From: Malacoraja senta
Lineage: Eukaryota
Direction of reading: 5' to 3'
Assembly (NCBI GenBank): GCA_038087875.1
Contig: CM075996.1
Span: 3,536,001 to 3,600,000, forward strand
DNA: 64,000 nucleotides
The notes under the pieces were generated by a model that was given only the letters and a program-made list of their open reading frames with translations, was not told where the DNA came from and did no database searches. Shown here one piece after another: positions 1 to 64,000 of the stretch. Position 1 is the stretch's first letter, and the number at the start of each line of letters is the position of its first letter. The position numbers and the translations under genes were made by a program.

Positions 1-649
1 CGTCGCACTGTGTGTGACGTAGGAGAAATGGCATCGATGGGATAGTTCTTAGAGCTGGTATAGAATCAATGGGCTGAACGGTCTTCTTCCCTGTCATATG
101 GAAATATGCTCCATCCAAGACATTGGGGGAGGGAAGGCAGTATTGTTAGCTTTGTCTTTTGAGACGCAGCATTATAAATCAACAAAGTATGTTGTGAAAG
201 TGATCATTGCATGGTGTAGGAGGTGCTAAAATAAAAAGCTTGTGACTGAAGTTGCGGAAGAATTAACACTATTGAACAATATCAGCTGTGATTGGAAACC
301 CAGACCAGGATGAAGAATTATCAATGGAAGGGTTAAAAGTTGCAACTATCTTTCTTGTGATTGGAGATGAACAGATAATATATTAGAAACCGAAGGAAAA
401 GGCAGGCACTTATAAAGGTTTGAGATTCTCTCCAGACAAATGTAAACACTCAGCCTTTATATAGAGATATGTATTCAATTGAAGAAATGAAGAGCCAAGA
501 ACAGATTGATCACTATGTTAGGCTTTTGAAGTACCTTTCAGAGACTTATTACTGATACTAGATAGAGTCGTGTTTAGAATCAGAAGCAACCAACTCAGAG
601 AGAGTCAGAGCAAGGGGAACTAGACAGATCGAATGAAAGAAAGATAGAG

Positions 650-932
650 CATGTGTGACAGAGAGAAAGAGAGAGAGCAAAAGATGGAGTCAGTGAGTGA
701 GAGAGAATAACCGAGAGAAAGAAGGACAAAGAATGAATGAAAGAGAGGGAAACGAGAGAGAGAGAGGAAGTGGAAGATATGGAGGAGTGAGAAAGAGAGA
801 GAGGAAAACTGAGCTAGAGGCGAAAAGGGAGAGAGAAAGAGAGACTGAAAGGTTCAGAGGTGGGGATAGAGAGAAAGAAAAAAAGTGAGAGGAAGAGACA
901 AGAAATGTGTGTGAGAGAGAGAGAGAGAGGAA
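650..932. repeat. Purine-rich (GA)n-like low-complexity tract
   Basis: Runs of GAGA/GAAA; explains the E/R-rich ORF 697..888. Confidence 0.85.
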
Positions 933-1724
933 GACCTTGAATCTCAGAAATGCTGCATTACTTTAAATCTCTAAAATCGAATCGATGGTCAGGCTGAATT
1001 TTGGGACAGGTAGTGGCTTCTACTAACTAACTGAAGGTTCCACACTATAGATCGAGGTCAAGTATTTGAGGCCACGGGCCTGGAGGCAGCTCGTCAAGGA
1101 GGGAATTAAGATGTTCTGCTTTTCTGGAGCCAGCTGCGACTCCCTACAGTACGGAGTGGTACAGATTCCCACATGTACTCAGTAAAGCTGAGCCTGTTCC
1201 CTCTATTGGGTTCAATCAAATCTGTCAGTGTCCATTCAAAAACCACACACGTGTTTGGACTCTGCACTAGGTCTGTGACGGTTCTGAAAACAGTTGAACA
1301 TGAGGGCACGGGGAGGGTACTCGACTTTTCCAGACTGCTCTGCCAGTTAGGTGGCTTATTACCTTGGGTGACCTATTACCTTAGCTCTATTCCTGATTTA
1401 ACTAATTGTCCCTTGATATCCTCACCAATAAAATTCATCTTGTCCTTTAATGCTCCTTTTGTCCCATCATCGTCATCTTGATGGGTTAAATGGAGCTTTT
1501 GAGCCCCTGCTTATTTGTTCTCATATTCATCCACTTCATCATCTTGTAATATTAAAATATTAGCTGGCATTGGGGACCCCATGATGGTGCCAAAGTGTGA
1601 CACATATATCCCCTTGATTCTACTCTAAAGTCTTGGTTTTGCTTGCAGCTTTGTTTCCCACACTGTCTCGTAGAATTTATGTGTAATTTATGTATATAGG
1701 GATTGTTTATGTTTTTGAGTGTTA

Positions 1725-2114
1725 TAGACAACAGACAATAGACAATAGGTGCAGGAGTAGGCCATTCGGCCCTTCGAGCCAGCACCGCCATTCAATGTGA
1801 TCATGGCTGATCATCCCCAATCAGTACCCTGTTCCTGCCTTCTCCCCATATCCCCTGACTCCGCTGTTTTTAAGAGCCCTATCTAGCTCTCTCTTGAAAG
1901 CATCCAGAGAACCTGCCTCCACCGCCCTCTGAGGCAGAGAATTCCACAGACTCACCACTCTCTGTGAGAAAAAGTGTTTCCTCGTCTCCGTTCTAAATGG
2001 CTTACCCCTTATTCTTAAACTGTGTGGCCCCTGGTTCTGGACTCCCCCAACATCGGGAACATGTTTCCAGCCTCTAGCGTGTCCAAACCCTTAACAATCT
2101 TATATGTTTCAATG
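1725..2114 (-). mobile_element. CR1-clade LINE, 5'-truncated 3' fragment (young subfamily, (TATTGTC)n tail)
   Basis: Starts with GACAATA-type repeats; near-identical to copies at 7806, 15686, 19337 and 63028; encodes the end of ORF2 (FFSQRVVSLWNSLP...FKRELDRAL) on the minus strand. Confidence 0.9.
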
Positions 2115-2536
2115 TTGACTGAGTCTGAGTGTGTGTAACCACTGCTGCTGCGAGCAAGATTTTCATTGTACCTGTATCTCACCGTACTTCTGCATATGAC
2201 AATAAACTCGACTAAACTTGCTGTTCAATCGCATTATGACTGATACTTGACCTTATTTTCCTGATGGATTCATTTATTCCTTGACTATATATACTGACTA
2301 TATCCAGACATATATATGTCTGAGGAAAGGTCCCGACCCTAAACATTGCCTGTCCATTTCCCCCAGAGATGCTGCCTGATCCACTGAGTTCCTCCAGCAC
2401 TTTGTATTTTACCTGAATTTATCCAGTTGGGCAAACCAGATCTTGGGGGAGGTGGGGGTAGAGAATTCCAAAGATTTACACCTCTGAAGAAAGAAAGTTC
2501 ACCTCAACTCTATCCCAAATTCCCTCGTGACATATC

Positions 2537-2697
2537 AATAGACAATAGACAATAGACAATAGGTGCAGGAGTAGGCCATTTGGCCCCTCGAGCCAGCACC
2601 GCCATTCAATGTGATCATGGCTGATCATCCCCAATCAGTACCCCGTTCCTGCCTTCTCCCCACATCCCCTGACTCCGCTATTTATAAGAGCCCTATC
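2537..2697 (-). mobile_element. CR1 3' end fragment
   Basis: (GACAATA)n tail plus the same 3' UTR as the 1725 copy. Confidence 0.85.
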
Positions 2698-2811
2698 AGG
2701 TGGGAGTGAACAAATGTCTCTTTTCACGTTGGTTCCTTTGGACTGTGATCACCAAGGCCGAGATACTCTATCCCAATGCTGCCCAAAGTATATTCCCCAC
2801 CAAGCACAGGT

Positions 2812-2825
2812 GTTGCCATGGAGAC
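2812..2825. promoter_or_regulatory. RFX X-box motif GTTGCCATGGAGAC
   Basis: Near-perfect match to the palindromic RFX consensus GTTNCCATGGNAAC, in non-repeat sequence. Confidence 0.45.
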
Positions 2826-3444
2826 GCTATTTTATTAGAAAACCTTCCTCACGCACAAAGTAAGGAAAAATATACCACGTATGAACACTTAGTGACAGGC
2901 ACCCGACCACCGTTCAGTAGTCAAGGAATTAAAGCAATGATAATCATTATAAAATACTCCCCCCCCCCTTTTACTATTTGTCAGTTGTGTCTCCCACCTC
3001 TGTCAGATCTCCAAATCCTATCCCAGAGAGCTGAGCTCAAAAAGTGGCTGCCCATCGAAAAATAAAATGCAGATGCTGCAACACCTGGCAGTCGGGCAGT
3101 AAGTGGGGAGGGAGGAACAGAATCCGTTCTTCTCACTTCACAGATGCTGTCTGACCTGCTGTGCATTCTCAGTATTTCTCCCCTCTTTTTATTTAATCGT
3201 AGCTGGTATTTCAGGTCCATGTTCCAAGGGAATGTAGAACTTAGAACAGTCCAGGAACAGGCCCTTCGGCACACAATGTCTACGCTGCTGTTGATGCCAA
3301 GGTAAACTAATCATCTTTTTGGTGCCTTCCCTCACAGTGGAAAGTGTTGATTCTGCTGTTGGGGGGGACGTTCATGTCGAATCCTATAGTGTATTGTGTC
3401 TTTTTTATTAGAAAAAGACACAATACTTGACCTTGACCTGAAAG

Positions 3445-3773
3445 CCTGGCCACAAACTCTCTGAATCACTTCCCTCTGGAAGGCGACTCCGGACTGTCAA
3501 AGCTGCTACAGCCAGACATAAAAACAGTTTTTATCCACGAGTAGTTGCTCTACTCAACAGCCAAAAATCTGTAGCCTCCCTTTGATCTGGTATTTTGTTG
3601 GTTCACATGCTTGATCAATGGTGTTTTATCATTAATGTTTTATTATTATTAATGTTTAGTGTTTTCTGAGTCATTCGTAACTGTCACTGTATGTCATGTT
3701 GTTACTTGTGGGCGGAGCACCAAGGCAAATTCCTTGTATGTGAATACTTGGCCAATAAACATACTTACTTACT
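3445..3773 (+). mobile_element. Rex1/Babar-like LINE 3' fragment
   Basis: Translates PGHKLSESLPSGRRLRTVKAATARHKNSFYPRVVALLN (the LPSGRR...NSF.P C-terminal signature); AATAAA followed by a (TTAC)n tail; same 3' end recurs at ~31510-31625. Confidence 0.75.
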
Positions 3774-3805
3774 TTTTTCTTCTTATTTATTTTATATGGA
3801 TGTAT

Positions 3806-5515
3806 AAGTCTTCCCCCTTATCCTTAAACTGTGACCCCTTGTTTCATCTCTGGCCTTTGTTCAACCATCTGCCAAGCAAAACCCCCTCACCTGTATCCAC
3901 CTATCAGTATAGACACAAAAAGCTGGAGTAACTCAGCGGGTCAGACTGCATCACTGGAGGAAAGGAATAGTCTTCAGAGTCTGAAGAAGGGTCTCCACCC
4001 CAAAACGTCACCTATTCCTTTTCTCCAGAGATGCTGTCTGACCCGCTGAGTTACTCCAGCTTTTTGACTCTATCTTCGGTTTAAACCAGCATCTGCAGTT
4101 CCTTCCGACACACTCCACCTATCACTTGCCAGGCTTTCAGGACATCGCAAGTCATAATTCAGACCACGCGTTACTTTCAAATTGCAGTCACTGTAGCATC
4201 ATAAAGTGCATCAGCCAATGTGCACACTGAAAGATCCCTAAAATAGCTGTGCAATAATAACCAGGAAATGGCCTGATTGATAAATAAATGGTACCCAGGA
4301 TTCTGGGGAGAATCTCCTTTTGTCTTTAGGTGGTGCCATAGGATTTTTCAAGTCCATCCCACCCAAGAGAGAAGATGGTCCTTGTTCGGGCTTTTCATCT
4401 GACAGCTGTCTCTCTGGGCTGCTGCATTCCAAGATTTGAGGGCAAACTTAGATTGTTTTCTCAAATTTGGATTTTTTTTCTCTGTAAAGCACTTTGGCTT
4501 CAACATGATTTGATTTAAAAGTGCTATATTAATAAAAATTACTTACTACTTACTTACTTGCTATCTCTGCCTGCACGTGATCCATATCACTCTATACCTT
4601 GCCCATCCATGCGCCTATCTAAAAGCCTCATAAACGTCACTATCCTATATGCCTCTACCACCATCCCTGGCTGCACGCTCCGGGCAACTTATTCAGAGGG
4701 TGAGCTTTTTTTCACCCTCTGCGTAAAAAACTTGCCCTGCATTCAACTTTGCCCTGCTCTCCTTAGAAGGTTTTCTCTGTCTACCCTATTTAGCTCTCTC
4801 ATAATATTATACATTTCTATTTAGTGCCCGGCATTCAAGAGAAAAAAAATCCAAATTTGAGAAAACAATCTAAGTTTGCCCTCAAATCTTGGAACGCAGC
4901 AGCCCAGAGAGACAGCTGTCAGATGAAAAGCCCGAACAAGGACCATCTTCTCTCTCGGGTGGGATGGACTTGAAAAATCCTATGGCACCACCTAAAGACA
5001 AAGGGAGATTCTCCCCAGAATCCTGGGTACCATTTATTTATCAATCAGGCCATTTCCTGGTTATTATTGCACAGCTATTTTAGGGATCTTTCAGTGTGCA
5101 CATTGGCTGATGCACTTTATGATGCTACAGTGACTGCAATTTGAAAGTAACGCGTTGTCTGAATTATGACTTGCGATGTCCTGAAAGCCTGGCAAGTGAT
5201 AGGTGGAGTGTGTCGGAAGGAACTGCAGATGCTGGTTTAAACTGAAGATAGACTCAAAAAGCTGGAGTAACTCAGCGGGTCAGACAGCATCTCTGGAGAA
5301 AAGGAATAGGTGACGTTTTGGGGTGGAGACCCTTCTTCAGACTCTGAAGACTATTCCTTTCCTCCAGTGATGCAGTCTGACCCGCTGAGTTACTCCAGCT
5401 TTTTGTGTCTATACTGATAGGTGGATACAGGTGAGGCGGTTTTGCTTGGCAGATGGTTGAACAAAGGCCAGAGATGAAACAAGGGGTCACAGTTTAACGA
5501 TAAGGGGGAAGACTT
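3806..5515. repeat. Long inverted duplication: arms 3806-4483 and 4838-5515 (678 bp each), 354 bp spacer
   Basis: Arms are reverse complements with only a few substitutions; mirrored ORFs 3831+/5272- and 4238-/4889+ are near-identical. Confidence 0.95.
4889..5187 (+). mobile_element. Ancient Deu-domain SINE remnant (SacSINE1/AmnSINE1-like); mirrored at ~4135-4432 on minus
   Basis: Resembles the Deu domain as I recall it (cagatgaaa..., aaaatcctatggcacca, tgtgcacattggctg, tacagtgactgcaatttgaaagta). Confidence 0.6.
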
Positions 5516-5787
5516 TTAGGACCGAGATGAGAATTTTTTTTCCCACACAGAGAGTGGTGAATCTGTGGAATTCTCTGCCACAGAAAGTAGTTGAGGCCAG
5601 TTCATTGGCTATATTTAAGAGGGAGTTAGATGTGGCCCTTGTGGCTAAAGGGATCAGGGGGTATGGGGAGAAGGCAGGTACAGGATAGTGAGTTGGATGA
5701 TCAGCCATGATCATATTGAATGGCGGTGCAGGCTCGAAGGGCCGAATGGCCTACTCCTGCACCTATTTTCTATGTTTCTATGTTTCT
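5481..5787 (+). mobile_element. CR1 3' fragment, second subfamily with (TATGTTTC)n tail
   Basis: GGGGTCACAGTTT...GAATTCTCTGCCACAG...TTTAAGAGGGAGTTAGA; tail TTTCTATGTTTCTATGTTTCTA; interrupts a PLE 3' UTR. Confidence 0.85.
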
Positions 5788-5895
5788 AAAAGACAAAAGG
5801 TAATGAGATGAGGAGTTAGGACAGAAAAGGTGTGAAATGTTATGGCAGAAGAAGAAATATAGCAGGAAGGGTATGAGGGAAGGAGAAAGGGAGAA

Positions 5896-6107
5896 ATAGA
5901 CAATAGACAATAGACAATAGGTGCAGGAGTAGGCCATTCAGCCCTTTGAGCCAGCACCGCCATTCAATGTGATCATGGCTGATCATCCCCAATCAGTACC
6001 CTGTTCCTGCCTTCTCCTGACTCCACTATTTTTATGAGCCCTATCTAGCTCTCTCTTGAAAGCATCCAGAGAACCTGCCTCCACCTCCCTCTGAGGCAGA
6101 GAATTCA
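5896..6107 (-). mobile_element. CR1 3' fragment
   Basis: (GACAATA)n tail and shared 3' UTR. Confidence 0.85.
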
Positions 6108-6211
6108 ACATGGGTGAAAATCCAGGTGGGGCATGGTGAAGAGAGAGGGAAAATGTGTGTGTGTGTGTGGGGGGTGGGGGGGGGGCAGGGGCAGGGTGGG
6201 GGTTGATTGCA

Positions 6212-6525
6212 GGTTAGCTGCCTAAAATTGGAGGATTCAATGACCATACAGTTGAGTAGTAAATTACCCAAGTGAGATATGAGGTGTTATTCCTCCAGTT
6301 TGCGTATGGCCTCACACTAGCATTGGAGGAGGCCCAGGACAGAAAGGGCAGTATGGGAATGGAAGGGGAAATCAGGCAGGCCTTGGTGGATTGAGCCTAA
6401 GTGTTTTGTGAAGAGGTTGCCTAGTCTACGCTTGGCCAGACCGATGTAAAGGAGGCCACATTGGGAGAACCAAATGCAGTAGATGAGATTAGAGGAGGTC
6501 CATGTGAACCTTTGTCTCACCAGGA
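6212..6525 (-). pseudogene. Penelope-like element GIY-YIG endonuclease remnant
   Basis: ORF 6317..6748 contains SSNLIYCIWFSQCGLLYIGLAKRRLGNLFTKH...HSHTALSVLGLLQC, the IYCI...C..LYIG GIY-YIG signature of PLEs. Confidence 0.85.
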
Positions 6526-6798
6526 AGGGCTGCTGGACTATTCCCCACCTCTGTTCCAGGTTTCTATCCATTACTACAATCAGTCTGATGAAGGGTCCCC
6601 ACCTGAAACGTTGCATTCCTATGTTCTCCAGTATTGCTGCCTGACCCACTGAGTTCTCCAGCATTTTATGTATTTTATTTATTAATAGAACAAAGTCTGA
6701 CAAAGATAGACACAAAAAGCCAGAGTAACTCAGCGGGTCAGACCACATCTCATGAGGAAAGGAATTGGTGATGTTTCCGGCAAGGGCCCTTCTTCAGT

Positions 6799-6826
6799 CT
6801 GAAGAAGGGTCTAGACCCGAAACGTC
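6799..6826 (+). ncRNA. Minimal type I hammerhead-ribozyme-like motif (PLE-associated)
   Basis: CTGAAGA-A-GGGT-CTAG-ACCC-GAAA-CG-TC: CUGANGA and GAAA boxes, 4 bp helix II, palindromic ACGU at helix III, GUC cleavage triplet; helix I is weak. Confidence 0.65.
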
Positions 6827-6870
6827 ACCTATTCCTTTTCTCCATAGATGCTGTTTGACCTGCTGAGTTA

Positions 6871-7187
6871 AGGGCCTGTCCCACTGTACGAGCTAATTCA
6901 AGAGCTCTCCCGAGTTAAAAAAAAAATCTAACTCGCGGTAAGCACGTAGAAGGTACGTAGCGAGTACTTCGGAGCTCGGGACGTCTCTAAGCGGCTCGTA
7001 ACGCTAACGGCAGGTACTCGGGAAACGCGGAAAACTCGAGAAGACTCGTGAAGATTTTTCAACATGTTGAAAAATGTCCACGAGAGCCCCGAGTACCTAC
7101 GAGCGGCTATTACCGTAATTCTCCGAGTTCGAATTAGGGGAAACTCGGGAGAACTCTTGAATTAGCTCGTACAGTGGGACAGCCCCA
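6871..7187. mobile_element. Non-autonomous DNA transposon (MITE), PIF/Harbinger-like
   Basis: TIRs AGGGCCTGTCCCACTGTACGAGCTAATTCAAGAG / CTCTTGAATTAGCTCGTACAGTGGGACAGCCCCA; TTA TSD (6868-6870, 7188-7190); no coding capacity. Confidence 0.85.
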
Positions 7188-7805
7188 TTAGTCCAGCTTT
7201 TTGTGTCTATCTTCCGTTTAAACCAGCATCTGCATTTCCTTCCTACACAAAGTCTGACAAAGTTTCTTTGAGCTGAAACATTAATTCTTTTTCTCTGACC
7301 ATGGATGCTGCCTAACTTGCTGAGAGTTTCCAGCATTTTCTGCATTGATTTTACTCTGGGAATGAGGAATGAGTTCACATGATCAACAATGATGTTTATT
7401 GCTCATTGGTGTTTACTGATCAGAAGTACGATCGGCTGCATCTGAATTGCCACAGGCAACAAAAGGCAAAAGTACTGGGCAGTTCCACTCCACACCAGTA
7501 TAAACAAAGTACGGGACAAACTCAGCAGGTCAGGCAGTATCTTTGGAGGGAAATGGACAGATGACATTTTAGGATCAGGACCCTTTTTCAGACGTATGGA
7601 GTAGATGGAAGTGTGGAGGGAAATGGTGCTGCCTGGCCCACTGAGTCCCAACAGCTGCAGTCTCTTGGGTCTCATAATACCATGCTGTTGCAATCTCTTG
7701 GGGCAGGTTGCCTTTTCAATACTGGTGGATATGGTATCATGCTGTTCTCTGTCCTTTGGAGAATGGCAGGGCGTGAACTATCAACTTGAAGCAGAGGCTA
7801 GAGTT

Positions 7806-8496
7806 GACAATAGACAATAGACAATAGACAATAGGTGCAGGAGTAGGCCATTCGGCCCTTCGAGCCAGCACCGCCATTCAATGTGATCATGGCTGATCAT
7901 CCCCAATCAGTACCCCGTTCCTGCCTTCTCCCCATATCCCCTGACTCCGCTATTTTTAAGAGCCCTATCTAGCTCTCTCTTGAAAGCATCCAGAGAACCT
8001 GCCTCCACCGCCCTCTGAGGCAGAGAATTCCACACTCACCACTCTCTGTGAGAAAAAGTGTTTCCTCATCTCCGTTCTAAATGGCTTACTCCTTATTCTT
8101 AAACTGTGGCCCCTGGTTCTGGACTCCCCCAACATTGGGAACATGTTTCCTGCCTCTAGCGTGTCCAAACCCTTAACAATCTTATATGTTTCAATGAGAT
8201 CCCATCTCATCCTTTTAAACTCCAGAGTGTACAAGCCCAGCTGCTCCATTCTCTCAGCATATGACAGTCGCGCCATCCTGGGAATTAACCTTGTAAACCA
8301 ACATTGCACTCCCTCAATAGCAAGAATGTCCTTCCTTAAATTTGGTGACCAAAACTGTACATAATACTCCAGGTGTGGTCTCACTAGGGCTCTGTACAAC
8401 TGCAGAAGGACCTCTTTGCTCCTATACTCGATTCCTCTTGTTATAAAGGCCAACATGCCATTCACTTTCTTCACTGCCTGCTGTACCTGCATGCTA
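7806..8496 (-). mobile_element. CR1 LINE 3' ~690 bp including ORF2 C-terminus
   Basis: ORF 7965..8609 contains VLLQLYRALVRPHLEYYVQFWSP...ERMEQLGLYTLE...DLIETYKI...SRTRGHSLRI, the classic CR1 ORF2 end. Confidence 0.93.
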
Positions 8497-8839
8497 ATGA
8501 CACAATGAAGAAAGGGCTCAAACTCCTCAAGGGTCAGATAATCATGGCATGGTTGTTTCCAAAAACTACAAGATTCAAGCACTTTGGGAAGAACTGTTGG
8601 CAAGGACATTTTAGAAGTGTGAAAAATATTTTATATGCTTTTCTCTTAAGGAAGGTAAATGTGAGAGCATTGTATAATGAGTTGGTACCTGGGGACCATT
8701 ATGTACCATTGGAGGAGTAGTGTTAAAGTAGGCCAGAGGGCATAATTAATTTAAGACAGACAGATAGAATCAGGCGAGATATGAAGTTGTAGGTTCTGAA
8801 GGTTTAAGTAGAAAAGAAAGGTAGACGAGAACAAGTTGC

Positions 8840-8976
8840 ACATCAGGTAGAGCTACTGCCTCACAGTGCCAGAAATCTGGGTTCAATCCTGACCTTGGGT
8901 GCTGTCTGTGTGGAGTTTGCATGTTCTCCCTGTATCCATGTGGGTTTCCTCTGGGTGCTTCGGTTTTCTCCCACAA
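8840..8976 (+). mobile_element. V-SINE (HE1-like) 5' part
   Basis: tRNA-like head with B box GGTTCAATCC and V-domain TGTGTGGAGTTTGCATGTTCTCCC...GGGTTTCCTC. Confidence 0.75.
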
Positions 8977-8979
8977 AAG

Positions 8980-9357
8980 GTCATAAGTGATAGGAGCAGA
9001 ATTAGGCCATTCGGCACATCAAGTCTACTTTGCCATTCAATTATGGCTGATCTATCTCTCCCTCCTAACCCCATTCTCCAGCCTTCACCCCATAACCCCT
9101 GACACCCGTACTAATAAGAATCTACAATCTCTGCCTTAAAACTACTCATTAACTTGGCCTCGGCAGCCTTCTGTGGCAAAGGATTCTACAGATTCAACAC
9201 CCTCTGACTAAAGAAATTCCTCCTCAGCTCCTTCCTCAAGGAACGCCCTTTAATTCTGAGGCAATGACCTCTGGTCCTAGGCTCTCCAACTAGTGGAAAC
9301 ATCCAATCCACATCCACTCTTTCCAAGCCTTTCACTATTCAGTAAGTTTCAATGGGG
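8980..9357 (-). mobile_element. CR1 3' fragment, third subfamily ((TTATGA)-type tail)
   Basis: Shared 3' UTR with copies at 9625-9792(+), 21420-21600(-), 23977-24372(+) and 49115-49631(-). Confidence 0.8.
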
Positions 9358-9525
9358 TCCTCCCTCATTGTTTGGTGGTTAATTGGCTTTGGTAAATTGA
9401 CATGAGTGTGTATGGAAACATGTGACAGTGGGGATTCATAGAATTAGTGTGAATGGGTGATTGATGGTCAGAGTGGACTTGATCGGCAGAGTGGCAGAGT
9501 GGCTGTTTCCATGCTGTATCTTTCA

Positions 9526-9571
9526 TTAATCGATCGATCAATCGATCAATCAATCAATCAATCGATCAATA

Positions 9572-9609
<38 letters not shown>
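9526..9609. repeat. (ATCA)n microsatellite
   Basis: Tandem AATC/GATC units. Confidence 0.9.
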
Positions 9610-9969
9610 CTAAAGAGAAGTCAATATATAATCCATTTTTGATTATTAACGGTGCTTGGGGCTATGGGGAGAAGGTTGGAGAATGGGTTTGAGAGGGAAA
9701 GAAAGATCAGCTATGATTGAATGGTGGAGTAGACTTCATGGGCCAACGGGCCTAATTCTGCTCCGAGATTTTATGAACATATGAACTTATGACTTGTTTC
9801 CACTGGTTATTTTGACTCACAACTATTCATAGAATCCTCAGTCTGTTAGGTGGTTATATCGGCTCAAAGGAGGAACTCTGGCTTCTGGGTCTCTTGTGTG
9901 CCCAATCTCCTAAACCCCACAACCCCAGCAGATGCTACTGGGCAGCCCCTGGGAGGAAGGGCAGGGAGA

Positions 9970-10240
9970 GGGAGGGAGTGGTGAAGAGGTGCTGCTTTTC
10001 AGTTGCGATGTTAAACTGAGGATCTGTCTGCCCTCTCACTTGCCCGCAAAACATCTCTTCATACCATAGAAAGAAAAGTAATGGAGCTTTTCATAAGTTC
10101 ATTAGACTTTCTTAATGCACTGGTCAATATAAATTTCCTAAGCAACACCCATAAGATGCGCTCTGCGGTGTCTGAGACCTTACTGAATGAAAAGTACTTG
10201 CCACGGCTCCTACATTACAGCAGTGACTACAGGCATTTTG
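9970..10240 (+). mobile_element. Ancient Deu-domain SINE remnant
   Basis: gagggagtg...gatgttaaactgaggatctgtctgccctctca...cctacattacagcagtgactaca resembles the Deu domain. Confidence 0.55.
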
Positions 10241-10689
10241 GAGAATTGCAAAAGGGGTTATGATAATCCATATTTGCAAAGATTTGCTTCAGCTTTACAT
10301 TTAAGTGTAGAATGCCGTGTGATAGAGCTTGGTGGCATGCGGGCTGATCAAAGCTGTGCGATAAATCTCTCAGTCTGATTACAGGATCTATCAGATGAAT
10401 CAATAGCCAACACTTACAGCAAAGATCAGAAAGACACAGCAGAATCAAGGTCCAGGGCTCACTGTGAAGCCATAAGGGATTGTCCACACTGAGAATAGTT
10501 GGAGGATGAGTCTTTGGAACTCTCCCCTCGCAGGGCTTTGACTATTTTAAAAGCAGATACTTGAAGATCAAAGTGATGCAAGATTCCTGGGGGCTGGAGT
10601 GAATGTGGAGTAGATATAATGGTCAGATCAGCCATCATCGTATTAGATCGCAAGTAACACTAAGGGATCTAGTAGCCTATCCCAACTGC

Positions 10690-11460
10690 TCATTTGTATG
10701 TCGGTATATTTGTGCATTGAAATGTGTGTGCATTGGAATGTGTGTTGGTATGTTTGTTCATAGGAATGTCTGCACTGGTGTGTTTCTGTTGGTATGTTTG
10801 TGTGTTGGAATGTCGGTGTTATGGAATGCCTGTATATTGGGATGTCTGTGTGTTGGTATCTGCTCCTACGTGGAAATGTGTGTGTGTGTGTGTGTGTGTG
10901 TGGCATGTTTATGTTCATATGTTTGTAACTAAGAATAACTGTGTTGGTATGTTTGTGTCTAGGAATGTCCGTGTGATGGAATGTTGCATGTTGGAATCTT
11001 TGTGTCCGTATATTTGTGTGTAGGAATGAGCTTGGGAGTTGGAATTTTGGTGTTAACATGTCAATGTGTTGTTACGTGTTTGTGTGTCAGAATGTCTGTG
11101 TTAGTTTTATTTATGTGGCGATATGTTTGTGTATAGGAATGTCTAGGATATGTTTGTGTATAGGAATGAGCTAGGTAAGGCTCTTAAAAATAGCGGAGTC
11201 AGGGGATATGGGGAGAAGGCAGGAACGGGGTACTGATTGGGGATGATCAGCCATGATCACATTGAATGACCTACTCCTGCACCTATTGTCTGTTGTCTGT
11301 AGATTGGAAAATCAATGTATTGGAAAGTCTGAGCTAGAATGTATGTGTGTTTGGTTTATTTATGTGTTGATATGTTTGTGTGTAGAAATGTCTGTATGTA
11401 TGAATGTATCTGTGTTGGTGTGTTTGTGTGTTTGAATGTGTGTGTGTGTTACTTTTATCT
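10690..11460. repeat. Degenerate TG-rich minisatellite (GTGTGTTGG(A/T)ATGT-like units) with a CR1 tail inserted at ~11164-11300
   Basis: Repeated TGTGTTGGTATGTTTG / GGAATGTCTG units. Confidence 0.8.
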
Positions 11461-12639
11461 CTGTTCTGTTGGTACGTTTGGACATTAACCACTAATGGAG
11501 AAGCAGGGACAATATACTGATGACCAACCACACAGTCTATGTATGGGCGCAACAATAATCAGAAGAGCAGGGCAATGGAATAGGAAGGAAAGACTGAGTT
11601 GGGAGCAGGGAGGAAAGAATGGGGATTATAATTGGGGTCTTTCTGAACCTGATCTTTCTTTCCCTCTCAAACCCATTCTCTAACCTTCTCCCCATAGCCC
11701 CAAACACCATTAATAATCAAGAATGGAGATTATAATTGGGCTGATTGGGGATGATCAGCCATGATCACATTGAATGGTGGTGCTGGCTCGAAGGGCCAAA
11801 TGGTCTACTCCTGCACCTATTGTCTATTGTCTATAATGTTGTTGTGGATGCTGTGCTTCCTGCACTGGTGTTCACCCCGGAGAGGGTGCAACATTTCAGA
11901 AGAAGGCAGGTTCATTTTAAGCAAAATGAACAACTTAAATGGGCCAGGATGAGCTGATGCCCATTGCTTCCCTGATTGTCACCAGAGTTGTTGTAGTCTG
12001 GGCATTGCCTACATCCAACATCTTCAGGAGAGTTGTGGACAGTGGCCCGCGTTTACACCCTGATGTTCTACATAACTGGAATGGAGCATTTAGTTTCCAA
12101 ACGGCAATAAAGGAGAGGTGGAGGGGAGTGGGTGTGGAAGGTAGGAGTGTGGGAATTTGTATACAACTGGCTGAGTTTTTGTAGGTGAGAGGTAATGGGT
12201 TGGGTTATGGGACGGAGGGTGATTGGAGTAGATGAGAATGGGGTTGAGAATGGGGTAGTGAGGGAAGTTTGCAATGTGGGTGGGGTGGAGGTGCAGGGTA
12301 ATAAAGGGAGTAAGTGCGGGAGTATGCACGTTGTGGGGTGGTGAGGGGGAGTGTACAGGTAGGGTTGTCGGGATGGGCTGTGTTGGTATGCTAAGGTGGG
12401 GTGATGATGGGATGGAAGGGTATGCAGTGGCAGTGGGTTGCAGGGGTGAAGTAGGATTGTAGGAGTCGTTTGCTTTGGGATAAAGAAAAACGTGTAGGGT
12501 TGGAAGGATTGTTGGTTCTGGTTCTAGCCCGGTATGGGGTTTGTGGTGGGGGGTTTTGGGGTAGAGTTCTAGGTCAGTGTGGACAATGGTGGGGTCTGGA
12601 TGTTGAGGTTCGGGGTAGGGCTTGGGTTGAATTTTGGGT

Positions 12640-12853
12640 CTGTGGAATTCTCTGCCTCGGAGGGCGGTGGAGGCAGGTTCTCTGGATGCTTTCAAGAGAG
12701 AGCTAGATAGGGCTCTTAAAGATAGCGGAGTCAGGGGATATGGGGAGAAGGCAGGAACGGGGTACTGATTGGGGATGATCAGCCATGATCACATTGAATG
12801 GCGGTGCTGGCTCGAAGGGCCAAATGGCCTACTCCTGCACCTATTGTCTATTG
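12640..12853 (+). mobile_element. CR1 3' fragment
   Basis: TCTGTGGAATTCTCTGCCTC...CCTATTGTCTATTG tail. Confidence 0.88.
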
Positions 12854-13379
12854 TAAGCAAAGGGACGTAGGTACCAACATGGGGGTGATTGTTGGGGTTT
12901 GGGTTTTGGCTTGGGTGTAGACCTACAACCCTTCTCGTACACCCCAACCTCTGCCACAAACCCCAACTCCCAAGCGCCGACATTCTCCGCACTGACCCAG
13001 AGCCACAAACTCCACACTGGTCTACAACTAGAGCCATCAAACCTCCCATCCCAGCACGCTTCTCTTTACCCCAAAGCAAACAACAAATTGGGCATAGGGT
13101 TCAGGTTGTAGGTTGGTCGTGGAGTCATGGGGCACAGAGAAAGGCCCTTCGGCCCAACCTGTCCATGCCGACCAAGATGCCCCAAGGAAGCAAGTCCAAT
13201 TTGAGGTGTGGGCAGTATCAGGCTGATGGGGGATGCGGAGGTCACTATAGGAATGTTGGGGTGGACTGGGGAGTGTGGGGGTGGGCTGTAGGGTTTAGAT
13301 GGGGGGTGGGGGTGGGTGGGGGTGGTAGGCTACTACCCCAGGATGAAGCCTGGGATCGGGGCGGGGGAACAGCAGGGGG

Positions 13380-13841
13380 AGCCAACAACCCGGTTCTCCA
13401 TGTGAAAGCCAACGGGCACATGACGTGCCGCCGCTGCTGTCTCCTAGCAATACAGCAGGAGAGAGAGAGAGAGAGGAAGAGAGATTCCAAATCTCCCTTC
13501 CCACATCCTCATGTGTGCTTGATGTATCTCAGAGAGGCATCTGGAGACGGAGCTGCTGGCATTTTCACACTCTTTTTTCCCCATTTTTATCCCGCTCACA
13601 TCTGGAATTGAGAGTGGCCCCCGTGTGCGTGCCTGGTTGTTGAATAGGACACTTTAGATTTTTTTTGTATCTCTCTCTCTCTCTCTCTCCGTTGTATATG
13701 TTTTGTTTCCCAAAGGAATCTTTCGGTGGATGTATTTTCGCTGTGTGGGTGAATTGATAAGGAGGAGAGAGAAAAAAAAATGGGCTTAGCGTTCCTCTAG
13801 CCTCGCCACAGAAGAAACAGACAGAGAAAATTCTTGTAAGT
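13380..13841 (+). promoter_or_regulatory. Probable promoter and non-coding first exon of an unidentified gene
   Basis: Repeat-free and CpG-containing; CACATG/TGACGT at 13417-13426; X-box-like GTCTCCTAGCAAT at 13439-13451; GA/CT tracts typical of 5' UTRs; uORF ATG 13780-TAG 13800; donor TT|GTAAGT at 13836. Confidence 0.5.
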
Positions 13842-14589
13842 AGGTGCTGATTTTTATTCTATGTAACCGGTGTCCTTTCCTCTGTGGGTTGACTGCCCGT
13901 ATTTTGTTCTTAACATTTGATAGTAGCTCCGATTGCATCTAGAGAGAACTCAGGGGGGGCGATTCTGTCGGGTTGTCTATATGGACAATTGTGTGTAAAT
14001 TGGTCGCGTTTTAACCCCCCCACCCACCCCCACCCCCACCCCCACCTCAATAGTGCATCTTTTATTATTTCGCCTTCCCAGGTAATGAACATTGTAATTG
14101 CAACATGTGAAATAACCGGCAGGGCTGGAAGGATTTTTTTTTTTGAAAGGGGAGTGGGTGGTGTTGGTTACAAATTCCCATCAGATTGCAGGTTTTAAAA
14201 AAAAAAGATGTGCTGAGGATTTTTTTGCATGTCAATGCGGGGGGGGGGGGGGGGGGTTGAATAAGGATGGGGAAATGAAATCGCCTGGGCTTGTGCCACC
14301 CCAAGTTCTTCTGTCATTCCGTGTCCGTGTGCTGACGTTTTCTCCCAATAAATATTGATTATTCCTCCCTCTTTTTCCCCCCTCTTTCAACAGGGTGGTG
14401 AGAGGAGGAGAATTAAAAAAAAAAACACACCGTGGGCAGCGAGGATATGGGATTATAACGTCGCGAAATCTGGGCAGCAAGCGGTCGGAGATATACCATC
14501 AAGCCCCACCAGTGCCGTCTCTGTTACATCTCTCCCCCCAAACTCACTGTTCATTTTCTCTCTCTCCCTCCCCGAGACGAGACCACCTT

Positions 14590-14797
14590 CCCAGAGAGAG
14601 GGGGAGGGAGGGGGGGAGGGAGGGGGGGGAGTTGAATGATTTCAAAGCTGGACAATCCGAAGAAGAGACCGGGTGTCCGGTGAGAGGTTGGAAGGCGAAG
14701 AAAGGCTCCACACGTCCGCGCCGGGGCTCTCTGCTCAACATGCTTAGCTCAGTGACAAGCCCAAGAGGCGGCTTGTTCAGTGACCAGAAAGGTAAGC
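14590..14797 (+). other. Candidate alternative first exon, possibly coding from ATG 14740 (MLSSVTSPRGGLFSDQK, phase 1)
   Basis: CpG-rich unique sequence, CAACATG start context, consensus donor AAG|GTAAGC at 14792; peptide not recognised. Confidence 0.4.
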
Positions 14798-15259
14798 GAC
14801 TTGTGGAATTACAATATGGGCAGCGGCAGAGACGAGGACAACCAGTCAGCTGGGGTGGTGTGGGGGGGGGGGGGGGTTGTGACAAAAGTTTACCCCGAGA
14901 CCCACTGCTGGGATCAGACCCTTGGGCTCTCTGAAGTCACGGGGAGGGGGGCAGGTCGCTCCGGCCACATCAGTGATGGGGTTAGAGGTTTTTTTTTTCA
15001 CAGCTCAAGCTGAGCCAGGAAGCGCGTTGGTTAGCGCGGAGTGACTGGTACCACCAGGCTGTTAAATGGGTCATTTTAAAGGGACAGGCCAGTCTCCAGT
15101 GATGAGCGGGTGTTCAGACGGTGCTGAAATTCACATCACAGTAACTAACCCAATTGCCATTGCTCTGTCTCTGCTGAGTGGGCCGTGCAGGGGCTAACAG
15201 TTTAGACACATAACGTGCAGCGGGGGTGGCAGACAGGGCCAGGCTCAATGGTTCAAATA

Positions 15260-15346
15260 GGGTCTCGACCCGAAACGTCACCCATTCCTTCTCTCCAGAG
15301 ATGCTGCCTGTCCCCGTGGAGTTACTCCAGCTCTTTGTGTCTATCT
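15260..15346 (+). mobile_element. Short PLE-terminal insertion
   Basis: 15 bp TSD TCAATGGTTCAAATA (15245-15259, 15347-15361); partial hammerhead core GGGTCTCGACCCGAAACGTC. Confidence 0.8.
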
Positions 15347-15685
15347 TCAATGGTTCAAATATCAATCTCTGGCCTCTGCACCTCATATAGCCCTTGGAGA
15401 TGGGACAGGAGTGGCTAGTATCAACAAAGGGCCTGAACGGTCTTGTTGGGGACTGGCCACATGAGCTCGTTTTATAGTCCCCAGTGTCCAGACAACGAGG
15501 GTGGATTGTTCAAGGTGCTCGAATTATCCTAAGGATAATTGAATGAGTATGGAGAACCCACAACCTCAAAAGTCAAGAGTGTTTCATTGTCAGGGCAGAC
15601 TGAAGAAACATCACCTATCTATGTTCTCCAGAGATGCTGCCTGACCTGCTGAGTTACTCCAGCACTTTGTGTCCATTTTTGTGTT

Positions 15686-16286
15686 TAGACAATAGACAAT
15701 AGACAATAGGTGCAGGAGTAGGACATTCGGCCTTCGAGCCAGCACCGCCATTCAATGTGATCATGGCTGATCATCCCCAATCAGTACCCCGTTCCTGCCT
15801 TCACCCCATAGCCCCTGACTCTGCTATTTTTAAGAGCCCTATCTAGCTCTCTCTTGAAAGCATCCAGAGAACCTGCCTCCACCGCCCTCCGAGGCAGAGA
15901 ATTCCATAGACTCACCACTCTCTGTGAGGAAAAAGTGTTTCCTCGTCTCCATTCTAAATGGCTTACTCCTTATTCTTAAACTGTGGCCCCTGGTTCTGGA
16001 CTCCCCCAACATCGGGAACGTGTTTCCTGCCTCTAGCGTGTCCAAACCCTTAACAATCTTATATGTTTCAATGCGATCCCCTCTCATCCTTCTAAACTCC
16101 AGAGTGTACAAGCCCAGCTGCTCCATTCTCTCAGCATATGACGGTCCCGCCATCCGGGAATTAACCTTGTAAACCTACGCTGCACTCCCTCAATAGCAAG
16201 AATGTCCTTCCTCAAATTAGGGGACCGAAACTGCACACAATACTCCAGGTGTGGTCTCACTAGGGCTCTGTACAACTGCAGAAGGA
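15686..16286 (-). mobile_element. CR1 LINE 3' ~600 bp
   Basis: ORFs 16084..16329 and 15839..16153 give LLQLYRALVRPHLEYCVQF...ERMEQLGLYTLEFRRMRGD; (GACAATA)n tail. Confidence 0.93.
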
Positions 16287-17963
16287 GTTGTACTGACATA
16301 TGTACCGACAATGGAACAATGACATCCATTCAGGGAAATTGGGAACAGGACTAAGTTGGGAAGAAGTTCATGTGAAAGGGTGGCTTGAAAATGGAACTTA
16401 ACCCCCTAAAATGCAATGGATGTTATGCTTATTGGAATTATTGTAGAACTGACTGATTTTGTGTTTGGTGTGGTGGGTAAATGGACTTGAGATGTAGGTT
16501 AGCCACAGTCTAGTTGAACAAGAGAGGAAGCTCGAGGGTCTGAATAGTCTTCAGCTGGCACATTATAGATAGCAGAGTCTATCCAGGATAAATAAGGACA
16601 TCACGTGTGCAGTGCAAAGAAAGGTAGAAATATAGGACATGCATATAAAAGTTTATATATAGTAAATGTCGGGTATATTGTGACATATATAAAATAAGGA
16701 CACCAGTCAGGATCAATGGACAAACTGCATAATATCAGGAGCCTGTACAAACATATTGTATGAAGGTCACAAATAAATAAATAGCTTCAGCGTAGACTGT
16801 TTTAAATACTACATGTAAATGATGTCTAATAATAGCAGGAGTATTTAAGTGTGAATTTCCTGTCCACCCTGTCACTTTCTGCGTTACATTCTTCACTCAT
16901 TTTTAATTATTGACAAAATATATATATTTTTGGAAGAATAATTTGATTACATCTTAAGAAACTTGAATTTTCAGTTTATTATTTGAAATGTGAGCTCGGT
17001 AATTATATATATATATATATATTAGTCAAAGAAAGCCCACCATTTAACTCTGAATCCTAACTTGTGGCCCAGACAACAATTTCTATTCAAACAGTTACTC
17101 TCTGATTGGCCTTATCTTGTACAGAAGACGCTGGAGTAACTCAGCGGGACGGGCAGCATCCCTGGAGAGAAGGAATGGGTGACGTTTCAGGTCGAGACCC
17201 TTCTTCAGACTTTAAACCAGCATCTGCAGTTCCTTCCTAAACACTTATCTTGTACAGTTCTCCTTCCAAACAATTAGATTTGATTGCCCTCACCTTGAAC
17301 TGTTCTCCAGATAAACAATTGAACTCTGACTACCACCACTGTGCGCAGTTCTCCTGATAGACAATTGGCCTCTGATTGGCCTCAGCTTGTGGTCTTCTCC
17401 CGCTGTTGGAGAAGGTCTCAAACTTGGCTAGACTAGAATCTCTATTGTGTTTGAGGCATCTCTGAGATCAGTAGAGGATTCTTTGAGCTGTCATTCTCCA
17501 GTAAGAGGTCTAGAACAAGGTGGCTTTGATTAAAAGATTTGATCAAAACACCAAGTGTTGGAAGAACTTAGCTGGTTAGGCGACATCTGAGGAGGAAATG
17601 GATAGAAGACATTTTGGGTTGGGACCATTCTTCAGAACGATAGTTCCGATAATTATTTAAGCAGTGTCTTATTGCGATTCAAGAATAATTTGATTATATC
17701 TTAAGAAACATAAATTTGCTGGGTCAGGCAGCATCGCTGGAGAACATGGATAGGTGATGTTTCTTAATACTCTTGACTCCTGGGATCATGGGTTCTCCCT
17801 ACTCATTCTATCACATCCTTAGGATAATATGATCACCTCGATCAAATCACCCTACACACTCATTTGATCGTGTAAACTAGCCTTATCTTTTTATACATTT
17901 TGTTGACAAGTTAGTCCACACCCTAAGCAAGTGAATTGAAAACTGCTCTGCCATGTTAGATGT

Positions 17964-18081
17964 TTAAGAAGGAACTGCAGATGCTGGAAAATCAAAGGTA
18001 GACAAAAATGCTGGAGAAACTCAGTGGGTGAGGCAGCATCTATGGAGCGAAGGAAATAGGCAACGTTTCGGGCCGAAGAAG
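17964..18081 (-). mobile_element. Short PLE-terminal insertion (second subfamily)
   Basis: 19 bp TSD GCTCTGC(C/G)ATGTTAGATGT (17945-17963, 18082-18100). Confidence 0.8.
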
Positions 18082-18347
18082 GCTCTGCGATGTTAGATGT
18101 CTAGTTTTCTATCTACAGGTCTATCCATATTATCCATTAGCAATGCCATTGGAGGTTTAATGGTGCTCTTTATATTACTGTGGATTTGGAAGGCCAGAGG
18201 TTACTTATTACACTTGACAATCGCAGGGAAATGCGGATTGTATTTATATGACATTCCTATCTGCTGCTCTGGTTGGTGTTAGTTACCCATTTAATTAAAC
18301 TTGTAATAGAGCAGACAAAGGGATGTTGTATAATTACATTAAATTAT

Positions 18348-18890
18348 TGTGTCGGAAGGAACTGCAGATGCTGGTTTAAACCAAAAATAGTCACACAATG
18401 CTGGAGTAACTCAGTGGGACAGGCAGCATCTCTGGAGAGAAGGACTGGGTGACGTTTCAGGTCGAGACCCTTCTTCAGACTAGTCTGGGGAAATGGAAAC
18501 GAGAGATATAGACGGTAATGTAGAGAGAGATATAAAACAAATGATTGAAAGATACGCTAAATAGTAACGATGATAAAGGAAGCAGGCCATTGTTAGCTCT
18601 TTGCTAGGTGACATCGGGTATCTGGTGTGACTTGGGTAGGGGAGGGATGGAGGGAGAGGGAGTGCAGGGGTTACTTGAAGTTAGTGAAATCAATATTGAT
18701 ACCACTGGGCTGTAAGCTGCCCAAGCAAAATATGAGGTGCTGTTCCTCCAATTTGCGATTAGCCTCATTCTGACAATGGAGGAGACCTAGGACAGAAAGG
18801 TCAGTGTGGGAATGGGAAAGAGAATTAAAGTGTTTGGCAACTGGGAGACCAGGTAGATTCAGGTGGACTGAGCGAATGTGTTCAGCAATA
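18348..18890 (-). mobile_element. 5'-truncated Penelope-like element: GIY-YIG C-terminus, 3' UTR, hammerhead-like motif, terminus
   Basis: ORF 18671..18913 AEHIRSVH..PGLPVAKHFNSLSHSHTDLSVLGLLHCQNEANRKLEEQHLIFCLGSLQPSGINIDF; ~13 bp TSD ATTAA(A/G)TTATTGT (18338-18350, 18891-18903). Confidence 0.88.
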
Positions 18891-19336
18891 ATTAAGTTAT
18901 TGTCTGCTATCACTGGAAAAATAATGTCTGGATTAGAGGACCATATTATTGTTTCTAATAGGATAATTCAATATATAGTGAGAAAAATATTAAGCCGTGC
19001 ATAATAGAAGCCTGGTTCTATTGGTTTCCTATGCATGGCCACTTTCTACAATGTACCATGGAGCAAACAAATGGTCATCAGAGCAGATGACCAAACCTGG
19101 TCATGAGATGGACTTTATGCACATTATAAAAGGAATGAGATGCGTGTGGAGCCGAAGGTTCAGGAATGAATCCCAGAGTTATGTAACTAGGACAAAGAAA
19201 GCAGTGTCCACAGGGGGCCAGCATTTCGGAACATAATAGTTAAAGGGTTGTTAGGGTTGAGACCCAAAGGTGGATCTTGAACACAAGGATAAAATATTAA
19301 TATTGAATCATTGATGAATTGGGAATGCGGGCAGGT

Positions 19337-19621
19337 GACAATAGACAATAGGTGCAGGAGTAGGCCATTTGGCCCTTCGAGCCAGCATCGCCATTCAATG
19401 TGATCATGGCTGATCATCCCCAATCAGTACCCCGTTCCTGCCTTCTCCCCATATCCCCTGACTACGCTATTTTTAAGAGCCCTATCTAGCTCTCTCTTGA
19501 AAGCATCCAGAGAACCTGCCTCCACCGCCCCCTGAGGCAGAGAATTCCACAGACTCACCACTCTCTGTGAGAAAAAGTGTTTCCTCGTCTCCGTTCTAAA
19601 TGGCTTACTCCTTATTCTTAA
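19337..19621 (-). mobile_element. CR1 3' fragment
   Basis: ORF 19424..19627 HFFSQRVVSLWNSLP...FKRELDRALKN; GACAATA tail. Confidence 0.9.
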
Positions 19622-20399
19622 AACCAAAACGTATCTGCAAGATGCTGGAAAATCTGAACTAAAATCATCAAATGCTGGAAATGCTCAACTGGCCAAGTGG
19701 CATTTGTAGGATGAGAAACAGAAATAATTTTTCTGAGAACTGTACTGATGAAGTGAGTCCAATCTAAAATGTTAACTCGGCTTCGGTTCCCACAGATGCA
19801 GCCTGACTTGTTGAGTATTTCAGGCATTTTCTGTTTTTTATTATCATCATATAGGTGACCTCATACTGGACAGCAGTGGCTGCATATTAGGGAATTGTGT
19901 AAATATAAATTTAAAATTGTCACTCACTAAATAATAGGCCATTATATACTACATGATATTCATTGAGTATATAGGAACATATAAAATATTTAATAGTCAC
20001 CGCAATAAATGGAACATACTATGAAATGTATAATAGGCATTCAATAACTAAAACCCTTAGAAGCCATCTCTACATATATATAGGTAAAAACATAATTTGC
20101 TTTGTATGGCATTTCAAGTTGATTGTTTTACATTGAGGAAGCCTTGCAGAACTTTGGTTCATCTTCAATGATGAATGTTAAAATCATCTTTTACTCTGGC
20201 TCAAAAACCAGTTTTCTTTTCCCCCCAGCATTTCTTTAAGCTGTCACTGTCACCCATAAAATTAATGTAGGACTACAGACACTTAAATCTTGTGCATAGT
20301 CAGCTGAACCTGTATTCTGCACTAATATTTTGCTGGGAGTTTGCAAGTATCCCAATGCGTGTTTGCCATTTTGGCTGACTACAGTCTGGTTTCCAACAG

Positions 20400-20830
20400 T
20401 TCAGTTTAGTTTAGGGATACACCATTGAAACAGGCCCACCCGTGGCCCTCCGAGTCCACGCCGACTATCAATTCTTGTTCACATTAGAGGATAGACAAAA
20501 ATGCTGGAGAAACTCAGCGGGTGAGGCAGCATCTATGGAGCGAAGGAAATAGGCAATGTTTCGGGTGGAAACCCTTCTTCAGACATTAGAGGATTATGTT
20601 ATCCCACATTCGCATCCACTCCCTGCTCACTTGGGGCAATTTCCAGAGGTTTTCAATTAACCTGCAAAACGAGCATGTCTTTGGGATGTGGGAGGAAACG
20701 GGAACACCTGGAGAAAAACCCACACGTCCCAGGGAAAACGTGCAAACTCCACACCAACAACACCCGAGGACAGGATTGAACCCAGGTCTCTGGCGCTGTG
20801 ACGAAATGGCTCTACCAACTGCCCCAGTGT
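20400..20830 (-). mobile_element. V-SINE (HE1-like) with a nested PLE-terminal insertion (20493-20582, 12 bp TSD ACATTAGAGGAT)
   Basis: (AAACT)n tail on minus, V-domain, B box GGTTCAATCC on minus at ~20773-20782. Confidence 0.75.
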
Positions 20831-22329
20831 GCCAATCTGTGCATCATGTGTCATCATTTGTGCCACTTTGCTGCCCTACGCCACCGTGCTGCCCGTTTAT
20901 TTGACGTCAAAGAACTGTGATAGCTTCTTGATAAGTGTTTAGGTGGGAGGGCACGGTATACTGGATGTTGGAGCTTTCCAAGGCAATTGCTGAGGTCACG
21001 GGCACCATGACCGGGCATTTATAGCTCCATGATATGTACACATTGAGTCCGGGTGTATAATGCGTTGAATGCAATAACTCCTCAATAAGCACCTGCCAAG
21101 TTTGTACTGTAAGGGTTCCAATGAATTTGTTTGGCATGAATTTTTGAGAGTTGCATTGATGAGCAAAAGTGCCAGATGTGGCTTGTCATTATGTTTGGCC
21201 CCCTGGTAAATGATAAGCATCTAATGATAGGGACATTGTAGATTATAAAATGCTCTCTGTACAATAGATATTCAATATATTGGGACATAAAGGATAGTTA
21301 CAATATTTTGGGTCACATTTTGAATATAATAATTTATAATAATTATTAATACACACGTATATAATATATAAATATATATATATACATATATATAATTTAT
21401 AATAATATAAATGCTCATGGGTTCATAAGTGATAGGAGCAGAATTAGGCTATTCAGCCCATCAAGTCTACTCCACTGTTCAATCATGGCTGATCTATCTT
21501 TCCCTCTTCACCCCATTCTCCTCCCTTCTTCCCATAACCCCTGACACCTGTACTCAGGAATCTATCTATCTCTGCTTTAAAAAAATATCCATTGACTTGA
21601 ATATCCACTGCGTAACACAATAAATCATTTTTAATTTAAAATATTTAATTATCTTAGTGGGTGGTTCAGCGAAATGTGCACCAGGTTATTGAAGGAAGTG
21701 AGGGAGGGGGAAGAAATGACTTAATGTCACTGAATCTTCCAAACATTCATTGAGTCAGAGGACCAGTCAATTACAAATTTGAACCTTTGTTCAAAAAATA
21801 TGAACCTTTGTTCAAAAAATATGTAGAATAAACGCAATAACCGCAGCTAAGTCAATTCGAGAAAAGTAATCGGGGTCAAAATTGGTTGTCGTTTTGGATA
21901 AGTGTGGACAAATTATTGATTAGACAATATCATCATAGTTTTGCTGAAGGCAAATAATGTCTGGGACTATCCCAGCATTTAAGAAACAGTTAGACAAGTA
22001 CATGGATAAGACCGGTTTGGAGAGATATGGACCAAACGTGGGCAGGTGGGACTAGTGTATCTGGAACACTTTGGCCGATGTGGGCAAGTTGGGCCGAAGG
22101 ACCTGTTTCCACACCATGACTCTATGACAAAGCAAACTTTGAGGAAGATAGTAATAGTGATAGGAATATAATCAGGCTGGTGAATGAGGGGGAATGGGTC
22201 GTCAATGAGATTTAATAATAGGAAATGTAACATTTTTAAAGGAAGAAAGAGAAGAGACAATATAACCTTGAGGGTACAATGCCAAAATGGGGTTACAGGA
22301 AGAGAGTCATCTGGGAATATATGTGCATT

Positions 22330-23175
22330 GTTTGTTCAACATGGCAGGACAGATTGTGAAAATGTTTTTTAAAAACATACGACATCCTGAGTTTTATAAA
22401 TAGAGACGTGGAGTACAAGAGCAAGGAAGTCATGATGATATCACTGGCGTATTGTGTTTATGCAAAATGCAACTCCTTAGCAGAGATTGTGGAGAGCATG
22501 CAGAACAAATTCACCAAAATGGTTTCGGAGAGGGGAGACATTAGTTACATGGAGAGACTGGAGAAGCAGGTTTGTTCAACTTGGATCAGAGGAGATTGTG
22601 AGGAGATCTGATGGAAATGGTCACAAGGAGTTGGAGTAGAGTGGTTGAGGGCTGGAGAACCTGGAGTGGAGGAATGAAGAGTGGCATGGTGGTGCAGCAG
22701 TTAGTATTCATGCCTTGCAGCTCCAAGGATTTGGGATGGAGCCTGACAACTGGTGCTGCCCGTGTGGAGTTTGGATTTTCTCCCTATGACTGCATGAGTT
22801 TCTCCCCTAATGCTCTAGTTTTCTCCCACAACCCAAATAGGTCATAGTAGATTAATTAACCATTATAAATTACCACTAACGTAGGTTAATCACAAGGGAG
22901 TTGATGTGCCTATGATCCTGGTGGACAGAACTAAGTCAATGTAAGTATAAGGCGATTGGCAAAAGACTTGAATTGAAGGCAAAGAGATTTTTTGAAGCAT
23001 GTGGTAGTGGAGGCAGATTCAATAGCAGTGTTTAAAAAGTAGCTGGGTACATATCCAAAAGGAAATAATTTGCAGGGATGTGGGGAGAGGGCAGGGAAGT
23101 AGGGCTGGCTTGAGTTATCTTGCCTCAAGCTAATATGGACTTGATGGGCTGAATAGTCTTCCACGGTGCTGTGAT
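22330..23175 (+). mobile_element. Old, degraded CR1 ORF2 3' region interrupted by a V-SINE (~22682-22880)
   Basis: ORF 22408 EYKSKEVM...ISYMERLEK resembles the CR1 ORF2 end; downstream FKK.LG..-like segment. Confidence 0.6.
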
Positions 23176-26100
23176 CGTTTTGGGATTCTGTAATTGCAGT
23201 ACAAAGGATATGTTGTAAAGTCTATAATAATGAATCGATATTTGGGATGTATTGTAAATTATGTAATAGCCGCCCAATAAGTAGATGCTAATGCTTGAGT
23301 GTATAATAATCACTCACTTTACAATATGTACCTATGAATCACACCGTGGTAAATATATCAGAGCATATCATAAAGTTGGCACAATAAATAGATACATTTT
23401 AAAATATAATTATACAATATAGAGAAGCATTCTGTAAAAAGACAACATATTAAGGGCATAATCTAAAGTATAAGACAACCAGTAAATATATTGGGCATAT
23501 TGTAAAGTATACTCTAGACATTGTATATTGGAGTGGATTGTAACATGCATACTAATCATTAATATGTAGGGCACATTGTATCATTGCTTGATATATAGGG
23601 GCATATTGTAAAGAATATAATAACTAAAAAGATAGAGGTATTTTGAATCATATATTGTAAACCTGTTAAAGAGTCGTTTTGTAAAGCATATAAGAATTAT
23701 TTAACAAATATGTGCATATTGTCAAATATACAGAGGTGGTGGCCCATCGGTAATGACGATGGCGTGTTGTGCAGTCACAATTCTGAGTTCTAACATGACT
23801 CACGAGTCCAGGGCTGCACAAAAACCTGTGCGTGAATGGGTTTAAGGTGGAGAAACTGTTGCACTGTAACAATCCTTTGGCTTCGTTTCCATTCTGTTAT
23901 TTGGCTTCCACTTCTTTGCTTCGGCTTCTCGTCTTTCAGTGCCACGTCTGCACACGTGGTTTCACAATTGCTGCTAGTCAGAGGGTGGTGATTGTGTGGA
24001 ATTCTTTGCCGCAGAAGGCTGTTGAGGCCAAGTCAATGGCTATTTCGAAAGCAGAGATAGATAGATTTTTGTTTAAGAAAGAACTGCAGATGATGGAAAA
24101 ATCAGAGGTAGACAAAAATGCTGGAGGAACTCGGGAGGTGAAGCAGCATTTATGGAGAGAAGGAGCATCTATTGGCCAAGTTTCGGGTCGAGACGCTTCT
24201 TCAGACTGACAGATAAATAGATTTTTGATTAGTACGGGTGTCAGGGGTTATGGTGAGAAGGCAGGAGAACGGGGTTAGGAGGGAAATATAGATCAGCCAT
24301 GATGGAATGGCGGAGTAGATTTGATGGGCCGAATGGCCTAATTCTGCTCCTATCACTTATGAACTTATGAACCCCATCCTCTCGGCCGCAGAAGTCAGAG
24401 TCCAGTGGTACGAAAAATCATCACGGCTGGAGACTTCTTGGCTGCAGTGGATGGCCATGTTGTCTTTAGTGCTCTGACTGGCCCTTCACATTCCACAGTG
24501 CGTTGCTGCGTTGCCTTTCCAGCCGTTGGTTCATAAAGATCTCTTCCGCCTGGTCCGCCAAAGCAGACTTTCCATGAAGGATGAGCATGTCCCATAGGTT
24601 GAACTGGACTACATGGTACCAGTTGCAAGGCTACACCTTGACCTGACAAGTATACAGTACACCATACATAAGCGCATTATGATAATATAATATAAAGAGG
24701 CATGCAGTATTGTAATACATAATTGTCATCCTACATCTGGGTACATGCTCTGAAGAAGCATTTATTATATTGGACATATTGCATATGATATATAATTGTC
24801 ATTCAGTATGTGCACCTTGCTCAAAATATTACTCAAAACAGGAGTTCATATTGTGAACCATGTTAACAGATGCCCAATATCTATCCACATATTGTAAAAT
24901 ATGCAATAGTCACTCAGTTTATAAGGGAACATTATGACATCTAATAATAGACACTCAGCACATTGGGACATGTTGTGAAGTATATAACAGGCATTCGGGG
25001 TACTAGGGGTATTGCAGAATCTCAAATTGTCACTCAACGAATTGGGGCAATTAATGATTCAATTAAATGGTGACAAACAGGAAAACTCTGTGAAGTGTGT
25101 CGAAACAAGGAACTGCAGAGACTGGCTTACAGAAAAGACACAAAGTGCTGGAGTAACTCAGTGGATCAGGCAGCATCCCTGGAGAACGTGGATAGATAAC
25201 GTTTACCAACCAGAAAGGTCACCTACCATGTTCTCCAGAGATGCTGCCTCACCCACTGAGTTACTCCAGCATTTTGTGTGTTTTTCTGTAAACCAGAATC
25301 TGCAGTTACTCCAGCATTTTGTGTCTTTTCTTTTGTAAAGCATGTAATGCGCAGTGCATGTACGACAGTATGACCTAGAATGTAAAATAGCATAATGTAG
25401 GCACTCAGTAAGTAAGTGAATATTGTAATCTATTCGTATATCTGTGCATTTAACAGTGTAAGAAGAACTTGTTATACGAGACATATTATAAAGCATTTAA
25501 CAGTCTCGGTATGCAGAGGTATAGTGAAATACATAATAGTGACTTTGTGAGCATAGACAGATTATGGATTATATACTGGTTTCTTAATATTGCCTCCAAT
25601 AGACACTTGATATATGGGGACATTGCAAATGCATAATAGTCGATGGACGTAGTTTCAACTTCACTGAGAACATTTACATTAGGCAGTGATTATTAAAAAA
25701 TAGAGTGTTTAAATCTGGAGGATATTCCAAAGTTACTCAAGTAGGGTATCGTGTAAAATATGCAGAGATTACAGTTATAAACAGGGGTTTAATGTCTAGC
25801 ATAAACAATAGCCATTCAATATTATAGGGGTATCATTAGTGTATATAATTCACAGTTTGTGGGGGCCAAGGACTGAATAGTGACTAATTATGAAAAGCAC
25901 ATAAGAATGGCCAGGTATTGCAAGATGCTGTATCATACATAACAGTCATGAGCTTAATATTTTGCTGTATATTGTGCAATATTTAACGGTGCTTGACATA
26001 TTGGGAATGGTGTGCATTTTTTTTATAGCAGCCAGAGCCATTTGTACATGTATAGCACCTTCAATGTAGCAAAACATCCTAAGCTTTTTTCAAGAGAATT

Positions 26101-27594
26101 ATGGACTACAAGGGAGACACAGGAAACTATAGATGCTGATCCCAAAAATGGACACAAAGTGCTGGAGTAACTCAGCATGTCTGGAGTACATGCCAAGGCG
26201 ACGTTGCGAGTTGCAACCCTTCAGTAGAGTGAAGAAAGCTGGAAGGGAGGTGGGGGCAGCACACAGCCTGGCTAGAGGCAGGTGGATATTGGTGAGTGGG
26301 TTTTTTGGATTGGCAGATGGTTGGACAAAGACCAGAGATGAAAAGACTTAAAAGTGTGAGATAAGGAGATGATGGAAGAGGTGTGAAATGTGAAGCCAGA
26401 TGAATGAATAGAGGAGGGAGGGATGGCGAAAGAAAGGGAAGGGAGGAATGGGTGCGCATCCAGATGGGGCAGGAAAGAGAGGGGAAATGAGGGGAGGTGG
26501 GGGTTGTGGTGTTTGTAGGTTAGTTATCTAATATTGGATGTTACATAATAATAATGTTCATATCGTTGGTTTGTAAGCCTGGGGTTATAAACTACAAGAG
26601 TGCAGGATGTCGGATGGCCAAAAGCTTGTTTAAAGAGGTGGGAAACGTGGTTCTTAATATGCAGAGCGAGCGGTGGATGAAGTGACCCATTTGTGAAAGA
26701 GTATTATCTCATCTACACCTGCTTTCATTATTTAAAGCATTTGATTCCTCATTACAGAAGGAATTATTTAATGATTAATAGCGAGTGAGTTAGAATCATT
26801 TAGCGAGAGACTTGATTAGTTGATTGAATTTTGCAGGAATATGGTGCTTATGTCTATCTCTGTGTATCATATATAGCAATTCATTTCCCCATAAAATTAG
26901 ATCAAACTTTGATACCATTTGTACCTCTGTAACTCACTCCCAGGCAAATATATATCATTGTCTTTTGAGATGGTACTCAAACGTGATATGTACCTAAATC
27001 CTTTTATTTTTAGAAATGATTGTTTATACTTATCAAATATTTCCCTGCAAATGCTGAAGGAATTCTTGAAGATGCTGTGCAGAGGTGATGGTGTAAATGC
27101 ACCATTGAAGACCAGCTCATTGAAGCTGACATCGTATTGCAACGAGTAGTGACACATTGCAGCTGACCCAATGGAGAATTGACTGCTTGCACTTGGAGCA
27201 TTAAAATAAGCCACAAGGAGAAGATGCGTTGAATATAAAAGAGATATAGATTGCCAGTGATTTATAATGTACAACCGTGTTGTAGGAAGCAGAAACACAT
27301 TTATTTAATAAGATTTATTTTAACAAGATATTTAAAAGGGGCGTGAAAATCTATCTGTTTAGAATCATGGAGGAGATGCTGGTCACCCCATAACAACCTA
27401 CTTATATAGAACATAGAACAGTACAGCACAAGAACAGGCCCTTCGGCCCACAATATCCATGTTGAACATGATGCCAAGATGCCAATACCATCTCTTATCT
27501 ACCTGCACATAATCAGTATTCCTCCATTATCTGCATATCCCTATGCTATGCTTAAAAAAGAGCTCTTTGATCAAGATGTCTCCACACCTTTCAG

Positions 27595-27908
27595 GTGCAA
27601 CAGCTGGTGGAGCTGCTGCCTCATTGTGCCAGAGACGCAAGATTCGATCCTGACATCGGTTGCTGTCTGTGTGGAGTTTGCACGTCCTTCCTTTGACCAC
27701 ACGGGTTTCCTCCGGGTGCTCCGGTTTCCTCTCACATTCCAAAGGTGTGCGGGTTTGTAGGTTAATTGGCCTCTGCAAAATTTCCCCTAATGTGTAGGGA
27801 ATGGATGAGAAAATTAGATAACATAGAACAAGTTGAATGGGTGACTGATGGTCGGTGTGGACTGAAGGGCCTGTTTGAACGCTGTATCTTATTAAACTAA
27901 ACTAAACT
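27595..27908 (+). mobile_element. V-SINE (HE1-like)
   Basis: B box GATTCGATCC; V-domain GTGGAGTTTGCACGT...GGTTTCCTCCGGGTGCTCCGGTTTCCT; CR1-type tail with (TAAAC)n. Confidence 0.8.
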
Positions 27909-28984
27909 ATTTCTAATATCTCCTCTTTTGCACAGTGCTGTCATCCTCTGATTGTACATGAGAGATGTTTCATGGTGTACCACTTTCTTGATTATATGTA
28001 CGTGACATTGCATTGCTCGGCAATGATGAGGAGGCCTGCCTGACTTCCATGTACATTGACCCATAAAGGACAAGAAAAACTAAAATGGTATATGATAGAC
28101 GGAGAAGTCAATCCAGCCATTAAAAGATAGTTACAAAATGCTGGAGTAACTTCAGAAGAAGGGCCTCGACCCGAATGTCACCCATTCCTTCTCTCTAGAG
28201 AAGCTGCCTATCCCGCTGAGTTACTCCAGCATTTTGTGTCTATCTTCAGTGTTATCGAGCATCTGCAGTTCCTTCCTACACATTTTATACCTTTGCTCAG
28301 AATTCAAGTGTTCTAGCGATTCCAGGATTTAAAAAAATTGTGTACTTGTAAATCTAAGTGAGATAGTCAAATAGCAGAAAATTGTTTTCTGTAGTGCAAC
28401 GGTTTTCTGCACTGTGCAAAATAATTTATTCTTAGTTCACGGGGAGTCCAGTCTTTGTTCTGGTTGTTTGTGAGTATATGGACACATGGTGGAAGGTGTC
28501 AGGCATGTGTTTGGATATGACTTCAATTGCAAGTGCATGATGTATAGGTTAATTGGCCCCTGATATGTAGAGAGGGGATGAGAAAGTAGGATCAGATAGA
28601 ACTAGCCCCCTTGCAACACTAATCTAATGCATCTTTTTAGGCGCTAAAGGATTTCCAGGCCAACCCTTTGAGCAATAATGCATCAGTTATTCTCCATACA
28701 TGCTGCCAGTTTTGTGGCAAATTTGTTTGTGTATTTTGAATGTTAACTATGTATTTTTGGAGGTTTGGATATTTCTTGATGTGTGTTCACAGTGGGCATT
28801 GTATAACACTGGGTCAATAGATATCTTTAAGCACTCCTAATTCAAGTGGATGGTGTGTGTTTCTTCTTGTATATTGCATGCTTGAATGAATCACATTTCT
28901 GTAGATAGCTAGATTAATACCTTGGACTGTGGTGTGCCTCCACTGTTGAACGATGCTGACTGAATGTCATCAGGTAAATGGGAT

Positions 28985-29345
28985 CAAGTCAAGTCAAGTC
29001 AATTTTATTTCTATAGCACATTTAAAAACAACTCTCGTTGACCAAAGTGCTTTACATTAGTGTTTAAGAAGGAACTGCAGATGGCTGGAAAATCAAAGGT
29101 AGACAAAAGTGCTGGAGAAACTCAGCGGGTGCAGCAGCATCTATGGAGCGAAGGAAATAGGCAAAGTTTCGGGCCGAAACCCTTCCTATTTCCTTCGCTC
29201 CACAGATGCTGCTGCACCCGCTGAGTTTCTCCAGCACTTTTGCTTTACATTAGTGCAGGCACTCGCGTCCTACAAACAGTGGTACATAGATCAACAATAC
29301 ATACATACAGCACTCCCTCAGAGGACCTCAAGAAAGGCTTGAGTA
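28985..29345 (-). mobile_element. L2-like 3' end with a nested palindromic PLE insertion (29063-29240, 15 bp TSD TGCTTTACATTAGTG)
   Basis: (CAAGT)n tail; TTTATTTCTATAGCAC...AAAGTGCTTTACA is an L2-type 3' end. Confidence 0.65.
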
Positions 29346-29689
29346 TATAATGTGGGAAGACTTGCTTCATCCTTAGTTCTCTCTACATCGAGCTGGTGAA
29401 ACCCAAGCTGGCATTTCTTGTTCTCTTAAAGTATCTAATCTCTCAATAAAGAACTAATTACCATTTGGTTTGTGTAAAATTGATAATTGCCATTGTGAGC
29501 TGTTTGACCCGGAGGGAGTTGCTGAGTTGACCAGTTGACAAGACCCAGTTCCAAGGCTTGGCTTCGAGCAGGTGAACCGTGGTCATAGTGAGTGGGAACT
29601 TTGTCATCGTAATAGGTTGGATGGGGTCGGTGGGTGCGTCACCAAACCAATGCATGTGTCCACCACCACACACAGGCCTTTATGGACAT

Positions 29690-30260
29690 AGACAATCATA
29701 GCATCATACAGCGTGGAAACAGGTCCTTTAACCCAACTTACCCATATGATGACGAAGATGCCCCATCTACATTAGTCCCATATACCTGTGTTTGGCCCAC
29801 AATCCCTCTAAACCTTTCTACACATGTTCCTGTCCAAATATCTCTTAAATGTTGTTACAGTATCTGCCTCCACTATCTCCTCTGCCAGCTCATTTCATAT
29901 ATCCACTGGAAAAAGCTGCCCTTCAGGTTCCTATTTAATCTTTCCCCTCCCACCTTAAACCTATGACCTCTTGTTCATGATTCTCCTATTCCAGGTAAAA
30001 GACTCTATGCGTCCATCCTATCTATTTCCCTCATAAACTTATACACCTCTACAAGATCACCCTCATCCACCTGTGATCCAAGGAATAAAGTCCTAGCTTG
30101 GCACAACCTCTCCGTATAGCTCAGGACCTGCAGTCCTGGCAATGGCCTCGTAAATCTTCTCTGCACTCTTTCCAGCTGAATAACATCTTTCCAATAGCAG
30201 GGTGACCAAAACTGAACACAATACTCCAAATATGGCCTTACCAATGTGTTGTATCTCTTG
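29690..30260 (-). mobile_element. CR1 3' region (older subfamily)
   Basis: ORF 30005..30502 YNTLVRPYLEYCVQFWSPCYWKDVIQLERVQRRFTR. Confidence 0.85.
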
Positions 30261-30305
30261 AATATTTTGACATGTACATACAGAGGAATATACGAACCTA
30301 CACAA

Positions 30306-30900
30306 AGTGTAGGAAGGAACTGCAGATGCTGGTTTACACAGAAGATGGACACAAAATGCTGGAGTAACTCAGCGGGGCAGGCAGCATCTCTGGAGAGAAG
30401 GAATGAGTGATGTTTCGGGTCGAGACAATTCTTCAGACTGAGAGTCAGGGGAGAGGGAGACACCGAGATAAGGAAGGGTAAGGTGTGAAAACGAGACATC
30501 AAAGGAGATGAAGTTCAAGGAAAAAGTAGAATTGAACATTGTTAGCTAGCAGAAGGTGAAAACGAAGCAAACAGAGATAAAATGTAATTCAGGGGACAGT
30601 CAGATGGGTCGGAGAATTGGGAAGGGGAGGGGATGGAGAGAGAGGGATAGCAAGGGTTACTTGAAGCTAGAGAAGTCAATGTTCATACCGCTGGGGTGTA
30701 AGCTGCCCAAGCAAAATGTGAGGTGTTGTTCCACCAATTTGCGCTGGGCCTCACTCTGACAATGGCCCAGGAAGCTCAGGACAGGAAGGTCAGTGTGGAA
30801 ATAGGAGGGGGAGTTAAAGTGTTGAGCAACCGGGAGATCAGGTAGGTATAGGTTTAGGCGGACTGAGCGGAGGTGTTCAGCGAAACGATCGTCGAGCCTG
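30306..30900 (-). mobile_element. 5'-truncated Penelope-like element
   Basis: Same layout as 18348-18890; 13 bp TSD CGAACCTAC(A/G)CAA (30293-30305, 30901-30913). Confidence 0.85.
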
Positions 30901-32884
30901 CGAACCTACGCAATTACGCACTCACACATACAAGCTAAATCTACAAAGGGCTTTTTGGTTAAATATAGTTTGAAACATTAACTTAAGCTCCACAGCCACG
31001 TGAATGCATTAAACACCAGGGCCTTGTGATTAATATACATGCCCCATACCCGTGGAGTGTTAGGAGGGAGCTATGTGGCACTGATACAATTAAAGTGCAA
31101 TGTTCCCCACCAAGACCTTGGCTAAAGACTAAAGACTTCTCCTCAGGACTCCTTTTAAAAAGAAGCCAGCTGTGGAGTATTATAATTAGTGCTCCCATCC
31201 CTTTGCCTTTGCTTTCTTCTCCGTGACTATTTCTGTCGGGTTTTAAGGGTTTCTTTCTTTTTAAATAGAGCAAGAGGCTGGGAGTGTCTGCTCCCCATGA
31301 GAGAATGAGGGAGCATTGGTAAAATGTAATCATCAGCTTGGGCATTTGCAGCTATCCTGTAGCTCAAAATATTGGATTTAGTAATCACCCAGGCTGAATT
31401 TTCTAATATTTAATTTAGAGATGCAGCCTGGAAACAAGCCCATCGTCCCACCAGGTCCACGCCAACCATCGATCACCTGTTCACACTAGTTCTATTTTAT
31501 CCCACTTTTGGTGTTTTCTGAGTCATTCGTAACTGTCACTGTATGTCATGTTGTTACTTGTGGGCGGAGCACCAAGGCAAATTCCTTGTATGTGAATACT
31601 TGGCCAATAAACTTACTTACTTACTTTCTCATCCACTCCCTGCACAATTTTACAGAGGGCCAATTAACTCACAGACCCACATGTCTTGGGGATGTGGGAG
31701 GTAACCGGAGCACCCGGAGGAAAACCCACGCAGTCACAGGGAGAACGTGCAAACTCCACATAAGCAGAACCCGATGTCAGGATCGAACATGGGTCTCTGG
31801 CGCTGTGAGGCAGCAGTTCTACCAGCTGCACTATTGTGCTGCCCTGAATATTATTCATTTTCAACCATTCTGTGTCACCCCTTCTGACGTTACTCCCTCC
31901 ACCATCCCCATGTTCCCACAGATAAGATTTAAACAATCCACAGATTAATGATTTACTAATATTTCAAGATAATATTTTTAGTAATATTTTGACCTGTTCA
32001 ATGTTTCAGATGTTCAACCTAGTTCACATTCTTTTGAATCCAAATATAATTCGCAATATTTCTAGATCAACATTAACATTATTTCCTAGATTTGAGATGT
32101 TCATTCTGTACCATAGAAGTCTTCATGAGTCTGTAATACTTCTAGATTCTACAAAGGCCGGAATATTTTATTTTTCAAGAGTCAAGAATGTTTAATTATT
32201 GTATGCCCTGGAAATGGAACAATGACATTCTTGTGTAGGAAGGAACTGCAGATGCAGGTTTACACCAAAGATAGACACAAAATGCTGGAGTAACTCAGTG
32301 GGCCAGGCAGAATCCCTGGAGAAAAGGAACAGGTGAAGTTTCGGGTCGAGACCGTTCTTCATTCTTACTTGCCTTTACGGGCACATTAACGCAATAATTC
32401 AATAAATAAATATTCAACAATACAATATATTATCAGTAATACTCAGTAACCCGACCGCTGAAGTAGTGCGCAGTGTGACCAAAACCAAAGTCCATAGTAG
32501 ATCGTTGCTGAGGTTGGCGTGTGGTTTGGGTTCCCATTACAATATTTATTGCTCTTTAATATGAGTGCACGAGTGATGTTTTATTGTTTGTGGCATTTCT
32601 TGATTTGAGATGTTCTTCCTGTGACAGTTCTGAAACTAGATGCTACGATGACAGTATTTTTAGATGAGATCTTCCATTGTGAATGGTCCCTTGGGTCGAA
32701 CCTGTAACGTTACCAATCTTGAGGTCCGAGCTAGTTTGTAAACCACTTCAAGCACTGAGATGCGTAGCCTGAGGGATCTCCAATTATGAGGTTCAATCGG
32801 AAATAGATAGACTTTAGAGATGCACCGCGGAAGCAGGCCCTTTGGCCCACCGAGTCTGCGTCGACCAGCGATCAACCCGTACTA

Positions 32885-33292
32885 TGTGTATGAAGGAACG
32901 GCAGATGCTGGTTTAAACCGAAGATAGACACAAAATGCTGGAGTAACTCAGCGGGACAGGCGGCACCTCTGGAGAGAAGGAATGGGTGACGATTCGGGTC
33001 GAGACCCTACTTCAGACTGATGTCAGGGGAGAGGGAGATAGATAAGGAAGTTTAAGGTGTGAAACATGACAAAGGGAATGGAGATCAAGGAAAATGTAGA
33101 ATAGATCATTGTTAGCTGGGACAAGGTGACAAAGCAAACAGTGATAAAAATGTAGTCGGTGAGTGGTCAGGGAACTGGGATGGGGAGGGGATGGAGAGAG
33201 AGGGAAAGAGCAAGGGTTGAAGTTAGAGAAGTCAACGTTCATACCGCTGGGGTGTAAGCGGCCCAAGCGAAATATGAGATGCTGTTCCTCCA
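32885..33292 (-). mobile_element. 5'-truncated Penelope-like element nested in a V-SINE (~32810-33510)
   Basis: EEQHLIFRLGRLHPSGMNVDFSNF within ORF 33012..33512, followed by 3' UTR and a hammerhead-like core. Confidence 0.8.
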
Positions 33293-33579
33293 TTAGCTCT
33301 ACCTCACACACCATGGACAATTCCGAATTTTTTCCAAAGACAATTAACCTACAAACCTGTACGTCTTTATAGTATGGAAAGAAACAGCAGCACCGGAGGA
33401 AACCCACATGGTCACAGGGAGAACGTGCAAACTCCGTACAGGCAGCACCCGTTGTCAGGATCGAACCCGGGCCTCCAGCACTGTAAGGCAGCAGCTCTAC
33501 CACTGCGGCCACTGGCCACCCCTCAATTTGAAATGTTTATTCATTTTAAGTGTGCGTAGGTATTAGATTATACTTACAT

Positions 33580-33905
33580 TTAGTTTAGTTTATGGTTGTC
33601 ACCTGTATCGAGGTGCAGTGAAAAGTCAGGATCACGCTCTAGCTGATGAAAAGACCGTTCCATTGCCGGGTAACAACTGGGAAGGAATTGTTTCCGTATC
33701 TGGAGGGATGCGTTTTGAAACTACTGGACCTCCAAGCTGATGGGAGAGGGTGAGAAGAGGGAGTAATGGGGTGAGACTGGTCCTTGATTATGCTGTCGAC
33801 CTTGCCGAGGTGGAGCGAAGTGTAGACGGGAGTCAATGAAAGGGAAGCTGGTTTGCGTGATGGTCTGGGCTACGTCTACAACTGCCCGCAATTTCTTGTG
33901 GTCTT
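33580..33905 (-). mobile_element. Rex1/Babar-like LINE 3' fragment
   Basis: ORF 33639..33836 SIIKDQSHP...PLPS...NSFPVV; related fragment at ~38510-38645 (DPTHP..LFSPLPSGRRY..RLCNSFFP). Confidence 0.65.
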
Positions 33906-35577
33906 GAATGCGTAATACAATTATTGTGTAAAAATATCTAGATTTATCTTTTTTGTAATTTGCAATTTACCAATTTACGATGTTCAGCCTACAGTGTTTT
34001 CTATAGTAAGTGTCCCTTAGGGTGTACAGTAACTTCCAATTTTCAATGTGATATCTGTACTTCTAAATGCAAGCAACTCATTGGTATAAATTTAGTTTTT
34101 AGATTTAGAGATACAGCGCGGAAAGAGGCACTTTGGCCCATCAAGTCCGTACCGACCAGTAACACAATCCTACACTAGGGACAATTATATCTACCAAGCC
34201 AATTAATCTGCAAACTTGTACGTCTTTGGAGTGTGGGAGGAAACTGAAGTTCTCGGCGAAAAGCCGTGCGGTCAAATGGAGAACGTACAAACTCCGTACA
34301 GACAAGCACCCGCAGCCAGGATCGAACCCAGGTCTCTGGCGCTGTAATGCAGCAACTCTACCGCTGCGCCACTCGTCCAGAAATCTGGAAGTTGTTTCCA
34401 GATTTGGTCTACCTGTAATATTTTATCATTGTTAGCAGTCTATGACAACTCCACAGGTGCCAAGATTCACCTGCAGTGTCTTTTTAGATTTGAGGTTTAA
34501 TCTCCCAGCATGTAAACTTTCTGGACACAATGATAAATGGGCACTACCTCCGAGATGAGACATGCAGGAAAGCACTCGTCGCAGATGTGAAACTCAGCCC
34601 ATGATATCTGTAATATTTCCACCTTTGAATGTGATATATCTACAGTTGTGATGTTTGACTTGGTAATTTTTTTTATTTTGAGATTTTCTATGTAATATTT
34701 CTATATTTGGGTTATTCAGTTATGGAATTCATAGCCACAGACGGCTGTGGAAGCAATGTCAATGGATATTTGCAAGACTGAGATTGACAGATTCTTGATT
34801 AGCGAGGGTGTCGGGGTTTTCCTTGATCAGACTTTGCTGGCTTTATCTTGCGCTAAACGTTATTCCTTTATCATGTATTTTACACACTGTAAATGGCTCG
34901 ATTGTAATCATATATTGTCTTTCTGCTGTCTGGATAGTGTGAAACAAAAGCTTTTCACTGTGCCTTGGTACATGTGACAATAAACTCAACTGAAACTGTT
35001 ATGGGACAAAGGCAGGGGAATGGGGTTGAGAGGGAAAGGTTGATCAGCCATGATGAATGGCAGAGTAGACTTGATGGGACGAATGGCCTAATTCTGCTCC
35101 TGGAATTTATGAACGTGAATTATATAATTCCCTCAGGAAATCTCAGGATTTTGAAAGGATATGAGGACAAATATTATAAGGTCGAGATGGCATATGTTTG
35201 CTTTTCGTTGATGCCATTCCCATGCAATTGCTTCCCTTAGTCTACTGAGTGTTAGAGTTTATGGTTCTTCCAGGCACAGTCAAGAAAGCTTTGGTGATTT
35301 ACTGAGGCCACCTGTGTGGGTAGTACACAGTGCTGCCACAGTGTGTCAGTGGTGGGCAGCCAGTAGATCTTCAGGGTGTTTGAAGGGTCTTTCACTCAGT
35401 GGTCTGCTCTGTCCTCACTTAGGCTTCATTATGTGTAGGAAGGAATTGCAGATGCTGGTTTAAACATAAGATAGACACAAAAAGGCTGGAGTAACTCAGC
35501 GGGACAGGCAGCATCACTGGAGAGTAGGAATGGGTGACGTTTCGGGTCGAGACCCCTTCTTCAGACTCGATGACTTC

Positions 35578-35775
35578 ATAATAATAATAATAATAGATTT
35601 TATTTATATAGCGCTTTTCAGGACTCAAAGTCGCTTTACAATTGTGAGTCAGGAATAAACAAAACTAAATAGAGCAGTAAGACAGAGGGGAGGGGAACAT
35701 GGGACTAAGGGTATGCAGAGGTGAAGAGATGGGTCTTGAGGCGGGACTGGAAGATGGTGAGGGACTCAGACTTTC
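35578..35775 (-). mobile_element. L2 LINE 3' fragment
   Basis: ESLTIFQSRLKTHLFTSAYP C-terminus, L2-type 3' end and (ATT)n tail. Confidence 0.75.
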
Positions 35776-36007
35776 TATGGTCGTTCACAGGGCAGTGTTG
35801 GCTTCTCAGGTCTGAAGAAGGGTCTTGACTTGAAACGTTACCCATTCCTTCTCTCCAGAGACGCTGCATGTCCCGCTGTGTTGGTCCAGCATTTTGTGTC
35901 CCATCTTCAGTGAAAACCAGTATCTGCAGTTCCTTCCTACACACTTGTCTTCTCAGGTGATGCGTACAGAGGAGGATGTGATGATTAAAAGTAATTGGAA
36001 GGTTGGA

Positions 36008-36510
36008 GTTTAGTTTAGAGATACAACGCAGAAACAGGCCCTTCGGCCCAGAGTCCGTAACTACCAGCGATCCCCGCACATTAACACTATCCTACACTCA
36101 CTGGGGACATCTTCTTTTTGTGTCCATCTTGTTACAAATGTCGGCCTCGCTGCCATCGTCCGTCCTGAAAAGGACGCAAGCTTCTGGCGACAATCAGTGG
36201 GAGCCATCACTTGTCACAATAGATGGTGGTGGTAGCAGAATTAGCTCAGGATACTTCCAGTTTCCAGCCCCGCGACGTGGACGCTTCTGCTATGGGGCCA
36301 CTCACCAGGGACAACTAACATTTATACCAAGCCAATTAACCTCCAAACCTGTACGCCTTTGGAGTGTGGGAGGAAACCGAAGATCTCGGAGAAAACCCAT
36401 GCAGGTCACGGTGAGAACGTACAAACTCTGTACAGACAGCACCCGTAGTCAGGATTGAACCCGGGTCTCTGGCACTATAATTAGGCAGCAACTCTACCGC
36501 TGCGCCACCT
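36008..36510 (-). mobile_element. V-SINE (HE1-like) with ~190 bp nested insertion at ~36109-36298
   Basis: Head GGCGCAGCGGTAGAG on minus, V-domain and (AAACT)n tail; insert flanked by imperfect repeat CACTCAC..GGGAC. Confidence 0.75.
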
Positions 36511-38087
36511 TGTCCCCCACACAAGTTGCCTGGTACTTGTTCGTCGAGAATGTAACCTGAGACTTAATATTGCCCAGTTCCTGCTGTATGCAGGCTCAGA
36601 CTGCCTCACTTGCTGAGCCACTAAACAGCAGACAGCTAAAAGCATTCTTACAGCAGAACCTCTCCATCACTACCTTTGGCCTCTTCCAACAAGGACGCCC
36701 TGTCTTTGGGCTTCTCCACCTGTCCAGCTGCACCTGAAGAATGTGTAGGAAGAAACTGCAGATGCTGGTTTAAACCTGAAGATAGACGCAAAAAGCTGGA
36801 GTAACTTAGCGGGTCAGACAGCATCCCCGGAGAAAAGGAATTGGTGACATTTCGGACCGAGGCCCTTCTTCAGTCTGAAGAAGGATCTCGACTCGAAACG
36901 TCACCTATTTCCTTTCTCGAGGGTGCAGCTGAGGAATCCCAGCCAGAGCTCAGATTTCAACTATTCCATCTATTAGATTTCTCAGTCTGAGATATTGACT
37001 CTATAAAGGCACTACACTAGTTTTTCAATGTTTGTTCACTTTGTCAGTGGACTTAAGGCAGAGATTGATTGATGTTTGGACTTTGTGAATCAGAGGATGT
37101 TGGATTAAGCAGAAATATGGATTTAATACAGGATCACTTGATGATCAAATTAAGGAAGCAACATAGCCTGTTTCAGTGCCTATCTCTGAAGTTTTCACGT
37201 GGTCATCAAGTCAGAGTTATAACGCAATAAATCGTAGAAACAGACCCTTCGGCCCATCATGTCCCTGCTGACCTTCGTGCCCATCTACACTAATCCTATT
37301 TGCCTGCATTAGACCCGTATCCTTCTATGCCTTGTCTATTTAAGTGTCTGTCTAAATGTTTCTTGTATGTATTAATAGTGACTTATTCCAGCACCATCTC
37401 CAGCAGTGAGTTCCAGATATCAAACGTCTTTCTGCGTAAAATAAATTTTCACCTAAAATTGAAGATGGACACAAAAAGCTGGAGTAAATAACTCAGCAGG
37501 ACAGGCGGCATCTCTGGACAGAAGGAATGGGTGATGGTTTGAGCCGAGACCCTTCTTCAGACCTTAAATGCCCTTCAACACGCCTTCTGATAATGTTAAA
37601 CCTATGCTTTCTGGTTGCGAAACAGGTGGCACGCTATTGCTGGCAAAAAAAGCAGATTTTCAAAGAAAAGCTGGTTTTCATCCTGATTACTGGGATTAGT
37701 TTAGTTTAGAGATACAGCGCAGAAACAAGATTCAAGGTTCAAAAGGGTTTATTGCCATCACAGCCGTATACACACTGAGATAGCGTTTCCCCAGAACCTC
37801 TGTGCTACATAGAACACAATTGGACAACATGCTACATATATAGATAATACTATGCTATACACATGGTGCATACACACTGAGATAGCAATGAGATAGCGTT
37901 TCCCCAGAAACTCAGTGCTACATAGAACACAATTGGACAACATGCTACATATATAGATAATACTATGCTATACACATGGTGCAAAACCTTCCTAACTAAA
38001 GTGCAACGAAGTAAATAGCAAACGTACAAAACAGCAACACAGGACAGTAGACAACAGTGCAACACAGTGCAATGTACACAAACCTAT

Positions 38088-38477
38088 ATTGAAACATATA
38101 AGATTGTAAAGGGTTTGGACACGCTAGAGGCAGGAAACATGTTCCCGATGTTGGGGGAGTCCAGAACCAGGGGCCACACACAGTTTAAGAATAAGGAGTA
38201 AGCCATTTAGAACGGAGACGAGGAAACACTTTTTCTCCCAGAGAGTGGCGAGTCTGTGGAATTCTCTGCCTCAGAGGGCGGTGGAGGTGGGTTCACTGGA
38301 TGCTTTCAAGAGAGAGCTAGATAGGGCTCTTAAAAATAGCGGAGTCAGGGGATATGGGGAGAAGGCAGGAACGGGGTACAGATTGGGGATGATCAGCCAT
38401 GATCACATTGAATGGCGGTACTGGCTCGAAGGGCCAAATGGCCTACTCCTGCACCTATTGTCTATTGTCTGTTGTCT
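38088..38477 (+). mobile_element. CR1 3' fragment
   Basis: ETYKIVKGLDTLEAG...LWNSLPQRAVE; TATTGTC tail. Confidence 0.9.
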
Positions 38478-41400
38478 GGGGGGGGGGGGGGGTATTCAGA
38501 TCAGTCCCTGAGCGTTGAGTCGGATGGCCTGGGGGAAGAAGCTGTTGCATAGTCTGGATGTGAAGGACCATATGCTTTGGTACCTTCTGCCAGATGGGAG
38601 GGGGGAGAAAAGTTTACGTGAGGGGTGGGTGGGGTCCTCCGCAATGCTGTTTACTTTGACCAGCGATCCCCGTACATTAGCCCTGTCCTACACACACTAG
38701 GACAATTTACAATTTTATCAAGCCAATTAGCCTACAAACTTGTAAAGTCTGGAGTGTGGGAGGAAACTGGAGCACCCAAAGAAAATCCACACAGCTCACG
38801 GGGAGAGCGTACAAACTCCGTACAGACAGCACCCGTAGTCAGGATCGAACCCGGATCTCTGGCGCTGTAAGGCAGCAACACTACCCGCTGTGCCACCATG
38901 CCGGGTTAATAGTTTACCAACAAGGTTCCCAGGGGGACATGACACACACTGCTGTAGGTTTCATCTGAAGAAGGGTCTCGATCAGAAACGTCGCCCATTC
39001 CCTCATCCAGAGACGCTGCTCGTCCCGCTGAGTTACTCCAGCATTTTGCGTCTATCTTCAGTTTAAACCAGCGTCTGCACTTCCTTCCAACACATTGCGT
39101 CTGCTGTAGGTTTCGACTGGCACCATAATTTAGGTTCTTTACAGCGGCTGGACCTGCTGGGGAGAGCAAGGCGGTGGGTGTAATATTGGAAGCTCAAATT
39201 CTGTCAACCTGTGTAAGAACAACTGATAAGTTCCCCACAGAGTCACAGCCATTTCCCGCTGCCATGCCAGTCAGTGAGAGATTAGGTCTGATAAATTTCC
39301 ATATTTGGGCCTCTCGTGAATATTCAGCATTCGTAGGTTTTAGGTGGTGAGTCTGTAACATTTCCAGGCATGCGATCTTCATTGGTTTGTAATATTTCCA
39401 GAAATGAAATGTTTAATCTGTGATAATTTATGTGAGATAAGCAGCTGCAACAATTTGCTTTGTGCTATTTTCAGATTGGTGCCGATCCACCTATAGTATT
39501 ATGCTTGTAGATTGAAGATGAGCCACATACTAATTCTAGATCTTCGGGATTTTCAACCTGTGGTATTTCTTGATTTGTAAAAGTCCATGTATTTTTTACA
39601 CGCCCCTGATGTGCGTGAATCTGAAGAAGGGACTCGACCCGAAACGTCACCCATTCCTTCTCTCCAGAGACGCTGCCTGTCCCGCTGTGTTGCTCCAGCG
39701 TTTTGTGTCCACCTTTGTTTTAAACCAGCACCTGCAGTTCCTTCCTACACTGGATGTATGAGAGATACGTAGAGTCATAAACCATGGAAACAGGCCCTTT
39801 GCCCCAACTTGCCCACAACGACCGGCGCGTCCCATCTACACTAGCCCCACCTGCCTGCGTTTGGCCCATTCCCCTCTAAACCTCTCCTATCCATGTACCT
39901 GTCTAAATGGTTCTTAAAATGTTGCGATAGTCCCTGCCTCAAATACCTCCTCCGGCAGCTCGTTCCATACACCCACCAACCTTTGTGTAAAAAAGTTATC
40001 CCTCAGATTCCTATTAAATCTTTCCCCCCTCACCTTAAGCCTATGTCCTTTACTTCTCGAATCCCCTTCACTTGGGAAAGAGACTCTGTACGTGACATGA
40101 AACATGTTGATATCTGTAGTTTTCACACCTATGAGGTGTATGCATGTGTGTGTAACGTTTCTGGAATTTAGATATTAGTTAGATATTTAGATGCCATCAG
40201 GTTGAGGGGCTGACAAGTATTAACAGGTAAGATGATCATTGTCCTCTGTATGTGTTTCAGCATAGATATAATGGGCTGAGATGCCTGTTTCCGTGTTCTG
40301 TTGCACTATAACCACATCTTTAGGTTTCCCTGTATGTTGCATAATATTGTGCAGCTCTTTCATCGTCACTGGTTATAAATCCTGGAACTTGCTGCCCAAC
40401 AGTGCAATGGGAGCACCTTCACCACTTGGTCTGTAGCTATCAACGCCTTGGTGATTTTAATGCTTGTCTGGATACTTCTAAGATTTTGTGACATCCTCTG
40501 TCTCCCCCCACCTTCTCACTACAGTGAGGGTGGTGAATCTGTGGAATTCATTGCCACAGACGGCTGTGGATGCCAAGTCAATGGGTATTTTTAAGGCGGA
40601 AATTGACAGATTGTGCATTAGTAAGGGGGAGAAGGCAGGAGAATGGGGTTGAGAGGGAAAGATAGCTCAGCCATTATTGAATGGCGGAATAGACGATGGG
40701 TTGAATTGCTTAATTCTGCTCCTGGAATTTATGAACATGTGTTCCAGGATTCCAAATACCCTCTGGGTGAAAGAAATTCTACTTGCATTCAGCAGAACTA
40801 TTGCCTTTGAACGTTGGGATGAGGCAGTTAAACGTTGGACATCTAGCAGGATGCACATAAGTATTATTGATCGCATATTGGCCCTCATCGGAACGTGCTC
40901 CAGAACTCAATTGTGTAGGAAGGAACTGCAGATGTGGGTTTAAACTGAAGATACACACAAAATGCTGGAGTAACTTAGTGGATCAGGCAGCGTCTCTGGA
41001 GAAAAAGTATTGGGTGACGTTTTGGGTCGGACTGCAGTCTGAAGAGGGGTTCTGACCCGAAGCGTCACCCATCCTTTTTCTACAGAGACGCTGCCTAACC
41101 CGCTGAGTTACTCCAGCACTTTGTGCCTATCTCCAGGACTCAATTAGACACAAAATGCTGGAGTAACTCAGCGGGACAGGGAGCATCTCTGGAGAGAAGG
41201 AATGGGTGACGTTTCAGGTCGAGACCCTTCTCTAGACTGAGGGCCAGGGGAATTTTCTTCACTTCCCTCCACAGATACTGCTCCATGGGTACTACAGCGG
41301 AGTGCTTGTAGGTGCTCCAGAACTTGCTGCTCAGGCAAGCGTTGGTTTATTATCTGGAGGGTGCTGATTGGATTCATGGTAAGCGCATTGCAATCAGTCT

Positions 41401-44291
41401 CTTCCTGAACATGCAGACAGACAGACAGAAAATGACTCTGAAGAAATGAATTTCAATCTCCAGGTGCTTTCTATGCTTTGACCTCCTGTTTCTGGATTAA
41501 TGGTCCAAGCCTCAAGTAACTTGACCTCTGCACTGGCATTCTATTTTTCTTCCCCCTTTCCCCACTCCCTGTCAGTCTTTCTCTCCATCTGGTGGCAGGT
41601 ATGAGCATCCCCCCCCCCCCCCCACCTCCTCCCACCATGTCCCAGTTTTGATTTAGTCTGTGGCACCAACTCGTGAGAAAACGCTGTTGTTAATTTCAAG
41701 CGCGGTGACTTTAATTTTTCTCTTCTTTTCTTCCACCAGACATCCCGTAACAAATAACATCACAGTTAATCCAAAGGCTGAAGCCGCTAACTCAGTACCA
41801 GCCACTGACTGTCCCTGATGGCTGTCTGCTGGCTGAATTTAAGCAATGCAACAACACACAGTCTGAATTTAAACAACACACCATCCAGAGGGAATCTGAT
41901 GCGAGAGAGAGGTTAAAGAAATCCAGGGAGAAGTTATCCCAGCTGGCTCAAGCCTCGAGGTATTTCATTTGATTCCCCTCTCTCCCTCCCTCTCCCAGCT
42001 CTCCGCACAATATACATTATTTAAAAAAAATAAATGAATACCTGCAAAGTGAAAGACGTGCTCGGAACACCATCGGCTCCGAGAGGGATTCCTGCGATGT
42101 TGTGAACCTTTTGGGGGTTTTAGTGCTGTAGCAGGCGGAAGTGGGGGAATTTGTGAAGTTTCGCACTCTTGTTACTGAAGGCAGGGAGCTGAGCACGCAG
42201 TGTGCGGGAGGGAAGCCTGGCATTGATATAACGCCCTTCACACACTATGGATTCCCAAGTGCCTCGCAGCTGGTTATTTCTGACGTCTTTAAAACACAAA
42301 AAAAAGACACAAAGTGCTGGAGTAACTCAGCGGGCCAGGCAGCCTCCATGGAGGACACAGAAACATAGAAACATAGAAAATAGGTGCAGGAGTAGGCCAT
42401 TCGGCCCTTCGAGCCTGCACCGCCATTCGATATGATCATGGCTAATCATCCAACTCATTATCCCATCCCTGCCTTCTCTCCATACCCCCTGATCCCTTTA
42501 GCCGCAAGGGCCACATCTAACTCCCTCTTAAATATAGCCAATGAACTGGCCTCAACTACCTTGTGTGGGAAGGAACTGCAAATGCTGTCTTACACCGAAG
42601 ATAGACACAAAATGCTGGGGTAACTCAGCTGGACAGGCAGCATCTCTGGAGAGAAGGAAAGGGTGATGTTTTGGGTCGAGACCCTTCTTCAGGCTGAGAG
42701 TCAGGGGAAAGGGAGACTAGAGATATGGAAGGGTAAGGTGTGAAAATGTCTGATCAAAGCAGACGGTGATCAAGGAAATGTAGAACGGTTCATTGTTGGC
42801 TGAGGGGAAGGTGACAACGAGGTGTACAATCAGTGAAATTGGAGAATGGGGGGGGGGGGGGGGGGTTACTGTCACCACCTCTTCCTGTTTGTTTTTCCCA
42901 CCAACCACAATCAGTCTGAAGAAGGGTCCCAACCCAAAACATCATCCACCATGTTCACCAGAGATGCTGCCTGACCAGCTGAGTTACTCCAGCATCTGCA
43001 GCCCCTCGTGTCTACATATTTCTGAAGTGTAGTCACTGTAGTAATGTAGGCAAAGACTAGACAGGTCTCCCCGCAAGATGGGGGTGAAATTCTTCAAGAT
43101 TCAAGATTCAAGAGAGTTTATTGTCATGTGTCCCTGGTAGGACAATGAAATTCTTGCTTTGCTTCAGCACAACAGAACATAGTAGGTATTGACTACAGAA
43201 CAGATCAATGTGTCTATATACCATTATATAAATATATACACACATGAATAAATAAACTGATCAAATGCAAATAACAGATAATGGGCTATTAATGTTCAGA
43301 GTTTTCTCCCTGGACTTCTGCCTAATAGTGCTTACTTTATTCTACTTCTGCTGTGAGTTCACACCACAAGTCGTCGCAGTTGCCTGGCTGCCATTTGTTA
43401 CTCTAGACTATTCCAACACTCCCCTGACCTCTCGTGTGAAGAAGGGTCTCGACCCGAAATGCCATCCATTCCTTCTCTCCAGAGATGCTGCCTGTCCCGC
43501 TGAGTTTACTCCAGCATTTTGTGTCTAACTCCCCTTGACTTCTCCCATTTGCCCTCCATAAACCTGGGCCTCTCAAAATCTTTTGCTGACAATGTCCTAA
43601 CTGGATCAAGTCCTGATTCTCCATCACCATGTATTTTGTGACCTGTACTGGCTTCACATTAAGCCATTCCCCTCTTGGACTTGCACAACCCTGTCTCTGG
43701 AATCACTTCTATTCTTGTAAAACAACGAGATCTCTGCACAATTCGCTGAAACTCTCGCTCAATCTCTGGATTTAACCTTTGGGAACTTTTTACATGTTCT
43801 GCCGAGATTTCAACTTTCTCTCTGTCTTTCTGCCCTTAAGATGTCCTTTAAAGCCTTGACCTTCAATTAAGTTTTCTGCAATCCGTCCCCGAATGGTTCA
43901 CCGTTAAATGTTATTTTATTATGCTGCCCCTTCAAGGTGTTAGCTCTGTTACGATTGTAGTGGAAATCGAGATTAGTGGGTGGACCCAAAAATTATCTGG
44001 AGTAGCTCAGCGGATTGTGAAGCATGCCTTGAGAACATGGATAGGTGACATTTCGGGTTTGGAACATCACCTGTGCATGTTCTCCAGCGATGCTGCCTCA
44101 TCTGCTGAGCTACTCCAGCATTTTGTGTCTTTCCTTGGTGAACCAGCATCTGCAGTTCCTTGTTCCAACCAAACATTTCCAGTCCATTGTTTTTCCACCT
44201 TTTGTTTCACAACCATTCACAACATGGTGTGATCCTGGTCTAAGTTAAAGGGACTCAATATGACCCAGCAACAAAGCTCAATATATGAGCG

Positions 44292-44514
44292 TTTAAGAAG
44301 GAACTGCAGATGCTGGAAAATCGAAGGTAGACAAAAATGCTGGAGAATCTCAGCGGGTGAGGCAGCATCTATGGAGCGAAGGAAATAGGCAACGTTTCGG
44401 GTCGAAACTCTTCTTCAGACTGAAGAAGGGTTTCGACCCGAAACGTTGCCTATTTCCTTCGCTCCATAGATGCTGCCTCACCCGCTGAGTTTCTCCAGCA
44501 TTTTTGTCTACCTT
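44292..44514. mobile_element. Palindromic PLE-derived insertion with two opposed hammerhead-like cores
   Basis: 13 bp perfect TSD CAATATATGAGCG (44279-44291, 44515-44527); ~95 bp arms around axis 44419; + strand core CTGAAGAAGGGTTTCGACCCGAAACGTT at 44420-44447. Confidence 0.9.
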
Positions 44515-45132
44515 CAATATATGAGCGGTATACCTTGGCTGTACCCAGTGGTTTATATCGGCAGAAAGGCACCAGTACACATCGTTTCTTGCCGTTGGTG
44601 TCTATGGCAGATCGCCACACTATAAGCTGCTTGAGGACCTGACTTCCCAATTTAATTAATACATTTCACTTTTTTAGACCTGTAATATTTTTGCAATACT
44701 AACAATTCTAAAAATTTGAAAATCTAGTTTAAACTTTTTTGAGGTGCTGATACACTGTGCTCTCACAAAAAAATTCACCAGCTCAGTCACCAAAAAGAGA
44801 GTCTCGACCCAAAACATCACCTATTCCTTCGCTCCATAGATGCTGTCTCACCCGCTGAGTTTCTCCAGCATTTTTGTCCACGTCCCAAAGAGGAGATCAG
44901 TTCAATTAGTTTATCGTTCAGTTTATTGTCACATGTGCCGAGGTACAGTGAAACGCTTTTGTTGCGTGCTACCCAGTCAGTATAAAGGCAATACATGATT
45001 ACAATCGAGCCATTTACAGTGTATAGATAGATACACGATAAGGGAATTGCGTTTAGTGCAAAGTGAAAATAGACACAAAATGCTGGAGTAACCCAGCGGG
45101 ACAGGCAGCATCTCTGGAGAGAAGGAATGGGT

Positions 45133-45160
45133 GACGTTTCGGGTCGAGACCCTTCTTCAG
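45133..45160 (-). ncRNA. Minimal hammerhead-ribozyme-like motif (consensus copy)
   Basis: Reverse complement is CTGAAGAAGGGTCTCGACCCGAAACGTC, within a short insertion with 11 bp TSD TAGTGCAAAGT (45054-45064, 45168-45178). Confidence 0.65.
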
Positions 45161-45516
45161 ACAGATGTAGTGCAAAGTAAAGCCAGTTAAGTCCGATCAT
45201 AGATAGTCCGAGGGTCTCCAATGAAGTAGATAGTGGTTCAGTTGTTGGTTGTTTTTTAATTGCAAGCTCTGTGGTTTTGTGGTCCTGTGATATCGGAGAT
45301 GAAACCAAAAGCTTTGATGTCAGCTGTGATTCAACTTGTGGTGCTCTCATCAGGGGGGGGTCACAGGTTCAGATCTCACCCTGGGGATGTGAGAACATGA
45401 TGCAGGCTAATGTACCGAAGCAGAAGAGAGTGCTGCCCGTGTCCATGGGATTTTAAACCATCAGCCGCTTGTGAAAGTGGCCGAAGGGGTGGTACGATGG
45501 CGCAGCGGTAGAGTTA

Positions 45517-45821
45517 AAGGCCTGTCCCACTGTACGAGGTAATTCAAGAGCTCTGCCGAGTTTCCCTGATTCGAACTCGGAGAATTACGGTAATGGCCGT
45601 TCGTAGGTACTCTGGGCTCTCGTGGACATTTTTCACAGTGCTGAAAAAACTTCACGAGTTACCGCGTTTCCCGAGTACCTGCCGTTAGCGTTACGAGCCG
45701 CTACGAGACATCCACGAGCTCCGACATAGCCGCTACGTACATTCTACGTACTTACCACGAGTTTGATTTTTTAAAAACTCGGGAGAGCTCTTGAATTAGC
45801 TCGTACAGTGGGACGGGCCCT
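45517..45821. mobile_element. PIF/Harbinger-like MITE inserted in a V-SINE
   Basis: Same TIRs as 6871-7187; TWA flanks. Confidence 0.85.
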
Positions 45822-46527
45822 TAAGTGCTAGTGCTTGTCGGCACAGACGTGGTGGGCCGAAGGGCCTGTTTCCGTGCTGTATCTCTAAAGTTTAATGTAA
45901 TGTATAATGCCGATCACCTTGTACACTAACACTATCCTACACACTGTGGACAATTTTTTTTACAATTTTCATTTACCTGTTCATCCTTGGAGTGTGGGAG
46001 GAAACCGGAGCATGTGGGGAAAGCCCACACAGTCAGAGTGAGAACGTACAAACTCCGTACAGACAGCATCTGACGTCAGGATCGAACCCGGGTCTCTGGC
46101 GTGGTGAGGCGACAACTCTACCCGCTGCGCCACCGTGCCGCCCTCTTCGCAGAGACAAGGGGTAGAGCTCGGGTCATTTTAGCAACTTTAGAGCACAGTT
46201 GGAGATGCACTGGCCAGCTCTGGAGACCAGAACTGGGCCGCACTGGCCAAATGTGGGGATTGTTGACCCCTATTATCTTTGTAAGGTATCAACTGGCATG
46301 TTGAAGTGATCTGATCGGTCACTTTGCAGATCATCATTTATCTGTAAAAAGATGAAAGCCAGACTGCACTGGCTAGCTCTGGGGACCAGAGTCAGCACCA
46401 CACTGGCCACACTGGCCTTGCCAACGTCATCTCCGCTCGCCACTCACCCTTGAACTGAATCCATCTGCACCGTGGGATACCTCTTTCTTCTCTTCAGAAT
46501 ATTGTCACATTCTCAAAATAAGTCCGT

Positions 46528-46541
46528 GTTGCTATGGAAAC
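46528..46541. promoter_or_regulatory. RFX X-box motif GTTGCTATGGAAAC
   Basis: Strong match to the RFX consensus, in unique sequence. Confidence 0.5.
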
Positions 46542-46666
46542 TGCCTGCTTGCAATGTGAAACATGGAAAAGTGGGTGCTGCTTTATAGAAATTAGATGGT
46601 GATTTGGAAAATGGTCAATTGGAAACCAGCCAGAAAATCGTGCAATTCTATCCCGGGTCTGTTTGC

Positions 46667-46849
46667 ATCAGAGAATATTCTCGGCTGTTTAACCGGTTGT
46701 GTTCTCGTTGGCTTTTTGACGTCGGGGGGGGGTCTTGGGTTGTCTGAGGGAATTGGTGCAGGACTAGTCCCTCAGACAACCCAAGAACCCCGATGTCAAA
46801 AAAGCCAACGAGAACACAACCAGTTAAACAGCCGAGAATATTCTCTGAT
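46667..46849. repeat. Near-perfect hairpin: arms 46667-46751 and 46768-46849
   Basis: ATCAGAGAATATTCTCGGCTGTTTAAC...GTCTGAGGGA / TCCCTCAGAC...GTTAAACAGCCGAGAATATTCTCTGAT; 16 nt spacer. Confidence 0.95.
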
Positions 46850-47481
46850 CGTTTCCACATGCATATCATTAGAGCACCCGCACTGCCAGAGATGGACTCC
46901 AGCCTTGGCGAAAGGAGGACATCCAGACCACAGACTCCATTTGCTGCCTCGCTCGCTCTCACTCTCTCTCTCAGTGGGTGTCTGGGCTCTGAGCTTGGGG
47001 CTACAAGGTGTGTGTTGTACCCAGTGTGACTTCTCTGAGTGGGGGGGGAAAAGCTAATTCATTTTACTGCTGAGGGGTTTTTCAAAAATCAAAAACCTGG
47101 CGCAGCTCAGTAATCCTGATTTCGAGGCAATTTTGAGCGAACAAAGACTCTCAGTAACTCTATGACAACGGGAAACTGTGGCCCATAGCACAACAATGAC
47201 ACGCATGATTCAGTATCTGTCATGTGGCAAAGTGCATTAGATACCTTGCCAGCCTCTCACCCTTTAACCCTCTCACCCTCTAGTACTCTAATGCTCTCAC
47301 CCTCCATTCCTCTCACCCTCTTCCCCTCTCACCCTGTCACCCACCAGTGTATATTATCTCCACATAAGGACACAAAATGCTGGAGGAACTCAGCGTGTCA
47401 GGCAGCATCTGTGGAGAACAAGGATAGGGGACGTTTTGGGTTAAGGTCATCCTCCTCCCGCCACATATTGGTTGGTATATA

Positions 47482-47985
47482 GTGTGTGTGGTGTGCTTGC
47501 ATTTGTGTGTGTGGTGTGTTTGCATGTGTGTGTGTGGTGTGCTTGCATTTGTGTGTGTGGTGTGTTTGCATGTGTGTGTGGTGTGTTTGCATGTGTGTGT
47601 GTGGTGTGTTTGCATGTGTTTGCGTGTGTGTGATGTGTTTGCATGTGTTTGCGTGTGTGTGTGTGGTGTGTTTGCATATGTGTGTGGTGTGTTTGCATGT
47701 GTTAGCGTGTGTGTGATGTGTTTGCATGTGTCTGCGTGTGTGCGGTGTGTTTGCGTGTGTGTGATGTGTTTGCACGTGTTTGCGTGTGTGGTGCGTTTAT
47801 ATGTGTGTGTGGTGTGTTTGCATGTGTGTGGTGTGTTTGCGTGTGTGTGTGTGCCTGTGGTGTGTTTGCATGTGGCGTGTTTGCGTGTGTGTGTGTGTGT
47901 GGTGTGTATGCATGTGTGTGTGTGTGTGTGGTGTGTATGCATGTGTGTTTTTGCATGTGTGTGTGGTGTTTGCATGTGCGCATGT
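47482..47985. repeat. TG-rich satellite (GTGTGTTTGCATGT-like units); second copy at 54191-54450
   Basis: Visible tandem units; source of the H/T- and C/V-rich ORFs. Confidence 0.95.
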
Positions 47986-50900
47986 GTGGCCTTCATGAAC
48001 TGGTTAATATCATATGATGCGAGACTGATGCATTGTTGCGGTGGACAGTGCAGTCCAGACCAGTTGAGAGTTACTGACTTCACCCAGGGATGTTGCATTC
48101 TAGCTCTGTTTCTGTCTGACTGCCTGGGTTTCAGCAACATGAGAGAAACCCTCAGGCCCTATACCCAGTGCCTCTGCAAATAGTCACCACCGTCCCACCA
48201 TGTCCAATTAGTGAGGAGACCAGGACATCCATGCCTTGAGATATTAAAGTACAGATAGGATGTAAAGTTGTGCTGTTGGACACCAGACTTCCAATTATGA
48301 GCTCCTGACCGCTTTCAGAGCTGAGCGATTGCACTGTGCTTAATTTAACCATAGGTCACTCATTGTTAAAACCATTAGTCGGGGTCAGGACAAGGAAAGG
48401 CTTGAACCACCCCAGCATGTCCCAGAGAAGCCTCCAGCTGAGGAAGCACGGTCACCATTGTGAGGAAGCACAGCAGTCAAAGTCATCTCAACAAGACCCC
48501 AACAATGTGTTAAATCCCAAATTAAGAATCTTCCCACAGTCGAGTTGTGTGTCAGGGACCCACTGTCGTGTGTGAGTCACGGTCTGCTTGCGCTCTGTGT
48601 GTGACAGCTTGGAGCTGTCGTCAGATAATGTGCGCAGGTTTGCTGGATGTTTCTTTGTTAGCAGTCGGTAAGCGATGAGGGAGCCTGCTCCGTCCTTCTT
48701 GTGGAACTGAGGAGGACTGAGATGAGGAGAAACCTTTTCACCCAGAGAGTTGCAGACCTGTGGAATTCTCTGCCACAGAAGGCAGTGGAGGAAAATTCAC
48801 TGGATATTTTCAAGAGAGAGTTAGATGTAGCTCTTAGGGCTAAGGGAATCAAGGGATATGGGGAAAAAGCAGGAATGGGGTACTGATTTCGGATGATCAT
48901 ATTGGATGGCGGCGCTGGCTCGAAGGGCCGAATGGCACCTATTTTCTATGTTTCTATGTTTCTAACACAAATGCTCGTAGAGTGAAGCTAATAGCCAACG
49001 GTTGCCACTGGATAATGCAGCTAATGTTTGCGTGCATGGTTGCAACCAATGATGGCAGCTGACGATTGGGATAATGAACGCCATCAGTGTCTGTGGCTTT
49101 GATTGGGTCAGTGGTCATAAGGTCATGTGGTAGGAGCAGAATAGGAGCCATTCGGCCCATCAAGTCTACTCCACCATTCAATCATGGCTGATCTATCTCT
49201 CCCTCCTAACCCCATTCTCCAGCCTTCTCCCCATAACCCCTGACACCTGTACTGATCAAACTCTTCCATGCCAAGCCCTTGTGGTGGGGGTGGGGGTGGG
49301 GGGTTGGGTGGGAGGGGAAGAAAGTTGGAAGAGGGGAGAGACAGGACAAGGCATGGCAGGGGAGGGGCAGATTCCCCCCCACATCAGATCATAAGTTCAT
49401 AAGTTATAGGAGCAGAATTAGGCCATTCTGCCCATCAAGTCTACTCCACCATTCAATCATGGCTGATCTACCTCTCCCTCCTAACCACATTCTCCTGCCT
49501 TCTCCCCATAACCTCTGACACCCGTACTAATCAAAATCCATCTATCTCTGCCTTAAAAATATCCACTGACTTGGCCTCCATAGCCTTCTGTGGCAAAGAA
49601 TTCCACAGATTCACCACCCTCTGACTAAAGATCGGTGTTGATCGCAGCAAACGATGAGATAACCCTCATGCTTGGAATGCTGCAGGCTGTTCTGGGAGTC
49701 AGGAAAGGGATGGTGCAGCTGTTGAGTTGAAAGAGAAGAGGAACCAGAATGATAGAAGGCATGGAGGGAATTGTTGGGATGAATCGGACATTCCCATACT
49801 GGATAAATGAGGTTTGGAGCTCCGATAGGTTCTATTTCAAGGATTCTGAAGGAACTAGATATGATAGTGGCAGTTAAGCAGCTTTTAGATAGGCACATGG
49901 ATAGCCAGGGAATGGAGGGAAGTCCTAGATCCTAAAGGGCCTGTCCCACTGTACGAGGTAATTCAAGAGTTCTCCCGAGTTCTCTGAGATACTTCATATC
50001 TTTCCACACCCCTCACCCAGTTCTGAAACAATTAATTTCCAGGGTTATGTTGCACCATATACTTGTAATAAGTCGATAAAAGGAGACTAAATCTTTAAGA
50101 ATTGGTCTGCTTTACCTGCTAGGACGAATCTCATATCTTCGAGGTGTGGAAATAATTAAGTGATATTTACTCTTGTCTAAAGCAAATTTATTTTGAAAAA
50201 TCATTTATCACAACAAAATACCTGAAATTTGAGACCTGCAATGGGAAACGTTGGGAGTTCTAAGAAGAAGCAATATATTGTCCACTTTGGGGACAAATGC
50301 AGTTGTTGATTAATCCCTGCCAGAAAGCTAAGCATCTTGTTCCTTTCATCACTTGCGGTTTCATGAAGGAACTAAGTTATTAAATTTAACGCAGTCTTCA
50401 TATCACAGAGGGGAAAATGATCCCCATTCCAACTTGTTCAAAGTTCATTTAATTAAGATGGAAAATGCTGAGAATACTCAGCAAGTCAGGAGGCGTCTGT
50501 GGGGAGAGAACAGAATTAAGACTACACCTAAAAGAGGCACAAAATGCTGGAATAACTCAGTGGGTCAGTCAGCATCACTGGAGAAAAGGAATAGGTCGGA
50601 AGAAGACTCTCGACCCGAAACATCACCCATTCCTTCTCTCCAGAGATGCTGCCTGTCCCGCTGAGTTACTCCAATATTTTGTGTCTGGTTTAAACCAGCA
50701 TCTGCAGTTCCTCCCTCCGCATTAAGACTACACGGTGCTTTGTGACACTGAGATCCCTGTGCTATACAAGTCAGATCTCTTGATCGTTTGCTACAGGTAA
50801 CCATGTCCTTAGTTGCTGTAGCTCTAAGCTCTGGAAAGCCATCCTTAAATCTTTCTCCTTCAGAACACTCCTTAAAATCTCCCTTCGACCAAGCTTTTTA

Positions 50901-51324
50901 CTGGATGCCCAACCATGTCCTTATGTGATTCAGTGCTGGATTTTGTTTGATATTATTCTTGTGAAGCTGCTGTTGTCTGTCCAGTTATGATTTTTTTTTT
51001 TTTTAACTGGATTCACATTCTCGTGCTGCCAGGGTAGAATTTTAATCAACACTCTCTGCGATATAACTCCAGGGCGGAACCGTACAGTCTGAATAAAAAT
51101 CAGGTGCTGAGAATACGAAATGAAAAGAAAAAATGCTCAGCAGGACCGGCAGTGTGTTTCAACGTTTTAGGCTGAAGACCCTTTGCCACATAGATGATCT
51201 GGCATAAAAACACAGATGCACCATAGAAATCCCAACATTTAAGAAACAGTCAGTCAGGTACATGGACAGGACAGGTTTGGAGGGATATAGGCCAAACGCG
51301 GGCAGGTGGGACTAGTGTAGCTGG

Positions 51325-51638
51325 GACAATAGACAATAGACAATAGGTGCAGGAGTAGGCCATTCGGCCCTTTGAGCCAGCACCGCCATTCAATGTGATC
51401 ATGGCTGATCATCCCCAATCAGTACCCCGTTCCTGCCTTCTCCCCATATCCCCTGACTCCGTTATTTTTAAGAGCCCTCTCGAGCTCTCTCTTGAAAGCA
51501 TCCAGAGAACCTGCCTCCACTGCCCTCTGAGGCAGAGAATTCCACAGACTCACCACTCTCTGTGAGAAAAAGTGTTTCCTCGTCTCCGTTCGAAATGGCT
51601 TACTCCTTATTCTTAAACTGTGTGGCCCCTGGTTCTGG
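51325..51638 (-). mobile_element. CR1 3' fragment (duplicate at ~59331-59647)
   Basis: GACAATA tail; ORF 51419..51643. Confidence 0.9.
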
Positions 51639-52162
51639 GACATGTCCGGTATGGGCAGGTTGGGCCGAAGGGCCTGTTTCCACGCCGTGTGACTCTATGA
51701 CTAATGGGACGGAGAAGAAAGCTGGCAGGCAACTGGAAGATTATGGTTGCCCCTGTTGACATTGCATTCCTTCTTATTATCGTTATGTCTATTAACGGGA
51801 GTAATTGCTGATGGTTGTTTGAAGAATTGATTCCATTGACCGAATCTTCCTGGTCTCCTTTGAAGCTGAATTTGGACAATCGTTCCGGCTGGTTCCTGGC
51901 TCTGGGATCTGTGGCAGCGAGAGATGGGATATAAAAGGACAGTTTCGTAGAATTCGACCATGTCAGCAATTGTGGCAGCGATCTGTTGATAAAGGTGTCA
52001 ATGTGCTAATTAAGAAGCTTTATCTGGGGCTGGGTGTGAGGGGCTGAGGCCAGGAAAGCTGGATCGAAGAGCTGGCAATCTGTTCAGTTCTATAATTAAA
52101 ATACTTGAATCTCATTCAAGAGAAATCTGACTTGAATTACAACAGGTTACAAAATATCTGAA

Positions 52163-52452
52163 GGCACGATGTCGCAGCGGTAGAGTAGCTGCCTTCTACG
52201 CGACGGGGACCCGGGTTCCATCCTGACCACAGGTGCTCTCTGTGCAGAGTTTGTACGTTCTCCCCGTCACCTCCGAGATCTTCGGTTTCCTCCCACACTC
52301 TAAAAACGCACAGGTTTGTAAGTTAATTGGCTTGGTATAATTGTAAATTGTCCCTAGTGTGTGCAGGATAGTGTTAGTGTGCGGGGATCGCTTGTTGGCG
52401 TGGACTCGGTGGGCCGAAGGGCCTGTTTCCGTGCTGTATTTCTGAACTAAAC
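52163..52452 (+). mobile_element. Near full-length tRNA-derived V-SINE (HE1-like); duplicate at 60173-60462
   Basis: A box TGTCGCAGCGG (52170-52180), B box GGTTCCATCC (52214-52223), V-domain, CR1-like tail GGGCCGAAGGGCCTGTTTCCGTGCTGTAT. Confidence 0.85.
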
Positions 52453-53990
52453 CATAACAAAGGGCATAGGAATTCAATCAGACTGCACCCTTTATCTCAG
52501 CCGCATGCGAATGGAAAAGTATATCAGACGGTGTGAAATATGATTAATATTGATATTGGCGTGGGTCTATTATCGATACAAGTTGTGAGATACAGTGAAA
52601 ACCTGCCAATTGAATCAGATCATACGATACACGAGTACAATGAAGCCACACACACGTACAGCAGATAGTGCAAAGAGAACAATTCCAGACTTCAGAATAT
52701 GGTGTGACAGCATTGTCACGTTCCAGTTCCAGAGAAATAGTCCAAGTGTCGATAGGGGTGGGGGGGGGGGATCAGATTTGTCAGCCACACTTCATCATTT
52801 TGTCTATATTTCCTTTCCTTCTAAAGGAAACAGAAACTTCAAGCTCTGTTTTAATTCTTTAAATGTTGGCCTTTGCTGATTGACTATCGGACTCTCTCAT
52901 GCGGTTTTCTCAAAGCACCAGAGCACAAATCACGCTTTATGCCTTTCTCGGTTTGTCTTATTTAGATTTACGACCCTGGCTTCAGATTGAACTAAATCTC
53001 TCCCTATCTTTACAAAACAATTCTATTATATGATCATCACTGTGTCCCTGAGGGCTGCTTAACTACCAGATCATCAATTAGCCATTTCTCATTGCTCAGT
53101 TGTAGGTCTAAAGTGACCCTGTTGCCTCAATGGTGTATCAACATACTGATCTGGGATAACCGTCCATTATACTATCCATAAATTCATCAATCACGCTCTT
53201 AACGCCAATTTATTTTGCCCGATCAATGCTGATTAAGATCCCCATGACAATTGCACTCCTATTTTTACATGCAACTCTTAAGTTCCTGATTTATACTTCA
53301 ACATACGGTAGCACTACAGGTTGGGGATCTTTCTACAATGTCCACTGATGTTTCTGCACCCTGCTACACCTCAGCTATACCCACCACGCGACTCTGTCTA
53401 CTGTCTCAGTGTACCACTGCTATACACTTGTAATGCATCTGAGATTCCTATCTGATATGTATGCAAGTGCTTGTGTATAGTGATACTTGTACTGAACGGT
53501 ACGGTGACAGCTAACCGGGTCCGATCCCGACTACGGGTGCTTGTCTGTACGGAGTTAGTGCGTTCTCCCCGTGACCTGCCTGAGCTTTCTCCAAGATCTT
53601 TGGTTTCCTCCCACACTCCAAAGACATACAAGTTTGTCGGTCATTTGGCTCGGTGTAAATGTAACATTGTCACTAGAGTGTGCAGGGTAGCGTTAACGTG
53701 CGGGGATCGCTGGTCGGCGCGGACTCGGCGGGCCGAAGGGCCTGCTTTTGTCCATCGCGTCTAAAAGGTAATAGCCCTGTCCCACAGTACGAGTTCATTC
53801 CAAGAGCTCTCCCGAGTTTAAAAAAAAATCAAACTCGTGGTAAGCACGGAGAATGAACGTAGCGGGTACGTCGGAGCTCGGGGACGTCTCTTGGAGCTAA
53901 CGGCAGGTACTCCTGAAGACTCGCTAACGGCAGGTAAGCACGGGAAGACTCGTGAAGATTTTTCAACATGATGAAAAATGTCCACGAGAG

Positions 53991-54190
53991 NNNNNNNNNN
54001 NNNNNNNNNNNNNNNNNNNNNNNNNNNNNNNNNNNNNNNNNNNNNNNNNNNNNNNNNNNNNNNNNNNNNNNNNNNNNNNNNNNNNNNNNNNNNNNNNNNN
54101 NNNNNNNNNNNNNNNNNNNNNNNNNNNNNNNNNNNNNNNNNNNNNNNNNNNNNNNNNNNNNNNNNNNNNNNNNNNNNNNNNNNNNNNNNN
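53991..54190. other. Assembly gap (200 N)
   Basis: Run of N. Confidence 1.
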
Positions 54191-56402
54191 GTGTCTGCGT
54201 GTGTGCGGTGTGTTTTGCGTGCGTGTGATGTGTTTGCACGTGTTTGCGTGTGTGGTGCGTTTACATGTGTGTGTGGTGTGTTTGCATGTGTGTGGTGTGT
54301 TTGCGTGTGTGTGTGTGCCTGTGGTGTGTTTGCATGTGGCGTGTTTGCGTGTGTGTGTGTGTGTGTGTGTGTATGCATGTGTGTGTGTGTGTGTGGTGTG
54401 TATGCATGTGTGTTTTTGCATGTGTGTGTGTGTTTGCATGTGCGCATGTGTGGCCTTCATGAACTGGTTAATATCATATGATGCGAGACTGATGCATTGT
54501 TGCGGTGGACAGTGCAGTCCAGACCAGTTGAGAGTTACTGACTTCACCCAGGGATGTTGCATTCTAGCTCTGTTTCTGTCTGACTGCCTGGGTTTCAGCA
54601 ACATGAGAGAAACCCTCAGGCCCTATACCCAGTGCCTCTGCAAATAGTCACCACCGTCCCACCATGTCCAATTAGTGAGGAGACCAGGACATCCATGCCT
54701 TGAGATATTAAAGTACAGATAGGATGTAAAGTTGTGCTGTTGGACACCAGACTTCCAATTATGAGCTCCTGACCGCTTTCAGAGCTGAGCGATTGCACTG
54801 TGCTTAATTTAACCCATAGGTCACTCATTGTTAAAACCATTAGTCGGGGTCAGGACAAGGAAAAGGCTTGAACCACCCCAGCATGTCCCAGAGAAGCCTC
54901 CAGCTGAGGAAGCACGGTCACCATTGTGAGGAAGCACAGCAGTCAAAGTCATCTCAACAAGACCCCAACAATGTGTTAAATCCCAAATTAAGAATCTTCC
55001 CACAGTCGAGTTGTGTGTCAGGGACCCACTGTCGTGTGTGAGTCACGGTCTGCTTGCGCTCTGTGTGTGACAGCTTGGAGCTGTCGTCAGATAATGTGCG
55101 CAGGTTTGCTGGATGTTTCTTTGTTAGCAGTCGGTAAGCGATGAGGGAGCCTGCTCCGTCCTTCTTGTGGAACTGAGGAGGACTGAGATGAGGAGAAACC
55201 TTTTCACCCAGAGAGTTGCGAACCTGTGGAATTCTCTGCCACAGAAGGCAGTGGAGGAAAATTCACTGGATGTTTTCAAGAGAGAGTTAGATGTAGCTCT
55301 TATGGCTAAGGGAATCAAGGGATATGGGGAAAAAGCAGGAACGGGGTACTGATTTCGGATGATCATATTGAATGACGGTGTTGGCTCGAAGGGCCGAATG
55401 GCACCTATTTTCTATGTTTCTATGTTTCTAACACCAATGCTCGTAGAGTGAAGCTAATAGCCAATGGTTGCCACTGGATAATGCAGCTAATGTTTGCGTG
55501 CATGGTTGCAACCAATGATGGCAGCTGACGATTGGGATAATGAACGCCATCAGTGTCTGCGGCTTTGATTGGGTCAGTGGTCATAAGGTCATGTGCTAGG
55601 AGCAGAATAGGAGACATTCGGCCCATCAAGTCTACTCCACCATTCAATCATGGCTGATCTATCTCTCCCTCCTAACCCCATTCTCCAGCCTTTCTCCCCA
55701 TAACCCCTGACACCTGTACTGATCAAACTCTTCCATGCCAAAGCCCTTGTGGTGGGGGTGGGGGTGGGGGTTGGGTGGGAGGGGAAGAAAGTTGGAAGAG
55801 GGGAGAGACAGGACAAGGCATGGCAGGGGAGGGGCAGATTCCCCCCCACATCAGATCATAAGTTCATAAGTTATAGGAGCAGAATTAGGCCATTCTGCCC
55901 ATCAAGTCTACTCACCATTCAATCATGGCTGATCTACCTCTCCTCCTAACCACATTCTCCTGCCTTCTCCCCATAACCTCTGACACCCGTACTAATCAAA
56001 ATCCATCTATCTCTGCCTTAAAAATATCCACTGACTTGGCCTCCATAGCCTTCTGTGGCAAAGAATTCCACAGATTCACCACCCTCTGACTAAAGATCGG
56101 TGTTGATCGCAGCAAATGATGAGATAACCCTCATGCTTGGAATGCTGCAGGCTGTTCTGGGAGTCAGGAAAGGGATGGTGCAGCTGTTGAATTGAAAGAG
56201 AAGAGGAACCAGAATGATGGAAGGCATGGAGGGAATTGTTGGGATGAATCGGACATTCCCATACTGGATAAATGTGGTTTCGAGCTCCGATATGTTCTGT
56301 TTCAAGGATTCTGAAGGAACTAGATATGATAGTGGCATTTAAGCAGCTTTTAGATAGGCACATGGATAGCCAGGGAATGGAGGGAGTCCTAGATGCTAGA
56401 TA

Positions 56403-56762
56403 AGGGCCTGTCCCACTGTATAAGGTAATTCAAGAGTTCTCCCGAGTTTTCCCCTGATTCGAACTCGGAGGATGTCCGTAGCAGGTCCGTAGGAGTTCGT
56501 GGATGTCCCGTAGCTGCTCGTACGAGTAAAAACTAATCATTTTTTTCATCAGGAGCATTTTTTTAACTTGTGGACATTTTTCACGGTGTTGAAAAAACGT
56601 CACGAGTTTACCGGATTTCCCGAGTACCTACCGTGACTCGTACGAGCCGCTACGAGACATCCACGGACCCGCTACGGACCCGCTACGGACATTCTCCGAG
56701 TTCGAATCAGGGGGAAAACACGGGAGAACTCTTGAATTACCTCGTACAGTGGGACAGGCCCT
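56403..56762. mobile_element. PIF/Harbinger-like MITE
   Basis: TIRs AGGGCCTGTCCCACTGTA...GGTAATTCAAGAGTTCTCCCG / CGGGAGAACTCTTGAATTACCTCGTACAGTGGGACAGGCCCT; TAA flank. Confidence 0.85.
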
Positions 56763-59700
56763 TAAATCCTAGATCCTTGACCCTCGATCAGTGCAGCACA
56801 GGAACAGGGGCTGTGGTCCCACAATGTCTGTGTGGAACATAATTTCAAGATCTCTGTCTGCGCATAATCCACATCCATGTATGACCATGTGCCTATCCAA
56901 AGCCTCTTACATGCCAACAACACCACACCACCACCACTGGCAGCACCTTCAAGGCATTCATCGCCCTCTGTTCTAGATAACATTGTCCAGTTTATGCTCT
57001 TTAACCTTCTCGAGAACAGTGGAAGCAGAGGGCACAGTCTTCACTTAAAAAGGCTGAATTCAGATCTCATCTGCAGAAGCTTTATTTCAGTTAATCTATC
57101 GCGCAGGTGTGGAAACAATTTTTTTATTTTTTATTTTTATTTTTTATTAATATTTTTATTAGAAGCAATGTACAGTAGTATAAACCGTGCATAACATAAC
57201 ACATTTCGTGTACAGCTTCTTGTTTTAAATTTAATAATAGAGAAGTATCAGAAGCAAGAAAGAGAGGGAAAGAGAAAGTTAAGTAAAGTAGTGATATTGA
57301 TAGTTCGTAAAAGAACCCGTAGAGATATAAAGAAAGTGTAAAAGCTAATCCGTGACTGGGTGAGGAATGGTCAAGATTATAAATACGATCTCCTTACTTC
57401 TCTTTTCTTTTTCTTCTCTTTTCTTCTTTTACTCTTTTTCTTCTATTTTCTATTTCTTAACTTTCTTCTTTCACTCTCTATTTTTCTTTTTCACACACTA
57501 TATATCTCAAATTTTTCTATTCTTCATTATCTAACTTCTTTTTCTTTTTCTTCTTTATTACAAAATTAAAAAAAATAAGAGCTGTACATAAAATGTATTA
57601 TGAAAATATGATTGTATACAATTGTACTTCTAATAAAAATAAATAATTAATAAAAAATTTAAAAAAGGGGATATAAAGAAAGAGAAACAAAAGAGAGAAA
57701 AAACAAAAGCAAAAATAGATAATAAATAAAAAAAAATTAAAAATAAAAAAGGGATGGGATGAATCGGACATTCCCATACTGGATAAATGAGGTTTGGTTC
57801 TGTTTCAAGGATTCTGAAGGAACTAGATATGATAGTGGCAGATAAGCAGCTTTTAGATAGGCACATGGATAGCCAGGGAATGGAGGGAAGTCCTAGATCC
57901 TAGATCCTAAAGGGCCTGTCCCACTGTACGAGGTAATTCAAGAGTTCTCCCGAGTTCTCTGAGATACTTCATATCTTTCCACACCCCTCACCCAGTTCTG
58001 AAACAATTAATTTCCAGGGTTATGTTGCACCATATACTTGTAATAAGTCGATAAAAGGAGACCAAAATCTTTAAGAATTGGTCTGCTTTACCTGCTAGGA
58101 CGAATCTCATATCTTCGAGGTGTGGAAATAGTTAAGTGATATTTACTCTTGTCTAAAGCAAATTTATTTTGAAAAATCATTTATCACAACAAAATACCTG
58201 GAATTTGAGACCTGCAATGGGAAACGTTGGGAGTTCTAAGAAGAAGCAATATATTGTCCACTTTGGGGACAAATGCAGTTGTTGATTAATCCCTGCCAGA
58301 AAGCTAAGCATCTTGTTCCTTTCATCACTTGCGGTTTCATGAAGGAACCTAAGTTATTAAATTTAACGCAGTCTTCATATCACAGAGGGGAAAATGATCC
58401 CCATTCCAACTTGTTCAAAGTTCATTTAATTAAGATGGAAAATGCTGAGAATACTCAGCAAGTCAGGAGGCGTCTGTGGGGGAGAGAACAGAATTAAGAC
58501 TACACCTAAAAGAGGCACAAAATGCTGGAATAACTCAGTGGGTCAGTCAGCATCACTGGAGAAAAGGAATAGGTCGGAAGAAGACTCTCGACCCGAAACA
58601 TCACCCATTCCTTCTCTCCAGAGATGCTGCCTGTCCCGCTGAGTTACTCCAATATTTTGTGTCTGGTTTAAACTAGCATCTGCAGTTCCTCCCTCCGCAT
58701 TAAGACTACACGGTGCTTTGCGACACTGAGATCCCTGTGCTATACAAGTCAGATCTCTTGACTATCTGCAGTTTTAATCGCTTGCTACAGGTGACCATGT
58801 CCTTAGTTGCTGTAGCTCTAAGCTCTGGAAAGCCATCCTTAAATCTTTCTCCTTCAGAACACTCCTTAAAATCTCCCTTCGACTAAGCTTTTTACTGGAT
58901 GCCCAACCATGTCCTTATGTGATTCAGTGCTGGATTTTGTTTGATATTATTCTTGTGAAGCTGCTGTTGTCTGTCCAGTTATGATTTTTTTTTTTTTAAC
59001 TGGATTCACATTCTCGTGCTGCCAGGGTAGAATTTTAATCAACACTCTCTGCGATATAACTCCAGGGCGGAACCGTACAGTCTGAATAAAAATCAGGTGC
59101 TGAGAATACGAAATGAAAAGAAAAAATGCTCAGCAGGACCGGCAGTGTGTTTCAACGTTTTAGGCTGAAGACCCTTTGCCACATAGATGATCTGGCATAA
59201 AAACACAACCAATTTCTACAGATGCACCATAGAAATCCCAACATTTAAGAAACAGTCAGACAGGTACATGGACAGGACAGGTTTGGAGGGATATAGGCCA
59301 AACGCGGGCAGGTGGGACTAGTGTAGCTGGGACAATAGACAATAGACAATAGGTGCAGGAGTAGGCCATTCGGCCCTTCGAGCCAGCACCGCCATTCAAT
59401 GTGATCATGGCTGATCATCCCCAATCAGTACCCCGTTCCTCCCTTCTCCCCATATCCCCTGACTCCGTTATTTTTAAGAGCCCTCTCTAGCTCTCTCTTG
59501 AAAGCATCCAGAGAACCTGCCTCCACCGCCCTCTGAGGCAGAGAATTCCACAGACTCACCACACTCTGGGAGAAAAAGTGTTTCCTCGTCTCCGTTCGAA
59601 ATGGCTTACTCCTTTATTCTTAAACTGTGTGTGGCCCCTGGTTCTGGGACATGTCAGGTATGGGCAGGTTGGGCCGAAGGGCCTGTTTCCACGCCGTGTG

Positions 59701-61781
59701 ACTCTATGACTAATGGGACGGAGAAGAAAGCTGGCAGGCAACTGGAAGATTATGGGTTGCCCCTGTTGACATTGCATTCCTTCTTATTATCGTTATGTCT
59801 ATTAACGGGAGCAATTCCTGATGGTTGTTTGAAGAATTGATTCCATTGACCGAATCTTCCTGGTCTCCTTTGAAGCTGCATTTGGACAATCGTTCCGGCT
59901 GGTTCCTGGCTCTGGGATCTGTGGCAGCGAGAGATGGATATAAAAGGACAGTTTCGTAGAATTCGACCATGTCAGCAATTGTGGCAGCGATCTGTTGATA
60001 AAGGTGTCAATGTGCTAATTAAGAAGCTTTATCTGGGGCTGGGTGTGAGGGGCTGAGGCCAGGAAAGCTGGATCGAAGAGCTGGCAATCTGTTCAGTTCT
60101 ATAATTAAAAATACTTGAATCTCATTCAAGAGAAATCTGACTTGAATTACAACAGGTTACAAAATATCTGAAGGCACGATGTCGCAGCGGTAGAGTAGCT
60201 GCCTTCTACGCGACGGGGACCCGGGTTCCATCCTGACCACAGGTGCTCTCTGTGCAGAGTTTGTACGTTCTCCCCGTCACCTCCGAGATCTTCGGTTTCC
60301 TCCCACACTCTAAAAACGCACAGGTTTGTAAGTTAATTGGCTTGGTATAATTGTAAATTGTCCCTAGTGTGTGCAGGATAGTGTTAGTGTGCGGGGATCG
60401 CTTGTTGGCGTGGACTCGGTGGGCCGAAGGGCCTGTTTCCGTGCTGTATTTCTGAACTAAACCATAACAAAGGGCATAGGAATTCAATCAGACTGCACCC
60501 TTTATCTCAGCCGCATGCGAATGGAAAAGTATATCAGACGGTGTGAAATATGATTAATATTGATATTGGCGTGGGTCTATTATCGATACAAGTTGTGAGA
60601 TACAGTGAAAACCTGCCAATTGAATCAGATCATACGATACACGAGTACAATGAAGCCACACACACGTACAGCAGATAGTGCAAAGAGAACAATTCCAGAC
60701 TTCAGAATATGGTGTGACAGCATTGTCACGTTCCAGTTCCAGAGAAATAGTCCAAGTGTCGATAGGGGTGGGGGGAGGGGGTCAGATTTGTCAGCCACAC
60801 TTCATCATTTTGTCTATATTTCCTTTCCTTCTAAAGGAAACAGAAACTTCAAGCTCTGTTTTAATTCTTTAAATGTTGGCCTTTGCTGATTGACTATCGG
60901 ACTCTCTCATGCGGTTTTCTCAAAGCACCAGAGCACAAATCACGCTTTATGCCTTTCTCGGTTTGTCTTATTTAGATTTACGACCCTGGCTTCAGATTGA
61001 ACTAAATCTCTCCCTATCTTTACAAAACAATTCTATTATATGATCATCACTGTGTCCCTGAGGGCTGCTTAACTACCAGATCATCAATTAGCCATTTCTC
61101 ATTGCTCAGTTGTAGGTCTAAAGTGACCCTGTTGCCTCAATGGTGTATCAACATACTGATCTGGGATAACCGTCCATTATACTATCCATAAATTCATCAA
61201 TCACGCTCTTAACGCCAATTTATTTTGCCCGATCAATGCTGATTAAGATCCCCATGACAATTGCACTCCTATTTTTACATGCAACTCTTAAGTTCCTGAT
61301 TTATACTTCAACATACGGTAGCACTACAGGTTGGGGATCTTTCTACAATGTCCACTGATGTTTCTGCACCCTGCTACACCTCAGCTATACCCACCACGCG
61401 ACTCTGTCTACTGTCTCAGTGTACCACTGCTATACACTTGTAATGCATCTGAGATTCCTATCTGATATGTATGCAAGTGCTTGTGTATAGTGATACTTGT
61501 ACTGAACGGTACGGTGACAGCTAACCGGGTCCGATCCCGACTACGGGTGCTTGTCTGTACGGAGTTAGTGCGTTCTCCCCGTGACCTGCCTGAGCTTTCT
61601 CCAAGATCTTTGGTTTCCTCCCACACTCCAAAGACATACAAGTTTGTCGGTCATTTGGCTCGGTGTAAATGTAACATTGTCACTAGAGTGTGTAGGGTAG
61701 CGTTAACGTGCGGGGATCGCTGGTCGGCGCGGACTCGGTGGGCCGAAGGGCCTGCTTTTGTCCATCGCGTCTAAAAGGTAA

Positions 61782-62102
61782 TAGCCCTGTCCCACAGTAC
61801 GAGTTCATTCCAAGAGCTCTCCCGAGTTTAAAAAAAAATCAAACTCGTGGTAAGCACGGAGAATGAACGTAGCGGGTACGTCGGAGCTCGGGGACGTCTC
61901 TTGGAGCTAACGGCAGGTACTCGGGAAGACTCGCTAACGGCAGGTAAGCACGGGAAGACTCGTGAAGATTTTTCAACATGATGAAAAATGTCCACGAGAG
62001 CCCCGAGTACCGACGAGCGGCCATTACCGTAAATCTCCGAGTTCGAATCAGGGCAAATTCGGGAGAGCTCTTGGAATGAACTCGTACCGTGGGACAGGGT
62101 TT
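61782..62102. mobile_element. PIF/Harbinger-like MITE, variant TIR subfamily (gap-truncated copy at 53772-53990)
   Basis: TIRs ..CCCTGTCCCACAGTACGAGTTCATTCCAAGAG / CTCTTGGAATGAACTCGTACCGTGGGACAGGG..; TAA TSD (61779-61781, 62103-62105). Confidence 0.85.
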
Positions 62103-62599
62103 TAACTATGGTGGAATATATAATTCTCAACCTTGGTCACCTTGAAACAAAACTGCTGGCAGAAGATCAGATCATATCCATTTATTTCTACTTGAGCCAT
62201 TATGTCACATACCTTGTTAAGAATGCAATGTGCATTTGGATAAAGAGCCTTCAATTTTGTCTCTCTCACTGGGAGTTATTTTCCTCAGCATCACCTGTGT
62301 GTGGGGTTGGTGCTGTTCAGAGTGCCTGAGGTTGGGAGATGGGGCCCTAAGTGCTTCCTGTGGCCGGTTAGTGTCTTCACCGCTGCTTATGGACGGTTGC
62401 TATTGTCCTCAGTACCGTCGGTGGCTCCGAATTACTGCTCTCTTGAGTGACCTTGGCTTGGAACTGTGCCCTTGGCCATGCGGCCGCGTGGAGATCATGT
62501 CTGTGAATGGATACTAGATCTCTGAGCACCGTCTGTACAGGGAGTCTGCACCGTCTGTGTGTGGGTGCCAGCCGTGTCTTGAGATCAGCACCGCATGTC

Positions 62600-63730
62600 T
62601 CTCTGTTTTAGTGTAACCCGCTGCCAACTGTGTCTGGAGGTCGGCAGCGTCTGTGTCTCGGGTTTGGGGGTGTCTGTGTCTGGGGGTCTGTGCTGTCGGT
62701 GCCTGGGTGTCTGAACTGTCTGTGTCTGAGTGGCACTGCTGGTGCTGTCTGTGTCTGGAGCTCGGCAGTGTCTGTGTCTGGGAGGGTGTAGTCTGTATCT
62801 GGGGGGTGTCTGGGAGTGTGTAGTCGTGTCTGGGGGTATTTGCTGTCTATGTCTGGCGGTGTGTGCTGTCTGTGTCTGGGAGTGTGTGCAGTCTGTGTCT
62901 GGGGGATGTCTGGGAGTGTGCAGTCTGTGTCTGGGAGTGTGTGCAGTTGATGTCTGGGGGTATTTGCTGTCTGCGTCTGGTGGTGTGTGCCGTCTGTGTC
63001 TGGGAGTGTGTGCCATCTGTGTCAACGGACAATAGATGCAGGAGTAGGCCATTCGGCCCTTCGAGCCAGCACCGTCATTCAATGTGATCATGGCTGATCA
63101 TCCCCAATCAGTACCCCGTTCCTGCCTTCTCCTCATATCCCCTGACTCCGCTATTTTTAAGAGCCCTATCTAGCTCTCTCTTGAAAGCATCCAGAGAACC
63201 TGCCTCCACCGCCCTCTGAGGCAGAGAATTCCACAGACTCACCACTCTCTGTGAGAAAAAGTGTTTCCTCGTCTCCGTTCTAAATGGCTTACCCCTTATT
63301 CTTAAACTGTGGCCCCTGGTTCTGGACTCCCCCCAAGATCGGGAAGATGTTTGGGGAGTGTGTGCCATTGGTGTCTGGGCAGTGTGTTTCATCTGAGTCC
63401 AGGGGTGTGTCCCATCTGTGATTGGGGGTGTGCGCTGTCTGTGTCTGGAGGTCTGTGCCATTTGTGTCTGCGGATTGGAGGCATCCTTGTCTGGGAGTCT
63501 GCGTCATCTCTGTCTGGGGAGATGGCACCGCTGGTGCCTTGTGTATCTGGGGTCTGCTCCATCTGTGTCTGTGGGTACCGTGGGGCGTCTGTGTCTGGGT
63601 GTCTGTGCCTGGTGGCCAGCTCCGTCTGTGCCTGTGGGTCTGTGTTTGCAGTCACTGTTCACCGTCTGTGTCTGGGTCAGATAGCCGGCTCCGCCTGTGT
63701 CTAGGTGGGGCACTGTCTCTGTCTGGACGT
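62600..63730. repeat. Degenerate (GTGTCTG)-rich minisatellite with a CR1 3' fragment inserted at 63028-63352 (-)
   Basis: Repeated CTGTGTCTGGG units; CR1 ORF end within 63108..63461. Confidence 0.85.
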
Positions 63731-64000
63731 CGGGTGCTGTCTGCCCTGAGTGCGGGTGGTGGGTGGCAGTCAGCAGGCGAAGGAGGGAACTGCAGATGCT
63801 GGTTTGCACCGAAGATAGACACAAAAAGCTGGAGTAACTCAGCAGGACAGGCAGCATCTATGGAGGAAAAAGATGGGTGATGTTTTGGGTCGAGACTCTT
63901 CTTTAGTCAGATGATTCAATTCAGGTGAGAGGGGAAAGGTTTAATAGGAACCTGAGGGCAACCTTTTCACACAGAGGGTTGTGGGTGTATGGAACGAGCT

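Follow-up and report, generated by a model that had tools for sequence, protein, structure and literature searches.

Minimal type I hammerhead motifs are found at the ends (pLTRs) of metazoan Penelope-like elements (PLEs), with the consensus CUGANGAH-G..C-GAAAN-palindrome-U-H, including an extra base after A9; the motif is present in both pLTRs, mostly single on truncated PLEs and in some opposite-strand pairs, and cuts poorly in vitro (PMC4209133). In the sole reconstituted system the hammerhead was dispensable for insertion, and the green anole element PAc Poseidon mainly uses uncut RNA as its substrate, no reads beginning or ending at the cut site (PMC11167929). Animal non-LTR retrozymes also carry hammerheads; they are reported in one chondrichthyan, and up to 120,000 motifs are reported in axolotl (PMC7229834; bioRxiv 10.64898/2026.07.22.740005).

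The repeats analysed here, in a 64,000-nucleotide stretch of Malacoraja senta DNA (the window), are short end pieces of a PLE carrying this known type of minimal hammerhead motif, in the same arrangements. We consider it probable that the units (100-135 bases) are end pieces of an autonomous Neptune-type PLE, likely inserted by its own enzyme as short cDNAs made from uncut RNA.

Hammerhead-bearing units in the window

An earlier note on this DNA, made by eye, had counted about 35-40 copies of the motif. Searched with a profile made from 13 of its own copies, the window gave 62 matches at E<=0.01 (duplicates included), and three shuffles of it gave none. A second profile, once duplicate junctions were dropped, gave 57 distinct units, 35 of which span the hammerhead region, in agreement with the count by eye. 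The three copies singled out as clean, at 6799-6826 (+), 44420-44447 (+) and 45133-45160 (-), are indeed exact strict-motif copies. All core letters are intact in 16/57 units, the core letters, the G10.1-C11.1 pair and the palindrome are all retained in 7/57, and 9 units pass a descriptor demanding a 4-bp helix II. The Rfam hammerhead models, proposed as a check of the hammerhead, gave no hammerhead match at gathering score in the window. The main features are as follows.

2316-63910, both strands: all 57 distinct units of the dispersed set (62 first-profile matches including duplicates)
45058-45164, minus: solo unit whose 3' end falls at the first of the two end sites, with the intact hammerhead motif at 45133-45160 and an 11-nt target duplication
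35809-35942, plus: tailed solo unit with C3 at 35812 and a target duplication of 10 nt (35802-35811 and 35949-35958)
38963-39093, plus: tailed solo unit flanked by a 14-nt target duplication
20476-20585, minus: second-subfamily solo unit flanked by a 12-nt target duplication
39617-39750, plus: tailed solo unit that retains its core letters
35433-35568, minus: tailed solo unit, its core letters likewise retained
44291-44521: head-to-head pair (44291-44423 minus, 44415-44521 plus), palindrome joint at the hammerhead 5' edge
6700-6870: head-to-head pair (6700-6801 minus, 6794-6870 plus), joint at the hammerhead 5' edge
36743-36941: head-to-head pair, with the C-G copy 36846-36873 in the minus arm
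18349-18889, minus: 5'-truncated PLE with GIY-YIG C-terminus (18677-18889), pyrimidine-rich 3' UTR, hammerhead (18451-18478) and tail
30307-30902, minus: 5'-truncated PLE with GIY-YIG C-terminus (30663-30902), 3' UTR, hammerhead (30409-30436, helix II damaged) and tail
32886-33293, minus: 5'-truncated PLE with the last 25 codons, 3' UTR, hammerhead with altered G8, and tail
42563-42696, minus: unit behind the shared PLE 3' UTR, ORF gone
6224-6535, minus: GIY-YIG fragment of the same PLE family, own terminus lost

The motif was proposed to be the minimal type I hammerhead of PLE termini, and it agrees with the published consensus (PMC4209133), down to a 4-bp helix II layout identical to that of the Acropora Neptune row in the same source. 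Two features had been listed as possible defects, and neither is one: a nucleotide between A9 and G10.1 belongs to the published consensus, and several PLEs are published with a helix I of 2 bp (PMC4209133), at the short end of the 2-5 bp range. Here the unpaired base is A in 97% of copies, and helix I consists of G-C followed by U-A or U-G, the third pair being A-C. The CUGANGA and GAAA cores, U16.1 and H17 are the majority state in all five clusters of at least 4 copies, and the two main subfamilies differ solely by tolerated changes (the loop, U-A to U-G twice, and C17 to U), which counts weakly in favour of the hammerhead stems. G10.1-C11.1 is G-C in 301/410 copies and G-U, at a CpG, in 67/410, and the palindrome 15.2-16.2 (ACGU, which permits a dimer helix III) has its central CG in 226/410 copies and CA or TG, by CpG decay, in 139/410.

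Inserted copies decay neutrally, and covariation is not beyond chance. In helix II, 30 window copies did not rise above shuffles (348/500). The C-G pair reported at 36846-36873 is present, but in that minus-strand copy the palindrome is broken and another pair is G-U, and the swap occurs in 5/381 copies, not above chance (Fisher p=0.16). Nor was the core better kept than its surroundings in inserted copies: mismatches in GAAA/U16 stood at 3.7% versus 4.8% in the flanks (p=0.16), in a comparison confined to these positions since the 5' core had served for anchoring. Predicted minimum-energy folds of three units differ from the hammerhead (z = -1.35 to +0.17).

A separate short repeat headed by an HDV ribozyme lies at 36110-36299. 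An Rfam CPEB3 match was considered as a CPEB3 intron and rejected, as the contig has no CPEB RRM or ZZ exon and the sequence is multi-copy.

The parent element and its abundance

As had been claimed, the unit forms the 3' end of GIY-YIG-bearing fragments: PLE protein fragments at 18677-18889, 30663-30902 and 33219-33293 (all minus) stop ~200-230 nt before a motif of the same orientation. The full element consists of a pLTR, a single intact ORF of 1,221 aa (RT, CX4CxxC linker, GIY-YIG), a 3' UTR and the unit again, with the hammerhead C3 located 163 nt upstream of the ATG. In L145 the ORF (2386-6051) is flanked by hammerhead motifs at 2223 and within 6163-6260, and the linker before GIY-YIG is C-x4-C-xx-C. 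Tandem arrays of 3.87 kb, 99.3-99.6% identical, also exist. Pfam gave RVT_1 (E=5.9e-6) and GIY-YIG (E=0.002), both scoring under the curated cut-offs, and Atlas clusters gave RT, GIY-YIG and animal HTH at 0.98. Three short window fragments gave nothing in Pfam, longer copies being required, and a PDB sequence search with the RT-endonuclease region returned no matches. Direct or inverted pLTRs, partial tandems and a 30-40-bp tail are all present. By these sequence features the window units are assigned to the 3' end (pLTR) of a Neptune-type PLE. The linker is not specific to Neptune, being also found in Nematis (PMC8557442).

Massive amplification had been suspected and is borne out. Exact 28-mers of the motif number 18,728 genome-wide; we estimate roughly 0.6-0.8 million units, ~4% of the sampled DNA, and 100,000-140,000 motifs in the genome that pass the descriptor.

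Copy ends and the proposed mechanism

Most copies start at -4 to 0 relative to the hammerhead C3. None of 100 copies read by eye starts at the predicted cleavage site, and 8/535 start no more than 1 nt away, where the neighbouring columns predict ~10. Copy ends thus bear no trace of self-cleavage, and since most begin just before the motif, the copies were likely made from uncut RNA. At the other end, 3' ends fall at two sites ~35 nt apart (profile columns ~98-104 and 135-136; L145 2315-2318 and 2351 in a related organism). The units had been described as independently inserted, and many copies have target duplications of 9-16 nt. A duplication of at least 8 nt adjoins the 5' edge directly in 44/171 solos (1.8% in shuffled pairings); near and far duplications were found in 36/168 and 18/168 cases (controls 0.3% and 6.8%). 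Pairs are head-to-head in 102 cases versus 14 tail-to-tail, with an arm at the hammerhead edge in 77. A 13-mer shared upstream by 6/100 matches reflects, in the 2 of 6 examined, one unit inside another repeat and not a spliced exon.

Copies are not invariably halted at the hammerhead edge. In 799 kb, 167 copies reach it, of which 54 could not be anchored and stay unclassed; 80 of the 113 randomly sampled anchored copies lack recognisable PLE sequence upstream of the edge. By contrast, among 13 ATG-bearing copies reaching the edge, only 2 stop there (p=0.00016). A protein-based check of the same 799 kb found 23 copies extending to ORF residue 1200 and 167 to the hammerhead edge.

These ends suggest a mechanism in which, by analogy to the anole PLE (PMC11167929), the PLE protein would nick DNA and begin reverse transcription within the RNA at two 3' sites. 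Head-to-head pairs would come from priming on both nicked strands, and long and partial-tandem copies from multimeric read-through or circular templates. The RNAs may share a 5' end 2-4 nt before C3, at TCAGT, which resembles the initiator consensus; if so, priming in the 5' unit would run off the end of the template and give solo units. We propose, tentatively, that transcripts of the PLE begin 2-4 nt before the hammerhead and that strong-stop-like cDNAs primed inside the 5' pLTR integrate directly, from a template never cut by the ribozyme, leaving as a by-product what would be among the densest ribozyme-bearing repeats known (4% of the genome, with ~100,000 intact motifs). Cleavage by the hammerhead is probably slow, requires a dimer or help from protein, and belongs to another step; the motif is conserved in source elements and decays after insertion.

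Run-off from such a start agrees with the excess of terminal copies at the edge and the scarcity of ATG-bearing ones; the 11/13 that run past the supposed start mean that a second template class must be assumed. Several observations speak against it. One run of polyA RNA from a related organism has no start or stop pile-up on the element, its strands are about equal, and the 5' half of the ORF is nearly without reads. A G before AGT is enriched at 5' junctions (11/17), yet the 33 duplication-defined junctions lack a single untemplated G of the cap type; they carry instead short re-primed pieces from helix II, and a cap-derived G was therefore rejected. Finally, D. virilis Penelope starts ~125 nt upstream of its hammerhead, with an intron between (PMC4209133).

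It is also possible, though rather unlikely, that the 5' hot spot marks where reverse transcription of a longer RNA stalls, is released or primes itself, owing to the short inverted repeat TCAG-T-CTGA, to the hammerhead fold or to the pyrimidine tract that lies behind. This repeat is the centre of perfect palindromic junctions (44415-44423 and 6794-6801), self-priming was previously proposed for head-to-head PLE palindromes (PMC3846280), and a lesser 5'-end peak at the 3' foot of helix II (23/535 at column 27; 2-5 in neighbouring columns) means that structure may affect copy ends. However, the identical sequence halts so few ATG-bearing copies and so many terminal ones, and copies at the edge are chiefly solos (47, versus 32 foldbacks).

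The earlier note had favoured a distinct retrozyme- or SINE-like lineage. It appears improbable that the short unit propagates itself as a non-autonomous family, with transcription from its own copies and a borrowed PLE enzyme. Short units do outnumber copies with an ORF, their ends are fixed and flanked by target duplications, one minor subfamily is mainly short (23 short, 2 long), and pLTR-piece tandem arrays exist outside the window (13 matches at 384 bp, 11 at ~275 bp). However, 182 short and 59 long (ORF- or UTR-bearing) copies have common haplotypes and no separating column (1/96 at p<0.02, over ~90 nt only, hence with low lineage-diagnostic power), the nearest neighbour is long equally often for both (0.38 versus 0.35), and direct tandems make up 7/429 anchored copies (0/23 in the window).

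It is very improbable that the edge is a splice acceptor and short copies derive from spliced RNA: the pyrimidine tract and CAG, one base before C3, are there in every subfamily and the D. virilis intron terminates at helix I (PMC4209133), but target duplications adjoin the unit with CAGT or AGT retained and no upstream exon, several subfamilies have, by eye, no GT donor close to the stop codon, and the related organism's polyA reads, of low UTR coverage, contain no splice joint.

Insertion from uncut RNA by the PLE's own enzyme remains the reading we prefer. The genome supplies hundreds of thousands of natural insertions together with young intact elements, and the insertion ends indicate that the ribozyme had not cut the integrated templates and that copies terminate immediately before it, making start-site, barrier and circle models directly testable. 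If transcription does start before the hammerhead, copy ends would record in the genome both the PLE start site and its two template classes. The numbers imply ~100,000 ribozyme-like motifs in one vertebrate genome, many within host transcripts; most likely, these genomic motifs are inactive as monomers.

Comparison with described systems

The parent element shares with the Neptune clade (PMC8557442) a C-terminal GIY-YIG, the CX2-5CxxC linker, partial tandems, an inverted 5' copy, a 30-40-bp tail and strong 5' truncation; unlike that clade, its ORF is long (1,221 aa) and has a proline-rich insert. In PAc Poseidon (PMC11167929) the tail arises from two internal RT start sites, as the two 3' sites here would suggest; its hammerhead, however, overlaps the start codon, whereas here the motif lies well upstream of the ATG, and the parts of that report consulted mention no clustering of 5' ends at the edge of the hammerhead.

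Like animal non-LTR retrozymes (PMC7229834; bioRxiv 10.64898/2026.07.22.740005), the units are PLE-related, hammerhead-bearing and non-coding, and the 275-384-bp arrays elsewhere in this genome resemble them. Retrozymes, however, are tandem repeats with mostly canonical hammerheads and circular RNAs, whereas the window copies are dispersed or head-to-head, with the minimal motif, and so lack a retrozyme-type tandem arrangement. In supplement file 2 of PMC4209133 we found no shark, skate or chimaera row; the vertebrate maxima in that survey are ~4,000 and 9,000 motifs, compared with the estimated 100,000-140,000 descriptor-passing motifs here.

Abundance and decay of the hammerhead-bearing unit

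A profile of the unit matched the window 62 times and three shuffled windows not at all. A second profile, with duplicates removed, gave 57 units, 35 of which span the hammerhead region; the core letters are kept in 16 of the 57, and core letters, the G10.1-C11.1 pair and the palindrome together in seven. Three clean motifs lie at the coordinates claimed for them from the sequence. In the 1.94-Gb genome the exact 28-mer of the motif occurs 18,728 times and its reversed form, used as a control, not once. Eighty evenly spaced 10-kb stretches (799 kb in total) held 327 profile matches, 257 of them scoring at least 40 bits. Three shuffles of this sample held none; 58 matches passed a descriptor requiring a 4-bp helix and 40 a stricter letter test. 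Extrapolated from these large contigs, the genome would contain 0.6-0.8 million units (4.0% of bases), 100,000-140,000 of them motif-intact, estimates that may be too high because the sample had 12 exact 28-mers against 7.7 expected.

The window also holds:
3803-5518: 680-bp inverted duplication, 98.7% identity, each arm with two units
18671-18907: GIY-YIG tail of a Penelope-like element (PLE)
36110-36299, minus strand: separate dispersed repeat of ~190 nt, headed by an HDV-like ribozyme
47728-53990 and 54191-62000: duplications (2.3 and 4.3 kb, 98% identical) flanking a 200-N gap (53991-54190)

The last pair is possibly both alleles assembled in tandem. In two other genomic loci (L162 and L172, 1500-1600, minus strand) one unit sits inside a larger repeat and has spread along with it; the junction of this captured unit is common to 6 of 100 matches.

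Judged by sequence and position, the motif is a PLE minimal hammerhead, because it fits the published consensus at each point, as given in the available text (PMC4209133), and because its core is kept by all five clusters having at least 4 copies (282 of 410 copies; the other 128 fall in smaller clusters). The palindrome at 15.2-16.2 is common to both, and two caveats raised earlier dissolve against the same text: the extra base after A9 is part of that consensus, and several published rows have an equally short helix I (2 bp). All differences between the two large copy clusters are tolerated changes. To judge from the copies themselves, selection after insertion is absent, because G12 is lost at its CpG in 75 of 271 copies, post-insertion mismatches at GAAA/U16 equal those in the flanks, and two-sided pair changes in the stems are not above shuffles. 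The last result lends no support to the earlier note's view that pairing in helix II is kept. Predicted folds of the units favour pairings other than the hammerhead.

The parent element

Intact PLE copies were reached by a stepwise walk up the ORF from the GIY-YIG tail, which has 83,645 first-look candidate matches in the genome. The intact copy L145 consists, in order, of a unit, an ATG 163 nt past C3, a 1,221-aa ORF, a 115-nt 3′ UTR and a second unit; three further copies (L141, L142 and L144) are tandem repeats of 3.87-3.89 kb. The L145-type ORF matched Pfam RVT_1 (E=5.9e-6) and GIY-YIG (E=0.002), both below curated cut-offs, and grouped with Atlas clusters of RT/GIY-YIG proteins at 0.98. 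It carries the CX4CxxC linker, a mark of Neptune or Nematis in the available text of PMC8557442, which also gives partial tandems, an inverted 5′ copy and a 30-40-bp tail as standard PLE anatomy. Four fragments of this PLE protein lie in the window. The 3′ ends of copies fall at two sites ~35 nt apart, resembling the two internal RT starts described for the anole element in the accessible part of PMC11167929. Unit columns 47-99, 3′ of the hammerhead, are as conserved as the core, and their predicted fold is a hairpin with its closing end near the first of the two 3′ end sites; they are a candidate signal for binding the PLE protein.

Where copies begin

The 22 bases downstream of the cleavage site were matched exactly to the genome, and the first 100 matches, all in one C1 region, were inspected by eye: not one starts at that site, and a handful begin at rearranged junctions lying a few bases 5′ of it. 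A larger set of 535 copies was drawn from the window, from the 80 evenly spaced stretches and from another 40 10-kb stretches picked for holding the exact motif; of these, 8 begin no more than 1 nt from the cleavage site, versus ~10 expected. The hammerhead 5′ edge, just before C3, is reached by 167 of 247 random copies, 54 unanchored and 113 anchored (47 solos, that is, dispersed single units, 32 inverted, 1 tandem and 33 running on into the PLE 3′ UTR). Copies continuing past the edge do so for a median of ~270 nt more, and only 23 reach ORF residue 1200. Of 171 solos, 44 have a target duplication of at least 8 nt at the edge, against 1.8% in the control; in the 33 cases where it measures at least 9 nt, 23 units begin at a position from -4 to 0 and the other 10 carry 5-10 additional bases. 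Pairs are head-to-head in 102 cases versus 14 tail-to-tail. Contigs of a related organism have the same step at the edge in depth, which is not copy number. A second peak of 5′ ends (23/535 copies) lies at profile column 27, the 3′ foot of helix II. It may reflect a pause of RT or a deletion at the hairpin, or else trimming of the alignment where a CpG has decayed.

A fixed barrier should act at every pass, yet only 2 of 13 ATG-bearing copies reaching the upstream edge stop there (of 18 ATG-bearing copies examined, 5 others start farther downstream). This result points to two template classes, one of them ending at the edge. Stalling or self-priming of reverse transcription at the edge remains as a rival. 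A self-propagating family of units also remains as a rival. Haplotypes are common to 182 short, terminal copies and 59 long, ORF- or UTR-bearing ones, so the short copies do not appear to be a separate lineage, and the non-autonomous retrozyme- or SINE-like family first proposed is not borne out. An origin of the short copies by splicing remains as well. Two template classes without a separate short lineage favour run-off: an RNA would start just before C3, at TCAGT (which we take to resemble an initiator), and cDNA running off its end would give the short copies. Against run-off, the 8,155 reads placed from one polyA run of a related organism show no RNA end, cover the strands about equally and in 87% of cases extend into other sequence; a cap-like G is absent at the copy junctions examined; and the Drosophila PLE start, in the published account available, lies farther upstream.

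Tandem arrays of hammerhead-bearing pLTR pieces were found at C1:28902521-28907156 (L279, 13 matches at 384 bp) and C1:256829057-256831841 (L280, 11 at ~275 bp); they are retrozyme-like and would be natural dimer substrates.

The HDV-headed repeat and known systems

The HDV-headed repeat scored 36.6 bits against the Rfam CPEB3 model (cut-off 35). All 10 copies inspected (L031-L040) start at the ribozyme's first G, within 1 nt, and end in an AAG-rich tail, most with target duplications by eye; genome-wide there are 237 exact 28-mers and 1,774 search candidates. That it is part of a CPEB gene was rejected as far as the contig was searched for CPEB exons. The repeat looks like a SINE headed by a ribozyme and possibly dependent on an RTE element; the loci examined contained no partner element for it. 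The resemblance to the mammalian CPEB3 ribozyme could hold a clue to how that ribozyme arose. Our literature searches turned up no report, and the repeat is possibly more novel than the hammerhead finding.

As far as the accessible texts go, published minimal hammerheads cleave weakly, as dimers (PMC4209133), the anole hammerhead requires protein for cleavage (PMC11167929), and 8 of 9 Xenopus hammerhead dimers did not cleave. PLE-end hammerheads, truncated copies occurring singly and pairs on opposite strands were already reported in 2014 (PMC4209133). Arrays resembling retrozymes followed in 2026, from one chondrichthyan (bioRxiv 10.64898/2026.07.22.740005); supplements of the 2026 paper may list the present family, which limits the novelty search. 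In the literature covered, with Repbase, Dfam and subscription journals outside its scope, the accessible texts gave no description of this PLE family, its copy number or its 5′-edge pile-up. The family stands out by its unusual abundance and its informative copy ends.
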